Notes under the pieces: generated by a model
Told to the model about the DNA's origin: nothing
The model's database searches: none
The model's input: the letters and a program-made list of their open reading frames with translations, nothing else
Position numbers and translations under genes: made by a program
In this document: in pieces, positions 1 through 64,000 of the stretch
Numbering within the stretch: the first letter of the stretch is position 1
Layout: every line of letters begins with the position of its first letter
IMG/VR virus record: IMGVR_UViG_3300044825_003153
Coordinates: 6,928 to 70,927 of that record
DNA: 64,000 nucleotides
Direction: 5' to 3' (one strand)
From: a virus

Positions 1-613
1 TGTGCGCGCCGAAAGCACGGGCGTCGAACTCGAGCCTTCCGCCCAGCTCGACCCAACGATCCAGCCTGGGATCGGGCTCGGCCAGCATTTCGACCAGTTG
101 GATCACCGGCTCGGCGGCGGTGAAGTCCTCGCGGGTGAAGCGGCGACGCGGCGGCGGCGGCGGGTTATCGCCCAGCATGTCGCCCTGGTCGGGCACGCCC
201 ATCTGCGGCTGCCGCTCACCGAGGTAGGGCGCGCTGTCGGCTACCCAGAGCTGACAGTTGAGCCCGACGGCCATGCCGAGCTGGGTCAGCGAATCCAGGG
301 TCCGCGGCACCTTGAGGTGGACCTTGATCCCCTCCTTGACGTCGACCTTCTCGACCGCGGCCTCGATCGTGCGCTTGCCGTCGGTGGCGATGATGTTCAC
401 CGCTCGGACCACAAGCTGCCGGGCCCGCGCGGTGATCCGGTCGATCAGGGCCTGCTGCTCGTCGTAGCGCAGCTTGTGGAACGGCTGCCCGTCACGGGCC
501 GCCTTGATCTCGGCGAGCACGAGATCACGGATGTCGCCCGACATGGTGTCGCGGGCGAGGAGGATCCCGGCCGGAACGTCCGGTTCGGGGTTCGGTTGCT
601 GGTCGGTGCTCAA
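1..613 (-). CDS. Conserved proteobacterial phage protein, runs off the window edge (family often carries a C-terminal FtsK-gamma domain)
   Basis: Not in the ORF track. Manual translation from TTG at 613 (GGAGA RBS at 619-623) gives LSTDQQPNPE...RDTMSGDIRDLVLAEIK...AVNIIATDGKRTIEAAVEKVDVKEGIK, open to base 1. Confidence 0.7.
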   Translation of the reverse strand, partial: MSTDQQPNPEPDVPAGILLARDTMSGDIRDLVLAEIKAARDGQPFHKLRYDEQQALIDRITARARQLVVRAVNIIATDGKRTIEAAVEKVDVKEGIKVHLKVPRTLDSLTQLGMAVGLNCQLWVADSAPYLGERQPQMGVPDQGDMLGDNPPPPPRRRFTREDFTAAEPVIQLVEMLAEPDPRLDRWVELGGRLEFDARAFGAH

Positions 614-716
614 AGGTGTCTCCGCAAAAAGATGGGTCGGCAGCGGTTGCCGCCGACCCAGGTCCCATGGAGGAAATGACCGACGGGCTTGCCCAACCCG
701 CCGGGTGTCCGGGGCC

Positions 717-1100
717 TCATGCTCCCCGTCCACGCGGAAGCCGCCGGGTCCGGCGGCGGTTTCCGACTAGACAGGCGCTCGTCGGCTCTTGACCCTGGAA
801 GTTAACGCCCATAGCCTCCGCAAGCTGGGCAAGCGTTTGCCCGCCGCCAGCAAGTGCAATGACATCCTCAACGCGGAGCTTGATTTGCTGATCGAGACAC
901 ATAACCGCAAAGTGTGCCAGCCATTGCCTTGGGATCGCCCCCTGTTCCTTCCAGTTATGAACGAGACGCGCCGATGCTATTTCCCGTCTACTTACCTTTT
1001 GATCGCCGCAACGACTGGTCTTTTCCACCATGTCGTTGATGCGACGGGCGGTAGCCGTTGGGCCCCCAAAGCGCTCGATCAGGTCCTGGGCTGTCAGCAT
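717..1100 (-). CDS. Cro-like HTH regulator
   Basis: MLTAQDLIERFGGPTATARRIN...VHNWKEQGAIP has a Cro/CII-like HTH pattern. Divergent from an XRE repressor. Confidence 0.7.
   Translation of the reverse strand: MLTAQDLIERFGGPTATARRINDMVEKTSRCGDQKVSRREIASARLVHNWKEQGAIPRQWLAHFAVMCLDQQIKLRVEDVIALAGGGQTLAQLAEAMGVNFQGQEPTSACLVGNRRRTRRLPRGRGA
741..760. terminator. GC hairpin at the end of the cro-like gene
   Basis: GCCGCCGG-GT-CCGGCGGC inverted repeat, no clear U-tract. Confidence 0.3.
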
Positions 1101-1111
1101 GACCGACAGGT

Positions 1112-1128
1112 ATCCGATAAAATCGGAT
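1112..1128. promoter_or_regulatory. Operator O1 (perfect inverted repeat)
   Basis: ATCCGAT-AAA-ATCGGAT between the divergent cro-like and cI-like genes. Confidence 0.7.
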
Positions 1129-1146
1129 GCCGCAAGGCCACCCGTC

Positions 1147-1163
1147 ATCCGAGAAAGTGCGAT
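1147..1163. promoter_or_regulatory. Operator O2 (degenerate)
   Basis: ATCCGAGAAAGTGCGAT, same 17-bp spacing as O1. Confidence 0.5.
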
Positions 1164-1218
1164 TGCCATGGTCGGGACGACGGGCGATTACCCGAATCGA
1201 CCCAGCAGCGAGCAACCG

Positions 1219-1527
1219 ATGCAAGACAGGGCCAGCGACGCGATTCTGCAGGCTGAATTTGGCGCACGGCTGGCGCATGTGCGCGTGGTGCGGGGCTATG
1301 CTTCTCAGGCCGCTCTTGCTCGCGCCCTGGGGATCGCCGCCGGCCGCTACAACGTCTGGGAGAAAGGCGAGGGCCTGCCGCAGACCATCGGTAATCTGCT
1401 CGACCTCTGCCGGACGCTGAGGGTGACCTCGGACTATCTGCTGTTCGGCCTGACCGACGGCCTCAGTCGCCCGGATTACTACGCCCTGGTGTGCGGCGCA
1501 CCATCTGCCCAAGACGATGAGAAGTAA
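1219..1527 (+). CDS. CI-like XRE-family HTH repressor without a peptidase domain
   Basis: FGARLAHVRVVRGYASQAALARALGIAAGRYNVWEKGEGLP...LRVTSDYLLFG is a typical XRE HTH. Confidence 0.85.
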   Translation: MQDRASDAILQAEFGARLAHVRVVRGYASQAALARALGIAAGRYNVWEKGEGLPQTIGNLLDLCRTLRVTSDYLLFGLTDGLSRPDYYALVCGAPSAQDDEK

Positions 1528-1659
1528 CCGGTAAATCGTTTTCCTTACTTGCGCTCACGCTTGGCTGAATGTCGGCACCAAGTGCGGCAGCCGTATTGTT
1601 CTCTTGGCGTCTTGTGCGCTAGATAGCTCCCATCGTGGGGAAGAGAACAAGACAGGCAT

Positions 1660-1896
1660 ATGTTAGCCCAGAGCGCGTATCACACCGATGGCGACGCCGA
1701 CGACCGCGCGATTGACGCGGCCTCCGACCTTGCGCTCGAGAGGGCTCGCAGGTTGCTGGAACAGCCAGCCGGCAATGCCTCCCAGCTGCGGCAGCTGATC
1801 GAGGTCGCGGACGACCTGTTCGGCGGCGATCCGGACAGCCGTTTGCTCCTGCATCGCCTGCTGCGGGCGATGCGGCACGCGGCGGCATCCGAATAA
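1660..1896 (+). CDS. Hypothetical protein
   Basis: 78-aa ORF with genome-typical codon use. Confidence 0.5.
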   Translation: MLAQSAYHTDGDADDRAIDAASDLALERARRLLEQPAGNASQLRQLIEVADDLFGGDPDSRLLLHRLLRAMRHAAASE

Positions 1897-1916
1897 TTTT
1901 GCTTCTCGGTTGAAGC

Positions 1917-1933
1917 ATACGAATTTTTCGGAT
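1917..1933. promoter_or_regulatory. Operator-like site upstream of the recombination operon
   Basis: Reverse complement ATCCGAAAAATTCGTAT matches O1 at 14/17. Confidence 0.55.
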
Positions 1934-1963
1934 ACCCTTTCCTTCCGTTGTGGAGGGAAAGGG

Positions 1964-2824
1964 ATGCCCCCGCTCGTCATCCGCGCCAGCTCGCTGTCGG
2001 CTTATCCCGACTGCAGCCTGAGAACCGCAGCTCATTCGCAGGCCGATCTGTTCGCGGCCAAGGGTGTCACGTTGCACCCGGCCCGGACCAATGTCGGCGC
2101 CCTGATCGGCTCGGGCGTGCACGCCGGCGCCGAGCTCGCTCTCAAGGGTCGGATGAACGGCGAGCGCGTGCCGCAGTCGACCTGCGAGGATGCGGCGATC
2201 GGCGAGTTCCGCGCGCGCCGGGAGAAGGAAGCCGGCGCGGCACGGCTGATCGTCGACGAGACCGCCGGCGATGCGAACGCCTGCGAGCGGCAGGTACGAC
2301 GCATGGTCCACCGCTACCGCCAGGACGTGGTCGAGACCGCCCGGCCGTTGCTGGTCGAGCGCCGCCTTGAGGCCGAAGTCATCGACGGCGTCATCCTGTC
2401 AGGACAGGGCGACCTCCTGCATCTGGACGCCACCGCCACCGGTGACGAGCAGGTTGTCCGCGACCTGAAGTCGACCCGGCGGCACATGGCGCAGCCGATG
2501 ATCCACGCGCCCCAGCTCGGCGGCTACTCCCTGCTGTACCGGTCGCGCGGCTGGACCCCGAACCGGGCCCAGCTCGACGTGCTGCCCAGAGTGCGGCTTG
2601 AGAAGCCGCAGCCGCCGGTGACCACCGCACCGCTCGCGATCGCCGAGACCGAGGAGATCGCCCACGCGGTTGTCCACGACTTTGCCGGGAAGCTGCTCGC
2701 GTTCCGCGAGGACGGCGAGACGTCGCGCTTCCTGGTGAACCCCAGATCCTTCCTGTGCAGCCAGAAGTTCTGCCGGCTCTACGGGAAGGAGGCGTGCCCA
2801 GCAACCAGAGGACTGAAGCTGTGA
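1964..2824 (+). CDS. PD-(D/E)XK nuclease (RecB/Cas4-like phage exonuclease)
   Basis: LSGQGDLL...VRDLKST motif, N-terminal Cys (YPDC) and C-terminal LCSQKFCRLYGKEAC cluster. Directly precedes RecT. Confidence 0.8.
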   Translation: MPPLVIRASSLSAYPDCSLRTAAHSQADLFAAKGVTLHPARTNVGALIGSGVHAGAELALKGRMNGERVPQSTCEDAAIGEFRARREKEAGAARLIVDETAGDANACERQVRRMVHRYRQDVVETARPLLVERRLEAEVIDGVILSGQGDLLHLDATATGDEQVVRDLKSTRRHMAQPMIHAPQLGGYSLLYRSRGWTPNRAQLDVLPRVRLEKPQPPVTTAPLAIAETEEIAHAVVHDFAGKLLAFREDGETSRFLVNPRSFLCSQKFCRLYGKEACPATRGLKL

Positions 2825-3930
2825 ATGACCAGAGGCAGAAGCTCCCGCCGCCGCGCAACGGCAGGGGAGGGGGGCAGGACCGGGGCGAGGACACGCCCTG
2901 GGAGCAGCTGCGCGTCGCGGAGAAGCTCGACCAGCTGGCGGGCTACCTCGACAGCGAGGACTTCAGGCTCCGGCTGACCAAGACGGTTCCGGAGTTCATC
3001 GCCGCGGGCGACCGGTCGATGGCCGCCTATGCCAAGCAGCTCCGCCACGGCGCGCTGATGGCGGCGCAGAACAACCTGCAGCTGCTCGACCCCAAGCTGC
3101 ACTCGATGGTCGGCCTGATCCAGGGCGTCGTCGCCATCGCCCGTCGCGGCCTGACCATCGGCGACAACGTCGCGTGGCTGGTGCCGTACAGGGTCGACGG
3201 CAAGCCGACGGTGCAGGTCCAGCTCGGCTACATGGGTCTCTACACCCTGGCCGGCAAAGCCGGGCTGGTGACCAAGGTCGACGCGCAGGCGATCTTTGCC
3301 AACGACAAGCGTCGCATCCGTCTCGGCACCGAGAACATCGTCGAGCACGACGTCTTTCTCGACGGCCCGCGCGGGGATTTCGTCGGCGCCTACGCCATCA
3401 TCCATGTGCCGGGCGATGTGCCGCCGTTGATCGAATACATGGACAAGGCCACGGTCGACTACATACGGTCGAAGTCCCCGGGCAAGAACAGCCCGGCTTG
3501 GCGGGACTGGTACGACCAGATGGCAATCGCCAAGGTGTTCAAGCGCGGGATGAAGAAAGTCCCGAAGCCGATGCACTGGGACTCCTCGCTGTTCGACGAT
3601 GTCGACGATGCCGGCCTGGTGATCGAGGGCACCGGCGAGGTGATCGACGCCAATCAGGCGCGCCTCACCCACAGCGCCGAACAGCCGATCAACACCGTGC
3701 CCAAGCACCAGGAGCGCGAAGTCGTCCGCACCCGCGAGTTCGAGGACGACGGCGAGGATCCGCCGCGGCAGCAGCAGGACGATCCCGGCCCCGGCGACGA
3801 TGGCGGGCAGCAGGTCTCCGCCGATGCCGGTGGCGGGCAGAACGCCGGCGAGCAGGAGCAGGAGCAGCCGCCGCGCCGCGGCCGCGGCAAGAACGCGCCC
3901 ACCGGCTCGCTGCCCTTCCCGGAGGATTGA
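2821..3930 (+). CDS. recT: RecT-family single-strand annealing protein
   Basis: GLTIGDNVAWLVPY...QLGYMGLYTLA...WRDWYDQMAIAKVFKR motifs, acidic C-terminal tail, GTG start. Confidence 0.85.
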   Translation: MNDQRQKLPPPRNGRGGGQDRGEDTPWEQLRVAEKLDQLAGYLDSEDFRLRLTKTVPEFIAAGDRSMAAYAKQLRHGALMAAQNNLQLLDPKLHSMVGLIQGVVAIARRGLTIGDNVAWLVPYRVDGKPTVQVQLGYMGLYTLAGKAGLVTKVDAQAIFANDKRRIRLGTENIVEHDVFLDGPRGDFVGAYAIIHVPGDVPPLIEYMDKATVDYIRSKSPGKNSPAWRDWYDQMAIAKVFKRGMKKVPKPMHWDSSLFDDVDDAGLVIEGTGEVIDANQARLTHSAEQPINTVPKHQEREVVRTREFEDDGEDPPRQQQDDPGPGDDGGQQVSADAGGGQNAGEQEQEQPPRRGRGKNAPTGSLPFPED

Positions 3931-3933
3931 GCG

Positions 3934-5580
3934 ATGCAGCTCACGATCAAGAACATCCAGGCGATCCAGGCTCTCGACCTCACGCTTGAGGCCGGACCGA
4001 ACGTCCTCGCCGGCTCGAACGAAGCCGGCAAGTCTACCACCTGCCATATCGTGGCCGCGCTGATGGCCCGGGACATGAAGCTGGCCCCGACCAAGGCCGA
4101 GGTCGCGGCCATGATTCGCACTGGCGCCCGATCCGGCATGGCCGCCATCGGCGACGATCAGGGCAGGGTCGGGGCGTCTTGGCCGGATGGCGAGTTGCTG
4201 GTGGAAGGCGACAACCCGCCCATGGCCTCGGCCATCGCCACCGGCCGGACGATGCCGGCGCGCCTGTCGCCCAAGGAGCGCACCGCGTTGCTGGTCGAGG
4301 CGCTGAAGGCGCTGCCAACCCAGGCCGAGTGGATCGCGGCCGCGGAGGCGGCCAGCATCCCGAAGAAGGCGGCCGAAGCGGCATGGCGTCAGATCGATTC
4401 CATCGGCTGGGACAATGCCGCCAAGGCGTTCGCCGACCGGGCCAAGGAAGGGAAGGGGGCTTGGCGCCAGCTGACCAACGTGTCGAGCTACCCGCCCAAG
4501 GGGGCGGAGTCCTGGCAGGCGGGCAACCATGACCTCGAGCTGGTCGATCAGGACCTGGATGCGGTCTCGGCCGAGGTCGATGCCCTGGTCAGGCAGCGCG
4601 ACGACATGCTGCGCGACAGCGGCGTCCTGCAGGCCCGCCGCGTCGATCTGGTCGCCAAGGTTGGCGCTCTCTCGGCACTTCGGGAACGCCGCGAGCAGCT
4701 GACCCGCGAGATCGAAGCGGCCGAGCCCAAGCTCGCCGCCGCCCGGCAGGCGCACGAGCGCAAGGTGATGGGGCATCCCGAGGCGCAGTGCCCGCACTGC
4801 TCGCAGCGGATCGCCATCCATCCCACGGCACCGCTGGCACGCAAGGTCGAAGCCGGTATCACGGTCGACCCAAAGTCCTTCGCGGATTCCAAGACTGCCC
4901 TCGAGCGGCTGGAAGCCGCGTTCAAGGATCTGGTCCGACAGCAGAGCGCCGTCGACGCCCAGATCAAGACGGCCGATGAGGCTGCGAGCGAGCTGGAGAA
5001 GCTGCCGCCGGCGCATCCCTTGGACACCGCGAAGATCGACGCGGAGATCGAGGCCAAGCGCACGCTGCGCGAGGACATCCGGATCACCAAGGAAGCGCGG
5101 CGGCTGCATCTGGAGATCGTGGCTCTCACGGCAGCAGCTGGGCTTGCCGCCGCCACCGGCCTGCGCAAGACCAAGCTCGGCGATCTGGTCGACATGATGA
5201 ACTCGGGCTTCGCCGACCTCTGCGAGGCCACCGGCTGGGGCAAGGTCGAAGTCGATCTCGACCTGCACTTCAGCCTCGGCGGCATCCCCTGGGAGCGCCT
5301 GTCCAGCGGCGCTCGCTGGCGCGTCGACGCGGCGATCGCGCTGTTCTTCGCCGAGCGGGATAGCTCCGATCTGGTCGTGCTCGACGCCGCCGACCTCCTC
5401 GACAAGCGAGGGCGCAACGGCCTGTTGCGGCTCACCCAGCAGTTCGACATCCCGGTCCTGATCGGCATGACGCTGAACCGAAGCGAGGCCCAGCAGCTCG
5501 CCGATGCCAACATCCCGGTGACCTTTCTGGAGGCTGGCATCGGCCGGCCTGTCACCGCGGCAGCCATGGCAGCCGAGTGA
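3934..5580 (+). CDS. Rad50/SbcC-like SMC-family ATPase
   Basis: Walker A GSNEAGKS, coiled coils, CPHC zinc hook, signature LSSG, Walker B LVVLD. Confidence 0.8.
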   Translation: MQLTIKNIQAIQALDLTLEAGPNVLAGSNEAGKSTTCHIVAALMARDMKLAPTKAEVAAMIRTGARSGMAAIGDDQGRVGASWPDGELLVEGDNPPMASAIATGRTMPARLSPKERTALLVEALKALPTQAEWIAAAEAASIPKKAAEAAWRQIDSIGWDNAAKAFADRAKEGKGAWRQLTNVSSYPPKGAESWQAGNHDLELVDQDLDAVSAEVDALVRQRDDMLRDSGVLQARRVDLVAKVGALSALRERREQLTREIEAAEPKLAAARQAHERKVMGHPEAQCPHCSQRIAIHPTAPLARKVEAGITVDPKSFADSKTALERLEAAFKDLVRQQSAVDAQIKTADEAASELEKLPPAHPLDTAKIDAEIEAKRTLREDIRITKEARRLHLEIVALTAAAGLAAATGLRKTKLGDLVDMMNSGFADLCEATGWGKVEVDLDLHFSLGGIPWERLSSGARWRVDAAIALFFAERDSSDLVVLDAADLLDKRGRNGLLRLTQQFDIPVLIGMTLNRSEAQQLADANIPVTFLEAGIGRPVTAAAMAAE

Positions 5581-5822
5581 TGGGCGCCTATCGCCAGCCG
5601 ATGCCGGAAATGGTCCCGATCGGGAGGCGGCTGCGCCAGCTGCGCAAGGCGCGCGGCTGGACCCTGAAGGTCGCCGGCGAGCAGATCGGCTGTTCGCTGC
5701 AGGCCGTGCACCGCATGGAGAAGGGCATCATCGGGCTGTCCATGCAGACCATGCTGCGGCTGTCGGAGATCTACGAGGTCAGCTGCGACCACATCCTGAA
5801 GGGGACCGATCCGTGCAGCTGA
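5577..5822 (+). CDS. XRE-family HTH regulator
   Basis: IGRRLRQLRKARGWTLKVAGEQIGCSLQAVHRMEKG. Confidence 0.85.
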   Translation: MMGAYRQPMPEMVPIGRRLRQLRKARGWTLKVAGEQIGCSLQAVHRMEKGIIGLSMQTMLRLSEIYEVSCDHILKGTDPCS

Positions 5823-6271
5823 AGTACGCGGCCGACACCGACGTCCCGGTTCACCGCTCGCGCACCGAGATCCAGGAGCTGATCCTGCGGTTCGGCGTGA
5901 CCAAGTTCGGCACGATGATGGAGGCCGGCTGCGAGCAGTTCGCCTTCGAGACCAAGGGGCGCCGCTACCGCTTCCGGGTGATCGACCCGCCCAATGATCA
6001 CCCCTACGTCACGCGCACGCCCACCGGCAAGCCGCGGCCGACCTACAACCAGGCCGAGGCCTGGGAGAAGCTGCGCCGCGTCCTGTGGCGCACGCTGGTC
6101 CTGTCGATCAAGGCCCGGCTCGCCGAGGTCGAGCTCGGCATGACGTCCTTCGAGGACGCCTTCCTCGCGGAGACCATCCTGCCCAGCGGCCAGACGGTCG
6201 CCGAGGCGACCAAGGAGACGATCGCGCTCGCCTACCAGGGCCGCGACGTCCCTCTGCTGCCGCCGGCCTGA
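5813..6271 (+). CDS. Conserved phage hypothetical protein
   Basis: YAADTDVPVHRSRTEIQ...WRTLVLSIKARL...FEDAFLAETILPSGQTV, coupled to its neighbours. Confidence 0.7.
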   Translation: MQLKYAADTDVPVHRSRTEIQELILRFGVTKFGTMMEAGCEQFAFETKGRRYRFRVIDPPNDHPYVTRTPTGKPRPTYNQAEAWEKLRRVLWRTLVLSIKARLAEVELGMTSFEDAFLAETILPSGQTVAEATKETIALAYQGRDVPLLPPA

Positions 6272-6297
6272 GCGGCACCACACCAAGGAGACCACCC

Positions 6298-6462
6298 TTG
6301 TCCGCCAACATCTTCGCCAAGATCGGCGTCGGCGCGAGCGTCCTGTTCGGGCTGGCGCTGGTCGGGAAGCTCGCCTGGGGTCTCGGGCTTCTCGCTTGCT
6401 ACGGCCTGTGGAAAGGCCGCGGCCCCATCAAGGCTGTCCTGAAGCAACAGGGAATCATCTGA
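6298..6462 (+). CDS. Small membrane protein
   Basis: TTG start after AAGGAG. Hydrophobic IGVGASVLFGLALVGKLAWGLGLLACYGLW. TGATG overlap with terB. Confidence 0.6.
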   Translation: MSANIFAKIGVGASVLFGLALVGKLAWGLGLLACYGLWKGRGPIKAVLKQQGII

Positions 6463-6902
6463 TGTTCGCAGCACTGAGAAAGCGTCTCACCGACGCGCTG
6501 GACGACAACCTCGGCAGGTACACCGCCGACAAGGACCTGCTCGAGGGCGCCATGGCCGCGTGCGCCATGATGGCCCACGGCGACGGCACGCTCGAGGAGC
6601 AGGAGCGGAAGAAGACCGCCGACTTCGTCCGCCGGCACCCGTCGATGCGCCACTTCGACGGGAGCGAGGCCGGCAGGCTGTTCCTGCAGTTCTGCTCGGA
6701 GTTCGATTTCGACCACGGCATGGGTGTGAGCGCCTGCCTCAAGCAGATCGGGGAGGTGCGCGGGGACGAGAAGCGCACCTTGGTGATGCAGCTCGCCCTC
6801 GCGATCGGCAAGTCGGACGGCGAGTTCGAGCCCGGGGAGAAGCTCGCCGCCCAGAAGATCTGCGACCAGCTCGGCCTCAGCCGGTCCGAGTTCGACCTCT
6901 AA
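6462..6902 (+). CDS. terB: TerB-family (tellurite-resistance-like) protein
   Basis: AMAACAMMAHGDGTLEEQE...LALAIGKSDGEFEPGEK...ICDQLGL, the duplicated A-D-G-x-x-x-x-x-E motifs of TerB. Confidence 0.8.
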   Translation: MFAALRKRLTDALDDNLGRYTADKDLLEGAMAACAMMAHGDGTLEEQERKKTADFVRRHPSMRHFDGSEAGRLFLQFCSEFDFDHGMGVSACLKQIGEVRGDEKRTLVMQLALAIGKSDGEFEPGEKLAAQKICDQLGLSRSEFDL

Positions 6903-6960
6903 GTCGGCGCGCGGGCGGCTCCGGCCGCCCGCCTGCCCCTCCCAGCAACCGGAGACGACC

Positions 6961-7542
6961 ATGTTCCTCCTGTACAAGGCCGCGACCACCGGGCTCCCCG
7001 TGTGGAAGGCGGCCGACGACGACGCCAGCCAGCCCCACATCGTCGAGCTGGTCGCCATGCTGTGCAACAGCACCGGCGACCGCGTCGAGACGCTGTGCCT
7101 GATCGTACGACCCGACGGCTGGGAGATCCCCGCCCAGTCGACGGCGATCCACGGGATCACCGAGGTCGAGGCCAAAGCCTCGCCGATCGACGAACAGACC
7201 GCGCTCGGCCGGTTCCTCGGGATGATGGTGAAGGCGCACACGCGGGTCGGCTGGAACGAGCCGTTCGACAGCCGCATCATCCGGATCGCGCTCGCGCGCT
7301 ACCTGCCGGAGACGGTCGAGGGCTGGGGCCGGCAAACCGCGATCTGCGCCATGCGCCAGACCCTGGACTACCTCGCCGAGACCGACCCGGGAACGTTCCA
7401 CGGCCGCACGCTGAAGCTGCAGGCGGCCTGGGATCACCTGTACCCGTCCGAGCCGCAGGACGTGACCGAGAGCACCCTCGATACCGTCGAGGCCTGCCGG
7501 CGCCTGTTCTTCGCGACAAAGCTCCGGGGAGGGGAGCGGTGA
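6961..7542 (+). CDS. DnaQ/DEDDh-fold exonuclease-like protein with degenerate catalytic motifs
   Basis: TTGLP...QPHIVEL...IHGIT...WNEPFDSRIIRIAL fits the DnaQ fold, but ExoI reads YKAATTG instead of xDxETTG. Confidence 0.75.
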   Translation: MFLLYKAATTGLPVWKAADDDASQPHIVELVAMLCNSTGDRVETLCLIVRPDGWEIPAQSTAIHGITEVEAKASPIDEQTALGRFLGMMVKAHTRVGWNEPFDSRIIRIALARYLPETVEGWGRQTAICAMRQTLDYLAETDPGTFHGRTLKLQAAWDHLYPSEPQDVTESTLDTVEACRRLFFATKLRGGER

Positions 7543-7757
7543 CCCGCTGGATCTACGCCGACGAGACCAAGCCGATCCCGCGGCCCGTCTTCGCCGAGTT
7601 CACCTGCGACGGCGACCACGGCCTGTTCGACCCGTCCAAGCTGACCGTCGAGCTGTTCGTCGCCGGCCGTGACAGCTGGACCCAGGCCACGGCGCACGGG
7701 TGGAGCGTCACCCCCGAGCTGTGCCTGTGCCCGGAGTGCAAGGGCAAGCCGTCATGA
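7539..7757 (+). CDS. Small Cys-containing hypothetical protein
   Basis: GTG start overlapping the upstream stop. CDG...CLCPEC possible Zn ligands. Confidence 0.6.
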   Translation: MTRWIYADETKPIPRPVFAEFTCDGDHGLFDPSKLTVELFVAGRDSWTQATAHGWSVTPELCLCPECKGKPS

Positions 7758-8200
7758 ACCGCGGCATCCTGTTCAGCGCGCCGATGGTGCGCGCGATCCT
7801 CGCCGGCACGAAGACCGAGACGCGCCGGCTCGCTACCTCGCCGCTCGGCAAGCTGACCCTGCCGGCCGAGCTGTGGGTCCGGGAGACGTGGTACCCCACC
7901 GGGCCGGCGCCCGGGGATACCGCCTTCCGGGCGACCAGCGACCCCGAGGCCTGGGAGCCGCCCGACGGGTGGAAGCCAAGCCTCTTCATGCCGGAGTTCC
8001 GCTCAAGGATCCGGCTGAAGGTCACCAGCAACTTCGTCGAGAACCTCCGGGCGATCGAGGACGAGCAGGCCCGGCGAGAAGGCGTCGCCGACCGCGAGGC
8101 CTACCGCGAGCTGTGGGACACGCTCCACCAGAAGCCCGGCACCCGCTGGGCGGACGACCCGATCGTCACCGTCCTGCAGTTCGAGCGCATCCAACCCTGA
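7754..8200 (+). CDS. ASCH/PUA-like phage protein
   Basis: ILFSAPMVRAILAGTKTETRR...LWVRETW...WKPSLFMP, a conserved phage family. Confidence 0.75.
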   Translation: MNRGILFSAPMVRAILAGTKTETRRLATSPLGKLTLPAELWVRETWYPTGPAPGDTAFRATSDPEAWEPPDGWKPSLFMPEFRSRIRLKVTSNFVENLRAIEDEQARREGVADREAYRELWDTLHQKPGTRWADDPIVTVLQFERIQP

Positions 8201-8214
8201 ACCAAGGAGCCATC

Positions 8215-8970
8215 ATGCTGAAGCACCTCCTGGCGGCAGCGCTGCTGCTCGCCGCGGTCCCGGCCAAGGCCGCGACCATCGACGTCCTCGTGACGTTCAC
8301 GCCCGCGGCGCAGACCAAGATGGTGGCCCAGGCCGGATCGGTCACCACCTACGTCGACCGGATGCTGGAGAACGCCAACCGCGCGCTGCTCTACACCGGC
8401 AGCGGGCACCAGCTGCGCGTTGCGACCAGCACCACCGGCGCCGCCGGGCGCAAGCTCTTCTCGGGCTACCTGGAGACGTCGCTCTACGGCGACTTCACCG
8501 TCTTCGTTCAGCCGGGCGACGGGTATCTCGACCAGGTGCACAACTGGCGCAACCAGTTCCGCGGCGACGTGGCGGTGCTGATCGGGGACTATGGGCCCGG
8601 CGAGTTCAACACTGGTATCGCCGAGCGCCAGCCCGTGCAGAACGAAGGCGACGCCTTTCTCGGCTGCGACGTCGACCGCTGCAACCAGGGCGGGGAATGG
8701 GTGTTCGCGCACGAGCTCGGCCACCTCGCCGGCTGCGGCCACGAAAGCCAGACGGCGATCGACACGACGGCCTATGAGATCCCCGGCACGAACATCATCG
8801 ACCTGATGTTCACCTACGGCTACCCAAACAAGACCCGGCTATTGTTCTATGGGACGAACCGGGTGGCGCCGAACTTCTACGGGATGCAGAATGTCCGGAT
8901 CGGCGACGCCAATCACGATTGCGGCGGATCGTGGATCTTCTTCGGCAACGTCATGTCAAACTACCGCTAA
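8215..8970 (+). CDS. Secreted metzincin (reprolysin/M12B-like) zinc metalloprotease
   Basis: Signal peptide MLKHLLAAALLLAAVPAKA, zinc motif HELGHLAGCGH, Met-turn DLMFTY. Confidence 0.8.
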   Translation: MLKHLLAAALLLAAVPAKAATIDVLVTFTPAAQTKMVAQAGSVTTYVDRMLENANRALLYTGSGHQLRVATSTTGAAGRKLFSGYLETSLYGDFTVFVQPGDGYLDQVHNWRNQFRGDVAVLIGDYGPGEFNTGIAERQPVQNEGDAFLGCDVDRCNQGGEWVFAHELGHLAGCGHESQTAIDTTAYEIPGTNIIDLMFTYGYPNKTRLLFYGTNRVAPNFYGMQNVRIGDANHDCGGSWIFFGNVMSNYR

Positions 8971-8996
8971 TCGTCCAGCAACAGGGGAACCTCACC

Positions 8997-9560
8997 GTGA
9001 CGAATGAAAACACGACCGTCTTCAATCCGGTCAACTGCGATAAGCACTATACCGACGGCGTTCTCAATCAGTTGACAATCTCCACCGAATTGCGCGATTA
9101 CCTGGACCTCTGCCGTATGGCCCGAAGCAAGGAGCCGTTCCTCCTGTACGGGATCGGCCCGGAACCTTACACGGTTCGCCATGAGTACTCCGGGTATCGC
9201 AACAACATGCTCTACGCGACCTTTGCCGTTGAAGTGGTAAAGGAGGCCACTCCTGCCCAGGAGACAAATAGAGCGATCGTCATCAGGTCGAAATACGCCG
9301 AGATCGCGCTTGAAGTTCAGCAGCTCTTGAACAACCAAGCGTCGCATCGCACGATCGGCGCCTACGTGCAGGACCATGGAAAGGAAATCCTCGCGGCGCT
9401 CCAGGCCGGGACTGTTGAAGCCATCGAGCGGGCTGATGAAGCACATTGCGCCCGGGTGAAGCTCCTGCAAACGGTAGGCGACAAAGACATGACCCTCAAG
9501 GACATGCGCTACCTCGCCATGTCCGACGCGATCGTCGCGGCCTGGGGGGAGGGCACCTGA
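8997..9560 (+). CDS. Hypothetical protein (lower GC than neighbours)
   Basis: GTG start downstream of a CCAGCAAC box. Confidence 0.55.
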   Translation: MTNENTTVFNPVNCDKHYTDGVLNQLTISTELRDYLDLCRMARSKEPFLLYGIGPEPYTVRHEYSGYRNNMLYATFAVEVVKEATPAQETNRAIVIRSKYAEIALEVQQLLNNQASHRTIGAYVQDHGKEILAALQAGTVEAIERADEAHCARVKLLQTVGDKDMTLKDMRYLAMSDAIVAAWGEGT

Positions 9561-9561
9561 C

Positions 9562-9768
9562 ATGTCGCTCAAGCCGTCCGACGTCGTGCGCGACCCTAAG
9601 CTCTTCAATGAATGGTGGAACCGTCGCGACCTCGGCGATGACCGCCTCATCGTCGCCACCGCCCTCCGCGCCGGCCTGATCCGGCGGGAAGACCGCGGCA
9701 CCCACGATCTGCTGGTCCTGACCCAGGCCGGCAGGAAGCTGCGCGAACAGGCTTGGGCGCCAGCTTAA
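9562..9768 (+). CDS. Hypothetical protein
   Basis: 68-aa ORF starting 1 nt after the upstream stop. Confidence 0.55.
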   Translation: MSLKPSDVVRDPKLFNEWWNRRDLGDDRLIVATALRAGLIRREDRGTHDLLVLTQAGRKLREQAWAPA

Positions 9769-9782
9769 TAGACGCGGCACAT

Positions 9783-9810
9783 CGGCCGCGCGGTCGTCAG
9801 CCGCGCGGCC
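9783..9810. terminator. Hairpin between convergent transcription units
   Basis: GGCCGCGCGG-N7-CCGCGCGGCC. Confidence 0.45.
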
Positions 9811-10057
9811 AGCCCAGCATCAGCCTCCACCAATCGAGCCAGCTGCTGCGCGGCTTGGCGCTCGCGATTGATCCGGGGCTACAGTTGATCGGCTGATCGT
9901 GCTTGATGGCCGCGGCGCCCATGCCCCTGACCTGCTCGGCCGGAACGTGCAGGATGACAAGGTCGCCCCATAGCCACGGCGGAGCCGACTGTGGCTCTAC
10001 AGGCCACTCCGCCCGAACCGGCCATTCCACGCTTGCGCCATTCGCCGCGTCAGACAT
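9797..10057 (-). CDS. Hypothetical protein
   Basis: ATG overlapping the upstream stop (ATGTCTGA). Confidence 0.4.
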   Translation of the reverse strand: MSDAANGASVEWPVRAEWPVEPQSAPPWLWGDLVILHVPAEQVRGMGAAAIKHDQPINCSPGSIASAKPRSSWLDWWRLMLGWPRG

Positions 10058-10409
10058 TCTGCTTCTCCGGCAGCCGGTAGCGCCCGGTAACATCGTCTCG
10101 GTGCAGCTCGCCCTTGGTCGCAGCAACCGACAGCAGCGAGCCGATGGTCTTCGTGTTGAAGAACGGATTGAACTCGTGCGCGGCCGCGACCAGCTCGCGG
10201 AAGCCCAGACCCTCGGGGTGCCGCGCCAGGATCGCCCACAGCGCCGCTCGGACCGGCGAGCGGTGCGGCCGGGATGGCGCCGGCGCCGGCACCTCGGGCG
10301 CTCGCGCCGGCCGCAGGCTCACATAGAGGTCGCGGGCCTGCTGCAGACCGGCCAGCTGCGCCCGGGTCGTGGCGATCTCCGCGTCCAGCGCGTCGGCATA
10401 CTCAGACAT
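10050..10409 (-). CDS. Coiled-coil plus winged-HTH protein
   Basis: N-terminal heptads, then VRAALWAILARHPEGLGFRELV...TIGSLLS...GELHRDDVTGRYRL. Confidence 0.65.
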   Translation of the reverse strand: MSEYADALDAEIATTRAQLAGLQQARDLYVSLRPARAPEVPAPAPSRPHRSPVRAALWAILARHPEGLGFRELVAAAHEFNPFFNTKTIGSLLSVAATKGELHRDDVTGRYRLPEKQNV

Positions 10410-10444
10410 CGGCGCAGACCTCCTCGGCGAGCGCCTGGTCAACG

Positions 10445-10669
10445 TCACTCGCCATCGGCGTCTAGCCTCATGCTGGCCGGGTCGGAGCGGTCGCCGGTCA
10501 CGAAGATCCACGGGTGGTTGTCGACGATCTCCAGCACCAGCTCTGGGCCTAGACCAAGGCCGATCGCCGCCTCGCCAATGGTCAAAGGCTTCCCGTTCCC
10601 CAGCTTGGGATAGAGCCAGCCCTCCAAGCGGGGGAACAGCTCTCGCATGGCGTCAACGTCCATCACCAT
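10445..10669 (-). CDS. Hypothetical protein
   Basis: ATG overlapping the upstream TGA. Confidence 0.55.
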   Translation of the reverse strand: MVMDVDAMRELFPRLEGWLYPKLGNGKPLTIGEAAIGLGLGPELVLEIVDNHPWIFVTGDRSDPASMRLDADGE

Positions 10670-11112
10670 CACCCTTGGTCCATCGCCGCTTCCAGGCACT
10701 CGACTTCCACAAAGGATTGGGCGTTGGCGTAGCCGCGGCCGGCGAAGGGCTCGGCCGCCTTGCGCAAGGCCTCGACAATCTTCGGGATGTCGGCCTCGGT
10801 GAGCGAATCGTCGCCGCAGCTGATCTGCACCCCGATGTGCACGTAGGCCAAAGGACTGACCCGCTCGAGCCAGTACCGGCGGACACGACGACCCTGCTCC
10901 TCTTCCAGCTTGGTCCTGACGATCCGGTATCGAGGTCCGGTCTCGCCACCGACGGTGAACCTGGTCCCGGCAGTCATCGCCTCAAGCATCGGCCCGTTGA
11001 CCGCGTGAGCGAGCGGGACGGTGACCGTCTCCACCAGCCCGCTGTCTTCGTCTTTCTCGACCTGCACATCGCCTGTGAAGTTGAACCAGAGATCACCCTC
11101 GGCCATCGGCAT
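10669..11112 (-). CDS. Hypothetical protein
   Basis: 147-aa ORF preceded by CGCCAGCAACGGGAAG on the minus strand. Confidence 0.6.
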   Translation of the reverse strand: MPMAEGDLWFNFTGDVQVEKDEDSGLVETVTVPLAHAVNGPMLEAMTAGTRFTVGGETGPRYRIVRTKLEEEQGRRVRRYWLERVSPLAYVHIGVQISCGDDSLTEADIPKIVEALRKAAEPFAGRGYANAQSFVEVECLEAAMDQG

Positions 11113-11269
11113 CTTCCCGTTGCTGGCGCCTCGCCAGCTCGCGGTCGATCGCGGCCCGGATCAGTTGGCCGGTGGTCTCGCCGGCGGCGAGCAGCGCCCG
11201 GATGCGGGCGAGCGTGCCGGGGAGCCAGCGGATCAGGTACGTCTCGGAGAACCGGGGCGGGCGGGGCAT
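11093..11269 (-). CDS. Small ribbon-helix-helix-like DNA-binding protein
   Basis: MPRPPRFSETYLIRWLPGTLARIRALL..GETTGQLIRAAIDREL. Confidence 0.6.
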   Translation of the reverse strand: MPRPPRFSETYLIRWLPGTLARIRALLAAGETTGQLIRAAIDRELARRQQREDADGRG

Positions 11270-11495
11270 GGCCGGATCATGCGGTATATACCTATTGCCG
11301 GCAAGGCCCGGCGCGACGTATCCTTCGCGGCGGATGGCGGACGCGGAAGCCCGCCGAACGGTGGTTTTAGTAGGGTCGCCTGGGCGGGTTGCGAATGCCC
11401 AAGGCAAGGGGTTCGACGCCCTGCGCCGATAGGTTCCAAGGTGACTGCTGGAGTAGCGCCCGGCCCGCCATCCACCCCAGCAACAGGAGACGTCG

Positions 11496-11753
11496 ATGCC
11501 GCTTTTCCGAAAGACTGCTCTCGTCGAAGCAACGCAATGGTTCAAGCACGGCGATCATGACGCCGTGCAGAAGATCCCACCGTTCCACCACGAACACGCC
11601 GGCAGGGACGACCTCGGCTGGGTGCCGACCCTCGAGGGCGGGCACGTCGTCACGCCCGGCGATTGGATCGCAGGCCCTGGCGCAAAGGGCGAGTTCTGGC
11701 CGATCAAGCCGGAGGTTTTCCAGGCAACCTACGAGCCGGCCAATGCTGCATAA
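11496..11753 (+). CDS. Conserved phage protein (TLEG..PGDWI..GEFxPxKP family)
   Basis: PTLEGGHVVTPGDWIAGPGAKGEFWPIKPEVFQATYE, strong RBS. Confidence 0.8.
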   Translation: MPLFRKTALVEATQWFKHGDHDAVQKIPPFHHEHAGRDDLGWVPTLEGGHVVTPGDWIAGPGAKGEFWPIKPEVFQATYEPANAA

Positions 11754-12153
11754 GCCCGCGCTGTTCGCGCTCGCGAACCCGGTGTTTGACCCGCACACCC
11801 AGATCGGCCCGCAGTTCCGGTTCGTGCCGGCGACGCGGATCACCGCCATGCTGACCGTGAACATCGGCATGGAGTGAATCCGCTTCGCCGGCGGTCGGCC
11901 GCTGTGGCACCTGTCGCTCGCGCGCCAGGACCCGGCGACCCGGCTGCCGGTGCCGGTGCTCCGGTGGAGCCCGACGGTGAAGCGGAACATGGAGGCCATC
12001 CGCGATCGCGTGATGCGCCACCTGGGGACCAACGAGCCCTACGTCGAGGAATGGGGGCAGAGCTGCGTCCACTGGCGCCGGCCGCTGTCGATCCCCGAGA
12101 TCAACCAGATGGCGCCGACCCCCGAGGTCCGCGCGCGCCCGGGAAGGGCTTGA
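11743..12153 (+). pseudogene. Hypothetical ORF interrupted by an in-frame TGA at 11875-11877
   Basis: The same frame continues with typical codons for 91 more codons after the TGA. Confidence 0.5.
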
Positions 12154-12156
12154 ATC

Positions 12157-12597
12157 ATGCTAGTCGATGTGGAGTTCCGTCGCCCAGACGGAATCATGGG
12201 GCTGGTGCTCGGTGTCGTCGCCGAAGGCGGACCGCTGATCCCCGAGCGCCTGGACCAGGGCCTGTACCTGGCTGGGCACTGGTCCATCGAGCATCTGACC
12301 AACGTCCGCGAGCGGTGGAAGGAGAAGACGCCGCACGAGCCGCTGGGCTTCCAGGAGTACGGCGTCTGCGACAACCCGGAGCAGGCGGTGGAGAAGCTCG
12401 GCCTGCGCGAGCTCCCCGAGCGCTTCTTCGTCACCTTCGTGAAGATCCGGCGCGCCGACCAGCCGGCCGACGGTGGCTGGCGGTGGCACAAGTGGGGGCC
12501 CTACATCGGCGACAAGACGCCGACCTGCGAGTACCTCCACGACGAGCTCGAGATCGACGAGGTCTACACCTTCCACGTCTACGAGCCCGCGCCATGA
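12157..12597 (+). CDS. Hypothetical protein
   Basis: 146-aa ORF with GWRWHKWGPYIG motif and typical codon use. Confidence 0.7.
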   Translation: MLVDVEFRRPDGIMGLVLGVVAEGGPLIPERLDQGLYLAGHWSIEHLTNVRERWKEKTPHEPLGFQEYGVCDNPEQAVEKLGLRELPERFFVTFVKIRRADQPADGGWRWHKWGPYIGDKTPTCEYLHDELEIDEVYTFHVYEPAP

Positions 12598-13142
12598 CCG
12601 TCTTCTTCACGGCGGATACGCACTTCGGGCACGAGGCCCTGGTGCGACACGGGTACCGGCAGTTCAGAGACGCCGCCGAGGTCGACGCCCTGATCTGCCA
12701 CCGGTGGAACCTGAGGGTGGGGCCGGAAGACGACGTGTGGCACCTGGGCGACTTCACCATGCACGGGGCCGAGATCGCCGCGAAGTACCTCGCCCGGGTG
12801 AACGGCCGGATCCACCTGATCTGGGGCAACCACGACCGCAACTCCGTGCGCAAGCTGCCGCACTGGAAGTCGAGCACCTTCGCCGCGGAGATCAGGGTCG
12901 ACGGCCAGAAGCTCGTTCTGTGCCACTACGCGATGGAGGTCTGGAACAACTGCCACCACGGGTCCCTGATGCTGCACGGGCATAGCCACGGCGGCCTGCA
13001 GGACAACAGCCAGCGGTGCGACGTCGGGGTGGACTGCTGGAACTTCCAGCCCGTGACCCTGGCGGAGATCATGGAGCGGATGAACCACGCCAAGCCCTTC
13101 CGCCCCACGGATCACCACCGGCTAGCCGAGGACGCACAGTAA
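12594..13142 (+). CDS. Calcineurin-like metallophosphoesterase
   Basis: DTHFGH, HLGDF, GNHD, CHY, HGHSH, DVGVD motifs. Confidence 0.9.
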   Translation: MTVFFTADTHFGHEALVRHGYRQFRDAAEVDALICHRWNLRVGPEDDVWHLGDFTMHGAEIAAKYLARVNGRIHLIWGNHDRNSVRKLPHWKSSTFAAEIRVDGQKLVLCHYAMEVWNNCHHGSLMLHGHSHGGLQDNSQRCDVGVDCWNFQPVTLAEIMERMNHAKPFRPTDHHRLAEDAQ

Positions 13143-13159
13143 ACTTGGAGCCTCTATTG

Positions 13160-13381
13160 ATGGAAAAGTTCCGCAGGGTAGAGCCAACGCCGATGGATTT
13201 GCTCCGGTCGGCAATGTCGATGGTCATCGACTACATGCTGAAGGACCCAACGCTTCCGGCGAACGTTGTCTTCAGCCTGAAGCAACTGAAGGAGCCGGGC
13301 TTCATCAGCGATCAGATGATGCACATCCAGATTGTGACGTCCTGGCTGACCGAAGCGCAGAAGAACATCGGGCGATACTAG
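13160..13381 (+). CDS. Hypothetical protein
   Basis: ATG after GGAG. Confidence 0.45.
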   Translation: MEKFRRVEPTPMDLLRSAMSMVIDYMLKDPTLPANVVFSLKQLKEPGFISDQMMHIQIVTSWLTEAQKNIGRY

Positions 13382-13390
13382 GAGACGTCG

Positions 13391-13657
13391 ATGCCTGACA
13401 GGCTGGCCTATATCGGGTTCGCGGTCGAGTTGGACGGAGGCGAGCTGAAGGTGCACCACAGCACCACGCTCGCCCCCAGGCTCAGCCGCATCTACGAGAA
13501 CATGACCGCCGCAGAGCGCCAGGGCTTCGACGAGCGCCGGCGGGAAGCCGCCGCCAGGATCGGCGAGGCCGTGGCCTGCCTGATCAACCCGAACGCTCGC
13601 GTCGTCGCGGCGCTGAACGATGTGCCTGGACCGGGCGACGGCGGCGGACTCAACTAG
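13391..13657 (+). CDS. Hypothetical protein
   Basis: GGAGA RBS, 88 aa. Confidence 0.6.
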   Translation: MPDRLAYIGFAVELDGGELKVHHSTTLAPRLSRIYENMTAAERQGFDERRREAAARIGEAVACLINPNARVVAALNDVPGPGDGGGLN

Positions 13658-13681
13658 CGCGCCCCAACCGAAGGCCGCATC

Positions 13682-13912
13682 ATGTCCGAGCCGCAGTTCG
13701 AGCCGATCTTCCTGGTCTACCTGATCGGGATCCCGCTGATCTACTTCCTGCCCAGCATCGTCGCGCGCCTCCGCGATCACCGCCAGATGCCCGCGATCTT
13801 CCTGCTGAACCTGTTCCTCGGCTGGACCGGGCTCGGCTGGATCGCCGCGCTGGTCTGGAGTGCTACCGCACAGTCAGCGTCGCCACCGCCCGCGCCGCGC
13901 CACACGGCCTAG
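13682..13912 (+). CDS. Superinfection immunity protein (T4 Imm-like)
   Basis: YFLPSIVARLRDH...IFLLNLFLGWTGLGWIAALVWS. Confidence 0.85.
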   Translation: MSEPQFEPIFLVYLIGIPLIYFLPSIVARLRDHRQMPAIFLLNLFLGWTGLGWIAALVWSATAQSASPPPAPRHTA

Positions 13913-14233
13913 CTCGCGCAGCTGCTGGTCGAGCCGACCCTGGAGCCGACGCTCCTGCTCGGCAAGCTGATCCTGCTGCGCGCGGGCGAGCTCGGCGAAG
14001 TTGGCCTGCACCACCTCCTCGAGCCTGGCTGGCGGCAGCGGCTTCTCGATCGGCCGGCCTAGAACGATGCGAGCCTGCTCGTGCAGCACGGTAGTGCACC
14101 AGTCGCCTATCGGCTGCTCAGCCTTGGTCGCCGCCAGCCGGATCGCGATCATGACCTCTTGGGTCAGGAGGCGGCTCTTGAGCGTCCACTGACCGCGCAG
14201 GGCTGCGCGATCCTCTTCCTTAGCGATTGCCAT
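13874..14233 (-). CDS. RHH-like regulator with C-terminal coiled coil
   Basis: AIRLAATKAEQPIGDWCTTVLHEQA followed by heptads. Upstream hairpin and operator-like site. Confidence 0.55.
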   Translation of the reverse strand: MAIAKEEDRAALRGQWTLKSRLLTQEVMIAIRLAATKAEQPIGDWCTTVLHEQARIVLGRPIEKPLPPARLEEVVQANFAELARAQQDQLAEQERRLQGRLDQQLRELGRVARRGRWRR

Positions 14234-14283
14234 CAGTACCCCCGATCCAGATGGATCGGGGATACCTCAGGACGCCACGCGGT

Positions 14284-14300
14284 TTCCAGATTTTTCGGAA
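14284..14300. promoter_or_regulatory. Operator-like site
   Basis: Reverse complement TTCCGAAAAATCTGGAA shares the TCCGA-N5-xxGGA arrangement (11/17 to O1). Confidence 0.35.
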
Positions 14301-14336
14301 ACGACGACTGTCGTCGGATAACGATGATTATGACAA

Positions 14337-14762
14337 TTAAGCGAAGGTCAGGATGCCGTTGGTCGGGTCGGCGTCCACGGTAAAGGTTTCGGTATCGTTG
14401 ATGGTGATGCTCGACCCGTAGTCCCAATAAGCGATCAGATCGTCATTGGCCGAAGTGTCGTTGTAGAGGACGACATACCGGAACGGCCCGATCGAGCCGC
14501 CCGACGCGGTCAGGGTCGCATCCGCCAGGACCAGCTTGTAGGTCCCCGAGGTCTGCGCCGAGCTGGTGATGGTGACCGCGAAGCCGCCGGCGGAGTAGCC
14601 GTTGCCGGCGCTGATCTCCGCCGGCAGATCGGCCTTGACCGCATCGGCTGCAACATCGGGCGCCGTGTTGGTCAGGTAATACTTCAGAGTGTCCGCACCG
14701 AGATTGTGCTTCTTCTCCGCGACGGCCTCGACGAAGGCCTGAAACTTGACGAACGTAGCCAT
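14337..14762 (-). CDS. Conserved phage structural protein
   Basis: MATFVKFQAFVEAVAEKKHNLGADTLK...GPFRYVVLYNDT...LIAYWDYG. Last gene of the late operon. Confidence 0.7.
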   Translation of the reverse strand: MATFVKFQAFVEAVAEKKHNLGADTLKYYLTNTAPDVAADAVKADLPAEISAGNGYSAGGFAVTITSSAQTSGTYKLVLADATLTASGGSIGPFRYVVLYNDTSANDDLIAYWDYGSSITINDTETFTVDADPTNGILTFA

Positions 14763-14765
14763 GGC

Positions 14766-17700
14766 CTAACTCCGCAGGCTGTCCTGGACGACGAACGGGC
14801 CCTCGGCCGCCGGCACCTGGTTGCCCAGGGAATCGACCACCCAGAGCTGATGGAAGAAGTGACCCTCATCGAGGCCTTCGGTCTGGGTGTCGGTCAGGAA
14901 GACCTCGATCTTCAGATCCGGGCCGACGTTGGTCAGCGTGATTCCCGAAGGGGACGTCATGACAATCAGGCGCTCGCCGGCGGCGACGTCCCGATCGCGC
15001 GCGAGGTACCAGCTGGCCGAGGCAGCGCCGGCGATGCCCGGCACCGTGAACTCGAGGATCACGTCCTGGCCCTTCTGGATCGTCTCCTCGCCAAGGATCT
15101 TCAACGGCACGTCCCCGTAATCGGTCGGCGGGACAGTGCTGGGCGGGAAGACGATGCGCAGCCGAAACTCACCGGCCAGCTGGCGCCTGAGCTGGAAGGG
15201 AACCGTGTGGCGGCGACGCAGGTCGAACCGGCCGGCCATCTTGATGCGCCGCCGAATCAGCAGCGCTCGGTCAATCGAAGCCGCTCCCTCCTGCATCTGC
15301 AGGCTGAAGACGCCGGGGTAGGCGATCAGGACCCTGCCCTGGCGCAGGATCACGTCCTGTCCGTCGAGCTCGAATGCTCCCGGCTCCGCCAGTAGCGAGA
15401 AGCCGCGACGCAGTCGGTTGTCGTACCCTACAAGCACGAAGCTCCCCGCCGCCGCCGGCATCCGGCGCGCCGCGGCAAGCTGCGCGAGCTGGCCGGTGAG
15501 AACGAAGGCTCCCGCGTCGATCGCCAGCCGACGGCCTGCCCGCAGGATCACGTCCTGGCCCTGCAGGCTGAAGCTCCCGGCCTCGGCGCGCAGCGCCACC
15601 CCGCGCCGGAGGACGGCATCCTGCCCCATCAGGGTGATGTGGCCGGCAGCTGCCACCAGTCGGCGGCCCACCAGCAGTGCGGCGGCCTCCCCGGCAAGGG
15701 CAAACTCCCCTGCCCCAGCAGCCAGCCTGCGGCCGGCCCTGAGGCCAGCCGGCAGCCCGGTCAAGGTGAACCCTCCTGCCCCGGCGGGAAGCCTCCTGGC
15801 GGCCCTCAGGGCGGCTTCCTGGCCGGTCACGGCAAAGGTCCCGGCCTCGGCCCGCAGGCGGCGGTCGGCGTAGAAGTCCAGGTCCATGCCGGCGAGCGTG
15901 AAGGCGCCCGGATCGACCAGCATGTGGTAGCCGTGGGTGAGCTGCACCGCCTGGCCGGCCACGACGAAGCCGCCGGTCTGCGCCACCAGGATGCGCGTCA
16001 TGCGCAGGGCGACGTCGCGGCCGTCGAGCTCGAAGTCGCCCGCCGCGGCCGCCAGCCGTCGATCGGCGCGCAGGATCGCCGCGCGGCCGGTGACGATGAA
16101 GGCGCCAGTCCCCGCCGGCAGAGACCTCGCCATGCGCAGCGCCAGATCCTGGCCGCTGAGGATGAAGCTGCCGGCGGCCGCGCCGATGCGGCGGCCGACC
16201 TTCAGCGCGGCATCCTGGCCGTCCACCTGGAAAGCGCCGGCGGCGATATGGAGGACCCGGTCGACCCGCAGGATCACCGCCTCGCCGGCGAGGGACAGTG
16301 CGAGCGCCTCGGCGATCAGTCGACGCGCCACGGCCAGCCGCACATCCTGGCCGGTCACCTCGAAGGCACCGGCCTCGGGCAGCAGGCGGTAGCCGCGGCG
16401 CAGGATCACATCCTGGCCGACCAGGTCGAACGCGCCGGCGTCGACCACCAGCCGCTTGCCTCGCCGCAGGATGACGTCTTGTCCCTGCAGGCTGAAGCTG
16501 CCGGCCCCGGCGACCATGCTCTTGCCGCGCCGGAGCGCCGCGTCCTGGCCGGTCAGGAGGAACGTGCCTTCCCGGGCCGGCATCACCCGGGTCGCCCGCA
16601 GGATGACGTCCTGGCCGGCGACGAGGAAGCTGCCGGCGCCGGCGGCCAAGCTCCGATTGCGCCGCAGGAAGACGTCCTGGCCGGTGACGAGGAAGCTGCC
16701 GGCCTCGGCGCGCATCGCGATCCCGCGCAGCAGCAGGACCGCCTGCCCGGTCAGGACGAAGCTGCCGGCGCCGACGGCAATCCGGCGGCCCTGGCGCAGG
16801 ATGACGGGCTGGCCGGCGAGCACGTAGGCCCCTGCCGCCGCCGGCATCCGGCGCGCGGCGCGCAGGGTCACGGCCTGCCCGGTCAGGGCGAAGGTGCCCG
16901 TGCCGGCCGGAAGGTTGCGGTGGTACTGCAGGCCGACCGGGCGGCCGGTCAGGACGAAGGCGCCGGCGGCGGCCACCATCGTGCGGCCGCGCCGGAGGAA
17001 CACGTCCTGGGCGGTCAGCAGGAAGACGCCGGTAGCAGCGGCCATCCGGCGCTGCACCTGCAGGGCGACCGCGCTGCCGGCGTAGGCGAAGGCACCGGGA
17101 GCCGCCAGCATCGAGCGCGCGACGCGGAGTGCTACCGGGTTGCCGGTGAAGACGAACGCGCCCGTGGCCGCGGCCATCTTGCGCGTCGCCCGCAGGCTGA
17201 CCGCCTTGCCCGAGTGGGTGTAGGCGCCCGCGCCCGCGGCCATCTTCCGGCCCACCTTGAGCCCGACCGCCTGTCCCGTCAGGGCAAACGAGCCGGCCGC
17301 GGCCGCCATCACGTAGGCGGTGAGCGCGCGGACCTCCCAGATGCCGCCGGCGCTGCGATTGTTGCCGCTGGTCCACGAAGCACTGCTCAAACCCGAGCCA
17401 TTGGTGAACCGGACCTCCATGTAGAGGTTGCCGGCGTCGACCCCGCCGGCCAGTGAGTTCGCCAGTGGCGAGGCGGTGGGCGCGCTCGAGCCCACGAAGA
17501 TCGCCGCGGCCATGACCAGTGAGCCGGTCGCCGGCGCGGACATGGTCGGCGCCGGATCGCCGCCATTGTCCGGGTCGCCGCCGTAGTTGACGATGCTGGG
17601 GTTGAAGCCCGTGGCAATCTGGAACGCGAAGACGCCGACCACATTGCCGTCGCTGTCCAGCGTGACCGTCATGGCCGAGGGCGAGCTCGGCGCCTGGGCC

Positions 17701-17957
17701 ACCCACAAGCCGAAGCGCGAGCTGGGCGACGTCCCGCTGCTCGCCGGCTGATTGATCAGGTTCGACCAGCTGTAGCCGGCGCCGTTGTCGTTGAAGCTGA
17801 AGTCGGCCGGGGCGGTGCCGCTGCCGATGCGCGCCCCGCCGACGATGCCCACCAAGGCATTGCCCGACGGGGTGAAGCTGTCGGTCGTGACCGCGGCGCC
17901 GGCGCTCGCCCACTTCAGCGCCGGCGACGTGAGGGCGGTCGGGTTGCTGACCGCCAT
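14766..17957 (-). CDS. 1063-aa fibre-like virion protein with 30 tandem 22-aa repeats and a C-terminal Ig/BppU-like domain
   Basis: Repeat consensus [ML]xAxAGxFxLTGQDVxLRxxRR. Confidence 0.8.
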   Translation of the reverse strand: MAVSNPTALTSPALKWASAGAAVTTDSFTPSGNALVGIVGGARIGSGTAPADFSFNDNGAGYSWSNLINQPASSGTSPSSRFGLWVAQAPSSPSAMTVTLDSDGNVVGVFAFQIATGFNPSIVNYGGDPDNGGDPAPTMSAPATGSLVMAAAIFVGSSAPTASPLANSLAGGVDAGNLYMEVRFTNGSGLSSASWTSGNNRSAGGIWEVRALTAYVMAAAAGSFALTGQAVGLKVGRKMAAGAGAYTHSGKAVSLRATRKMAAATGAFVFTGNPVALRVARSMLAAPGAFAYAGSAVALQVQRRMAAATGVFLLTAQDVFLRRGRTMVAAAGAFVLTGRPVGLQYHRNLPAGTGTFALTGQAVTLRAARRMPAAAGAYVLAGQPVILRQGRRIAVGAGSFVLTGQAVLLLRGIAMRAEAGSFLVTGQDVFLRRNRSLAAGAGSFLVAGQDVILRATRVMPAREGTFLLTGQDAALRRGKSMVAGAGSFSLQGQDVILRRGKRLVVDAGAFDLVGQDVILRRGYRLLPEAGAFEVTGQDVRLAVARRLIAEALALSLAGEAVILRVDRVLHIAAGAFQVDGQDAALKVGRRIGAAAGSFILSGQDLALRMARSLPAGTGAFIVTGRAAILRADRRLAAAAGDFELDGRDVALRMTRILVAQTGGFVVAGQAVQLTHGYHMLVDPGAFTLAGMDLDFYADRRLRAEAGTFAVTGQEAALRAARRLPAGAGGFTLTGLPAGLRAGRRLAAGAGEFALAGEAAALLVGRRLVAAAGHITLMGQDAVLRRGVALRAEAGSFSLQGQDVILRAGRRLAIDAGAFVLTGQLAQLAAARRMPAAAGSFVLVGYDNRLRRGFSLLAEPGAFELDGQDVILRQGRVLIAYPGVFSLQMQEGAASIDRALLIRRRIKMAGRFDLRRRHTVPFQLRRQLAGEFRLRIVFPPSTVPPTDYGDVPLKILGEETIQKGQDVILEFTVPGIAGAASASWYLARDRDVAAGERLIVMTSPSGITLTNVGPDLKIEVFLTDTQTEGLDEGHFFHQLWVVDSLGNQVPAAEGPFVVQDSLRS
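15264..17309 (-). repeat. Coding tandem repeat, 66-bp unit, 30 full copies plus 1 degenerate
   Basis: Counted manually. 30 x 66 = 1980 bp from 17309 lands exactly on the start of the degenerate unit at 15329. Confidence 0.9.
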
Positions 17958-17963
17958 GGGCCG

Positions 17964-18440
17964 TTACTCGATCGCGGCCAGGACCGCGTCGATCTGCGCC
18001 AGCACCGCGGTGCGCTCGCCCGTCGTCAGCGTCTTGGTGAGGGCCTCGAGCTCGCCGTTGGCCTTCTTGCGGTGAAAGGCCGGGTAGCCTTCGCTGGTGC
18101 GCCAGAGCCAGGAATTGCCCAGCCAGGTCTGGAACGCGAGCGCGACCGTGCGGGCATCGTTCCAGTCCGAGACCGGGCTGTAGCCCACAGGCTTGCCGTA
18201 CTCCTGCTCGTACCGCAGGCCGAGGCCGGCCGTGTTGATCAGGCCGTCGACGATGTTCACCGCGGACGCCAGGGCCTGGTAGGCGTTGAAGGTCTCGGTG
18301 GCGTCCAGAAAGCCCGGCGACAGCGCGACGTTGACACGCCACTCGGCAAACCGGCGGCTCGCCAACCGCAGGGCGTCGTCGATCTGACGAAAGGCGTTGG
18401 ACGCGCTCGGCGTGACGCGGCCGGTGCGGAACTGCGCCAT
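17964..18440 (-). CDS. Hypothetical late protein
   Basis: 158-aa ORF, TGATG-coupled to the putative endolysin. Confidence 0.7.
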   Translation of the reverse strand: MAQFRTGRVTPSASNAFRQIDDALRLASRRFAEWRVNVALSPGFLDATETFNAYQALASAVNIVDGLINTAGLGLRYEQEYGKPVGYSPVSDWNDARTVALAFQTWLGNSWLWRTSEGYPAFHRKKANGELEALTKTLTTGERTAVLAQIDAVLAAIE

Positions 18441-19021
18441 CAGTAGGCTCCCCACAGCTGTTCGACGAGCTCGACGGCCACGGGCCACGCCTCACGGACC
18501 TCGGCGCGGGCACGGGCGCGGTTCGATTGGGCGGGGCGCCACGTCCCCAGGTAGTAGGCTGCGGCGGCCTCGGCGGCGGCCGGGTCAAATGACGGCAGCG
18601 CGCGCCGCGCGGACCAGTAGTCCGACCAGTAGAGGCCGCGGGCGGCGATCGTCGCCCCGACCTCGCTGCAGGTCAGCAGCATCCCGCTGTTGCGCTCGAG
18701 GAGCCACTCCAGGCCCCAGGTCGCCAGCATCGGGCGCAGCGGGGCGAAGTCCTCGCTCCCGCCGTCCAGCATCTTCCGGAAGGTGGGCAGCTCGATCTGG
18801 TACATGGAGTAGGCCGGGCCGGGGTTGCCCGGGTTGCCGTCGCGCTCCAGCTGGTCGCGGGCGCGGCAGCGGCTCTCCGTCCAGGCCGTGACCGCCAGCA
18901 GTGCCGCCGCGGGCTTGCTGGCGTAGGGCCGGCCCATCCAGTGCAGGGTCGGGATGATCGGCAGGCGCAGGACGCGCTCGATCGCGGCGTCCATGGCTTC
19001 GGCGGCGGGCTTGGTCGGCAT
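18440..19021 (-). CDS. Putative endolysin (lysozyme-like fold)
   Basis: ALLAVTAWTESR...GPAYSMYQIE resembles the LLxxTAxxES...GPAxGxxQxE phage muramidase pattern. Lies next to membrane-protein genes. Confidence 0.6.
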   Translation of the reverse strand: MPTKPAAEAMDAAIERVLRLPIIPTLHWMGRPYASKPAAALLAVTAWTESRCRARDQLERDGNPGNPGPAYSMYQIELPTFRKMLDGGSEDFAPLRPMLATWGLEWLLERNSGMLLTCSEVGATIAARGLYWSDYWSARRALPSFDPAAAEAAAAYYLGTWRPAQSNRARARAEVREAWPVAVELVEQLWGAY

Positions 19022-19064
19022 GGCCGGTGGGTGCCACCGGCCGGGCAGGCGGTCTGCCGAAAGC

Positions 19065-19448
19065 CTAGTTGCGTTGGCCGCCGTTGCGGCCGGCGGCGCG
19101 ATCCAGGATCTGCTCGATCCGCCGCCAGTGATCGTCGAGGGTCGCGTCGATCCGCTTGAACTTCTCGTCCTCGGAGAGGTGCATGGTCTCGATGCGGGTC
19201 AGCCGCTCGCTCAGCACCTGGTTGGCGGTGAGCGTCTCGGCGATCTTCATCCCCGTCATGCCGATCTGGTTGCGCAGCTGGTCAATGGCGTCACGCTCGT
19301 CGGCCTTGCTCGACGTGAGCACCTGCACCTGTGTGTAGGTCTGCAGCGTCATCGCGCCCAGGGCGGCGAGAAGCGCCACGATCAGGAGCTGCAAGGCGCC
19401 GGACCACTGTTGGAGGAAGCCGTCGACGCGGCGGATCGCTTCAGTCAT
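19065..19448 (-). CDS. Single-TM coiled-coil protein of the lysis cassette (holin/antiholin or i-spanin-like)
   Basis: TM LQLLIVALLAALGAMTL followed by heptads. Confidence 0.55.
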   Translation of the reverse strand: MTEAIRRVDGFLQQWSGALQLLIVALLAALGAMTLQTYTQVQVLTSSKADERDAIDQLRNQIGMTGMKIAETLTANQVLSERLTRIETMHLSEDEKFKRIDATLDDHWRRIEQILDRAAGRNGGQRN

Positions 19449-19566
19449 GGAGGCCACCCCGCCGGTCGATCAGGAACCTCGCCAGCCGGGCCGTCCCGCA
19501 GACAAGCCCAAGATAGGCCAGGATGCAGGCCACGCCGATGAGCGTCTCGATCACGGTCTCAGGCAT
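19441..19566 (-). CDS. 41-aa membrane protein (not in the ORF track)
   Basis: MPETVIETLIGVACILAYLGLVCGTARLARFLIDRRGGLHD, overlapping both neighbours by 8 nt. Confidence 0.55.
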   Translation of the reverse strand: MPETVIETLIGVACILAYLGLVCGTARLARFLIDRRGGLHD

Positions 19567-19762
19567 CCCGCCGGCGCCGCGTTGCCTTGCGGCCGGCCGG
19601 ACCGGGCGGGCCGGCGTTCCATGCCTGCTCGGCGCTGTTCCAGCGGCGCTCGGCGATCTCGCGGAGCCTTGTGATCTCGGCCTCCTCCAGCTCGCCCTTG
19701 ATCGCGCGATCGAGGATCTGCGCCACGATGCTGACCACGGCCATCCCCAGCTCCACGCTCAT
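19559..19762 (-). CDS. Small lysis-cassette protein
   Basis: MSVELGMAVVSIVAQILDRAIKGE..., ATGA overlap with the upstream gene. Confidence 0.6.
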   Translation of the reverse strand: MSVELGMAVVSIVAQILDRAIKGELEEAEITRLREIAERRWNSAEQAWNAGPPGPAGRKATRRRRDA

Positions 19763-20265
19763 CGGGCCAGCTCCAGGGCGAGCTCGTCGCTCGCCGCGCG
19801 GATGACCTCGGCGTCGCCGGGCAACGCCAGGTCGTGGTCGCTGCAGGGCTCCCCGGCTGCCGCCACCAGCTGGTCGGCCAGTTGTCCGGCAGCATCGGAC
19901 AACTGCCCCGCGTCGCGCGCCGCCGTCGCGCGCTGCAAGGTGGTGGCGGCCTCCAGGCACGCCTGGGTGAGGCCGGGATCGCGCTCGGCCGCCACCGGCG
20001 CGCAGGCCGACAGCACCGCACCCATGGCGACCAGGAACAGGATGGCGGGGTAAGGCGGCCGGCTCCGCGGCGGCTGCGGCGTCGCCGGCGGCTTGGTCGG
20101 CTCGCCGTTCAGGGCTAGACGCTCGACGAAGCGCCGAACCGCGGCCAGCAGCTCATCGTCCGTTTTCGAGGGCGTGAGCTTGACGATGATGCTCGCCACC
20201 GTCACCAGCCCGGTGACGATCAGGACCAGGTCGTCCCAATTCTCCATGATCCAGCGCACGGCCAC
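19759..20265 (-). CDS. Holin-like N-terminus fused to an internal lipobox (lipoprotein) domain
   Basis: WDDLVLIVTGLVTVASIIVKLTPSKTDD, then a Pro-rich linker, then AILFLVAMGAVLSA-C. Confidence 0.6.
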   Translation of the reverse strand: MAVRWIMENWDDLVLIVTGLVTVASIIVKLTPSKTDDELLAAVRRFVERLALNGEPTKPPATPQPPRSRPPYPAILFLVAMGAVLSACAPVAAERDPGLTQACLEAATTLQRATAARDAGQLSDAAGQLADQLVAAAGEPCSDHDLALPGDAEVIRAASDELALELAR

Positions 20266-20334
20266 CTCCGGTATCCCAACCTGGGGTACCGATCACCTAG
20301 CGCGCTATCGACGACTTGGAAGCCGAAAGCCGCC

Positions 20335-21363
20335 CTAGCGCCACATCCGCATGAAGAAGCGCCAGTTGGCATTGGTCAGGGTGACCCCGGCGCCCGACGT
20401 CCGATGCTGCGCCCGAACGCCGGCAACGGTGGCGCTCATGTAGGCGTACCAGTTGATGCCGTCGGCACCGAACAGGACCCGCCGGTTGGCCTCCTCGAGG
20501 ATGGTGCACTCGACCGGCACTTCCATGCCGACACCGTAACCGTGCTCCGCGGTCTTGCAGCGGTAGTAGCCCCGCACCAGGGTCGGCTGCCCGCCCATGC
20601 CATGGGCAGCGACCGCCGAGGTCCCGTTGCCAATGCCCATTTCGCCGGTGGTGCCGAACTGCGTGAACGAGGTGGCAAGCAAGGTGAGGATGTTCATGCG
20701 GAACAGCGCGCCGCCGCGCTGGATCAGGAAGTCGTCATTGACGGTCCGGTCCGTGACCGGGCTCTTGTTCCCGATCACCCGATTCGGGGTGTTGAGCGCC
20801 ACGGCGACAGCCGCCGGGGTCATGACCGCGTTCTCGGCCGTGCCGGCCGCGGCCTGCTCGCCGGACGCGTGGGTATAGGTCGCGGGCTGCCCCGCCACCG
20901 GTGCGGTGCCGTCGATCCCGATGTCGGTGCGGGCCTGCGCGCGGTCCTGCCCGTACTCGCGGGCGAGCTCGGCCCAGTTGGGCGGCTGGTACTCCAGCCA
21001 GAGCCGGGCGAACACGCTCGTCATGGCGAACTGCGCGGTCTTGAGCACGATGTTGCCCGCGAGGTTGCGGACCACGATGTCCCGGGTATCGTTGGCCGGC
21101 GAGATCACGATCAGGGCGCCTGCCGGGAACGCGCCGGGGTTCACGGTATCGAGGAAATCGCTCGCGGCGCTTCCGCCCTCGACGTCCACGGCAAGCCGGC
21201 AGCGGGTCGGCGAGATGGCGCCGCCGACGATCTGCAGGGCCTGCACGCTGGCCCCGCCGGGCATCAGCCGGACCGTCTCGAGCCACTGGTGGAACCGCGC
21301 GCCCATGTCGGAGTTGGGCGCCGCCCGGACGTCGAACGAACCGGCGGCGGGAAGGGCTACCAT
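20335..21363 (-). CDS. Tail fibre-associated protein
   Basis: Position after the tail genes. Beta-rich C-terminal domain ending WRFFMRMWR. Confidence 0.6.
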   Translation of the reverse strand: MVALPAAGSFDVRAAPNSDMGARFHQWLETVRLMPGGASVQALQIVGGAISPTRCRLAVDVEGGSAASDFLDTVNPGAFPAGALIVISPANDTRDIVVRNLAGNIVLKTAQFAMTSVFARLWLEYQPPNWAELAREYGQDRAQARTDIGIDGTAPVAGQPATYTHASGEQAAAGTAENAVMTPAAVAVALNTPNRVIGNKSPVTDRTVNDDFLIQRGGALFRMNILTLLATSFTQFGTTGEMGIGNGTSAVAAHGMGGQPTLVRGYYRCKTAEHGYGVGMEVPVECTILEEANRRVLFGADGINWYAYMSATVAGVRAQHRTSGAGVTLTNANWRFFMRMWR

Positions 21364-21375
21364 CCGGGGCTCCTG

Positions 21376-24300
21376 TTAGGCCGCGAGGTCATAGGCCGTG
21401 TTCTTGGACATCTCGGGCCGGAGCGGGTCGCGCGGCCCGCCGCCGCCGACATAGGGCAGCCCGTCGGTCCACACCTGCCGGATGGTCGGGGTCGTGCCGT
21501 AGGTCTGTGGGTTGTAGACCGGCCAGAGCTTGGACTGGCACAGCGCGAGCGCTGCGTTGATGTTGTCCCGGACCCCCGTGAGCGGCTTGCATCCCGGGCG
21601 CGCGCCGGTCGTGACGGTCGGGTCGGGCTCGTACCCGACATTGGCATCGACGCGAAGCTGAATCGAGTTCTGCGACCCGTTCCCGTCAACGACGTAGATG
21701 CCGTAAAAGTAGATCGCGTCGACAATGCGACGGCCGCGATTATTGCTGGCCGGAAGTGCCGCCATGATCGAATTGTAGTCGGCGGTCTTGAGGGTCAGCA
21801 GCGCGCCGTAGGGGATGTCGCCATTGTTGTCGTCGGGGTCCGAGTCCGCGCTATCGTCCTGCCCATAGGATGGCCAGACATTCCGGCGGCCCAGGACCTG
21901 CGTCGCCGGAGGGGCGCCAGTGCCGTCTGAGCGCTTGTACTGCCGGGCGACGGACGCCTGCAGGCAGTGGCCGATCGGGGTCAGGATGCTGTTGTCGTTG
22001 ATCTCAAAGCCCCTGAGGAACCCCATGGGCCACCGCATGCGGCTGGCGCTGGTGCCGGTATCCCCGGGGCTGCCCGGCTCGGGGGCGTCCATGCCGCCAA
22101 GCGGCCACTCCTTCATCGGGTAGATGCCGCGGCTCTCGGCAAAGTTGAAGCCGCGGATCGTCTGCAGCATGTCCGCGGTGCCGGCGCCCTTGCGGTAGAA
22201 GAGAACCTGGAAGTCCTGCTTGGACCCCGCCGGGACCTCCGGATAGAAGGCAAAGCGGCCCGGATCGGGCACCCCGACGTTCACGGTCTCCTGCAGGACC
22301 TCCTTGCCCGCAACGGTCCGATAGAACTTGATCGCCGTGGTGGTGATCCGGCCGGCCACGCACTCCCAGTAATACTTGGTCCCGACCTTGCTGTCCTCGA
22401 GGTCCAGCTTGATTGGCAGCGTGCCGAGCCGGCCACGGCCGCCCGGGTCGCCGCCGGTGTAGTGCGCCGGGTTGGTCGAGCCGATGTTCGCTGCCGTGAC
22501 GCTGTCCGGGATCCCGAACTGCACCCCGGCACCGATCGGCCGGTGGTGCGCGCTCCAGCGGTTGAACGGGTTCCGGAACAGGCTCGTATCGACGTCGCCC
22601 GGCGCCGACGGGATGGTGACGATGATCTGCCCGTCGGCCAGATAGGCGATGCCGCTGAGGGCCAATTCGGGGATGACCACCCGGATGCCGCTCGGCGAGG
22701 TCCCGCGCGCCACCCTGACCCGCGCGGCCGCCCCGCTGCCCACGATCGATGTCGCGAGCCCCTCGGCGGCCGAGACGATGCGCTTGATCCCCACGCCGGT
22801 CGACGGCGTCGCCGATGCGAGCACGTTCACGTCGACGCTGTCGCCCGAGAGGGTCACCGCCGTGTCGGCCACCGTGAGGCTCGGGATGGGCGAGAGCGGC
22901 GCACCCTTCCACAGGCCCTTGATGTCCGTGACGGCCCGGCCCCAGGCGGCGGAGCCGGCAGTGTCCGTGCCCCCATAGGCCGTGGCGCTGAGCAGTTCGC
23001 CCCCTGACATGGCCTCGGCTACGAGGTTCTTGGCCCGGGCCTGCGCGCGGAGCAGTTTCGACCACTGCTCGACCGCGATGTCGGCCGCCGGGCAGGGCGA
23101 GCCATGCACGCCGGTGACCGCCACCGGCGCCCAATCGAGAGCCACGAGCGGGACCGCCAGGGTCTCCGCGGCGGGGATGACGTCGTCGAGCATCCCGTAG
23201 CTCGCCGTGTCCCACTTGCGGAGGAACTGATCGTAGGTCGCCTGGCTCGTGACCAGGCTGTTGGGCCGGAACCGCATCCCGATCATGTCGACGCCGCCGG
23301 CGGCGTTCTTCGGGACCCACGAGGTGATCGCGGCCGGGCGGGACTGCCGGTCCATCTGCTGCGCGATCCGGAGCCGGCCGCCCCAGCCTTCCCGGAGCTT
23401 GGCGATCACGCGCTGCAGCGCCGTCTGATAGCGCGTGGCCGTCGCGGTGTAGACGCGGCAGATCGGCGACGAGGTCGAGTTTGCGACCGGGAGCACCAGG
23501 ACGAACAGATCGTCGTCCCACCAGCCAAGCGACCGGTAGGCCTTCTTGAGCCGGGCGCCCATGCGCACATAGCCGGCGTCCAGGGTGCCGCCGTCGATCA
23601 GGTCCCAGATCCGGACGTCGGTCGCCCCACCGGTGTTCGCGAACGCCGCGGGGAACAGCTCGCAGTGCGCGAACAGGAAGGCGCTTTCGGGCGTGATCCC
23701 GCGCGCGGCCTCGCCGAGCTCGCCGGCGAAGAAGTCCGGCTGGGAATTCGGCTGGATCGTGACCGCGCTCGGGGCTTCGGTATCGAGCCCGCCCCAGATG
23801 CCCTCCCAGGTCAGGTCGGAGACACCCGGGCGGGAGATCGGCGCCGAGTAGGCGGCCCACTGGCCGATGTCCCGGACCCAATCGGCGCTCCTGGCCCCCA
23901 TGCCCCCGATGCCGGCCGCCCAGGAGCGGTTGCCCCGCAGCGCCCGGCCGAGCCACCACTTCTCCGCGACCCGGATCGTGATCGTGCCGACGTCCTCGAT
24001 CGCGGGGTTCGCGATCAGGCGCGCCTTGTAGGTCATCGTGTAGACGCCGGCCGCCGTGGTCGACCGGGTGTAGTTGATCTTGCCGGCCACAATCGCGGCG
24101 GTGTCCGAGGCGCCGGTCGGCGGGGTCAGGCCGGCCGGGGACAGCTCCAAAGCCGTGGTGCCGGTGCAGCGCGCCAGGGCGTCGATCACGAACGGCTGCG
24201 GCGCGTCGATCGGCACCACGACCGTGAAGTCCGGCGCCGTGACGCTCGCGGAGACCACGCGGACGGTGAGCGGGACCGCGTCGCCGAGAATCGAGCCGTC

Positions 24301-24888
24301 GACGAGCCGCGGCCGGTAAGACCCGCCGCTATAGGTCGCGAGCCCCGCGGTGCCGCGCGTGACCCGGAGCTTGCCGCCGACTATCGAGAGCGTCGGGCCG
24401 CCGGTCGGCTGCACGATGCTGCCCGCCGCGATCTCGAGCGGGCCGCTCGCCTCATCGTTCGCCAAGATGTCGAAGTCCTTGGTGGTCTCGGCGAGCTCGA
24501 TGTCCAGGGTATCGGCCACCCCGCGCACGAACGCGACCGTCGTCGTACCCTCGACGATGACCGTGATGGTGCCCTCGCCCAGGGCGCCAGTCTCGGACCG
24601 GGCCCGGTAGTTGAACGAGAACGTGTCGGCGAAGCCCGGCGCCCGCGAGTAGGTCACGGCATTCCCGACCCGGCCGATCGTGCCCCGCGCGGCCGGGAGT
24701 GGGTCGAGGTCGATCAGGCTGACCTCGGCGCCATCGTTCGTGATGTCGTTCACGACCGGGTTGAACGTGACCGAGCTCGGGTCCGTGCTCCGGATCCGGA
24801 TCGTCTCGCCGACGCAGATCAGCTCCGGGGTCGGGGGCGTCCCGGGCGTCCCGGCCGCACCCACGATGGCAGCGATCGGGGTGAACAT
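21376..24888 (-). CDS. Multidomain tail spike/adhesin: Ig-like (Big_9-type) repeats plus a degenerate GH26-like barrel
   Basis: FNPVVNDITNDG and FDILANDE Ig repeats; VDMIGMRF and VPLVALDW segments. Confidence 0.55.
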   Translation of the reverse strand: MFTPIAAIVGAAGTPGTPPTPELICVGETIRIRSTDPSSVTFNPVVNDITNDGAEVSLIDLDPLPAARGTIGRVGNAVTYSRAPGFADTFSFNYRARSETGALGEGTITVIVEGTTTVAFVRGVADTLDIELAETTKDFDILANDEASGPLEIAAGSIVQPTGGPTLSIVGGKLRVTRGTAGLATYSGGSYRPRLVDGSILGDAVPLTVRVVSASVTAPDFTVVVPIDAPQPFVIDALARCTGTTALELSPAGLTPPTGASDTAAIVAGKINYTRSTTAAGVYTMTYKARLIANPAIEDVGTITIRVAEKWWLGRALRGNRSWAAGIGGMGARSADWVRDIGQWAAYSAPISRPGVSDLTWEGIWGGLDTEAPSAVTIQPNSQPDFFAGELGEAARGITPESAFLFAHCELFPAAFANTGGATDVRIWDLIDGGTLDAGYVRMGARLKKAYRSLGWWDDDLFVLVLPVANSTSSPICRVYTATATRYQTALQRVIAKLREGWGGRLRIAQQMDRQSRPAAITSWVPKNAAGGVDMIGMRFRPNSLVTSQATYDQFLRKWDTASYGMLDDVIPAAETLAVPLVALDWAPVAVTGVHGSPCPAADIAVEQWSKLLRAQARAKNLVAEAMSGGELLSATAYGGTDTAGSAAWGRAVTDIKGLWKGAPLSPIPSLTVADTAVTLSGDSVDVNVLASATPSTGVGIKRIVSAAEGLATSIVGSGAAARVRVARGTSPSGIRVVIPELALSGIAYLADGQIIVTIPSAPGDVDTSLFRNPFNRWSAHHRPIGAGVQFGIPDSVTAANIGSTNPAHYTGGDPGGRGRLGTLPIKLDLEDSKVGTKYYWECVAGRITTTAIKFYRTVAGKEVLQETVNVGVPDPGRFAFYPEVPAGSKQDFQVLFYRKGAGTADMLQTIRGFNFAESRGIYPMKEWPLGGMDAPEPGSPGDTGTSASRMRWPMGFLRGFEINDNSILTPIGHCLQASVARQYKRSDGTGAPPATQVLGRRNVWPSYGQDDSADSDPDDNNGDIPYGALLTLKTADYNSIMAALPASNNRGRRIVDAIYFYGIYVVDGNGSQNSIQLRVDANVGYEPDPTVTTGARPGCKPLTGVRDNINAALALCQSKLWPVYNPQTYGTTPTIRQVWTDGLPYVGGGGPRDPLRPEMSKNTAYDLAA

Positions 24889-24891
24889 CGA

Positions 24892-26850
24892 TCAGGCCGC
24901 CGGCTTCAGGGAAAGCAGGACCACCGAGCCCTCTTCGCAGGTGATCGTGTTGGTGGCCTGGGCGGATCGGTACTGGACCGCGAAGCTGTCGGTTTCGAGG
25001 AGCTTCTGGACGATCGCGCCGAAGCCGGCCGCGACCGGCGTGTGCTGGGTCGCGGTTCGGGGCACCTCGCGGTACTCCTGGCCGATGCGGCTGCCGTTGC
25101 GGGTCAGCTGCGCGAGGCAGGCCGGCGACACGCCCTCGCCGTCGAGCGCAGTGTCCAGGTCGCCGAGCACGAGGTAGTTCCAGCCCGAGAGCAGCGCCTT
25201 GGAGCCAGTGACGAAATCCGCATACGCCGTCGAAGTGCTGGTGACCTCGCCGGTGCTGTTCGCGGTCATGGTGTCCTGGAACAGGCTCTTCTTGAGCGCC
25301 ACGATCCCCATGGACGTGATCGAGCAGTTGAAGGCGCCGTTGGACTTCGCCTTGATCTTGATCGAGCGCGACCCGGACGCGACCGACTTCGGGACGATCG
25401 CGCTGTAGTAGCCTGTCAGGGCCGTGTGCTTGCCCATGACGCGCTCCTGGTGGAGCACGCCGTCGATCTCCAGCGCCAGGGTCGCACCCGGGATGTCGGC
25501 CGCCGCCACCTGGGCCCAGGCGAGGAAGATGTATTCCTCGGCCGCGAAGGTCTGGGTCATGGTCAGAAGGTCGGTGTAGGACGTCGAGGTGACGTTGTTC
25601 ACCGAGCCATCGGCGACGCTCAGGAACTCGCCGGTCTCCAGCTTCAGGCCGATCAGCTCGGGCGCAAAGACGGAAGCCGAATAGAGGCTGTTCCCGACGT
25701 GGAAGTCCAGATTCAGCGACTGCGAACCGGGGCTCGAGCCGTAGCTGGCGCCGTGCATCATCAGCATGGCGAGCTGATTGGCCGAGTAGCGCGCGCACCC
25801 GACCAGCGGACCCTTGCTGTCCGCGGCACGCTGGAAACGGATCTCCGCCCCGGTGTTGTTCTGGCTGTTCGAGCTCTTGAAGCCGCAGTGGGCAAAGTAG
25901 ATCCAGGTCGAGCCGTCCGGCGGAGTGTGCACCAGCGACAGCGCGTTCTTGTACGTCGTGACCCCGGCATCGGTGTTGATCGTCGCGGCACTCTTGGCCG
26001 TCACGAAGGTCCGTTCGATCGAGCCGCCGCCGCCGCCGGAGGCCTGGGTCTGGCCGGCCAGGGTCCACTGGAACGTCGGGCTCACCTTCGTGAGCTCGGC
26101 GATCATGTAGGCGCCGACGCCGCGGCCGCGGTCGTGGTTGTCGATGTTCCGCGGGACCGAGCCGACGCTGGTCCGGAAGCTGCAGGACGCGGCCTCCTGG
26201 CGGAACTCGATCGTGTCGCCTTCCTGCCACTGATCGCCCGAGGCCGGCTGGGCCATCGGGAGCGTGTAGACGCAGGAGACCTGATTGACCTGCTTGGTGC
26301 CCCGATGGGCGATCCCCAGGGTCCGGGCGCTGTCGCTATGGCGATCGACCTTCCGGCGGCCGCCCGAGACATTGAACCCCCGCATGTTCAGGTCGGCGTG
26401 GAGCTCCGTGAGACGGCCTGCCGCCAGGGGTTGGAGCTCGAAGAACCGATCCTCGACCCGCTGAAGAATCAGCCACTCGTAGGGGTTCTCCAGGACCACG
26501 TCGGCGCCGCCCCGCAGGACGATCTCGCCGTCGTTCGTGACGCTGGCCGCGTTCTTGACCGTCACGGTCTGCCCGGTCTCGGGACACGACAGCCAGACGA
26601 TCCGCCCCTGGGCGACCGACGTGAGGTCGAGCCGGACCAGATCGTCGGTCGAGGCGCCGCCCTGCGGCAGGAGCCGGGACATCATCTTCGTGAGCGACGC
26701 AACGCCCTCGGCGATCACCACGCCCTCGGGCTGGGCATGCTCCGCGAGCGCCATGTTGTAGAGCGCGTCCCAGATCGAATACGCCACGCCCAGCGCGGGG
26801 CTGCGCGGCGCCTCGGTCCAGGTCACGCCCTCGGGCAGGACTTCCCGCAT
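24892..26850 (-). CDS. Tail fibre protein
   Basis: 652 aa, S/T/G-rich beta segments, immediately after the tail-tip gene. Confidence 0.6.
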   Translation of the reverse strand: MREVLPEGVTWTEAPRSPALGVAYSIWDALYNMALAEHAQPEGVVIAEGVASLTKMMSRLLPQGGASTDDLVRLDLTSVAQGRIVWLSCPETGQTVTVKNAASVTNDGEIVLRGGADVVLENPYEWLILQRVEDRFFELQPLAAGRLTELHADLNMRGFNVSGGRRKVDRHSDSARTLGIAHRGTKQVNQVSCVYTLPMAQPASGDQWQEGDTIEFRQEAASCSFRTSVGSVPRNIDNHDRGRGVGAYMIAELTKVSPTFQWTLAGQTQASGGGGGSIERTFVTAKSAATINTDAGVTTYKNALSLVHTPPDGSTWIYFAHCGFKSSNSQNNTGAEIRFQRAADSKGPLVGCARYSANQLAMLMMHGASYGSSPGSQSLNLDFHVGNSLYSASVFAPELIGLKLETGEFLSVADGSVNNVTSTSYTDLLTMTQTFAAEEYIFLAWAQVAAADIPGATLALEIDGVLHQERVMGKHTALTGYYSAIVPKSVASGSRSIKIKAKSNGAFNCSITSMGIVALKKSLFQDTMTANSTGEVTSTSTAYADFVTGSKALLSGWNYLVLGDLDTALDGEGVSPACLAQLTRNGSRIGQEYREVPRTATQHTPVAAGFGAIVQKLLETDSFAVQYRSAQATNTITCEEGSVVLLSLKPAA

Positions 26851-26853
26851 CTG

Positions 26854-29800
26854 CTAACCGCCTCCAACGCGGAAGTCGGCGACGCCCGGGACGCTGGTCC
26901 CCGCGGCATCGAGCAGCCGCACCTTGACCCGCGTCGGCGTCGCTGCGTCGACGACGAAGGTCCTTGCCGCCGATCCCGCGCGGACGCTGCCGAGAACGTG
27001 GCTCACCACCCGGTAGCTGCGCTCCAGATCGAGCAAGATCCCGGCGGCCGGCACGTTCACGTTGGTGAAAGTCTCCTCGATCTCCTCGCCGTCGAAGACC
27101 AGCTGGAGCCCCCGGATCGCCGGCCGATCGACGCCGCCGCCCGCGATGATGACGCGCAGCTGCAGGGGCTCGCCCGCCAAGGCCGGAATGCCCTGGCGCC
27201 AGGCGCGCCAGACCAGAAGCACCTCGGGGTCGTAGTCGGCGCCGAGCGGCAGATCGAAGCTGCCGGCCAGGAAGTCGTCGGGCAGCGGGGACTCGAAGCT
27301 CACGAAGGTCAGGTCCGCGGTGCCCCACCGGTAGGCGATCTTGTAGTCGCCATCGATGTCCCACTGGAGGAACAGCCGGTCGGTCTTGAGCAGCGTCGTG
27401 GGGGTCACGACGTTGACGATGTAGGTCACCTCGGACCAGACGCCGGCGAGCCAGGGCGACTCCACAGGGGTCAGGAAGCGGCCCTTGCCGTCGAGGAACA
27501 GCGAGCCGTCGGTGCCCAGGACCTCCCCGGCGATCACCTCCGCGTTGGTCAGGAGGCCCGGCCAGCCGCGGTCCCGGATGCTGTCGACCCCAAGGGGCAC
27601 CCGCTGGGCCGTCGTGGTCGGGGTGACGGTCAGGCGCGCGGCCGAGACCGATTCGGTCCCGTGGATCGTCACCGCCTTGATCAGGACCTGCTGGGCATTG
27701 GCCGGGATCGCGGCGGCCGGCAGGCTCGTGTCGGTCACGAGCTGGTCCGTGACGTCCTCGCAGTCCTCCCAGGCTTGCCCGGGCGCGCTCGCCCACCGGA
27801 TCTTGAAGCCCTGGTGGTCGGGTCCGGCGGCGAAGATCCAGCGCAGCCACAGGCCGTCCAGGATCACGCCCTTGACGTCCGCGGGGGGCAGGCGCGGCCC
27901 GACGATGAAGGGCTGCACCTCGGAGCCCCAGCGGCCCAGGCGCCCCGTGCTGTAGCGGTAGCGTGCGTTGACCCGGATGGTCTGGTCGAACGGGACGGAG
28001 GTCAGGACGACGGTGGTGGCCTCGGGGGGCGCCTGGATGATCACGAACGGGCTGTCGTCGTTCAGGGGCTTCCACGCGATGTCGATCCCCGCAAGGGTCG
28101 CGAGCGGCCGGGTCCCGTCGTCCCAGAGCAGGACCAGCGCGCGGATCTCCAGGCTCCCGTCAGGGTGCCGGATCGCCGCGGCATCGCCCGAGGTCACGGC
28201 CCGGATGATCGGCGCCTCCTGGCCGGCCAGCGGCGTGATGTTCGGATCCCACGGCGGGATCAGCGCGGTGTCCGCGGTGTAGACCCCCTCGTCGTAGGGT
28301 ACGCAGGTGATCCGGGCCTCGAGGTCGCCCATGGGCTCGATCGCGCGGATCAGCGCGGCCTGCACCTCCTTGCCGGCAATGCCGATCACGTAGAGATCGC
28401 CGGGCGCCACGACGAAGTCGTTGACCACGGGCGTGGTCAGGTAGACGAGCTTCGTCTCCCCGACCGGCTCGGTGATGTCGAGCACGATCTGGGAGTTGTT
28501 GCGCAACCTGATCCGGATCACGAAGTCGCCGACCATGTCGAAGACGACGGCCTCGTCCAAGGTCAGCGCGGCCATGAGGCCGGCCTCGTCCAGGATCACG
28601 CTCCTGATCCGGCCGGAGCTGCGCCCCCACAGGGTCGACGTCGACTGGATCCCCACCTTGTCGCCGCGGCGCGAGACCAGGTGCTCGAAGTCGGTGATGA
28701 AGGTCATGGTCTCCGGCCGCAGCCGGCCCTCGGCCAGCCGCCACCGGCCGAGGCGCCACACGGCGTCGGCGTTGGTCACGCCGGGGCACTCGCCTTCCTC
28801 GAACAGCGTGGCGTTCTCGGGCCCGTAGCCGTCGTGGTAGACCTCGCGGGTCTGGGTCGAGAAACCGTTGGCCTCGTCCACGAAGGTCATGCGCAGGCCG
28901 TGCGGCTCCACGGTGAAGATCCGGCGGACCTGCAGCTCGCGGTAGTTCCGCGGGGTGAACATCTGGCTGAAGAAGGGCTTGGGCTCGTCGATCACGACGG
29001 ACCATTTTCCGTCGGCGCGGCTCGGGGTTGCCCGGCCGGTGCCGCAGATGATGACCAGCAGGTCCCAGATCGACATGTCCCTGTCGGCGACGAAGTTGCA
29101 GAACTCGCCGCGTGGGGACGTGCGCTCGGCCCAATACTGGAGCTGCGGTAGGTCGATCTCGCCGTCGGCGACGGGCTTCTTCACCGAGCGGCCCTGCAGC
29201 AGCCGGCGGAACAGCGCCGCGGGCTGGTTGGTGGCCCCATAGACCCAGGCGCTGCCGTTCCACTGCGCGCCGTAGCTGCGCACGATGCCCGAGAGGTCCC
29301 GGATCACGCCGGAGAGCTGGTTGGAGGCCTTGATCCGCAAGGCGGTCAGGACGAAGGCCTGAGCGTTGCGGACCGGGGAATCGCCGTTGAAGCTCTTGAT
29401 GTTCTCCCAGGTGACCTTGTCCAGCCTGGTGCTGTCGGTGCTGTCCGACGTCACCCGCCGGACCTCGAGCTCGTACTGGCCGCGGGCCGGGAAGCTGATC
29501 CGGCGGGAGGTACGCTTGGGCGAGGCCTGCTTGCCGGCGACGGTGGTGATGGTCTCGGTCGACCACGCGCCGTCGCCAACCAGCCGATACCGGAAGCGCA
29601 GCTCGACCTCGACCCCGAGGGGATCGCCGGTCTTCTCGCCGTACTTGATGCAGCCCTCGCGGAACTGGAACTCGAGCACGACATAGTCGGTGTCGGTGTC
29701 GGTGCGCCGGACCTCGCGCTGCCCACTCTCGAGCAGCACGCCGATCGGGGTCGTGGTCACCGAGGACGGGTAGAGGCTGAAGGTCGGGTTGGTCTCCTGG

Positions 29801-30555
29801 TCGCCGAAATAGTGCTCGAGCTGGACGCCCTGGAACTCCTCGATCGGCGTGTCGCCGATCTGGAGCGCCTCCACGCTCGCCGGGCCGATGCACCAGCACA
29901 CCAGCCCGAACAGGTACTCGTCGTCGCCGTCGAGCACGGTGAGCCACGGGGCCGCCAGGGCCGGCACGACCTTGTGGGTGCCCAGCACGACCGGCACCGG
30001 AGCATTGAGCCTGGGCGCGTTCTGGGCGCCCTCGATCCCGTAGGTCTGGCTCTCCTCGGTCGAGTTGTTCATCTGCTCCTTGGGCGGGGGGATCAGCGCG
30101 TTGAGGGCCAGCATCCCGCCCAGGGTCAGGGCGCCGCCAATGCCGGCCGAGGCGAAGGTGAAGGCAGCGCCCTCCAGGGCCAGCACGGTCGGGCCGGCGA
30201 TCCAGGCGCCCGTCGCCATGGCCGCGGCGACGATGGCGATCATGAGCACGGTCCGCAGCGTGTTGCCGCCGCCGGCGGGCAGCGCCACGGCCTCGATCAG
30301 CATCCCGGGCTTGGGCCGGACCCGGCGCCAGTTCTCGCGCGGCACGTCATGGCCGGCGATCCGCACCGCCAGCAGCTCGCGCGCGGCCGGGTCGGGCTGG
30401 GCGACCTCCAGGATCTCGTAGAGGGTCAGGCCGGACGGCAGCTCGATCCGGTTCGTCTCAAGACTGAACGGGTGCGGTCGGTGGCTCAGCCAGAGCGGGA
30501 TGCCGGTAGACGGTCCGCCTGCCGTGGATCCGGTCGATGGGCTGCAGGACGGCAT
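26854..30555 (-). CDS. Tail tip/host-specificity protein (lambda gpI+gpJ-like fusion); start codon uncertain
   Basis: N-terminal ubiquitin-like gpI segment (WRRVRPKPG..IEAVALPAGGG), PVPVVLGTHKV, GRATPSRADGKWSVVID, FN3-like C-terminus. Confidence 0.85.
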   Translation of the reverse strand: MPSCSPSTGSTAGGPSTGIPLWLSHRPHPFSLETNRIELPSGLTLYEILEVAQPDPAARELLAVRIAGHDVPRENWRRVRPKPGMLIEAVALPAGGGNTLRTVLMIAIVAAAMATGAWIAGPTVLALEGAAFTFASAGIGGALTLGGMLALNALIPPPKEQMNNSTEESQTYGIEGAQNAPRLNAPVPVVLGTHKVVPALAAPWLTVLDGDDEYLFGLVCWCIGPASVEALQIGDTPIEEFQGVQLEHYFGDQETNPTFSLYPSSVTTTPIGVLLESGQREVRRTDTDTDYVVLEFQFREGCIKYGEKTGDPLGVEVELRFRYRLVGDGAWSTETITTVAGKQASPKRTSRRISFPARGQYELEVRRVTSDSTDSTRLDKVTWENIKSFNGDSPVRNAQAFVLTALRIKASNQLSGVIRDLSGIVRSYGAQWNGSAWVYGATNQPAALFRRLLQGRSVKKPVADGEIDLPQLQYWAERTSPRGEFCNFVADRDMSIWDLLVIICGTGRATPSRADGKWSVVIDEPKPFFSQMFTPRNYRELQVRRIFTVEPHGLRMTFVDEANGFSTQTREVYHDGYGPENATLFEEGECPGVTNADAVWRLGRWRLAEGRLRPETMTFITDFEHLVSRRGDKVGIQSTSTLWGRSSGRIRSVILDEAGLMAALTLDEAVVFDMVGDFVIRIRLRNNSQIVLDITEPVGETKLVYLTTPVVNDFVVAPGDLYVIGIAGKEVQAALIRAIEPMGDLEARITCVPYDEGVYTADTALIPPWDPNITPLAGQEAPIIRAVTSGDAAAIRHPDGSLEIRALVLLWDDGTRPLATLAGIDIAWKPLNDDSPFVIIQAPPEATTVVLTSVPFDQTIRVNARYRYSTGRLGRWGSEVQPFIVGPRLPPADVKGVILDGLWLRWIFAAGPDHQGFKIRWASAPGQAWEDCEDVTDQLVTDTSLPAAAIPANAQQVLIKAVTIHGTESVSAARLTVTPTTTAQRVPLGVDSIRDRGWPGLLTNAEVIAGEVLGTDGSLFLDGKGRFLTPVESPWLAGVWSEVTYIVNVVTPTTLLKTDRLFLQWDIDGDYKIAYRWGTADLTFVSFESPLPDDFLAGSFDLPLGADYDPEVLLVWRAWRQGIPALAGEPLQLRVIIAGGGVDRPAIRGLQLVFDGEEIEETFTNVNVPAAGILLDLERSYRVVSHVLGSVRAGSAARTFVVDAATPTRVKVRLLDAAGTSVPGVADFRVGGG

Positions 30556-30874
30556 CGTGGCCCTCGTCGGTATGCAGGAGCAACCGGCCGTCTATGACCA
30601 CCCCGACGTGAAAGGGTCTGCCGATCCTCCGCAGCAGCACGACGTCGCCGGCGCGCATGTCGGCCTCGTCGACGGTGATCCAGGCCCGGGTTTCGGCCAC
30701 GATCTGGCGGGCGACCGCCTGGGTTCCGCCGTGCTCGTCGAGCTCGACCCCCAGCTGCTCGGCATAGACCAAACGGACTAGGCCCCAGCAGTCGACCGCG
30801 GGGCGCGCGCGGCCGCCCAGGCGGTACGGCAGGCCGATGTAGGGGGTGGGGTCAACGACCATGAAGGCTGCCAA
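30458..30874 (-). CDS. NlpC/P60 tail assembly peptidase (gpK-like)
   Basis: YIGLPY...DCWGLVRLVY...HVGV...LLHT. Confidence 0.9.
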   Translation of the reverse strand: MAAFMVVDPTPYIGLPYRLGGRARPAVDCWGLVRLVYAEQLGVELDEHGGTQAVARQIVAETRAWITVDEADMRAGDVVLLRRIGRPFHVGVVIDGRLLLHTDEGHDAVLQPIDRIHGRRTVYRHPALAEPPTAPVQS

Positions 30875-30897
30875 ATATGACCGGAATTATTCCTGAC

Positions 30898-31431
30898 CTA
30901 TGCCGCGGCCCGGTGCAGCGCGGGGAAGTGCGCGGCGTCGAAGCGCGGGTAGACCGCGGTCAGGAAGGCCGTGTGCTCGGTCACCAGCTCGGTGCTGATC
31001 TCCATGTCGGTGATCAGCGGCTCGGCGAACTGGAGCGGACCGAAGAAGACGCCGGGCAGCGACGGGTCCTGGCCTTCGATGACCTCGATCATGACCTTGG
31101 GCGCCTCGCCGGCGACGCGCGCGAGCGCCGCGACCTCGCGGCTGACGTTGGTGACCTTCAGCCGCGCCCGCGGAATGTCCGCATCCAGGTCGCTGGGCAG
31201 CTCGAGCTCGAAGGGGAAGGCGACGTAGGTGTCGGCGCCGCGCACGATGTTGGTGGCTCCGGACAGGCTCAGGTTGTTGTTCACCAGCCGGATCGGCTCG
31301 CCCAGGCTGGGATGGGTGATCGTGAGCAGGATCAGCGGACAGGCCGACGTGTTCTCGGCCATGATCGCCGCCTGCAGGGCCGCGTTGAGCGACCTCACGG
31401 GACGATCCAGAGCGACAGCTGCGCACGCCAA
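30898..31431 (-). CDS. DUF1833-like tail tip protein (gpL position)
   Basis: LLTITHPSLGEPIRLVNN...YVAFPFELELP...ARLKVTNV...FDAAHFPAL. Confidence 0.8.
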   Translation of the reverse strand: MACAAVALDRPVRSLNAALQAAIMAENTSACPLILLTITHPSLGEPIRLVNNNLSLSGATNIVRGADTYVAFPFELELPSDLDADIPRARLKVTNVSREVAALARVAGEAPKVMIEVIEGQDPSLPGVFFGPLQFAEPLITDMEISTELVTEHTAFLTAVYPRFDAAHFPALHRAAA

Positions 31432-31751
31432 TCGTCGCCGGAGACCCGGGTGTAGACGGGCATCCGCTCAGGGTCGATGCGCGCCGCGCAGGGCACCTTG
31501 TCGATCGGGTGCCACCAGTCGAACTCTACCGCACCGGACACCAGGTCGACCGCCAGGAAGGTGCGGAAGACGTTGAGCTGCGCCGTGGTGAACTCGTAGG
31601 TGCAGGTCACCGGGATGTAGTTGGAGGTGGTGTTGCGCCGGACCTTGCCCGGTCCCTGCTCGGTCGGCGTGTGCCGCAGGTTGCTGGGCTCGGTGTAGGT
31701 CATCCCCTCCATCAGAGGGGTCCTGGGCAGCTCAGCGGGCCAGCTGGGCAT
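31395..31751 (-). CDS. Distal tail protein (gpM position)
   Basis: MPSWPAELP...GPGKVRR...FDWWHP, follows the tape measure gene. Confidence 0.8.
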   Translation of the reverse strand: MPSWPAELPRTPLMEGMTYTEPSNLRHTPTEQGPGKVRRNTTSNYIPVTCTYEFTTAQLNVFRTFLAVDLVSGAVEFDWWHPIDKVPCAARIDPERMPVYTRVSGDDWRAQLSLWIVP

Positions 31752-33919
31752 CAGCGGCGGGTCCTAGGCTTGAGGTTGAAGGCCTGTTCCATGGCCTTGT
31801 TGGCGCCGCCGGAGCCGATAGTGCGGTTGACCTCGGCGCGGATGATCATGGTGATCTGCTCCATGCCGCCGGCGCCGGTGCTGCGCTGGGTCTCCACCGG
31901 CGGCGCGCCGGCGCCCCGCTGGTCGATGACGTTGACCACGGTCCCGCCGCCACCACCGGCGCGGACGCCCAGGCGGCCCTGACCGTCGCGGGCGAGCGGC
32001 ATCACGGCCTCAGGCCCGGCCTCGCCCATCAGCGCAGCACCGCGCGCCAGCGGGACGATGGTGGCGGCCGAGACGATCCCGCCGCGGGCTAGGGGCACCA
32101 CTTCACCGCGGTTGAAGACGCCGCCACGGGCGAAGCCGGCTGCCGCCGCCTGCCCGCCGCCGCCGGCCGCGGCGCCGCCGGCAAAGTAGTTGCCGGCGGC
32201 GCCCAGCATGGAGCCGATCGCCCACCGGAAGGCCTGGTTGAGGGCGAGCTCGGCCAAGCTCTCGAGCAGATCGTCGACCGCCAGCTTGCCCGTGAGCGCC
32301 ATCTGGGTCAGGGCCTGGGCGGCGGTGTCGGCACCCTGCTTGACGAAGTCGCCGGTCATCCGGCCAAGCTGTGCCGCCTCCTGGCCCAGCTCGCGCATGG
32401 CGTCGATCGCGCCCGTCTTCGGGTCGTAGAGGGGCGCGAACTCGGTATCGCCGGTCTTCTGGTAGTACCCGAGCGGGTCGCTTTCCTTCCAGCGCTTCTC
32501 CTCTTCGGCGAGCGCCTCCAGGGTCGCATCGCGGCGCTGGTTGGCGAGGGTCTGCTGCGCCGCCCAGCGGGCATCGGCCGCGTCGTTGATCTGCCGGGTC
32601 ACCAGGTCGAGCTGACGCTTCTTCTCGGCCGCCGCGCGCGCCTGTTCGCGTTCCTCCTCGGCGTTGAGGCGCTTCTGTTCGGCGATTTCGCGCTTGCGCT
32701 TGGCCTCGGCCTCGCTCGCGGCTTGCTCGCGATCCTTGGCGATTTGCTTGGCGTCCTCGCGGTAGTCGCGGGCCGCCTTCTCGTCCTCGACCGTCCGCTC
32801 GGGATAGAGCGACCAGGAGAGCGGGCCCTTCGCCTTGGGCGCCGCCGGGGCGTCGCTGTCCTGCAGCTGCCGCATTTCCCGATCGAGGCGGCGCAGGTCT
32901 TCCAGCTGCCCCTCGACCTCGGCGATGAGCCGGTTGTTCTCGCCCAGCAGATTGCCGCTGCGGAGGCCGGCCAGCCGCTTCTCCAGGACCGAGATCGTGG
33001 TCTCGGTGTCGGCCCCGCCGTAGTCGACGGCCAACCCCTCGGCGAGGCCGGTCTTGAAATTGTTCCACCACTTGAAGAACGCGCTCGTCCGCAGGGTCTG
33101 GTCGAGCCCCGCCATCAGCATCTTGACGGCGTTGTTCCAGCGGGCCTGGCTCTGCTCGATGCTCTCGGGCAGCTGCGCGAACCGGGCAGCGGCCTCGTCC
33201 GCCGCACCCAGCAGCGCGTTGGCGACCACATCGGCGGTGAGCTTGCCCTCGCTGCCCATCTTGCGCAGCTCGCCGATACCCACGCCCAACTCGCGGGCGA
33301 TGGCTCGGGCGACCTCGGGCATCTGCTCCAGGACGCTGCGCAGCTCGTCGCCGCTGAGCCGGCCGGAGGCCAGGGCCTGCGCCAGCTGGAACATGCCCGA
33401 CGACATTTCCTGGGCGCTCGAGTTGCCCACGCGGCCGAGCTGGGTGACGACCTCCACCAGCTTGATCGTTTCGGCCTTGGTGAGGCCGATGTCCTGCGCG
33501 GCCATGCCGAAGCGGGAGGTAGCGTCGGCCGCCGTGGTGATCTCGATCCCCAGGCGGTTGGCGAGGTCAACGACGTCCTCGAAGGTTCCCTTGCCGAGGG
33601 CGTTGTCGAGCCGCCCCCGCATCAGCTGCACTTCGTTGCCGACCGTCGCCACCTGCTGGGCGATGCCGTACAGCGAGCTGATCATCGCGGTGGCGAAGCC
33701 GACCACGGCGAGGTTGCGCAGGGTGGTGATCTGGCCGGTCAGCCGCTCGATCTGGTTGCTGACCCCGACGAACATGCCGTCGGTCTTGCCCTTGACCGTG
33801 TCGTTGAGCTGCCCGACCTGGTTCTCGACCGCGGCCTTCGCTACCCGGAGATCCCGGGCCAGCTGGTCGAGCTTGTAGTGGAGCTCGACATAGGCTTCGC
33901 CGACCTTCTCACCCGCCAT
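31751..33919 (-). CDS. Tape measure protein
   Basis: Tape-measure N-terminal domain (QLAQALASGRLSGDELRSVLEQMPEVARAIA) and C-terminal ALMGEAGPEAVMPL. Confidence 0.95.
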   Translation of the reverse strand: MAGEKVGEAYVELHYKLDQLARDLRVAKAAVENQVGQLNDTVKGKTDGMFVGVSNQIERLTGQITTLRNLAVVGFATAMISSLYGIAQQVATVGNEVQLMRGRLDNALGKGTFEDVVDLANRLGIEITTAADATSRFGMAAQDIGLTKAETIKLVEVVTQLGRVGNSSAQEMSSGMFQLAQALASGRLSGDELRSVLEQMPEVARAIARELGVGIGELRKMGSEGKLTADVVANALLGAADEAAARFAQLPESIEQSQARWNNAVKMLMAGLDQTLRTSAFFKWWNNFKTGLAEGLAVDYGGADTETTISVLEKRLAGLRSGNLLGENNRLIAEVEGQLEDLRRLDREMRQLQDSDAPAAPKAKGPLSWSLYPERTVEDEKAARDYREDAKQIAKDREQAASEAEAKRKREIAEQKRLNAEEEREQARAAAEKKRQLDLVTRQINDAADARWAAQQTLANQRRDATLEALAEEEKRWKESDPLGYYQKTGDTEFAPLYDPKTGAIDAMRELGQEAAQLGRMTGDFVKQGADTAAQALTQMALTGKLAVDDLLESLAELALNQAFRWAIGSMLGAAGNYFAGGAAAGGGGQAAAAGFARGGVFNRGEVVPLARGGIVSAATIVPLARGAALMGEAGPEAVMPLARDGQGRLGVRAGGGGGTVVNVIDQRGAGAPPVETQRSTGAGGMEQITMIIRAEVNRTIGSGGANKAMEQAFNLKPRTRR

Positions 33920-34301
33920 CGGCCGGCTCCTTGGCTGTCGCCGCGGCCGCCAGCTCGGCGGCCTTGTCCGCCCGGTAGGCGTCGTCGAACTCGGCCAGGA
34001 TGAAGCCGTTCCGGTTGAGGCGGTTCTGTTCCTCCATGGCCGCCGTCCCGCCCATGCCGGCGATCAGGCGCTCGACCTCGTCGTGGCTGATCGGGTTGCG
34101 GGTCAGGTTCGCCGTCATCCAGGCCATCCGGAGGTCGCGCGCATGGTCGTCGCGGACCCTGCGGCGATGAGCCCGGCAAAGCAGCCGATAGTCGGAGAGG
34201 GTCAGGTCCCAGGCGGCGGCGAGGTCGAGGCCGAGGACGCCGACGGCGGTCTCGATCCAGCCCTCTAGGGTGAGGGCGCCGCCACCGCCTGCGGAGGGGG
34301 G
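33909..34301 (-). CDS. Tail assembly chaperone, frameshifted C-terminal (T) part
   Basis: The -1 frame is open from the CCCCCCT site: LTLEGWIETAVGVLGLDLAAAWDLTLSDY...DLRMAWMTANL. Confidence 0.7.
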   Translation of the reverse strand, partial: PPSAGGGGALTLEGWIETAVGVLGLDLAAAWDLTLSDYRLLCRAHRRRVRDDHARDLRMAWMTANLTRNPISHDEVERLIAGMGGTAAMEEQNRLNRNGFILAEFDDAYRADKAAELAAAATAKEPADGG

Positions 34302-34678
34302 TCGGGGTTGTCCGCGGCCTCCTGTGGCGGGACCATCTGCCGGGCCACCGCGAGCTGCAGGCGCATCAGGAGGTCGGGCACCATGTGGACGTCGATCTCG
34401 AGGCCCATGGCGTTGGGCGACCGATAGACCTCATGCCCACCCGCGGGGCCGATCCCGGCCCACAGGACCAGGATCAGATCGTCCATGCTGAAGGCCAGCA
34501 GCTGGGCGTCCACACCCTCTTCGCCGACGTTGGGCTGCAGGGCCTCGATCCGCGCCAGAACGTCGAGCAGCGTCCGGACCTCGAGCAGCCGCTGCAGGTC
34601 CGCCAGCACCTTGGCGGGATAGCGCAGCAGCAGGTCGTGGCCGCCGATCGAGACCGGTACCGGTTCCGATTTCAGCAA
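34265..34678 (-). CDS. Tail assembly chaperone (gpG-like)
   Basis: Position between the tail tube and tape measure genes. Confidence 0.8.
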   Translation of the reverse strand: MLKSEPVPVSIGGHDLLLRYPAKVLADLQRLLEVRTLLDVLARIEALQPNVGEEGVDAQLLAFSMDDLILVLWAGIGPAGGHEVYRSPNAMGLEIDVHMVPDLLMRLQLAVARQMVPPQEAADNPDPPPQAVAAPSP

Positions 34679-34688
34679 GGGTCAGTCC

Positions 34689-35099
34689 TCAGCTCGGATC
34701 CGGGAAGCCGCCGATCTCGCCGTCGACCAGCAGGGTCACCGTCGCCATGGCGTCGGCATCCGTGCCGAAGTCCTCCGGGAAGGTCTGGACGTAGGCGTAG
34801 AAGTCACGCTGCGAGCCGTTCGGCAGCACCACCTGGAAGTAACCGCGGGTGCCGTCCTTGTAGTACTTGTAGAGCCGGCGCTGCCCCGCATCGGTCGTGT
34901 CGATCAGGAGCGGCACCGAGGCCGTGCCGGAATCACGCAAGCCGACGCCGATCCGCTTGAACTTGCTGTCGTCCAGCGTGGATCGGTCGCGCACGGTGGA
35001 GGATCCGGACCCGAGGCCGGTCACCGCCTTGACGCCGATCACCTTGAGGCCGTCGCAGAACAGCTGCGTTCCCTGGCTGTCGATGGGAGTGACCGGCAT
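34689..35099 (-). CDS. Major tail (tube) protein
   Basis: SQGTQL...STLDD...GLRDSG...FQVVLPNG...FYAYVQTF. Confidence 0.85.
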   Translation of the reverse strand: MPVTPIDSQGTQLFCDGLKVIGVKAVTGLGSGSSTVRDRSTLDDSKFKRIGVGLRDSGTASVPLLIDTTDAGQRRLYKYYKDGTRGYFQVVLPNGSQRDFYAYVQTFPEDFGTDADAMATVTLLVDGEIGGFPDPS

Positions 35100-35103
35100 C
35101 GGA

Positions 35104-35445
35104 TCAGGCCCCCTTGATGACGGCGACGGTGACCGAGGTCACGGCCGAGTAGGTGATCTCGACCTGGTTGGAGCCGTTGTTCCAGGGCTTGACGTCGAGC
35201 GGGCCGAAGATCAGCAAGCCGCCGGCCGGGATCGAGAACGCCTTGTCCGCGACGGCGGTGCCCTCGAGCGCGGTCTCGGCGAAGCTCTTGAAGGTGACCG
35301 TCTTGGCGGAAGCATCCCCGTTACGGACGACGATGGTGATGCCGCCACCGGCGTTCGGAGCCACGTCGCCGCCGCCGGCAGCGTTCGCGAAGGAAGGGAT
35401 CACCTTCCCCTTGCCCGTGAGGGTCTGGACCGAAAGCGTTGCCAT
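35104..35445 (-). CDS. Small beta-rich virion protein
   Basis: GITIVVRNGDASAKTVTF...IPAGGLLIFGP...VEITYSAVTSVTVAVI. Confidence 0.7.
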   Translation of the reverse strand: MATLSVQTLTGKGKVIPSFANAAGGGDVAPNAGGGITIVVRNGDASAKTVTFKSFAETALEGTAVADKAFSIPAGGLLIFGPLDVKPWNNGSNQVEITYSAVTSVTVAVIKGA

Positions 35446-35454
35446 GTCGCCTCT

Positions 35455-35880
35455 TCAGCGCGTCAGGTGAACCCGGATGCTGACTAGGCGGCCGTCGGCG
35501 TCGGTGTCTGCCGAAAGCCCGATCGGCCCGTTGACAATGGCGATCCGAGCGCGGCTGAAGCCCGGCACGGTCAGGCTGCGGTCGGCCAGGATGTTGCGCA
35601 GGCGCTCGGCCGCTTCCTCCAGCGGGCCTTCGTCGGCGTTCCCCGGGAAGTAGAGCTTCAGGTCCTTCGTCACGGTGCGCCGGCCGCTCTCGCCATCCAT
35701 GATCCGGTCGGGCTCGTCGGTGACCGGCGGGCCCAGCATCAGGAACGGCATGTTGGCGTCGGGCGGCACCCGGTCGGCGGTGAAGATCGCCTTCTCGCCC
35801 ATGTAGGTCGAGAGGTAGGCGCAGAACGGCTCGTCCTGCAGGAGCAGGTCGCGGATCGCCTTGCCCAGGCCGACCGCCAT
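35455..35880 (-). CDS. Tail terminator (DUF3168-like)
   Basis: AIRDLLLQD...PFLMLG, at the expected position. Confidence 0.75.
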   Translation of the reverse strand: MAVGLGKAIRDLLLQDEPFCAYLSTYMGEKAIFTADRVPPDANMPFLMLGPPVTDEPDRIMDGESGRRTVTKDLKLYFPGNADEGPLEEAAERLRNILADRSLTVPGFSRARIAIVNGPIGLSADTDADGRLVSIRVHLTR

Positions 35881-36353
35881 CACATCCCTCCCCGCAGCTG
35901 CCGGCGGATCTCGCCCATGACGACGCCGCGGAACCGCGGCAGGTACTCGACCATCCCCGGCCGCAGCCAGGGCCGCGCCGCCATCTTGCGCGTGCCGTAC
36001 TCGAGGAAGCGGCCATAGGGGACATTCGTGCCGGCGCGCACGGTCACCTGGTCGTAGCGCAGGTCGTAGAAGACCTCGTGACCTACCGACTTCTGCAGCG
36101 TGCCGGTGCGCTTCCTGGGCGGCTCGCCCGGCTTGGACGCTTGGTAGAGGAAGCGCGCCGCGCGTCGCCGGCGCTTCTTCGCCTGGGCCTTGCGCGCGCG
36201 CTCGGAGGCCGGCGTGCCGACGCGGGCCGAGACGTTGAGCTTGATCTGCAGGTGGCCGGCGAGCCCGGCTCCGCCCTTGTGGGCAGCGTCGATCAGGATC
36301 CGCCGCAGCTTGATCTTCAGGTTCAGGTCGTCGAGGAGGACGTTCTGGCTCAA
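35880..36353 (-). CDS. HK97 gp10-like neck protein
   Basis: PPRKRTGTLQKS...VPYGRFLEYGTRKMAARPWLRP. Confidence 0.9.
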   Translation of the reverse strand: MSQNVLLDDLNLKIKLRRILIDAAHKGGAGLAGHLQIKLNVSARVGTPASERARKAQAKKRRRRAARFLYQASKPGEPPRKRTGTLQKSVGHEVFYDLRYDQVTVRAGTNVPYGRFLEYGTRKMAARPWLRPGMVEYLPRFRGVVMGEIRRQLRGGM

Positions 36354-36688
36354 CGCAGCTCCTCCTCGGGAATGTCTGGTAGGTCCACCGTCTGCCCGGC
36401 CAGGGCATGGTGGCTGTCACCACAGAACTCGATCCGGCCGGCGCGGATGAAGTAGTGGCACTGCAGCTTGGTCCCGGGACCGACATTGATCGACGGACTG
36501 AAGGTCGGCTTCTCGGCGTTCCGGTCGAAGGTCCAGCGCGCGCCGTTGCGGAACGGCTGCTCCACGGCGATCGAGTGCATGACCTCGCAGCCCGGGCACC
36601 AGTGGTAGTGCAGCTTCATGGTGCCGTAGTCCCGGACGATCAGCTTCGGGCTCAGCACGCGATCCAGGTTCTGTTCCCCGTCGCTCAT
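36350..36688 (-). CDS. DUF6527-like Cys/His metal-binding protein
   Basis: HWCPGCEVMH...WTFD...PTFSPSI...CHYFIRAGRIEFCGDSHH. Confidence 0.7.
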   Translation of the reverse strand: MSDGEQNLDRVLSPKLIVRDYGTMKLHYHWCPGCEVMHSIAVEQPFRNGARWTFDRNAEKPTFSPSINVGPGTKLQCHYFIRAGRIEFCGDSHHALAGQTVDLPDIPEEELR

Positions 36689-37023
36689 GCCGGCTGCTCC
36701 TCGTTCAGGTTCGCCTTGAAGTAGATCCCGTCGGCCTGGACCTCGCCGGCCTGCACGATCAGCACGCGGCCGTCGGGCGTGGTCAGGATGTCCTGGGGGC
36801 GCAGGTCGGCGTCGGGGTCGAAGTAGGCGTAGCGGGTCGGCTGGCTGACCAGCTGGCCGTCGACGTCGGCGAGCTGGGTGAGGAAGGCCGCCGTCATCCG
36901 GCAGCGCAAAGCCGTCGCCACGGTCGTCTTGGTCTCGGTGTGACCGCCGCGTCCGTTCGGGGTCCGCACGATCCGCTCGACGCGGACGCTCTGCGGCAGC
37001 ATCCGATCGGAAATGATGGGCAT
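36685..37023 (-). CDS. Head closure protein (SPP1 gp16-like)
   Basis: PNGRGG...DLRPQDIL, at the expected position. Confidence 0.75.
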   Translation of the reverse strand: MPIISDRMLPQSVRVERIVRTPNGRGGHTETKTTVATALRCRMTAAFLTQLADVDGQLVSQPTRYAYFDPDADLRPQDILTTPDGRVLIVQAGEVQADGIYFKANLNEEQPA

Positions 37024-37697
37024 CAGAAGCTCACGGTCCGGAACGGATCGAGCAGCAGCTTGAGCTCGTCGGGCAGCAGCCCCTGCCCCATGGTGCCGGG
37101 CGTGTAGCTCCAGGACGCATCGCCCAACCGTTCCGAGGTGACGCCGATCGGTCGCTCCTGTCGCTCCAGCTGCGCCCGGACCGCCATCTGGCAGGCGGCC
37201 TCGATCTCTTCCGGCAGGTTGGCCTCGCCGTCGGTGCTCCCAGGCGGGATCCAACCGGCGGTGTAGTCGATCTCGACCTGGAACAGGCGCTGCGGACCGC
37301 TGCGGTAGCCGTAGTCGCCGCCGGCGCCCACCTCGGCCAATTCGTCCCAGATGAAGTTGCTCTCCGCCAGGAGCCGGATCACGCCGGCCTCGGGATGCTC
37401 CACGGACCACTTCGAGGCCTCGAGCGTCACCCCGTCGATCTTCAGGCTGTGCACGGTCTGGATCGGCCTGCGGCTCATCACCAGCAGCACGGTGCCGGCG
37501 GCCTCGCGCAGCTTCTCGGTGACGCGCTCGCGCGCCAGTATCCTCCCGACATAGCGTTCGATCGCCGCCGAGCACTGACCGATGATGGTCTCGATCTTGA
37601 CGTCCAGCGCCTTGGTCGCCGGCATGACTTCCCGGTAGCGCTTCGCCGTCGTGAGGCTGCGCCGGTTCGCCATGGTGGTGGTGGAGACGATCGCCAT
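37023..37697 (-). CDS. Head-tail connector/adaptor
   Basis: SAAIERYVGRIL...IDYTAGW..PG...LPEEIEAAC...LGDASWSY...LLDPFR. Confidence 0.85.
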   Translation of the reverse strand: MAIVSTTTMANRRSLTTAKRYREVMPATKALDVKIETIIGQCSAAIERYVGRILARERVTEKLREAAGTVLLVMSRRPIQTVHSLKIDGVTLEASKWSVEHPEAGVIRLLAESNFIWDELAEVGAGGDYGYRSGPQRLFQVEIDYTAGWIPPGSTDGEANLPEEIEAACQMAVRAQLERQERPIGVTSERLGDASWSYTPGTMGQGLLPDELKLLLDPFRTVSF

Positions 37698-37700
37698 GGG

Positions 37701-38051
37701 TCAGAACCCCGCCTTGCCCGCCTGCCCGGCATCCAGGCTGTTGCAGCCGCACCGTGCATCCCGCTGTCGCTGCGCCTGATCTCGGGAGGCCTGGGCCGTC
37801 GGGCTCATGCGGCCGCGAGCGTCTCGGTCCGCGCTGCCAGCGGGCGGGCTGGGCGGGTCCTCGTCGCTGTTGCGGCCGTGCAGGCTCCGGTCGATCGCGG
37901 CCAGGATGAACAGGTCCTGCAGGGTCAGGCCGCCCTGCAGGAGGTTCACCGTCCCCGAGGGATTGCAGCAGTCGCCGGTGCGCCCGCCCTCGCGCGGCGC
38001 CGCGGCGGCAGGCGCTGCCAGCAGCAGCGCCGCCACCAGGAGCGTGCGCAT
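37701..38051 (-). CDS. Small secreted protein inserted in the head module
   Basis: Signal peptide MRTLLVAALLLAAPAAA, with CC and CxC motifs. Confidence 0.55.
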   Translation of the reverse strand: MRTLLVAALLLAAPAAAAPREGGRTGDCCNPSGTVNLLQGGLTLQDLFILAAIDRSLHGRNSDEDPPSPPAGSADRDARGRMSPTAQASRDQAQRQRDARCGCNSLDAGQAGKAGF

Positions 38052-38299
38052 CAGTCCTCGGCCGGCTTGCGGCCGCGCCTGCCGGTCGGCGCCGCCGCCT
38101 CGTCGGTCTTCGGCGCCTCGTCGGTCTTCGGTGGGTCCTGGGGCTTGGGCGCCGCCGCGTCGGGCTCGGCGATGTAGCCTGCGCCGAGCAGGCCGGGCAC
38201 CAGAGCATCCGGGCAGTCGAAGTCCTGGCCCTCACGGGCGTGCAGGATCGTCAGGCCGTCCCGGCTGTAGGGGAAGTCCTTCAAGGCGGTGGCACGCAT
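38051..38299 (-). CDS. Small post-capsid protein
   Basis: GLLGAGYIAE followed by a low-complexity tail. Confidence 0.7.
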   Translation of the reverse strand: MRATALKDFPYSRDGLTILHAREGQDFDCPDALVPGLLGAGYIAEPDAAAPKPQDPPKTDEAPKTDEAAAPTGRRGRKPAED

Positions 38300-38377
38300 G
38301 TCGTGGTCTCCAATGTGAAGGGGCGGACCGAAGCCCGCCCCCTGTCACCACGCCGCCTGTTGACGGTCTGCCGAAGA

Positions 38378-38827
38378 TCAGCCGACCGGCGTGAACGGCA
38401 CGTTCCAGCCCTTCTTCACCACCAGGATGACGATCGGCGCCGCGCCGGTGTTGTTCGAGGGCGTGACGGTCAGGCGCCAGTAGCGCTTGCCCGCCCCCTT
38501 GCGCGGCACGACGCCGATCTTCCGGATGGCGCTGTCCGCCGCGAAGGTGAAGCCGGCCGCGGCCAGGGTGCCGATCAGGCACTCGGTCGGGGCCGCGGCC
38601 GCATCCGAGAGGTTCGCCGCATCGCCGTGATCCATGGTCACCGCGAAGGTCGCATCCGCGTCGGCCAGCGTGCCCGTCATGATGACGAACTCGAAGGTCT
38701 CGAGGTCCTGCGAATCGATGATCGCCGAGACCAGCGCGGTGTTGTCGGTCTGGGCCGCGGCCACGGGCGCCAGGCCGACCGCATAGTCCAGGCTGTTGTG
38801 GAGCTCGTGAACGTTGATCTGTGCCAT
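38378..38827 (-). CDS. Capsid decoration/cement-like protein
   Basis: Beta-rich 149 aa directly after the major capsid gene. Confidence 0.65.
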   Translation of the reverse strand: MAQINVHELHNSLDYAVGLAPVAAAQTDNTALVSAIIDSQDLETFEFVIMTGTLADADATFAVTMDHGDAANLSDAAAAPTECLIGTLAAAGFTFAADSAIRKIGVVPRKGAGKRYWRLTVTPSNNTGAAPIVILVVKKGWNVPFTPVG

Positions 38828-38901
38828 CGGGGCACTCCGAAGCTGGTGTGGGAGGCGGGCGATAACCGGGCCTGTGGGCCCGGTTATCTGCTCGGCTCAG
38901 A

Positions 38902-40275
38902 TCAGGTGCTGACCTTGAGGAAGACCGCGGCCTCGAAGTTCGTGACGCCGCCGCCCACCCGCATCCGCGAGTAGAAGGTGACGAACGGCTTGGAGGTGTA
39001 CGGGTCCCGCAGGGTGGTGATCCCGAGGCGCCGGACGATGGTGTAGAACTGGCGCCAGTCGCCGAACCCGATCGGGTAGGTGCCGGCCGCCACCGCCGGC
39101 ATGTCGTCGGCCAGGGACACCGGGTAGCCGCAGAGCTGCGACTGCACCGAGTTGTCGCGGAAGCCGGGCACCCAGAGATACTGGCCGGTTCCTGCCGAAG
39201 CGCCGCTGTCGTCGCGGAAGATCGAGATCGCGGCCAGGGTGGCGCGCTTCATCAGCCAGCGGGCGTTGGGGTGGTAGGGCTCCTTCAGCGCCAGCAGCGG
39301 CAGCTTCTTGATCGCGTCCGGCTTCAGGAGATTGGCGTCTCCGGTCGTGTAGAACTGCACGCCGCTGGTGCGCGAGCCCTGGCTCGCAGTCATCGTGTAG
39401 CCCAGGATGCCCCGGGGCTTCTTGACGCCGTTGCCGCTGATGAAGGCGGTGGCCTCGATGCGGGCGAACTTCTCCGCGTTCTTCTTCGCCAGCCACTCTT
39501 CGACGTTCACGTTGGCGTCCTCCAGCACGCGCTGGGTCGCCTTGACGTGAGTGTAGATCTCGTCGGCCGGGATCATGAACGAGCCGACCTGCGGCGTGCC
39601 GGTCTCGGTCCGGGCCTCCTCCTCGCCGACCCAGCCGCCCGAGCCCTCGCCCTCGTCGTAGGGGATCTCGATCCGGTCGGTGCCGATGGTCTCGACGTAG
39701 GCCAGCTGCGCCATGGGCGAGCTCTCGCGGACGATCTCCATGATCCGCGAGGACATCGCCGGGGTGACGAAGAAGCCGCCATCGGGGTCCGAGCCCGTGG
39801 TCAGGGCCTTGCTTTCCTCGACCGAGAGCAGCTTCTCGTTCTTGGCGCGCAGGTAGCGCCGGAACGCCGGGCGATAGCCCTTGTATTCCGCGATCTCCGC
39901 GTCGCTGACCGTGATGTCTTCCAGCTGGTCGTTGGGCGTCCCGGCGAAGGACATGCGGGCGCGCTTGAACTCGAGCGCCTCGACGTTCTCGGGCCGCGGG
40001 ATGTCGAAGTTGGCGACGCCGGCGCTGCGCCCCATCCGGTTGAGGGCAGTCCCCATCAGGTCCATCTTCTGCTGGACCTTCTGCTCCAGGGCCGCGAACT
40101 TCTCCGCCATGGAGGTCGCGTAGGCCTTGACCTCGTCGGCGCCGGCCTTGCCCTCGGCGAGCTGGCGGGCGTCGTGGAGGTCCTTCTGGACCTGATCGAA
40201 GAGCTTCTTGTTGTCGTCGCCGATGCGCGCGATCTCGCGCTTCACCTCTTCGGCGACCTGCTCCAGCTCGGCCAT
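38902..40275 (-). CDS. HK97-fold major capsid protein
   Basis: Coiled-coil delta domain, DPDGGFFVTP, FISGNGVKKPRGIL, RDPYTSKPFVTFYSRMRVGG. Confidence 0.97.
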   Translation of the reverse strand: MAELEQVAEEVKREIARIGDDNKKLFDQVQKDLHDARQLAEGKAGADEVKAYATSMAEKFAALEQKVQQKMDLMGTALNRMGRSAGVANFDIPRPENVEALEFKRARMSFAGTPNDQLEDITVSDAEIAEYKGYRPAFRRYLRAKNEKLLSVEESKALTTGSDPDGGFFVTPAMSSRIMEIVRESSPMAQLAYVETIGTDRIEIPYDEGEGSGGWVGEEEARTETGTPQVGSFMIPADEIYTHVKATQRVLEDANVNVEEWLAKKNAEKFARIEATAFISGNGVKKPRGILGYTMTASQGSRTSGVQFYTTGDANLLKPDAIKKLPLLALKEPYHPNARWLMKRATLAAISIFRDDSGASAGTGQYLWVPGFRDNSVQSQLCGYPVSLADDMPAVAAGTYPIGFGDWRQFYTIVRRLGITTLRDPYTSKPFVTFYSRMRVGGGVTNFEAAVFLKVST

Positions 40276-40300
40276 TTGCCGGTCCTTTCGGGATTGGTGG

Positions 40301-41002
40301 TCACGCCGGCCGGATCCGCTTCAGCTGATCCAGCCACCCCGCGACCGCCTTCCCGTCGTCCCGACGTTCATCGGTACCGCTGCCCTCTGACGGCTCATCC
40401 CGAGCCCGCAGCAGGGCGCTGAAACCCTTGATCGAGATCGTCTCCGCCTCCCGGCGGGAAAATCCCCCGTCCTCGCGCAACCAGGCTTCAAAGTCGCGCG
40501 CAGTGACGATCTGGTCGGCCTTCTTGACCGACAGAACTCGCGTGCCCGGATTGGCCGGGTTGTCGACGATGCTGACCTCGCGCAGGTCGATCTCGCGCAG
40601 GGTGCGGATGCCCTTGGCGTCCCGATCGGCCTTCAGCGCCTTGTAGCCAATGCTCAGCCCGTCGATCGCGCCGTGGCGCAGCAGGGCGGCCACGTCGTTG
40701 GCGACGCTATGGCCCGGGGTCAGCTCACCCTCGACGTAGAGGCCGCGGCCGTCCTCGCGGAAGGTGGTCCACTTGCCGATGACGATGCTGTCGTGCTGCA
40801 GCCGCATCGGGATGTGGCGCTTGGCGCCGGCGTAGCGATCCAGCGCCGCCTTGTAGGCGCCGGGGGCGATCACGTCCTTGTAGCTGTCCGGCTCGCCACC
40901 GAAGACCGACGCATAGCCGCTCACGCGCACGGGCTCGTCGTCGCCCTCGCGGAACTTCAGCTCGCAGCTCTCGGCGTCGATGAACTTGGTCTCGAGGGCC
41001 AA
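40301..41002 (-). CDS. HK97-type prohead protease
   Basis: GYASVFG...DVIAPGAY...MRLQHD...GLSIGY...LREVSIVDNPAN, TTG start. Confidence 0.95.
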   Translation of the reverse strand: MALETKFIDAESCELKFREGDDEPVRVSGYASVFGGEPDSYKDVIAPGAYKAALDRYAGAKRHIPMRLQHDSIVIGKWTTFREDGRGLYVEGELTPGHSVANDVAALLRHGAIDGLSIGYKALKADRDAKGIRTLREIDLREVSIVDNPANPGTRVLSVKKADQIVTARDFEAWLREDGGFSRREAETISIKGFSALLRARDEPSEGSGTDERRDDGKAVAGWLDQLKRIRPA

Positions 41003-41275
41003 GGTCGCACTCCGGTTGATAGGCCGGGGCGAGCCTTACGGAGGGTTGCGCGCGGGGTCTGCCGAAAGTCTCGACGGGGATGCCGGATGGGGTATTGACG
41101 CGGCTGGAAAGCGGCAGCGGCCGGCGAGCCCCTCAGGCACCCGCCGACCGCCCCTCACACCCGATCGCCCTCTCGGCTTGGGTATGGTCGCTGCGGTCCG
41201 CCCCGGGGACCGGGCCGGGCCTCCGCCAGGGATGTCCGGCCCGCCCTCCCCCGGCGCAGGGAACCGCGAAACTCG

Positions 41276-41366
41276 CCGGTCAGGACCTGTGCGTTACCTG
41301 ACCGGGATGCTCCGGTGAGCCGGCGTCCGCCCATGTCGGGTTGAACAGGGTGGAACCCACCGGAGC
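41276..41366. other. Structured non-coding segment in the capsid-operon leader
   Basis: CCGGTCAGG/CCTGACCGG and GCTCCGGTG/CACCGGAGC stems, with a nested GGGTT/AACCC stem. Confidence 0.4.
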
Positions 41367-41403
41367 GGTGATTGCATAGCAGCAGGTGCGGGGTGGCGGA
41401 TGG

Positions 41404-41437
41404 AAAAGAAAGAGGCCCGGCGGCAGGGCCGGGCCTC
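41404..41437 (-). terminator. Rho-independent terminator
   Basis: GAGGCCCGGC/GCCGGGCCTC stem followed by TTTCTTTT on the minus strand. Confidence 0.75.
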
Positions 41438-41537
41438 ACAGTCGGGGCAGTAAGCCTCAAGTCGCAAGTCGGTGTCATGGGGGCGGGGAGCCCCGGGACA
41501 CACAGCGGGGGTACCACGCCGCGCGAGGTGGCGGGTC

Positions 41538-41567
41538 AAAAAGAAAGGCCGCGGGGATACCGCGGCC
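41538..41567 (-). terminator. Rho-independent terminator
   Basis: GGCCGCGG/CCGCGGCC stem followed by TTTCTTTTT on the minus strand. Confidence 0.75.
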
Positions 41568-41588
41568 AGAGTGAACTCCATCGCTTGG

Positions 41589-41798
41589 TCACAGCGGCTC
41601 GTAGCACGGCAGCTTGGTCAGCGGGAAGTCGCGGTCGGCCACCCATGCCTTGCGCTCGCGGTCGTACCAACAGACCGGCACGCGGGTACCGCCCTTGAAG
41701 AGGAGCGCGCGACGCTCGCCGGCGGGCAGGGTCAGATGGCCCAGGACCTTCCCGTAGCGGCTGCTCAGCACCGGCGTGGTCTCCAGGGCGACGATCAT
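41589..41798 (-). CDS. Hypothetical protein
   Basis: ATGA-coupled to the MuF gene. Confidence 0.55.
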   Translation of the reverse strand: MIVALETTPVLSSRYGKVLGHLTLPAGERRALLFKGGTRVPVCWYDRERKAWVADRDFPLTKLPCYEPL

Positions 41799-43495
41799 GG
41801 CAGGCGCCGCCTCAGGGCCGCCAGGACCGCCCGCTCCTGTCGCGCGAAGCCCTCGCGCAGGGCCGCGGCCAGGATCTCCTCGTGATGCCGCAGCCGTTGT
41901 TCGACCGCCTTCCAGGCTGTGTCGCGTGCGGCCTTGTCGGCGAGCTCGGCCGCGCTCTTCTCGTCCGGCAGCGGGATCGAGAGGCAGCGGCAGTTTATGT
42001 CGAGCTTGGGCTTGCCGAAGTCCCCCGGGTACATGGCCTCATTGCCCTCCCAGACGAAGGGCTTGTCGGCCTCGACGATCTGCCCGTCCAGCGCCGAATG
42101 AGCGTCGCGCACGAAGGCGTCGCGCGAGCTGAGCCACATCTTGCGCTCGACGTTGCCGCGGGCGATCGCCGCCTGCGCGCCGTAGCCGGCGGCGCGCGTG
42201 GTCTCGGTGCGGGCGATGATCTCGGCGCGCACGCCCTTCGCACGAGCGAAGACGCCGCGGATCGCCTTGACCAGCTTGGGGAAGGTCGGGCCGTCGCTGG
42301 TGACCTTCGCCATGGCGTCGGCCAGCTCGCGCCGCGTGGTCGTGCCGACCAGCTCCTTGATCCGCTCGGCGCCGAACTTCTTGAGGAAGTCCATCACCGC
42401 CGGCCGTTTGACCGTGAAGGACGCCTCGACGTCGATCACCCGATAGGTCCGGCGGCCGAAGTCCTGGATGATGTCCTCGATCGATTCCGCGGCCGCGGCG
42501 GCCAGATCCTCGTCGGGGACTTCGTCGCCGATGCCCTCATAGTTGCCGGGGTCGACCTTCAGCTCGAGCTCCTCGCCCCAGGTCGACTTCGTCGTCTTGG
42601 CCGGGCCCAGGATCACCTCGGGGCCGACCGTGATCGGGAAGTCGGGCAGCCGCTCGGGCACCGGACCGTCGTGGTCGTAGCTCACCGTGATGTGCGGCAG
42701 GTAGGCCGGGAAGCCGTGGACCGCGCCGGCCTCGGTGGCGCGCATGTTGCAGGCGCGGGCAAGCTGGCTCTCGACCACCAGCGCCAGGGCCCGGCCGTCG
42801 GCGCCCAGGCGCGCCCAGCGATAGGTTGCGGGATCCAGGGTCTCGACATCGTCGATCGGCTCACGGTCGCCCTCGCCCACCGTGCCGCCGTAGACCGTGG
42901 TCAGGTGGTAGGCCGGATGCAGCGTGGGCTTGGCCGGGATCACCAGGGGCATGATGCCGACCTCGCGGCACCAGTCGGCGAGCCGCTCGGGCTCCTGCAC
43001 TTCCAGCCAGGCGAAGACGGGCGTCGCCAGCCCGTCGTCCTCAGTAGGAAAAGGGGGCTCGGACTTGCCGTCCGCGCCCTCCTCGTCGCCTGCGCCAGTC
43101 TCCGTGGTCGCCCCCGTCGTGGCCGCGGCGAAGTCCTCGTCGCTGACGTCGAAGAACGGGACGTCGAAGCCCAGCTCGTAGAGCTGGTTCTGGTACTCGT
43201 CGACGTAGGTATCGACGACCTTCGTCCAGGCCTCGTCGAGCCCCTCGGCGGCATCGAGGTAGGTCGCCCATGCGCTCGGCGGCTGACTGAGCTCCGGGGG
43301 CTCGAGCGGGCTGGCGTTGCCCTTGATCGGGCTCAGCAGCTCGCCGGTATCGAGATAGTACCCGTCGGGCGCTTCCGGCTCCAATCCGAGCTGCGCCACG
43401 GCCTCCTCGCGCGTCAGCTGCCCGTCGGCCATGAACAGCTGCGTCACCGTGATGATCGGGTGCGGGCCACCGTCGAACACGGGGATGATGTTCAC
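41795..43495 (-). CDS. Fusion of an acidic N-domain, an Acb1-like 2H phosphoesterase and a MuF/SPP1 gp7 head morphogenesis domain
   Basis: HLTTVY and PHITVSY HxT motifs. MuF motifs RAEIIARTETTRAA...KMWLSSRD..VRDAHSALDG...PGD...DINCRC. Confidence 0.85.
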   Translation of the reverse strand: MNIIPVFDGGPHPIITVTQLFMADGQLTREEAVAQLGLEPEAPDGYYLDTGELLSPIKGNASPLEPPELSQPPSAWATYLDAAEGLDEAWTKVVDTYVDEYQNQLYELGFDVPFFDVSDEDFAAATTGATTETGAGDEEGADGKSEPPFPTEDDGLATPVFAWLEVQEPERLADWCREVGIMPLVIPAKPTLHPAYHLTTVYGGTVGEGDREPIDDVETLDPATYRWARLGADGRALALVVESQLARACNMRATEAGAVHGFPAYLPHITVSYDHDGPVPERLPDFPITVGPEVILGPAKTTKSTWGEELELKVDPGNYEGIGDEVPDEDLAAAAAESIEDIIQDFGRRTYRVIDVEASFTVKRPAVMDFLKKFGAERIKELVGTTTRRELADAMAKVTSDGPTFPKLVKAIRGVFARAKGVRAEIIARTETTRAAGYGAQAAIARGNVERKMWLSSRDAFVRDAHSALDGQIVEADKPFVWEGNEAMYPGDFGKPKLDINCRCLSIPLPDEKSAAELADKAARDTAWKAVEQRLRHHEEILAAALREGFARQERAVLAALRRRLP

Positions 43496-53121: not shown

Positions 53122-53201
53122 AGCCCAGCTGGAACGGTCCGCGGTGCGATCGCGGATCGTTCATGGTGCGCTCTGCACCTCTCCCAGCAACGGAGGATAG
53201 C

Positions 53202-53721
53202 ATGTCGAACGACAAACACCGCGTCGCGGTGGGGTTTCGTCGCGATAACCGCTACGGCACCGACCATCTGATCGCGTGGCCGGCCATACTCGTGCACGCC
53301 GACGATCGCAGCCTGCGCTTCCTGCGCAGCTATGTGTCGTCCTACGACGAGAAGCTCGATCTCGAGAGCCTGCAGCTCGACTGTTTCGCGTCGGATACGA
53401 ACGGCCAGATCGTCGATGTCGGTTGGGTCACCTACCGGCAGCCCTACGATGTCGACATCGCTCGCGCCAAGCGGATGGTGAAGACCCTGGAAAGCGCCAG
53501 CCGCGCTTACCAGCGGCACGAGCCGGTCGACTTTGGCGACAAGGTCAGGTGCCTGGCCTTGTGGCTCAAGGCAGAGATCATCGTCGAGCAGATCAACCAC
53601 CCCGGCCGCAACGTCGAGCTGGACGTGCACAGCATCCCGAATGGGATCTACAGCCTGCGGCAGGCGTATGCGCGAAATGGAGGCCGAAGCCAAGGTCAAG
53701 CTGGCCTTGAAGGCTGCCTGA
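53202..53721 (+). pseudogene. Hypothetical gene with an apparent single-base frameshift near 53665
   Basis: 520 nt from ATG to TGA. GC3-rich codons switch frame at about 53665 (MREMEAEAKVKLALKAA*). Confidence 0.45.
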
Positions 53722-53792
53722 TGCAGACCCTCGCCACGGCCATCGTGGTGGCCCTGCTCGGGCCGCTGATCGTGATCTGCCTGTTCTGGTAG
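53721..53792 (+). CDS. 23-aa hydrophobic peptide
   Basis: MQTLATAIVVALLGPLIVICLFW with TGATG coupling. Confidence 0.4.
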   Translation: MQTLATAIVVALLGPLIVICLFW

Positions 53793-53989
53793 GCCCAGTG
53801 TGTGCGGCCGGGGAGTTGGAGTGCTCCCCGGCCGGCACCGTCCCAGCAACAGGACAGCCGACCATATGGCGGCTGAATCCGCCCGCCGCCACCGAAAAGA
53901 TTCGGATGCTCCGGCAGTCCCCGGTCGAGGCCGAGGCCTGCCGGTGCCGCCAGATCGGCCGCACCACACTCCCAGCAACGGAGACCAGG

Positions 53990-54391
53990 ATGAAGATCGA
54001 GCAGATGAGCCGCCAAGCTGCGGACCTGATCGGCCGCCGCATGGCCGAGGTCGCGGCTGACCTCGCCCGCGAAATGGGACTGTCGGTCAAGTACGCCGGG
54101 GGCACCTACGGCGAGACCAGCTGCGTGACGAAGCTGGAGTTCACCGTGGCAGGCGGGGCCACCATCCATCAGGAGCGTGACCGCAAGTTCTTCCGCACCT
54201 GCGCCGCGCTCTACGGCCTGAGCGCCAGCGATCTGGATCGGGAGTTCGAGCATCCGCGGCAAGGTCGCATGAAGATCGTCGGCATGACCGCTCGCGGGAA
54301 GAATTGCATCATCCTGAAGGGCGCCGATGGCAAGAGCTTCCGGGCCAGCCCGGAGTTCGTCAAGCACTTCATCGGCAAGCAGGCCGCCTAG
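53990..54391 (+). CDS. Hypothetical protein
   Basis: ATG after a leader box. Confidence 0.7.
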   Translation: MKIEQMSRQAADLIGRRMAEVAADLAREMGLSVKYAGGTYGETSCVTKLEFTVAGGATIHQERDRKFFRTCAALYGLSASDLDREFEHPRQGRMKIVGMTARGKNCIILKGADGKSFRASPEFVKHFIGKQAA

Positions 54392-54491
54392 CATTGGCAC
54401 CGCCCGGCCGCGCGCCGGGCGGTCCATCTTCTCATTTCATCTGTTGCAGCATACAATAGGGACTTTCACTCCCAGCAACCGGAGGAGTTTC

Positions 54492-55304
54492 GTGGGAAAG
54501 ACTACAATCGAATGGACGGAGTTAACCTGGAACCCGTTTGTCGGGTGCGAGATCGTGTCCGCAGGGTGCACCAACTGCTACGCCATGAAGATGGCGCATC
54601 GGCTGGAAGGCATGATGACCGCCTCGTACATGGGCACGACGAAGGTCGTGAACGGTAACACGGTCTGGACCGGCAGGATCAACCGATCCTCGGACGCGAC
54701 GATGCAGATGCCCCTGCGCAAGCCTGGATCGCATCTGTTCTTCGTCAACTCGATGTCTGACTTCTGGCACGAGAACGCCAAGGACGAATGGCGCAAGGAA
54801 GCGCTCGACATCATGCGACGCTGCCCGCGCCACCAGTTCCAGGTCCTGACGAAGCGGCCGCAGAACATCCAGCCGATCCTCGATCGGATGGAGGAGAAGC
54901 TGCCGGACAATCTCTGGCTCGGCTGCACGGTCGAGGATCATCGGGTCCGCGACCGCATCGACATCCTGCGCCAGGTGCCGGCCTCGATCCGGTTCCTGTC
55001 GGTGGAGCCTATGGTTGCCGAGCCTGGTCAGATGGACCTCACCGACATCCATTGGGTGATCGGCGGCGGCGAAAGTGGTCCGGGCGCCCGGCGAATGAAG
55101 CCGGCATGGGCCAGAGAACTTCGCGATCAATGCTTGGAGCAAGGCGTCAAGTATTTTTTCAAGCAGTGGGGGACCTACTGGAACAACCCGCTGGTCGTTG
55201 AACAGAAGAAGAGCATCTACGAAGCCCAAGCTCTCGATCCGCATGGTAAAGGCGGATCGCTTCTCGACGGCGTGGCCTGGAAACAGTTCCCGCGCCTGCC
55301 ATGA
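54492..55304 (+). CDS. DUF5131 (Gp37/Gp68-like, radical-SAM-like) protein
   Basis: TWNPFVGCEIVSAGCTNCYA, FVNSMSDFWH, FQVLTKRP, RFLSVEP, WVIGGGESG, FFKQWG. Confidence 0.92.
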   Translation: MGKTTIEWTELTWNPFVGCEIVSAGCTNCYAMKMAHRLEGMMTASYMGTTKVVNGNTVWTGRINRSSDATMQMPLRKPGSHLFFVNSMSDFWHENAKDEWRKEALDIMRRCPRHQFQVLTKRPQNIQPILDRMEEKLPDNLWLGCTVEDHRVRDRIDILRQVPASIRFLSVEPMVAEPGQMDLTDIHWVIGGGESGPGARRMKPAWARELRDQCLEQGVKYFFKQWGTYWNNPLVVEQKKSIYEAQALDPHGKGGSLLDGVAWKQFPRLP

Positions 55305-55639
55305 GGGGCTGTCACGGCAATCATGCCCGAGGCGGCAAGCACCCAGCTTGGTCCCCAAGCAAGATGCTGTCCGCTGATGGCTACGTGAAGATCCGGGTCG
55401 GCAAGACCCATCCCCTCGCCTTCGGCCGTGGATACGCCTACGAGCACCTTGTCGTGTGGGTGTCCGCGGGCAACCCCCGGCCGCCGAAGGGCTACCTGCT
55501 GCACCACCGGGATGAAGACCGGACCAACAACCGGCTGGAGAACCTGGAGTGCATCAGCCGGGTCGAGCACAACCGCCTGCACAACGCGCAGCGCGGTCGT
55601 GATCCGGCCACGGGACGGCTCCTGCCAAGGTCGAACTAA
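55301..55639 (+). CDS. HNH endonuclease (homing-like)
   Basis: YEHLVVW...LLHHRDEDRTNNRLENLECISRVEHNRLH. Confidence 0.85.
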   Translation: MRGCHGNHARGGKHPAWSPSKMLSADGYVKIRVGKTHPLAFGRGYAYEHLVVWVSAGNPRPPKGYLLHHRDEDRTNNRLENLECISRVEHNRLHNAQRGRDPATGRLLPRSN

Positions 55640-55719
55640 CGGACGCAGGCGGTATCCCCGGTGAGCAGTCGCCGGGGATACAGGGTGCGCCCGCACCATC
55701 CCAGCAACGGAGACACGAC

Positions 55720-56061
55720 ATGACCGAGTTCACGGTCCGGTGGCCTGATCCGCCGGACGGGACCCTGCAGGCCTATGGCCGCAACGGGTCGGTCAAGCAG
55801 ACCGGCGTCCATGTGTGGGACGTCGGGTCCTACATCATCGTCCGGGCGATCAGCAGCCGCGGCCACGTCAGCGACGCGGCGAACCTGAAGCTGCCGGCCG
55901 AGCCCACCAAGCTGATCGAGCTCGCCACCGGCCTGATCGCCATGGCGAACGCGATGCAGGCCGAGCAGACCGCCAAGCGGCGCAATGCTGCAGGTGCGAG
56001 CAACTCTCCGGGAATCTCGGATAGTTCGCCCTCCCCTGCCCTGCGTGTCCTGGGAGGCTGA
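55720..56061 (+). CDS. Hypothetical protein
   Basis: ATG after a leader box. Confidence 0.7.
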   Translation: MTEFTVRWPDPPDGTLQAYGRNGSVKQTGVHVWDVGSYIIVRAISSRGHVSDAANLKLPAEPTKLIELATGLIAMANAMQAEQTAKRRNAAGASNSPGISDSSPSPALRVLGG

Positions 56062-56065
56062 GGCC

Positions 56066-56554
56066 ATGGCCGACTACTTCGCCCAGGCCGTGGTCCACGA
56101 AGACTTCCCGGCCGACAAGTTGACCGAGCGCGACCAGCTGTTGCTGGGCGCCTTCGGCTTCGAGGTTCACGACGATGGCAACGGCAGCTTCAACCTGACC
56201 TGCGAGGAAGGCTGGCAGGACGAGCTCGATGCCGACCAGCTCGCCGACGACTTCGACCCCGACGAGGTCGACGAGATCCTGGGCGAGGCCGAGTGCCTGG
56301 GGATCTTCGACTACCTGCAGGGGCTGATGGGACGCTGCGGGATGCCGGTGATCACGATGGAGATCGCGTTCACCTGCTCGAAGATGCGGCTCGATGGGTT
56401 CGGCGGCGCCGGGTACGTCATCACGCCCGACGCCGTGCACAGCATGAGCACGGCCGAGTGGATCGAGAAGAAGCTCGACGAGCTGGGCCTGTTGACGCCA
56501 AGCCCGGCCGACGCCGCGGCGCTCGCGCTGATGGGGGAGGCCGCCGATGCCTGA
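56066..56554 (+). CDS. Acidic conserved hypothetical protein
   Basis: MADYF...EIAFTCSKMRLDGFGGAGYVIT. Confidence 0.7.
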   Translation: MADYFAQAVVHEDFPADKLTERDQLLLGAFGFEVHDDGNGSFNLTCEEGWQDELDADQLADDFDPDEVDEILGEAECLGIFDYLQGLMGRCGMPVITMEIAFTCSKMRLDGFGGAGYVITPDAVHSMSTAEWIEKKLDELGLLTPSPADAAALALMGEAADA

Positions 56555-56951
56555 TCCGTGCGAACGGCTCCTGCAGGCGCTGCAGGAGATCGCGGACGGC
56601 TCCGACCACACCGGTCGGTGGCTGGATGCGGACGGCAGCGAGTGCGAGGAGGGCGACGAAGGCGCGCGCTGGGAAGAGTTCACCGCCGAGGAACAATCGG
56701 CGTGGCTCGACAGCGTCGCCGAGATCGCCCGGCGCGCCATCGCCGAGCACAAGGCGCAGGCCGACGATCCGCGCTTCCCCGCCTATCCGGCGGAGGGCGT
56801 GGCCGCGGCCGTCGCGATGGTCGACACCGGCGATCGCGAACCCACCCACGCACGGTTGCCGGACGGGTCGATCGTCCCCTGGGACGAGAGGCTTCAGACG
56901 GTGGATTGCGCTGCGCTCTACCTGCTGGAGCCGGATGACGGCTATGCCTAG
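56547..56951 (+). CDS. Acidic hypothetical protein
   Basis: Overlap-coupled to the upstream gene. Confidence 0.65.
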   Translation: MPDPCERLLQALQEIADGSDHTGRWLDADGSECEEGDEGARWEEFTAEEQSAWLDSVAEIARRAIAEHKAQADDPRFPAYPAEGVAAAVAMVDTGDREPTHARLPDGSIVPWDERLQTVDCAALYLLEPDDGYA

Positions 56952-57159
56952 ACCGATCTCCCGTCGCGCCGAGGTCCTTCTCGACCTGCTGCGCGCGTGG
57001 CACGTCCCGCACCAAATGCGGCCGACGTGGTGCAGCGCGGAGGAGCTCGACGGCATCCTGCGGGCACTGGAGGCCGCGGGGCGCATCGAGGTCCACAGCG
57101 CCGATGAGGCCATGTTCGCCCGGTCGCCGGCCAAGTGCCGGGTCCGGGCCTGCAGCTGA
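56944..57159 (+). CDS. Hypothetical protein
   Basis: Overlap-coupled to the upstream gene. Confidence 0.55.
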   Translation: MPRPISRRAEVLLDLLRAWHVPHQMRPTWCSAEELDGILRALEAAGRIEVHSADEAMFARSPAKCRVRACS

Positions 57160-57245
57160 TCCGACCGTAGCTCTGTCCGTCCGGCGTGCGGTGCCGGGCG
57201 GACCATGGTGCGGTTGGCACCGAACTCCCAGCAACGGAGATGATC

Positions 57246-57584
57246 ATGGTGATGAAGAGGATGGGCCTCGCCCTGGCCCTGGTGGCGCTCGCCGGCTGTG
57301 CCGGCCGGGACGCCCAGCCGGTGGCGGTGGTGCAGGCCCACGACGATGGCATGACCTGCCAGCAGATCGAAGGCGAGATCGCGGCGAACAGCCAGAAGAT
57401 CGCCCAGCTGCAGGCCGAGAAGAGCGGCAAGCTCGCCCAGAACGTCGCGGCGGGGATCGGCGGGCTGTTCCTGTTCCCGATCTGGTTCGCGATGGACTTC
57501 AAGGGCGCGGCGGCCACCGACGAGCAGGCCCTGAACTCGCGGCAGGTGCAGCTCGGCGGCCTCGCCCGCGAGGAGGGGTGCTGA
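57246..57584 (+). CDS. Lipoprotein
   Basis: MKRMGLALALVALAG-C lipobox, after a leader box. Confidence 0.8.
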   Translation: MVMKRMGLALALVALAGCAGRDAQPVAVVQAHDDGMTCQQIEGEIAANSQKIAQLQAEKSGKLAQNVAAGIGGLFLFPIWFAMDFKGAAATDEQALNSRQVQLGGLAREEGC

Positions 57585-57681
57585 CCTTCCCTGCCGCGTG
57601 AGCCCAGCTCGGACCCCAGCCGGTATCCCCGGCTGGTGTCCCTGGTGCGCTCATGCACCGTCCAGCAACGGGACAAGGCAC

Positions 57682-57948
57682 ATGAAGATCGACGACTTGC
57701 AGCGGGTCAAAGACCTCAGCGAGGAGCTGAGCTACCTGCGCCAGCACCGCACGAAGGTCGCTGTCGCCGAAGGCGTCAACGTCAACGGCGTTGGCTTCCT
57801 CCCGGTGAAGCGCAAGGAGACCTGGAACTACGTCCAGATCCCCCAGGCGACGCTCATGGCGGTTAAGTCGCTGCTGATCGCCACCATCGACGCCGAGATC
57901 GAGCGGGTCGCCGGCGAGCTGCGCACCCTGGGCGTGGAGGTCGACTGA
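57682..57948 (+). CDS. Hypothetical protein
   Basis: ATG after a leader box. Confidence 0.7.
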   Translation: MKIDDLQRVKDLSEELSYLRQHRTKVAVAEGVNVNGVGFLPVKRKETWNYVQIPQATLMAVKSLLIATIDAEIERVAGELRTLGVEVD

Positions 57949-58451
57949 TGCCCGACTGCAGCGCGATGTGGATCAAGATCGGCGGCGTCCTCAAGGAGGA
58001 GCACGTCGAAGAGTTCGCCGAACTGATCTCCGAGCTTGGCCTGGAATACGACGATGTGCTCGGCGAAGACGCGGAACAGCATATCCGCGAGGATCACGAG
58101 GCCGGCAAGCCGCTGTGCCTCTACGACAATGAGCGCCCGTGGGGCAGCCACGACCATCTGGAGGGCTTCTGCCAGACAGTCGGGCTGTCCTACGCCCGCG
58201 GCGACGATGGGCACTACAGCTATGCCGCCAGCTGCGTCCTGTGGACGCCCGAGATCGCAAAAGAGCGGGAGTGGACTTCCGCCACCGACAGCGGCGAACC
58301 GTTCCTGTCGGTCACCGATATCGACCAGCTTGTAGCCAAGGGAGAGCTGGAAGCCGAGCTCGCCCTGATGCGACAGGTCCGGGACTTCGCGGTGCCGTTC
58401 TCGGCGCCGGGCTGGCCCGAGGACGCGGAGGACGCCGATGCAGCAGCCTAG
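57948..58451 (+). CDS. Acidic hypothetical protein
   Basis: TGATG coupling. Confidence 0.7.
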   Translation: MPDCSAMWIKIGGVLKEEHVEEFAELISELGLEYDDVLGEDAEQHIREDHEAGKPLCLYDNERPWGSHDHLEGFCQTVGLSYARGDDGHYSYAASCVLWTPEIAKEREWTSATDSGEPFLSVTDIDQLVAKGELEAELALMRQVRDFAVPFSAPGWPEDAEDADAAA

Positions 58452-58974
58452 CGTGGACTACGCCGCGATCGCCGCGAACCTCGCGGCGGTGGCGGCAGTG
58501 GCGGCGAGGGCGATCCGCACGACCATGCCCCCGCCGCCTGCCCCTGCCCTCCAGCCGGCCAAGGCAAAACCGGCCGCAAGCGCGGCGCCGGTGGTACCCC
58601 CGCCGGAACCCCGACGCAAGCTGCGCGAGCCGCGAAGCACGTCACGGGTGAAGCCGGGCGCACCGGGCACGCTGAGCTACCAGTCCAAGCACGCCTTCGA
58701 CGACTGGAAGCCCTACGTCATCAAGCCCTACGAGAACGAGCTGGCGCGGCAGTCCCGGGCCTACATCGCCTCGGTGCTGCGGGTCCGACGCGACCCGGAG
58801 CGGATGGAGCGGGCCTACAAGGACTGGTGGTGGGAGACCTTCCGGGGTACCCGCCCGATGCCCGAGCGCGCGCCGGCCGAGTACGAGGGCTACGTGAAGC
58901 TCCACCCCGACACCGGCGAGGTCGTCGGCCGCTCCGGGGCCTGGGGCAAGGCTTACGGAGAGCGTCATGGGTGA
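58438..58974 (+). CDS. Hypothetical protein with a Pro/Ala-rich linker
   Basis: Overlap-coupled, typical codon use. Confidence 0.6.
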   Translation: MQQPSVDYAAIAANLAAVAAVAARAIRTTMPPPPAPALQPAKAKPAASAAPVVPPPEPRRKLREPRSTSRVKPGAPGTLSYQSKHAFDDWKPYVIKPYENELARQSRAYIASVLRVRRDPERMERAYKDWWWETFRGTRPMPERAPAEYEGYVKLHPDTGEVVGRSGAWGKAYGERHG

Positions 58975-59356
58975 GATCGCCGACATGATGCTGGAAGGCA
59001 TCCTGTGCCAGGAGTGCGGGGACGTCATCGACGTCGAGAGCGATGACAGTCCCGGCCATCCGGTGACCTGCGACGGCTGCCGTAGGCGCCACCGGACGAA
59101 GGCGAAGAAGCCCGTCATCAACGCCGCCAGCCTGGGAGGAAAGCTGCTGCGGACCCTGCAGGCCGTCTCCGGATGGAAGTCGCCCATGTACGATGGGATG
59201 CCGGTCGTGCAGGCCCCAGCGCAGCTTGAGCGGTTGCGTCGACACGGGCTGGTCCGGTTCGAGCAGCCGCACAACCCGGTCCATCGTGAGCGAGCGGTGA
59301 TCACCGCGGAGGGGCTGGCGGTCCTGGCCCAAGTGACGCCGCCCAAGTCGAAGTAG
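58967..59356 (+). CDS. Zn-finger phage protein
   Basis: MGEIADMMLEGILCQECG...CDGC. Confidence 0.7.
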   Translation: MGEIADMMLEGILCQECGDVIDVESDDSPGHPVTCDGCRRRHRTKAKKPVINAASLGGKLLRTLQAVSGWKSPMYDGMPVVQAPAQLERLRRHGLVRFEQPHNPVHRERAVITAEGLAVLAQVTPPKSK

Positions 59357-59442
59357 CCGAGTCCAGCTAGAACCCTCGTCGGGGGCTCCCCGGCGGGGGT
59401 TCCTGGTGCACTCGGCACCAACCCCAGCAACGGGACTGAGAC

Positions 59443-59787
59443 ATGAAGCTGATCAAGACAGACTACACCGTCATCCGGGTCGGCGCGGAGCCGCAGGGAA
59501 TGACGGTGCAGTGGCCGCTCGAGCCCGACTACGACACCATCCGGCGCCTGGTCGAGCCGGTGCTCGCGGCTGCCCTGCTCGAGCGGGTGCGGGTCTGGCA
59601 CACCAAGCAGTACCTGGACATGTTCGTGGATGACCAGGGCCAACTGAAGCGGCTGCCGATCAACGACATCGCCACGATGATCTATCGGGCGAACGCCCTG
59701 CAGCACCAGCAGCCGACCCCGGTCGCGGCCGCGCTGCCGCGCATCTACGGGCCGGCCGTGCTGTTCCACCGCCCGGTCTGGAGCTGA
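59443..59787 (+). CDS. DUF3846-like protein
   Basis: MFVDDQG..KRLPINDIAT...IYGPAVL, after a leader box. Confidence 0.7.
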   Translation: MKLIKTDYTVIRVGAEPQGMTVQWPLEPDYDTIRRLVEPVLAAALLERVRVWHTKQYLDMFVDDQGQLKRLPINDIATMIYRANALQHQQPTPVAAALPRIYGPAVLFHRPVWS

Positions 59788-59790
59788 GCC

Positions 59791-60033
59791 ATGGCGGCCC
59801 CCGATCACACGACCTACCGCCACGGCCAGTACGAGTTCTACCGGCCCGGCGGCACCGGGCCTTGGATGGTGCACGACGGCGGCGACACCATCGTGGAGCT
59901 GCCGCCGACGTGGTTTCCCGTCGAAGTCATGCGCTACCTCGACGGCTTGGGCGAGGGCCTGCGCCGCGGCAATGAGGCCGGCCGGACCAACCTGCAGCGC
60001 GAGCTGCGCCGGTGTCTGGGAGTGACGCCATGA
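59791..60033 (+). CDS. Hypothetical protein
   Basis: 80-aa ORF, coupled to its neighbours. Confidence 0.55.
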   Translation: MAAPDHTTYRHGQYEFYRPGGTGPWMVHDGGDTIVELPPTWFPVEVMRYLDGLGEGLRRGNEAGRTNLQRELRRCLGVTP

Positions 60034-60569
60034 GGGGACTGAAGCGGATCGACCTGGACCTCAACAAGCCGCTGGAGATGAAGCCGGACCCGCGCGACAT
60101 CCTGGTCACGGCGATCATCATCCCGCCCGGCCTGATCGTGAGCACCCTGATCCCCTACGATTGCGTCGGGGAGGTCTACAGGCTCGACGACTATGTCGAC
60201 GAGGAAGGTCGGCGGTGGGGCGACCTGATCAAGTCGTGGGACGGCTACATGGAAATCGAAGCCGTGATCTATGACGGGATCGAGGGGTTCGCCGCCGACA
60301 ACGAGAGCGTCGGCCACATGATGACCTCGCTGCTGTGGCTGCACCTGCGCAATCCGCGCCAGCCGGCGATGTTGGGCCGGATCAGCCAGTTCATCGAAAC
60401 CGACGGCGTTGCCGCGCTGACCGGCATCTTCAACCGGCTGACCCAGCAAGTCTCGCTGGTCGTGTCCGATCGCTACTGCCCGCCCTGCACGACGAAGGCG
60501 GTGATGGAGACTTTCCAGCCGATGCCCGACGATGGCGGCGCGCCCGCGCCGGGCCTGCACCTGCACTGA
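60030..60569 (+). CDS. Hypothetical protein
   Basis: ATGA overlap with the upstream gene. Confidence 0.65.
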   Translation: MRGLKRIDLDLNKPLEMKPDPRDILVTAIIIPPGLIVSTLIPYDCVGEVYRLDDYVDEEGRRWGDLIKSWDGYMEIEAVIYDGIEGFAADNESVGHMMTSLLWLHLRNPRQPAMLGRISQFIETDGVAALTGIFNRLTQQVSLVVSDRYCPPCTTKAVMETFQPMPDDGGAPAPGLHLH

Positions 60570-60659
60570 CCTTCCGGCATCCGCCCCGGTGCGATCGGGG
60601 CGGATAGCGGAGCGCCAGTCAAGGACGGCTCCAATCCTCTCCCCGGCAGGAGAAACACG

Positions 60660-60905
60660 ATGCTTGCCACCAAGGTTGACATACGGCGGCCTCGCCGAAA
60701 CGTCGTCGAGTACGACGTGACCTACGACAACGGTGAGGTCCGGACCTACCACGCCAACCGCGTGGCTACCTTCTTCGGGCCGCACGACGGCAAACCAGCG
60801 ATGCAGACGGGCGGCGGCGCTACGACCCTTTGGCGGGACGATGACGTTGAGATGCTGCGGGCCTTCCAGCGCGCTTTCGGCCGCGTGCCGATGAACCTCG
60901 CCTGA
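60660..60905 (+). CDS. Hypothetical protein
   Basis: Follows a variant leader with AGGAG. Confidence 0.6.
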   Translation: MLATKVDIRRPRRNVVEYDVTYDNGEVRTYHANRVATFFGPHDGKPAMQTGGGATTLWRDDDVEMLRAFQRAFGRVPMNLA

Positions 60906-61166
60906 CCTGAACCTTCGCCACCCGCCACCGCGGCGGGGATGCTATAGGGGGTGCCGTCAAGTCAGACGGTGCCTCCCTAATCCCTCGCTTGCCCCGGCCG
61001 GCGCCCGCCGGCTGGGGCGCCCTTCCCCAGCAGATCGAGCGTAGCGGTATCCCCGGACCCGGACCCCCGGGGATACCGGTGCGTTCGTGCACCGTCTGCA
61101 TGTTTATTTTTCCGCCCTCATCGGAGGCGGCAAAAGTGGACATGGCCCAGCACTTGGACAACCGAC

Positions 61167-61661
61167 ATGAAGCTCTCTTACCAGGAGAGTGCGACCATCT
61201 TGGCCGCGCTCCGCTACTGGCAGGGGCACATGGCACCCGACGGGTCGCCACCGCTCGACGCCGGTCACTTCGAGTTCACCAAGCCGCTGTCGTCGGCGGA
61301 GATCAACGTCCTCTGCGAGCGCATCAACTGCGGGCCCGACGACGCCATCGACACGTCCGACATCCCCGAGGCCACAGAGGAGTGGTTCGCCAAGGCCAAG
61401 CTGCGGCTGCCCGAGGGGATCACGCCGGACCACATCAAGGCGATCATCGACAACCTCGAGGCCTGGTTCGATCGGGTCCACGCCGAGTACGTGCAGCTCG
61501 TCGGCGATAACGCCGTGCTGAAGGCCGACAAGGCCGAGCTGCTGGCGGCGCTGGAGTGGATTGCCGCCCTGCCCCTGTCGCACGGAACTAACGACAGCCT
61601 AGGCCTCAGCACGGCCAAGCACCGTGCCGCCCAGACCATCGCCAAGCACAAGGAGGGCTGA
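61167..61661 (+). CDS. Hypothetical protein with a coiled coil
   Basis: 164-aa ORF with typical codon use. Confidence 0.65.
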   Translation: MKLSYQESATILAALRYWQGHMAPDGSPPLDAGHFEFTKPLSSAEINVLCERINCGPDDAIDTSDIPEATEEWFAKAKLRLPEGITPDHIKAIIDNLEAWFDRVHAEYVQLVGDNAVLKADKAELLAALEWIAALPLSHGTNDSLGLSTAKHRAAQTIAKHKEG

Positions 61662-61664
61662 CCC

Positions 61665-61892
61665 ATGCCCAATCTCGACGAGCTCGAGACGGACAGCGAC
61701 GGCGAACCCTGTGTCTGGCGCAACCACTACGAGTGCGACCAGTGCGGCGCCGAATGGACCGACGACTGGTCATGTCAGTGCAACGATCACTGCCCTGGCT
61801 GCGACGCCGAGATCGAGCCTACCAACAGCGACTGGCTGCCGGACGATCTTACGGAAGACCAGCTCGCCGCCATGGAGGGCCAGCCGTCATGA
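61665..61892 (+). CDS. Acidic Zn-ribbon protein
   Basis: CDQC...CNDHCPGC. Confidence 0.7.
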   Translation: MPNLDELETDSDGEPCVWRNHYECDQCGAEWTDDWSCQCNDHCPGCDAEIEPTNSDWLPDDLTEDQLAAMEGQPS

Positions 61893-62755
61893 CGGTGTCA
61901 GGACGCGACCTGGTCCCCAAGGAGACGATCGAAGAGCTGCTGCTGCACCGGCAGCGGGCGCTCGAGAAGTTCGCCGAGGCGGCCGAGGCCATGGCCGCCG
62001 CCGGCGACGCCGCCCGGCGTGCGATGCCGGGCCAGCACTTCAGCCTGACCGAGCAGCAGCTGAGCTACTGCCCGCAGGGCAACCACGCCACCAGCACGCG
62101 GCGCAGCCGCGAGGAGTGGATGGCCGTGGTCCGGCGCGAGCTCGACCTGCGCCTGTGGGAGCACCTGATCACCCGGTCGCGCCTGACCGAGGTCATGGAC
62201 CACAAGGCCAGGACCGAGTTCCGCGACAGCCTGCGCGGGCACCAAGCCGTGATCCCCGAGTGCACCCTGGAGTCGGTCCAGGCGACCCTGTTCGCGCACA
62301 TCAGCCAGGCCGAGGAGGTCCTGAAGCGCGGGGTCAAGACGCTGTTCCACCAGCTGCACCCGCGGTTCAAGACCCACGACCCGTTCAAGTACGGTCACCG
62401 GTTCATCGTCAACGGGATGTTCTCGGTGTCGAAGTGGAGGGACGGCGCGCACCTCAGCCGCGGCTATGGCTGGCGGGACGAGCAGCTCGTCGATCTTGAG
62501 CGGATCCTCTACGTGCTCGACGGCAAGCCGCCGCCGGAGCACGTCGCGACGTTCTGGGCTCGGCTCAACGCCGCGCACCCGACCCTGACCAAGGCGCCGA
62601 TGGAGTTCGAGGACGACTACCTGCACATGCGGTGGTTCCTCAACGGCAACGCCCACGTCCGGATCAAGCGGGACGACCTGGTCGACCGCATCAACGCCAT
62701 CCTCGCCGAGGACGGCGGTATCCCCGATGGTACCCAGCATGGGAGGGCTGCCTGA
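61889..62755 (+). CDS. DUF4942-like protein
   Basis: ELDLRLWEHLI...FTLESVQATLF..., DLERILYVLDGK, YLHMRWFLNGNAHV. Confidence 0.65.
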   Translation: MTVSGRDLVPKETIEELLLHRQRALEKFAEAAEAMAAAGDAARRAMPGQHFSLTEQQLSYCPQGNHATSTRRSREEWMAVVRRELDLRLWEHLITRSRLTEVMDHKARTEFRDSLRGHQAVIPECTLESVQATLFAHISQAEEVLKRGVKTLFHQLHPRFKTHDPFKYGHRFIVNGMFSVSKWRDGAHLSRGYGWRDEQLVDLERILYVLDGKPPPEHVATFWARLNAAHPTLTKAPMEFEDDYLHMRWFLNGNAHVRIKRDDLVDRINAILAEDGGIPDGTQHGRAA

Positions 62756-63081
62756 TGCCCCGTTTCCGCGTGTCCTACACCTTCGTCGACACGTTCCAAG
62801 GCGACGTGAAGGCGATCGCCTCGGCGGTCCGCGACCTGTTGTTCTCGACCAGCTTCAACCCACAAGACCTCAATGACTGGGGAGTGTTTCTGCGACAGGA
62901 TGGGACCTTCCGGCTCGAGGCCAAGCGCACGCTGGTCGACGAGTTCATGGAGACCAGCGAGCGCGCCGCGCTGCGCAAGTTCCTCTACGGCATGGACTTG
63001 CCCGACACGATCGACGTGAAGGCGATCAAGATCGAGTGCCTGACCGAGGAGCCGGCGCCGGCGACCGAGGTCGCGGCATGA
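62755..63081 (+). CDS. Hypothetical protein
   Basis: TGATG coupling. Confidence 0.6.
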   Translation: MPRFRVSYTFVDTFQGDVKAIASAVRDLLFSTSFNPQDLNDWGVFLRQDGTFRLEAKRTLVDEFMETSERAALRKFLYGMDLPDTIDVKAIKIECLTEEPAPATEVAA

Positions 63082-63395
63082 GCCCGCCGCTTCCTCGCCG
63101 TGCCCCGAGCGTCTCGCTCCGGGGCTACGACGGGGTGGACCTGGGTGTGCACCGGCTGACCAGCTCGCAAACGCTGTCGCTGGTGGCGCTCGCGGGCGCC
63201 GGCGACAAGGCGCGGGTGTCGATGCGCGGCGTCGGCATCGTGCATGTCGGCGACAAGCGGATCGGGTCGCCCGACCCGGCCGTCTGGCTCAGGCTGGTAG
63301 CGCTCGGGCTCGTAGAGGGCGCCGACGGCCAGATATGGACCACGCCCGACGGCGATGCTCTCGTCCAAGAATGGGTCAAGGCCGCCCAGGCCTAG
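63078..63395 (+). CDS. Hypothetical protein (possible wHTH)
   Basis: ATGA overlap; WLRLVALGLVEG...WTTPDG. Confidence 0.6.
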   Translation: MSPPLPRRAPSVSLRGYDGVDLGVHRLTSSQTLSLVALAGAGDKARVSMRGVGIVHVGDKRIGSPDPAVWLRLVALGLVEGADGQIWTTPDGDALVQEWVKAAQA

Positions 63396-63412
63396 CCCCT
63401 CCCCTGCCCCAC

Positions 63413-63448
63413 GGCCCACGGAATCCCGCGATTTCGTGGGCCCTTTTT
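63413..63448 (+). terminator. Rho-independent terminator
   Basis: GGCCCACG/CGTGGGCC stem followed by CTTTTT. Confidence 0.7.
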
Positions 63449-63497
63449 CGTGGGCCTCACCATCCCAGCAACCCGTACCCCAGCAAGGACCCCACTG

Positions 63498-64000
63498 ATG
63501 TCTCAAGCACTCGACAATGTCGTGGCGATTGCGCACGACGTCGCCTTCCGCCGCGTCCAGGCATGGCGCGAGGACGGCAAGATGCACGGCAGCGTCGACG
63601 ACGCCCGCCTGCTGCAGAAGCTGCTGCTCCTGTTCGCCGCCGAGGCAGCCGATACCTTCGGCGCCGGCTTTGACGCCCGTTCGCCGATCTCCCGCGGCAC
63701 GATGGAGCACTTCGCGAAGGCGCTGCGCGAGCGGGCGGCCGAGATCCCCGTCGAGGGCGAGAACCTCGATTGGCGGGTCGGCAAGTCGCCGGCCTCCCCG
63801 GCGGCACCCCAGGCCGAGCCTCCGGCCCGCCAGTGGCGGCAAGGCTCGCCGCCGGAAGATCCGGACCTGCTGATCGAGGTCCAGACGACCGAGATCTACC
63901 GGTTCCGCCACTACAAGCCGGACGGCGCGCGGCAGATGGGCAAGCCCGGCCGCTGGCAGAAGCTCAACCCCTACGGCGGGTTCGACAACGCCGAGCTCGT
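63498..64000 (+). CDS. Hypothetical protein, runs off the window edge
   Basis: Manual translation MSQALDNVVAIAHDVAFRR..., open to 64000, preceded by two CCCAGCAA boxes. Confidence 0.65.
   Translation, partial: MSQALDNVVAIAHDVAFRRVQAWREDGKMHGSVDDARLLQKLLLLFAAEAADTFGAGFDARSPISRGTMEHFAKALRERAAEIPVEGENLDWRVGKSPASPAAPQAEPPARQWRQGSPPEDPDLLIEVQTTEIYRFRHYKPDGARQMGKPGRWQKLNPYGGFDNAEL

Follow-up and report, generated by a model that had tools for sequence, protein, structure and literature searches.

A conserved 8-base tag, CCAGCAAC, 5' of the ribosome-binding sites of early phage genes points to an RNA-level expression signal

The phage DNA analysed here, a window of 64,000 nucleotides, carries CCAGCAAC as an 8-base tag immediately 5' of the ribosome-binding site in about 19 genes of the early or non-structural class and in no virion gene (Table 1). 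From 5' to 3', the leaders consist of a variable, covarying hairpin (HP1), a clamp hairpin (HP2) with a stem that is mostly GGUGC/GCACC, 0-7 nt, CCAGCAAC, 0-3 nt, the Shine-Dalgarno sequence (SD), 6-11 nt and the start codon. No promoter consensus was found in the leaders, and their hairpins are not followed by a T-run, apart from the terminator at 63413-63442. The box at 54472-54479 lies in a short 5' UTR, judging by the placement of the sigma-70-like promoter. The ORF after the box at 53843 has a poor codon bias (GC3 0.63), yet its first 16 codons are kept in the related contig L249. Hairpin-free boxes occur at 2798, 8975, 11119 and 11477, of which those at 2798 and 11119 are within the 3' ends of upstream genes. 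A preliminary description had taken all four copies at 6.9-11.5 kb to be bare, which holds for 8975, 11119 and 11477; the copy at 6942 has an 8-bp stem 5 nt upstream.

Table 1. Positions and elements of the leaders and boxes in the window.
Feature	Position	Strand	Elements
Leader 1	49620..49697	+	hairpins; clamp GGGAGCG/CGCUCCC 49656-49672; box 49676-49683; GGAG; ATG 49695; 67-aa Arg-rich protein
Leader 2	50048..50120	+	HP1 50048-50078; clamp GGUGC/GCACC 50079-50096; box 50097-50104; GGAGG; ATG 50118
Leader 3	50747..50829	+	HP1; clamp 50785-50805; box 50809-50816; ATG 50827
Leader 4	51041..51124	+	HP1; clamp 51078-51096; box 51100-51107; ATG 51122; DUF932-like
Leader 5	52320..52395	+	HP1; clamp 52354-52370; box 52374-52381; ATG 52393; DUF2786/DUF7168
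Leader 6	53132..53204	+	HP1; clamp 53165-53179; box 53184-53191; ATG 53202
Leader 7	53805..53868	+	hairpin; conserved UUGGAG loop; box 53843-53850; ATG 53866
Leader 8	53913..53992	+	HP1; clamp 53943-53965; box 53972-53979; ATG 53990
Leader 9	54429..54494	+	sigma-70-like TTCTCA-17-TACAAT 54429-54457; box 54472-54479; GGAGG; GTG 54492; DUF5131
Leader 10	55652..55722	+	HP1; clamp 55684-55697; box 55701-55708; ATG 55720
Leader 11	57175..57248	+	HP1; clamp 57206-57222; box 57228-57235; ATG 57246
Leader 12	57611..57684	+	HP1; clamp 57643-57660; box 57662-57669; ATG 57682
Leader 13	59370..59445	+	HP1; clamp 59404-59420; box 59424-59431; ATG 59443
Leader 14	63413..63500	+	true terminator with T-run 63413-63442; box 63465-63472; degenerate second copy CCCAGCAAG; ATG 63498
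Bare box	2798..2823	+	in 3' end of upstream gene; GTG 2821 (RecT) 15 nt on
6942 leader	6911..6963	+	clamp GCGGGCGG/CCGCCUGC 6911-6936; box 6942-6949; C; GGAG; ATG 6961; exonuclease-like
Bare box	8975..8999	+	box 8975-8982; A; GGGG; GTG 8997
Bare box	11104..11126	-	box 11126-11119; GGGAAG; ATG 11106(-)
Bare box	11477..11498	+	box 11477-11484; A; GGAG; ATG 11496
Relic copy GCACC-ga-CCAGCAAC	595..602	-	past terminator, in 5' UTR; 51 nt before ATG 544(-); no adjoining SD

The window holds 27 copies of CCAGCAAC as against 1.86 ± 1.41 in shuffles, bearing out an excess over background, at a density of 0.38 per kb compared with 0.065 per kb in the rest of the metagenome-assembled genome (MAG). The MAG is proteobacterial and 80% complete, with host assignment by binning alone. 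For 17 copies, a same-strand start with a coding signature lies 10-15 nt past the end of the box (binomial P = 3 x 10^-34), starts being taken from our own gene calls; two further copies sit in leaders, one is the relic at 595(-) and another seven are intragenic. All 18 boxes of the preliminary description were present where it had placed them, and its list is real but incomplete, having overlooked the copy at 2798(+) as a nineteenth linked to a start. The short distance to the start that it reported applies to the 17 copies and not to that at 63465, which is 25 nt from its ATG with the degenerate CCCAGCAAG between the two. Its placing of the box beside translation starts, in a single orientation and in one gene class, was supported. 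Start-linked boxes are either exact or have at least two mismatches, the one-mismatch class being empty. As had been claimed, late genes are without the box: no exact or one-mismatch copy was found within 40 nt of any of the 34 late starts. Where a gap of 35 nt or more precedes the start, the box is present at 13 of 16 starts in the early array and at none of the 11 late-operon starts (Fisher P = 3 x 10^-5). None of the 11 translationally coupled starts in the early array carries one. In the rest of the MAG, an SD and start follow 6 of 237 copies, compared with 0.9% for permuted 8-mers.

Of 38 leaders, 32 have a stem of 5 bp or more that ends 0-7 nt before the box, as opposed to 41% of random sites (P = 5 x 10^-8). 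When the clamps of 35 leaders from seven contigs were aligned, 90.9% of cells were paired and both sides changed in five of six pairs; the covariation score of 0.309 (0.102 in shuffles) was reached by none of 500 shuffles. The clamp half-sites are spaced 3 to 13 nt apart and the stem sequence is conserved within this genome, while in relatives other self-complementary stems take its place with compensating differences. HP1 differs in sequence in each copy, identical blocks being just 8-14 nt long, and exhibits compensatory changes at 10 of 13 pairs. Folding is stronger for the sense than for the antisense strand (mean -3.7 kcal/mol, 21/29, p = 0.003), which, like the covariation, is what mRNA would be expected to show. 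The mean predicted unpaired probability of AGCAAC is 0.89 in this phage and 0.75 in relatives, whereas matching positions before late genes average 0.38 (P = 2 x 10^-5).

Six related uncultured contigs carry the identical 8-mer, although the shared proteins are just 47-69% identical. It heads genes in L248, L249, L250/L251, L256/L257 and L258, plus two genes in L254, where other leaders have drifted to the C/A-rich forms CCAACCAC, CCACGAAC and CCAGCCAC. In L252 an extended SD, GGGAAAGGAUG, stands in place of the box with GCAAC remnants upstream, indicating that box and extended SD are separate modules. The relatives place the box 1-3 nt farther from SDs of other types (AAGGA, ACAGGAG). The preliminary description had the box overlapping the SD; it adjoins it, 0-3 nt away, and the SD type differs among relatives. 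A 65-aa gene precedes the DUF932-like gene in this phage but follows the DUF2786 gene in L256/L257 and precedes the 80-aa gene in L248.

Since the tag is kept in related phages, the CCAGCAAC leader is, judged by sequence comparison, a true gene-expression signal of an already known kind. The kept 8-mer, the compensating clamp differences and the predicted single-stranded box together point to a function at the RNA level. Presence of the box in mRNA is supported by the SD kept between it and the start, by the bare boxes in the 3' ends of upstream genes and by the 5' UTR position of the copy at 54472. C/A-rich tracts 5' of the SD boost translation (PMC5934652), and an S1-dependent standby site combines a single-stranded tract with a 5' stem-loop (PMC6690012). 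Our leading interpretation, to which we give a probability of roughly 0.45, is that each independently initiated unit of the early and non-structural operons begins with a modular mRNA leader and that the box is its invariant and single-stranded core, serving as a C/A-rich landing or enhancer pad for ribosomes and possibly as an operator too. The U-free, C/A-rich box would be a structure-free pad for the 30S subunit, probably acting via ribosomal protein S1, and the clamp would keep it open and shield it from intercistronic RNA that is very rich in GC and folds strongly. Efficient, uniform de novo initiation on every early cassette would result. Were the transcript cut between HP1 and HP2, the same hairpins would guard both flanking cistrons, and the module, because it is standard, may double as a plug-in junction for cassette exchange. 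Certain observations sit awkwardly with a pad. A generic unstructured pad should accept many C/A permutations, but all eight bases, one G included, stay the same at each of 19 sites and across five or six other contigs. In experiments, CA tails performed best at a length of 16-18 nt (PMC5934652), longer than the eight bases of the box. The rest of the MAG makes little use of it, and late genes manage without it despite equally structured leaders.

That eight bases are conserved exactly suggests that the box is read by a factor specific for its sequence. It is possible, if doubtful, that the box, alone or with the clamp, is the operator of a dedicated trans-acting protein that switches the whole early class together, for example a RegA-like translational repressor or activator, a RegB-like endoribonuclease beside GGAG or an Aca-type HTH regulator binding leader RNA. 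Exactness within and between genomes, with no start-linked one-mismatch copies, and confinement to one temporal or functional class favour such an operator, and the lineage-specific 3' part of the leader (GGGAAAGGAUG in L252, CCAACCAC in L254) is in keeping with co-evolution with a reader that the genome encodes. A 67-aa Arg-rich protein is the product of the first early gene, and two Xre-type HTH proteins are encoded (1030-1527 and 5580-5822). However, the scan of roughly 60 proteins turned up no recognisable RNA-binding or nuclease family, no protein was seen to co-occur with the box across the relatives, whose contigs are fragments, and homologues of the Arg-rich protein were not detected in box-bearing relatives. 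Recombination is an improbable primary role, in which leaders would be selected as short homologies for swapping early cassettes with secondary effects on expression. Cassette order does vary among relatives, with leaders at cassette borders, an HNH endonuclease is encoded in the array (55364-55639), which also includes a near-empty cassette (53843), and T4-type phages set a precedent with their PeSL cassettes (PMC2839356). Blocks of identity of 8-14 nt and an HP1 that is never the same make a poor substrate for homologous recombination, however, and a role in expression is favoured by the constant position next to the SD, by G-U pairs specific to one strand and by the occurrence of bare boxes in coding sequence. 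A DNA-level site, either as part of a repeated promoter that a phage-modified RNA polymerase would use or as a repressor site like the stoperators of mycobacteriophage L5, is distinctly improbable. The box is asymmetric with constant orientation relative to transcription, its repeats are intergenic within one gene class, and the clamp is an inverted repeat of conserved sequence in this genome. Against this, half-site spacing varies and relatives swap in other stems, G-U pairs and superior sense-strand folding favour RNA, and the conserved SD between box and start means that the box must be transcribed. The single sigma-70-like match in 16 kb, located upstream of a box, is at chance level, and the roughly 60 proteins scanned included no sigma factor or RNA polymerase. 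L5 stoperators are not excluded from the late operon, unlike the box.

It is very unlikely that the box merely lengthens SD pairing with a host 16S rRNA whose 3' tail is long. This would require a mature 3' end past ...CCUCCUUUCU; the gene reads ...CCUCCUUU|CUGGAAAAC in two same-genus genomes, and the host's own 16S is absent from the MAG. Complementarity to 16S rRNA, raised in the preliminary description as a possible refutation, exists in part: pairing of CCAGCAA(C)GGAGG with CCUCCUUUCUGG of the precursor is possible, with one C-U mismatch, one bulged C and a tail two bases longer than usual. A tail ending ...UUUCUGG yields a gain of about 4 kcal/mol for box-bearing leaders compared with 1.5-2.3 for others, and a true extended SD does replace the box in L252. 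With a tail ending ...UUUCU, however, pairing is no stronger for box genes than for late genes (-7.9 and -8.1 kcal/mol). The 5' CC, which is invariant, and the two internal C's would be unpaired or mismatched, where a perfect extension would read AGAAAGGAGG, the greater distance from the SD in relatives would move the partner past the rRNA end, and the remnants in L252 mark separate modules. Extremely unlikely is a trans-acting sRNA that contains GUUGCUGG and pairs with the boxes as GcvB does with C/A-rich enhancers. Such enhancers are known sRNA targets, according to work cited in PMC5934652, and five + strand copies of GTTGCTGG cluster at 0.6-4.3 kb (Poisson P about 2 x 10^-7 in a post hoc test). 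Four of the five are intragenic in one codon frame (Leu-Leu), however, and their flanks add no complementarity. The window contains no Rfam family and the complement of CCCAGCAACGGAG is absent from the whole 80%-complete MAG. With no complement longer than the 8-mer in the contig and no 13-mer complement in the MAG, the sRNA partner proposed earlier is unsupported.

Among known systems, RegA and RegB of phage T4 control early mRNAs post-transcriptionally as a class; the signal that they use lies at the SD or beside it, and RegB cuts in GGAG. They resemble the present case in acting on a whole early class, but no fixed 8-mer or clamp hairpin is known at their targets, and no RegA or RegB homologue was detected in this phage. 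The L5 stoperators, in the account cited in PMC3203893, are DNA sites for the repressor in both genome arms; like the box they are many, asymmetric, intergenic and aligned with transcription, but that account gives them no fixed SD distance, whereas the box has one, is missing from the late operon and adjoins RNA-type structure. C/A-rich enhancers share a single-stranded tract just 5' of the SD (PMC5934652) and the tisB standby site an adjoining 5' stem-loop (PMC6690012); these are sequence-tolerant and usually longer, whereas the predicted pad is an exact 8-mer across a gene class. The closest known parallels are the promoter-early stem-loop (PeSL) cassettes of T4-type phages and, in Cluster K mycobacteriophages, the SAS/ESAS repeats, whose role is likewise unexplained. 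PeSLs are likewise repeated regulatory modules with a stem-loop among small early accessory genes, at which relatives reshuffle cassettes (PMC2839356, PMC4122927). They comprise a strong sigma-70 promoter and a terminator, whereas the present leaders lack a promoter consensus and a T-run after the hairpin and have a conserved core adjoining the SD. The SAS/ESAS repeats are unrelated in sequence (GGGATAGGAGCCC in mycobacteriophages) and their hosts are Actinobacteria, whereas the present phage belongs to a proteobacterial MAG; SAS includes the SD, which the box precedes, and ESAS, without support for RNA pairing, is considered a DNA site, whereas the hairpins here covary and favour the sense strand. 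The box and the SAS/ESAS repeats are nevertheless alike as short asymmetric repeats of 11-19 copies per genome, in a single orientation a few bases 5' of the start codons of non-structural genes only, often past a gap, with an upstream inverted repeat of variable spacer at about half the copies, scarce in the host genome and kept across diverged relatives.

The 8-mer CCAGCAAC, hereafter the box, was found 27 times in the window against an expectation of 1.86, a density of 0.38 per kb compared with 0.065 per kb in the rest of the metagenome-assembled genome (MAG) containing the phage contig, a six-fold difference. CCCAGCAACGGAG was found once elsewhere in the MAG. Seventeen copies end 10-15 nt upstream of a start codon on the same strand (binomial P = 3e-34), with the box on the 5' side of the Shine-Dalgarno sequence (SD) at a distance of 0-3 nt. 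None of the 34 late starts has an exact or one-mismatch box within 40 nt, and a copy at a start either matches in full or carries two or more mismatches. Among starts that follow an intergenic gap, the box is present at 13 of 16 in the array of early genes and at 0 of 11 in the late operon (Fisher P = 3e-5); none of the 11 coupled starts in the array carries it. These counts bear out the preliminary description, in which the box marks 18 non-structural starts and no virion gene. The list of 18 starts given there stands in the main, with one copy overlooked, in front of the RecT gene, and two weaker, at 53843 and 63465. Bare boxes, that is, copies without adjoining hairpins, show that it can occur by itself, including at sites within the end of the upstream gene. 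The positions of these and other features are collected in the table.

Features of the window, with positions in nucleotides unless stated otherwise
Feature	Position	Strand	Remarks
ParB-like gene	immediately left of window
Left arm	1-14 kb	plus	RecT, exonuclease-like protein, TerB, M12 protease, two Xre-type HTH proteins
GTTGCTGG inside left-arm genes	1752-1759, 2347-2354, 4194-4201, 4287-4294	plus	reverse complement of the box
ARAGORN call, tRNA Glu-CTC	2541-2639		99 nt
Bare boxes	2798, 8975, 11119, 11477	minus at 11119	2798 precedes the RecT gene
Late operon	14.3-48.2 kb	minus	terminase to tail and lysis genes
Non-coding tract	after late operon, before array		1.5 kb
Non-coding repeat tract	48385-49400		between terS and array; CAGGGCCT x26 and GGGCCTCCCC runs
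Promoter-like stretch	49400-49600		AT-richer; follows the repeat tract
Array	49.7-64 kb	plus	small genes
First gene of array	49695-49898	plus	67-aa arginine-rich protein (P0274)
Array cargo	51122-62755	plus	DUF932-like, DUF2786/DUF7168, DUF5131 and DUF4942 proteins
Stretch shared with contig L249	53805-53990		76% identical to L249 9656-9850
Box	53843		precedes an ORF of poor codon bias
Box	54472		AT-rich sigma-70-like promoter in place of hairpins
HNH_3 endonuclease gene	55364-55639	plus	without canonical box
Decayed box variants before starts	60660-63081		distal array; CCCAGCAC at 61167, CCCAGCAT at 62755
ARAGORN call, tRNA His-ATG	62427-62524		98 nt
Terminator	63413-63442		sole true terminator in array
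Box	63465		25 nt upstream of its ATG

The four copies of GTTGCTGG inside left-arm genes share one codon frame, xxG TTG CTG Gxx, encoding Leu-Leu in each and LLVE in three; TTG is a rare codon at this G+C content. When a copy at 595 is counted, five reverse-complement copies lie within 3.7 kb (Poisson P ~2e-7, post hoc). Complementarity did not extend into the flanks of the in-gene copies.

Within the array the box forms the 3' end of a leader module of approximately 80 nt, comprising in order a stop codon, AGCCCAGCU(A/G)G, a first hairpin (HP1), (C)AU, a second hairpin (HP2, the clamp), 0-7 nt, the box, 0-1 nt, GGAG, 6-9 nt and AUG. HP1 is a GC-rich stem of 11-14 bp whose sequence differs in each copy, and 10 of its 13 pairs show compensatory changes. 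It is followed by CAUGGUGC and not by a T-run, and is therefore not a standard terminator. The clamp is a stem of 5-7 bp, mostly GGUGC-N3-9-GCACC. Of 38 leaders, 32 have a stem of 5 bp or longer that stops 0-7 nt short of the box; at random positions the share is 41%. In a covariance-model alignment of the clamp from 35 leaders, which is biased toward structure through being fitted to the model, 90.9% of cells pair and five of the six pairs change on both sides; no shuffled or slid control came near this covariation. The leaders fold more stably on the sense than on the antisense strand, as expected of an RNA with G-U pairs and not of a duplex DNA site. The predicted probability that AGCAAC is unpaired is 0.89 in this phage and 0.75 in its relatives, against 0.38 before late genes. 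Searches of Rfam returned no match in the window at the gathering score and one chance-level match at E < 1 in 49-60 kb. At 54472, where the sigma-70-like promoter takes the place of the hairpins, a transcript started from it would carry the box close to its 5' end. The stretch shared with L249, a related uncultured contig, shows compensatory stem changes and a retained UUGGAG loop; the first 16 codons of the ORF after the box at 53843 are conserved (MAxxSAxRHRKxxxAP), the remainder is not, and the stretch may encode a leader peptide or act as a small RNA.

Relatives were recovered by protein searches, exact-pattern scans having given chance matches only. The identical 8-mer precedes three genes in L248 (Logan ERR12350078), at least four in L249 (ENA ERZ27271284), six in L250/L251, four in L256/L257 and four in L258, while the proteins common to box-bearing contigs are only 47-69% identical. 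Sequence runs and assemblies containing relatives are ERR12350078, SRR7083930, SRR11673796, SRR15327641, ERZ27271284 and JGI 3300074329. The clamp is kept in relatives with other stems (GGUAC/GUACC, CGGAGCG/UGCUCCG, GAGGCG/CGCCUC, GUCGGC/GCCGAC, GCGGU/ACCGC and GUGGC/GCCAC). In the more distant L254 two boxes are canonical, and several others are C/A-rich variants. In L252 the box gives way to GGGAAAGGAUG, a near-perfect extended SD with GCAAC remnants upstream, and the 3' part of the leader is replaced in this lineage; the leader of the L252 array (1850-5760) has two variable hairpins and GUCGCGG..CCGCAC, followed by GGGAAAGGAUG. The box is absent from L253, L255, the capsid relative G101 and the Sphingomonadaceae genomes with DUF932-like relatives (~45% identity). 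The capsid relative, IMGVR_UViG_3300044825_002279 (capsid 61% identical, structural genes 68-74% identical at the nucleotide level), has neither the box nor a comparable over-represented word. An exact-pattern scan for clamp plus box identified the element in 0 of 100 related genomes; the three matches in IMG/VR, like those among the first 120 metagenome records, were isolated, lay within genes and were due to chance. TCCCAGCAACGGAG had 85 single matches in IMG/VR, likewise due to chance. BLAST against isolated phages left 11 kb of the array without a near match and matched no leader.

The reading to which we assign the highest probability, roughly 45%, is that the box acts in cis on the mRNA as a landing or enhancer pad for the ribosome. 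The box is placed where ribosomes have to load de novo, on GC-rich and strongly folding polycistronic RNA, and its constant attributes are a position in the mRNA immediately 5' of the SD, a C/A-rich and U-free composition, a predicted single-stranded state and a hairpin clamp on its 5' side. The pad is favoured because these attributes match C/A-rich enhancers and standby sites, the latter consisting of a single-stranded tract with a 5' stem-loop (PMC5934652, PMC6690012). Such elements place a single-stranded tract just upstream of the ribosome binding site, as is predicted for the box, and raise 30S or S1 binding and translation, an effect that may extend to the box. CCAACCAC is a C/A-preserving permutation of the box. 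The exact conservation of eight bases, their lineage-specific replacement and their restriction to a single gene class leave real room for a dedicated protein that reads the box, an explanation we consider less likely. Candidates for such a protein are the early proteins, foremost P0274, and the HTH proteins encoded at 1030-1527 and 5580-5822. It is possible, if doubtful, that CCAGCAAC is a sequence-specific tag of early-gene mRNAs whose dedicated reader, a phage protein or a ribosomal component, jointly controls a whole class of anti-host or accessory cassettes, in which case a gene placed behind the hairpin-box connector would join the regulon at once. That the box extends SD pairing to the 16S tail we consider very improbable; with a tail ending ...CCUCCUUUCU box leaders pair no better than late leaders. 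Pairing of the whole box would require two more precursor bases (GG), one mismatch and one bulge, and where relatives have another type of SD the box is shifted away from it. We do not rate this account lower still, since the match to the 16S precursor exceeds what chance would lead one to expect.

Pairing to 16S outside the tail was rejected, GTTGCTGG being absent from the 16S of two same-genus genomes. The small RNA target offered in the preliminary description did not survive a search of the contig and the MAG, where no extended complement of the box was found. Nor is the box a promoter element: a conserved SD separates it from the start, the leaders show no promoter consensus, and Pfam searches turned up neither a polymerase nor a sigma gene. 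In 48.1-64 kb the sigma-70-type consensus has a single match, where 0.9 would be expected, and this match is upstream of just one box. Comparison by eye with integron attC, sigma-54 and ECF-sigma promoter patterns gave no consensus fit. A mini-hairpin with a CUCC:GGAG stem and the box as its loop, which would sequester the SD, is predicted in this phage and is not conserved in relatives. These carry A or AA 5' of the box where this phage has UC, their modelled SD occlusion ranges from 0.0 to 0.92, and late-gene SDs are predicted to be just as occluded (0.37); the mini-hairpin is therefore not the conserved feature. An upstream ORF opening at an ATG in the clamp flank was likewise discarded, the codon being ATG, GTG, CTG or AGG across copies and the frames differing.

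The window corresponds to bases 16-64015 of the 70,943-nt contig C110, read on the reverse strand. The contig looks phage-like throughout its extent and belongs to a 3.7-Mb MAG of 80% completeness and 68% G+C. Genes were called from codon-position G+C. Both oversized ARAGORN tRNA calls lie within well-supported coding regions and are probably false positives. For P0274 neither a family match nor a homologue among box-bearing relatives was found; in a search of 5.8 billion proteins a 196-aa early protein had no homologue and a 204-aa early protein a single one. The leader of the HNH_3 gene holds only degenerate box pieces, CCCAGCTT..CCCCAAGCAAG, and the gene may be a mobile intruder. The array cargo and the ParB-like gene are reminiscent of the genes carried in the leading regions of plasmids or ICEs. 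The host was assigned by binning, and the assignment is uncertain. The MAG itself has no 16S gene and the 16S of the two same-genus genomes looks betaproteobacterial, whereas the nearest protein relatives of the phage come from Alphaproteobacteria sources (Sphingomonadaceae and Azospirillum phage Cd, the closest isolate by capsid at 45% identity); the host implied by binning may be wrong.

Knowledge of start-associated repeats in actinobacteriophages goes back to 2011. The present element adds to these a different host phylum, covarying, sense-favouring hairpins, which point to mRNA rather than DNA, and a set of relatives that either retain the same 8-mer or visibly replace it. Should the early-gene tag prove true, the system would be the first of the SAS type backed by direct RNA-structure evidence, and it would lie in proteobacterial phages. 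A portable tag for initiation or regulation would explain the uniform expression and free exchange of unrelated early accessory genes, and could be put to use as a compact part for expression in GC-rich bacteria.

Lambda-type nut sites combine a boxA consensus with one conserved-loop hairpin, at one or two per operon, whereas the leaders have no boxA-like sequence, clamp loops that vary in length and sequence, and 13 or more copies within a single operon, every one linked to an SD. L5-type stoperators are repressor-bound DNA sites spread across early and late operons; unlike these, the box is absent from the late operon, holds a fixed position beside the SD and has RNA-type hairpins alongside. 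The leader module is probably also an exchange junction similar to the PeSL of T4-type phages (PMC2839356), at whose cassettes genes are shuffled modularly, since cassette order differs between the relatives, themselves fragments, with leaders at the borders. Each PeSL cassette has a strong sigma-70-type early promoter, which the leaders here lack apart from the one match noted above, and its stem-loop is an intrinsic terminator, unlike HP1. The SAS and ESAS of Cluster K mycobacteriophages (PMC3203893, PMC12699233) are similarly short, asymmetric, present in many copies in one orientation immediately upstream of the starts of non-structural genes only, and rare in the host genome. A subset, the ESAS, is preceded by an inverted repeat whose spacer varies, as are the boxes of most leaders, in which the clamp arms covary, unlike those of the ESAS. 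The SAS consensus GGGATAGGAGCCC includes the SD core, while the box lies 5' of it; the leader is the counterpart of the Cluster K SAS/ESAS in layout and distribution, and not a member by sequence.

Follow-up and report, generated by a model that had tools for sequence, protein, structure and literature searches.

An Acb1-family 2H phosphodiesterase domain within a MuF-type phage head protein: a candidate capsid-carried enzyme against cyclic immune signals

Our analysis of the gene at 41795-43495 on the minus strand of the window (the whole stretch of 64,000 nucleotides, positions 6,928 to 70,927 of the IMG/VR record IMGVR_UViG_3300044825_003153) supports the assignment of the middle domain of its product to the Acb1 family of 2H phosphodiesterases rather than to LigT-like enzymes, as judged from profile matches and a predicted structure. 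The domain lies between an acidic N-terminal domain and a C-terminal MuF/gp7 domain. We consider it somewhat more probable than an even chance, at roughly 55%, that this is a head protein with an Acb1-family cargo which is packaged, ejected and cleaves cyclic immune signals. The protein is a real but ordinary further case of a known, predicted class, and the idea behind the class is not new: from genomes, fusions of 2H domains with MuF or with the portal have been described and their injection against nucleotide-signalling immunity has been predicted by Iyer et al. (2017, PMC5512222; 2022, PMC9503650). The earlier note on this DNA, made from the sequence alone, therefore overstated the novelty of its proposal, since 2H-MuF fusions, 2H-portal fusions and the hypothesis of an injected anti-signalling enzyme all appear in these two papers.

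Gene layout and assignment of the middle domain

According to the list of open reading frames and the translation, the gene occupies its interval exactly and encodes 566 aa. The features of the gene and its neighbours, all on the minus strand, are as follows (P0004 is a relative in which portal, Acb1 and MuF parts form one polypeptide).

41795..43495, minus strand: whole gene P0001, 566 aa, with acidic N-domain, predicted Acb1-family 2H domain and MuF/gp7 domain (translation; Pfam and PHROG matches)
43503..43507, minus strand: ribosome-binding site GGAGG, 7 nt upstream of the GTG start (direct sequence reading)
43112..43495, minus strand: N-terminal acidic orphan domain, residues 1-128 (composition; no counterpart in fused orthologues)
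42596..43021, minus strand: predicted Acb1-family 2H phosphodiesterase domain, residues ~159-300 (PF23474, phrog_755, AF2 model, Foldseek, profile search)
42899..42907, minus strand: first catalytic HxT motif, H197-L-T199 (counterpart of H44/T46 in the Acb1 structure, PMC9117128)
42686..42694, minus strand: second catalytic HxT motif, H268-I-T270 (opposite PHITLSY in the alignment with 7T26; invariant in alignments)
41924..42505, minus strand: MuF / SPP1-gp7-type head-morphogenesis domain, residues ~331-524 (phrog_2468, PF04233, TIGR01641, identity to P0004)
41589..41798, minus strand: conserved gene of 69 aa overlapping the stop of the MuF gene (ATGA), function not assigned
44686..46155, minus strand: portal domain of the upstream gene P0002, residues 1-490 (PF04860 at 8e-62; TIGR01537 portal_HK97; P0004 match)
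43495..44685, minus strand: C-terminal extension of P0002, residues 491-887, made up of a linker rich in P, A and K and an HExxH domain (not alignable to P0004)

The GTG start at 43495 overlaps the TGA stop of the portal gene (GTGA, 43492-43495), and this overlap indicates translational coupling of the two genes. A frameshift fusion of portal and Acb1-MuF was rejected, as the -1 frame is open for just 33 codons upstream and there is no slippery heptamer of the form X_XXY_YYZ. Together with the ribosome-binding site shortly before the start codon, these features lead us to prefer coupling by termination and reinitiation over a frameshift. Downstream, the 69-aa gene shares 32% identity (E 3e-8) with a gene of 74 aa overlapping the end of the triple fusion at the related locus L001, and an Rfam scan of the 590-bp gap that follows (41003-41588) gave sub-threshold matches only.

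The acidic character of the N-terminal domain had been pointed out before and is borne out by its composition, with 24 D/E vs 3 K/R over residues 1-128 and a pI of 4.05. This part is clearly coding (in-frame GC3 0.93); searches with it returned no Pfam matches and no homologues, and its Atlas scores of at most 0.81 are at chance level. At the other end of the protein, the proposed MuF/gp7 domain is recovered by PF04233 (47 bits vs a cut-off of 29.6, residues 393-505) and by the PHROG family phrog_2468, ‘head morphogenesis’ (1e-34, residues 331-524), while TIGR01641 (phageSPP1_gp7) scores 39.3 bits, marginally below its cut-off of 39.65. The gene stands directly after the portal gene in a head module with the order terS, terL, portal, Acb1-MuF gene, S78 protease and capsid.

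Only two H-x-[TS] tripeptides occur in the whole protein, HLT at 197-199 and HIT at 268-270. They are 71 residues apart, in line with the spacing of about 70 aa given in the earlier note, whose coordinates for the two motifs were one base off (HLTTVY lies at 42890-42907 and PHITVSY at 42677-42697). An alignment of 51 homologues has the two His in every sequence and the two Thr in nearly every one. The Pfam model Acb1 (PF23474), which has a single copy in the assembly, matches the whole protein with 33.7 bits and the excised domain with 36.9 bits (E 3.7e-9) against a gathering cut-off of 27; the match spans only positions 68-133 of 144, the second half of the model, because of a 6-residue insertion ahead of the first HxT. 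Moreover, phrog_755 matches residues 163-277 at an E value of 6e-12. Taken together, the two family matches and the conservation of the motifs show that the HxT pair is not a chance occurrence.

The best sequence match of the 2H domain in the PDB is the Acb1 structure 7T26, and a profile built from 11 head-fused domains alone retrieves 7T26 over its full length at 8.8e-24 vs 0.018 for LigT. An AF2 model of the domain (pLDDT 86) has 7T26 and 7T27, both Acb1, as its first two Foldseek matches (E 1.5e-6). The structural comparison with Acb1 that had been suggested as a check thus comes out in favour of the assignment: VIA-align of the model with 7T26 gives a Z of 15.7 and an rmsd of 2.1 Å over 131/137 residues, followed by the Acb1-type phosphodiesterase BCSR5 (Z 12.9) and LigT (Z 9.8). 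The Pfam models LigT_PEase and 2_5_RNA_ligase2 have no matches on the Acb1-MuF protein. A LigT-type domain, which the earlier note had set against its own proposal, was therefore rejected on the Pfam result, the E values of the clade profile and the fold comparison.

The mechanism of Acb1 and its catalytic tetrad H44, T46, H113 and T115 are known from the work of Hobbs et al. (2022, PMC9117128), in which the aromatic residues Y12, W74, F107 and W147 stack on the bases, E141 contacts the adenine N6, and 3'3'-cGAMP and other cyclic di- and trinucleotides are cut 3' of adenosine. When alignments are read by eye, F161, F262 and W306 appear to align with these stacking aromatics and W227 falls one residue off the W74/F66 column; the nearest relatives have Leu at the position of W227, and the lid Trp lies where the pLDDT of the AF2 model is below 50. 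The equivalent of E141, three residues past the conserved Glu of a GPE motif, is Leu in the window domain and Gly in the relatives P0004, P0007 and P0008, and is Glu in P0009, P0011 and most other members of the family. Furthermore, the lid is 4-8 residues longer than that of the solved Acb1 and runs on into the linker (pLDDT <50). Since the adenine-contacting Glu is not conserved and the lid is longer, the substrate range may differ from that of the T4 and FBB1 enzymes.

A portal-Acb1-MuF fusion and its split form

The closest relatives of the two window genes are metagenomic and are single portal-Acb1-MuF polypeptides (P0004, P0007, P0008, P0009 and P0011). Residues 22-490 of the portal protein P0002 correspond to residues 20-463 of P0004 with 66% identity, and residues 129-566 of the Acb1-MuF protein to residues 455-887 of P0004 with 52% identity, the BLASTP match starting only at residue 129. 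As the two matches fall on consecutive parts of P0004, the two window genes together equal one portal-Acb1-MuF protein. The synteny terS, terL, fusion, S78 protease and capsid is found in L001 and L002. Relatives within the same clade share ~35-50% identity, and both HxT motifs and the positions around them are invariant among them.

What separates the window locus from P0004 is an insertion of ~525 aa (~1.6 kb, 44685-43112) that comprises a P/A-rich linker, the HExxH domain, the stop/start junction and the acidic domain. It is this insertion that has split an ancestral portal-Acb1-MuF fusion into two coupled genes. The neighbouring gene had been described as a portal-protease fusion. Its portal domain stands, as do the motifs HEIAH (43873-43887) and NPMETFAE (43693-43716) of the HExxH domain, while the protease part is weak: it has no significant Pfam match (M90 at E 0.21), and an AF2 prediction made without an alignment for residues 650-887 of P0002 is unusable (pLDDT 37). 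No homologues were found from which to build an alignment, and none in viral contigs. The Atlas provides leads only, to ATLF/M90 zincins and also to a cluster which occurs with Phage_Mu_F in 85% of its members. In composition, the HExxH part (GC 0.60, GC3 0.78) is poorer in GC than the sequence elsewhere (~0.69 and 0.93).

In L004, from a viral contig of 64 kb, the same portal-MuF protein is present and the Acb1 domain is precisely missing. Among close relatives the portal-MuF junction is hence empty, holds Acb1 or, as here, holds Acb1 and the ~525-aa insertion, and this present/absent series points to the Acb1 domain as a swappable cargo at the junction. Acb1 domains are also fused to a Mu-type portal with MuF, an XkdF prohead protease, an Alt-like ADP-ribosyltransferase and a NUDIX domain. 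Moreover, portal gp3 of cyanophage Pam3, whose virion has been solved (PDB 8HDS), has an Acb1-like domain at residues 466-613. In the tree of the domain, one supported clade (95/90) has 27 rows, of which 25 are fused forms, and most stand-alone forms fall outside it; the window domain groups with those of P0004 and P0007 (99/98). A tblastn search of 50,697 GenBank phage records with the Acb1 domain gave no matches, the whole protein matched these records through MuF alone, and a search of genome contigs revealed no relatives.

Proposed role and alternative explanations

In the mechanism that we propose, the MuF/gp7 domain would dock the minor head protein to the portal inside the procapsid and the Acb1-family domain, a metal-independent 2H phosphodiesterase, would ride on it as cargo. 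A few copies would enter the capsid along with the DNA and be ejected together with it, and the Acb1 domain would then cleave cyclic di- or trinucleotide signals of the CBASS type, and possibly the cA3 of type III CRISPR. This would take place ahead of phage gene expression or without depending on it. Acb1-MuF protein synthesised late in infection may act likewise. The portal of SPP1 targets gp7 to the interior of the procapsid, and delivery of MuF cargo has been proposed (PMC6316719). By analogy with this targeting, and given the portal-Acb1-MuF orthologues and the fusions of Acb1 to other internal head proteins, the Acb1-MuF protein is a candidate for capsid loading and is probably loaded; packaging and ejection before gene expression are consistent with the same analogy. 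Because the gene lies in a late operon, an effect of injected protein would be inseparable from one of de novo synthesis late in infection. CD-NTases (SMODS) were not found in the MAG to which the contig belongs, which is 80% complete, or in any of 8 genomes of the same genus, and were found in 2 of 24 genomes of the same family; the negative results are uninformative on the true host range.

A late enzyme acting only in the cytoplasm, without injection, would be one alternative, with the fusion guaranteeing its expression together with late virion-assembly proteins, which would be the triggers of signalling defences such as CBASS. The position of the gene in a late structural operon, with its coupling to the portal gene, agrees with this, as does the fact that T4 Acb1 is a free cytoplasmic enzyme (PMC9117128). 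One study reports that phages with mutated virion assembly proteins escape CBASS (10.1101/2023.05.21.541620), and another reports the activation of CBASS by phage proteases (10.64898/2026.03.04.709575). However, membership of the operon would suffice for co-expression and no covalent fusion would be needed, whereas the Acb1 domain has been fused independently to five proteins of the capsid interior (HK97-type portal, Mu-type portal, MuF, XkdF protease and Alt-like ART) and one supported clade consists almost wholly of fused forms. We therefore regard an exclusively late role as rather unlikely, although late cytoplasmic and injected action are not mutually exclusive.

The substrate could also be RNA, with the domain either healing the 2',3'-cyclic phosphate ends that host anticodon nucleases or toxin RNases produce or, once injected, attacking host RNA in the manner of the RNase Usb1. 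Such reactions are known in the 2H superfamily (PMC5512222, PMC9503650), and an RNase acting on host RNA was the option that Iyer et al. (2017, PMC5512222) offered first. LigT and Usb1 structures match the 2H model at Z 9-10, and the Glu by which Acb1 specifies adenine is not conserved in the window domain. Acb1 is nevertheless far closer than LigT or Usb1 in both the clade profile and the fold comparison (Z 15.7 vs 9.8), the Pfam models LigT_PEase and 2_5_RNA_ligase2 do not match, and no RNA ligase partner (PF09414) was found in the assembly, the phage contig included; an RNA substrate thus seems improbable to us. Hardly any weight falls on the idea that the 2H domain serves the head protein only as a spacer or structural part, with no relevant catalysis. 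The portal-MuF protein of L004, which lacks the domain, indicates that head assembly does not need it, but a dispensable spacer would not retain the invariant catalytic tetrad, and at ~35-50% identity the HxT motifs and their surroundings have not changed.

Beyond the preferred reading of an ejected Acb1-family cargo, we tentatively put forward, as a possibility short of an even chance, that the portal-MuF junction is a hot-swappable slot which is empty in L004, carries Acb1 in the triple fusions and carries Acb1, a zincin-like domain and the acidic orphan domain here, and whose contents would be pre-loaded and ejected.

Relation to known systems and significance

The 2H-MuF and 2H-portal effectors of Iyer et al. 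represent the same class of architecture, in which 2H and MuF are neighbours of the portal in the head module or joined to it in one protein, and the same predicted role, as they would be packaged, injected and degrade the signals of SMODS/CBASS, cyclic-mononucleotide and CRISPR systems. Like them, the window protein combines 2H and MuF in one polypeptide, lies among virion genes and has no RNA-ligase partner in the assembly; unlike them, it is encoded by one of two coupled genes into which the insertion has divided what is usually one polypeptide. The 2017 and 2022 papers did not name the domain as the Acb1 family and made the prediction without experiments. With Acb1 itself (T4 gene 57B; Erwinia phage FBB1, 7T26/7T27) the window domain shares the compact 2H fold and the HxT/HxT tetrad. 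However, Acb1 is a free protein of ~150 aa, whereas the window domain is an internal part of a head protein, with ~21% identity, the additional residues before the first HxT and a longer lid that is not C-terminal.

The five triple fusions are orthologous head genes with the same synteny and a domain from the same Acb1 clade. In these and in Pam3, enzyme and portal form one covalent chain, while in the window the enzyme is part of a separate polypeptide with an extra N-domain; moreover, the Pam3 portal gp3 lacks the MuF part. To free the enzyme from the portal in the triple fusions, the linkers on either side of the Acb1 domain would have to be cut, for which the S78 prohead protease is a candidate. 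In MuF toxins and SPP1 gp7 (PMC6316719), MuF binds the portal and so acts as an address tag for cargo of the capsid interior, and by analogy may do so here. The cargo of the described MuF toxins is toxic and C-terminal of MuF; in the window protein it is N-terminal and a putative counter-defence enzyme.

Signalling defences, among them CBASS, Thoeris, Pycsar and type III CRISPR, can already respond before an infecting phage has produced any inhibitors. Carriage of an enzyme in the capsid would remove this timing problem, a prediction that has stood since 2017. The window alone adds one further example of a class that is common in metagenomes. The locus moreover offers a clean natural comparison between forms of one head protein that carry or lack the Acb1 cargo, and Pam3 is a cultured and structurally solved phage with the same domain on its portal. 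If the reading of the junction as a slot is true, the split of the gene would give the portal-tethered domain a copy number different from that of the free Acb1-MuF protein, and this would be the first anti-signalling effector of an enzymatic type with proven action ahead of all phage gene expression.

Family assignment of the 2H domain

P0001, the product of the gene under study, carries a 2H domain that is, by sequence and modelled fold, a member of the Acb1 family.

41795-43495, minus strand: ORF of P0001, 566 aa, three parts
P0001 residues ~331-524: MuF/SPP1-gp7 domain (PF04233, 47 bits; phrog_2468, 1e-34)

TIGR01641 scored 39.3 bits on the MuF domain (cut-off 39.65). The Acb1 model PF23474 matched the whole protein with 33.7 bits and the excised 2H domain with 36.9 bits (cut-off 27), and neither the LigT nor the 2'-5' RNA ligase model of Pfam matched P0001. 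Among all PDB chains, the best sequence match of the 2H domain was 7T26, the Acb1 of Erwinia phage FBB1. So as to borrow no signal from canonical Acb1, a profile was derived from an alignment (A4) of 11 head-protein-embedded domains only; it matched 7T26 over the full length at 8.8e-24 and the portal of cyanophage Pam3 at 1.4e-14, compared with 0.018 for LigT. The AF2 model of the domain, based on a 51-sequence alignment (pLDDT 86, pTM 0.82), retrieved 7T26 and the second Acb1 structure, 7T27, at the top of a Foldseek search, and VIA-align superposed it on 7T26 with a Z of 15.7 and an rmsd of 2.1 Å over 131 of 137 residues, as against Z 12.9 for a Burkholderia phage BCSR5 phosphodiesterase and Z 9-10 (3.7 Å) for LigT or Usb1. 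The earlier note had read the domain as Acb1-like and named a LigT-like assignment beforehand as a refuting outcome; PF23474, the A4 profile and the fold comparison agree on Acb1, and the LigT-like assignment is rejected on the Pfam, profile and VIA-align values.

The HxT motif pair described in that note is present, at coordinates one base away from those it gave: HLT197-199 and HIT268-270 are the only H-x-[TS] tripeptides of P0001, both within residues ~159-300. We compared P0001 with the residues described for Acb1, an enzyme that uses acid-base catalysis without a metal to cleave cyclic di- and trinucleotides (Hobbs et al., PMC9117128). The HxT/HxT tetrad is intact. In alignments read by eye, aromatic residues (F161, F262 and W306) fall at three of the four base-stacking sites, with W227 one alignment column away from the fourth. 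The glutamate reading adenine N6 in Acb1 has no counterpart in P0001, which has Leu here; the position is Gly in the nearest relatives and Glu in more distant fused members. The lid is longer than that of Acb1, continuing into a linker, and is modelled at low confidence. The substrate range of P0001 cannot be assumed to be identical to that of T4 or FBB1 Acb1.

The portal-MuF junction

The head module of the window runs from terS and terL through portal and P0001 to a 69-aa gene and, beyond a gap of 590 bp, on to the S78 prohead protease and major capsid.

41589-41798, minus strand: 69-aa gene, overlapping the P0001 stop (ATGA)
43495-44685, minus strand: C-terminal extension of the portal gene (linker and HExxH domain), the HExxH part especially at 43495-44205
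43873-43887, minus strand: HEIAH
43693-43716, minus strand: NPMETFAE

The closest homologues of P0001 among 5.8 billion proteins are single polypeptides of ~890 aa combining Phage_portal, Acb1 and Phage_Mu_F. By BLASTP, residues 22-490 of the window portal gene correspond to residues 20-463 of one such metagenomic protein, P0004 (66% identity), and residues 129-566 of P0001 to its residues 455-887 (52% identity). Since the portal gene product (P0002) and P0001 each match parts of P0004, the two genes are, judging from these alignments, one ancestral fusion broken by ~525 aa. This insertion comprises portal-gene residues 491-887 and P0001 residues 1-128, and contains a P/A/K-rich linker, a lower-GC HExxH domain, the stop/start junction and an acidic orphan domain. 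Two loci with the unsplit fusion (L001 and L002) show matching synteny, and there too a conserved small gene overlaps the stop of the fusion. In L001 this gene, of 74 aa, directly follows the triple fusion and is 32% identical (E 3e-8) to the 69-aa gene.

P0001 starts with a GTG that overlaps the TGA stop of the portal gene (GTGA) and is preceded by GGAGG at 7 nt. In P0001 and its relatives the Acb1 domain is covalently or translationally coupled to portal and MuF. A frameshift re-fusing the two genes is unlikely, as the upstream frame is open for 33 codons only, in which no slippery heptamer was found, and the ribosome-binding site is strong. Residues 1-128 are strongly acidic (D/E 24 versus K/R 3, pI 4.05) and clearly coding (in-frame GC3 0.93); they yielded no Pfam family, no homologue and only chance-level Atlas scores.

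The Acb1 domain is subject to presence/absence polymorphism among orthologues. In L004:6210-8780 (IMGVR_UViG_3300044825_002279, a 64,344-bp viral contig similar in length to that of the window), an orthologous portal-MuF protein lacks precisely this domain, ~166 aa being replaced by ~15 aa between flanks of 64% identity. Because orthologous junctions are empty, hold Acb1, or hold Acb1 plus more, the junction appears to behave as an accessory cargo slot.

The HEIAH and NPMETFAE motifs of the portal extension resemble HExxH...ExFAE, the pattern seen in MtfA and in zincins of the lethal-factor type. Atlas searches with this domain led to ATLF/Peptidase_M90 clusters (lethal-factor/M90-type zincins), and to a cluster with Phage_Mu_F in 85% of members; no curated model was significant (M90 at E 0.21). 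Its low GC (0.60, GC3 0.78, versus ~0.69 and 0.93 in its surroundings) and the lack of detectable homologues, including in viral contigs, suggest recent acquisition. The earlier description of a two-gene effector-carrying head module is fair for the anatomy; the protease assignment is a lead.

Elsewhere in the module, the ~590-bp gap (41003-41588) that separates the prohead protease from the 69-aa gene holds no convincing ORF and gave only sub-threshold Rfam matches (isrO 26.8 bits versus 42; suhB/mmgR 22 bits); variable small genes take its place in L001 and L002. The 537-aa gene (46155-47768, minus strand) that lies where the large terminase is expected, flanked by terS and portal, had no Pfam match at E 0.01 or better, and none is on record for its equivalents in L001 and L002 either.

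Fusion partners of related Acb1 domains

An exhaustive HMMER search with the 2H domain yielded 67 representatives; 33 of them exceed 250 aa in length, 32 of these with PF23474. Partners among these longer proteins were HK97-type portal (5), MuF (5), XkdF-type prohead protease (5) and Alt-like ADP-ribosyltransferase (ART; 3), besides Mu-type portal plus MuF, NUDIX, topoisomerase IB, DUF6267 and LPD38. Individual fusions (P0021, P0059, P0055, P0020, P0026/P0035/P0039 and P0028/P0050) join Acb1 to Alt-like ADP-ribosyltransferase, ART plus topoisomerase IB, NUDIX (in a 1484-aa protein), XkdF-type protease, or DUF6267, in some cases together with a cytidylyltransferase-like domain; P0058, of 3252 aa, carries Acb1 at residues 2033-2149. 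In the maximum-likelihood domain tree, every portal/MuF-linked form falls into one supported clade (97/92), within which the window domain groups with P0004 and P0007, a further portal-Acb1-MuF polypeptide (99/98). The sister of the portal/MuF-linked clade comprises protease- and ART-linked forms. The two are united with support of 95/90, and fusions account for 25 of the 27 rows of this larger clade, stand-alone forms lying mostly outside.

Furthermore, the Pam3 portal gp3 (PDB 8HDS chain A) has a C-terminal Acb1-like domain at residues ~466-613 (profile E 3.4e-24 and 1.4e-14). It was deposited within the virion cryo-EM structure 8HDS, in a paper that describes five canonical portal parts only and is silent on the Acb1-like domain (PMC9942802).

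Proposed role in infection

SPP1 gp7 is directed to the procapsid interior by the portal, and delivery of MuF-fused cargo at infection has been proposed (PMC6316719). The Acb1-MuF protein would be packaged into the head and ejected at infection, and could then act early on the immune signals of the host. In the main rival reading, a possible one, the enzyme would be of use solely in the cytoplasm late in infection, produced alongside head proteins that trigger CBASS. This reading leaves unexplained why the domain has repeatedly become covalently fused to proteins of the capsid interior, five different ones in all; the injected and the late mode may both operate. A role in RNA end healing or as an RNase is less likely, because the domain is distant from LigT and Usb1 and no RNA ligase was found anywhere in the assembly. 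Host data are uninformative: no CD-NTase was found in the 80%-complete MAG in which the contig (C110), nearly all of which is the window, was binned, and SMODS occurred in none of 8 same-genus and 2 of 24 same-family genomes.

Fusions of 2H domains to MuF or portal proteins were described by Iyer et al. in 2017 (PMC5512222) and have been taken to suggest head packaging and injection against SMODS, cyclic-mononucleotide and CRISPR signalling (Iyer et al. 2022, PMC9503650). The work on Acb1 by Hobbs (2022) and in a preprint by Doherty (2025) mentions neither fusions nor virions, and the literature searched yielded no experimental test of head-fused 2H/Acb1 effectors; there is, however, a report of an ejection protein in virions that blocks a CBASS effector in another way (10.1101/2025.07.23.666291). 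The window locus adds one member to a class already described from genomes, with a predicted role, and is particular in its split by an insertion and its extra domains. Pam3, being a cultured phage, lends itself directly to experimental tests of Acb1 carriage in the capsid.
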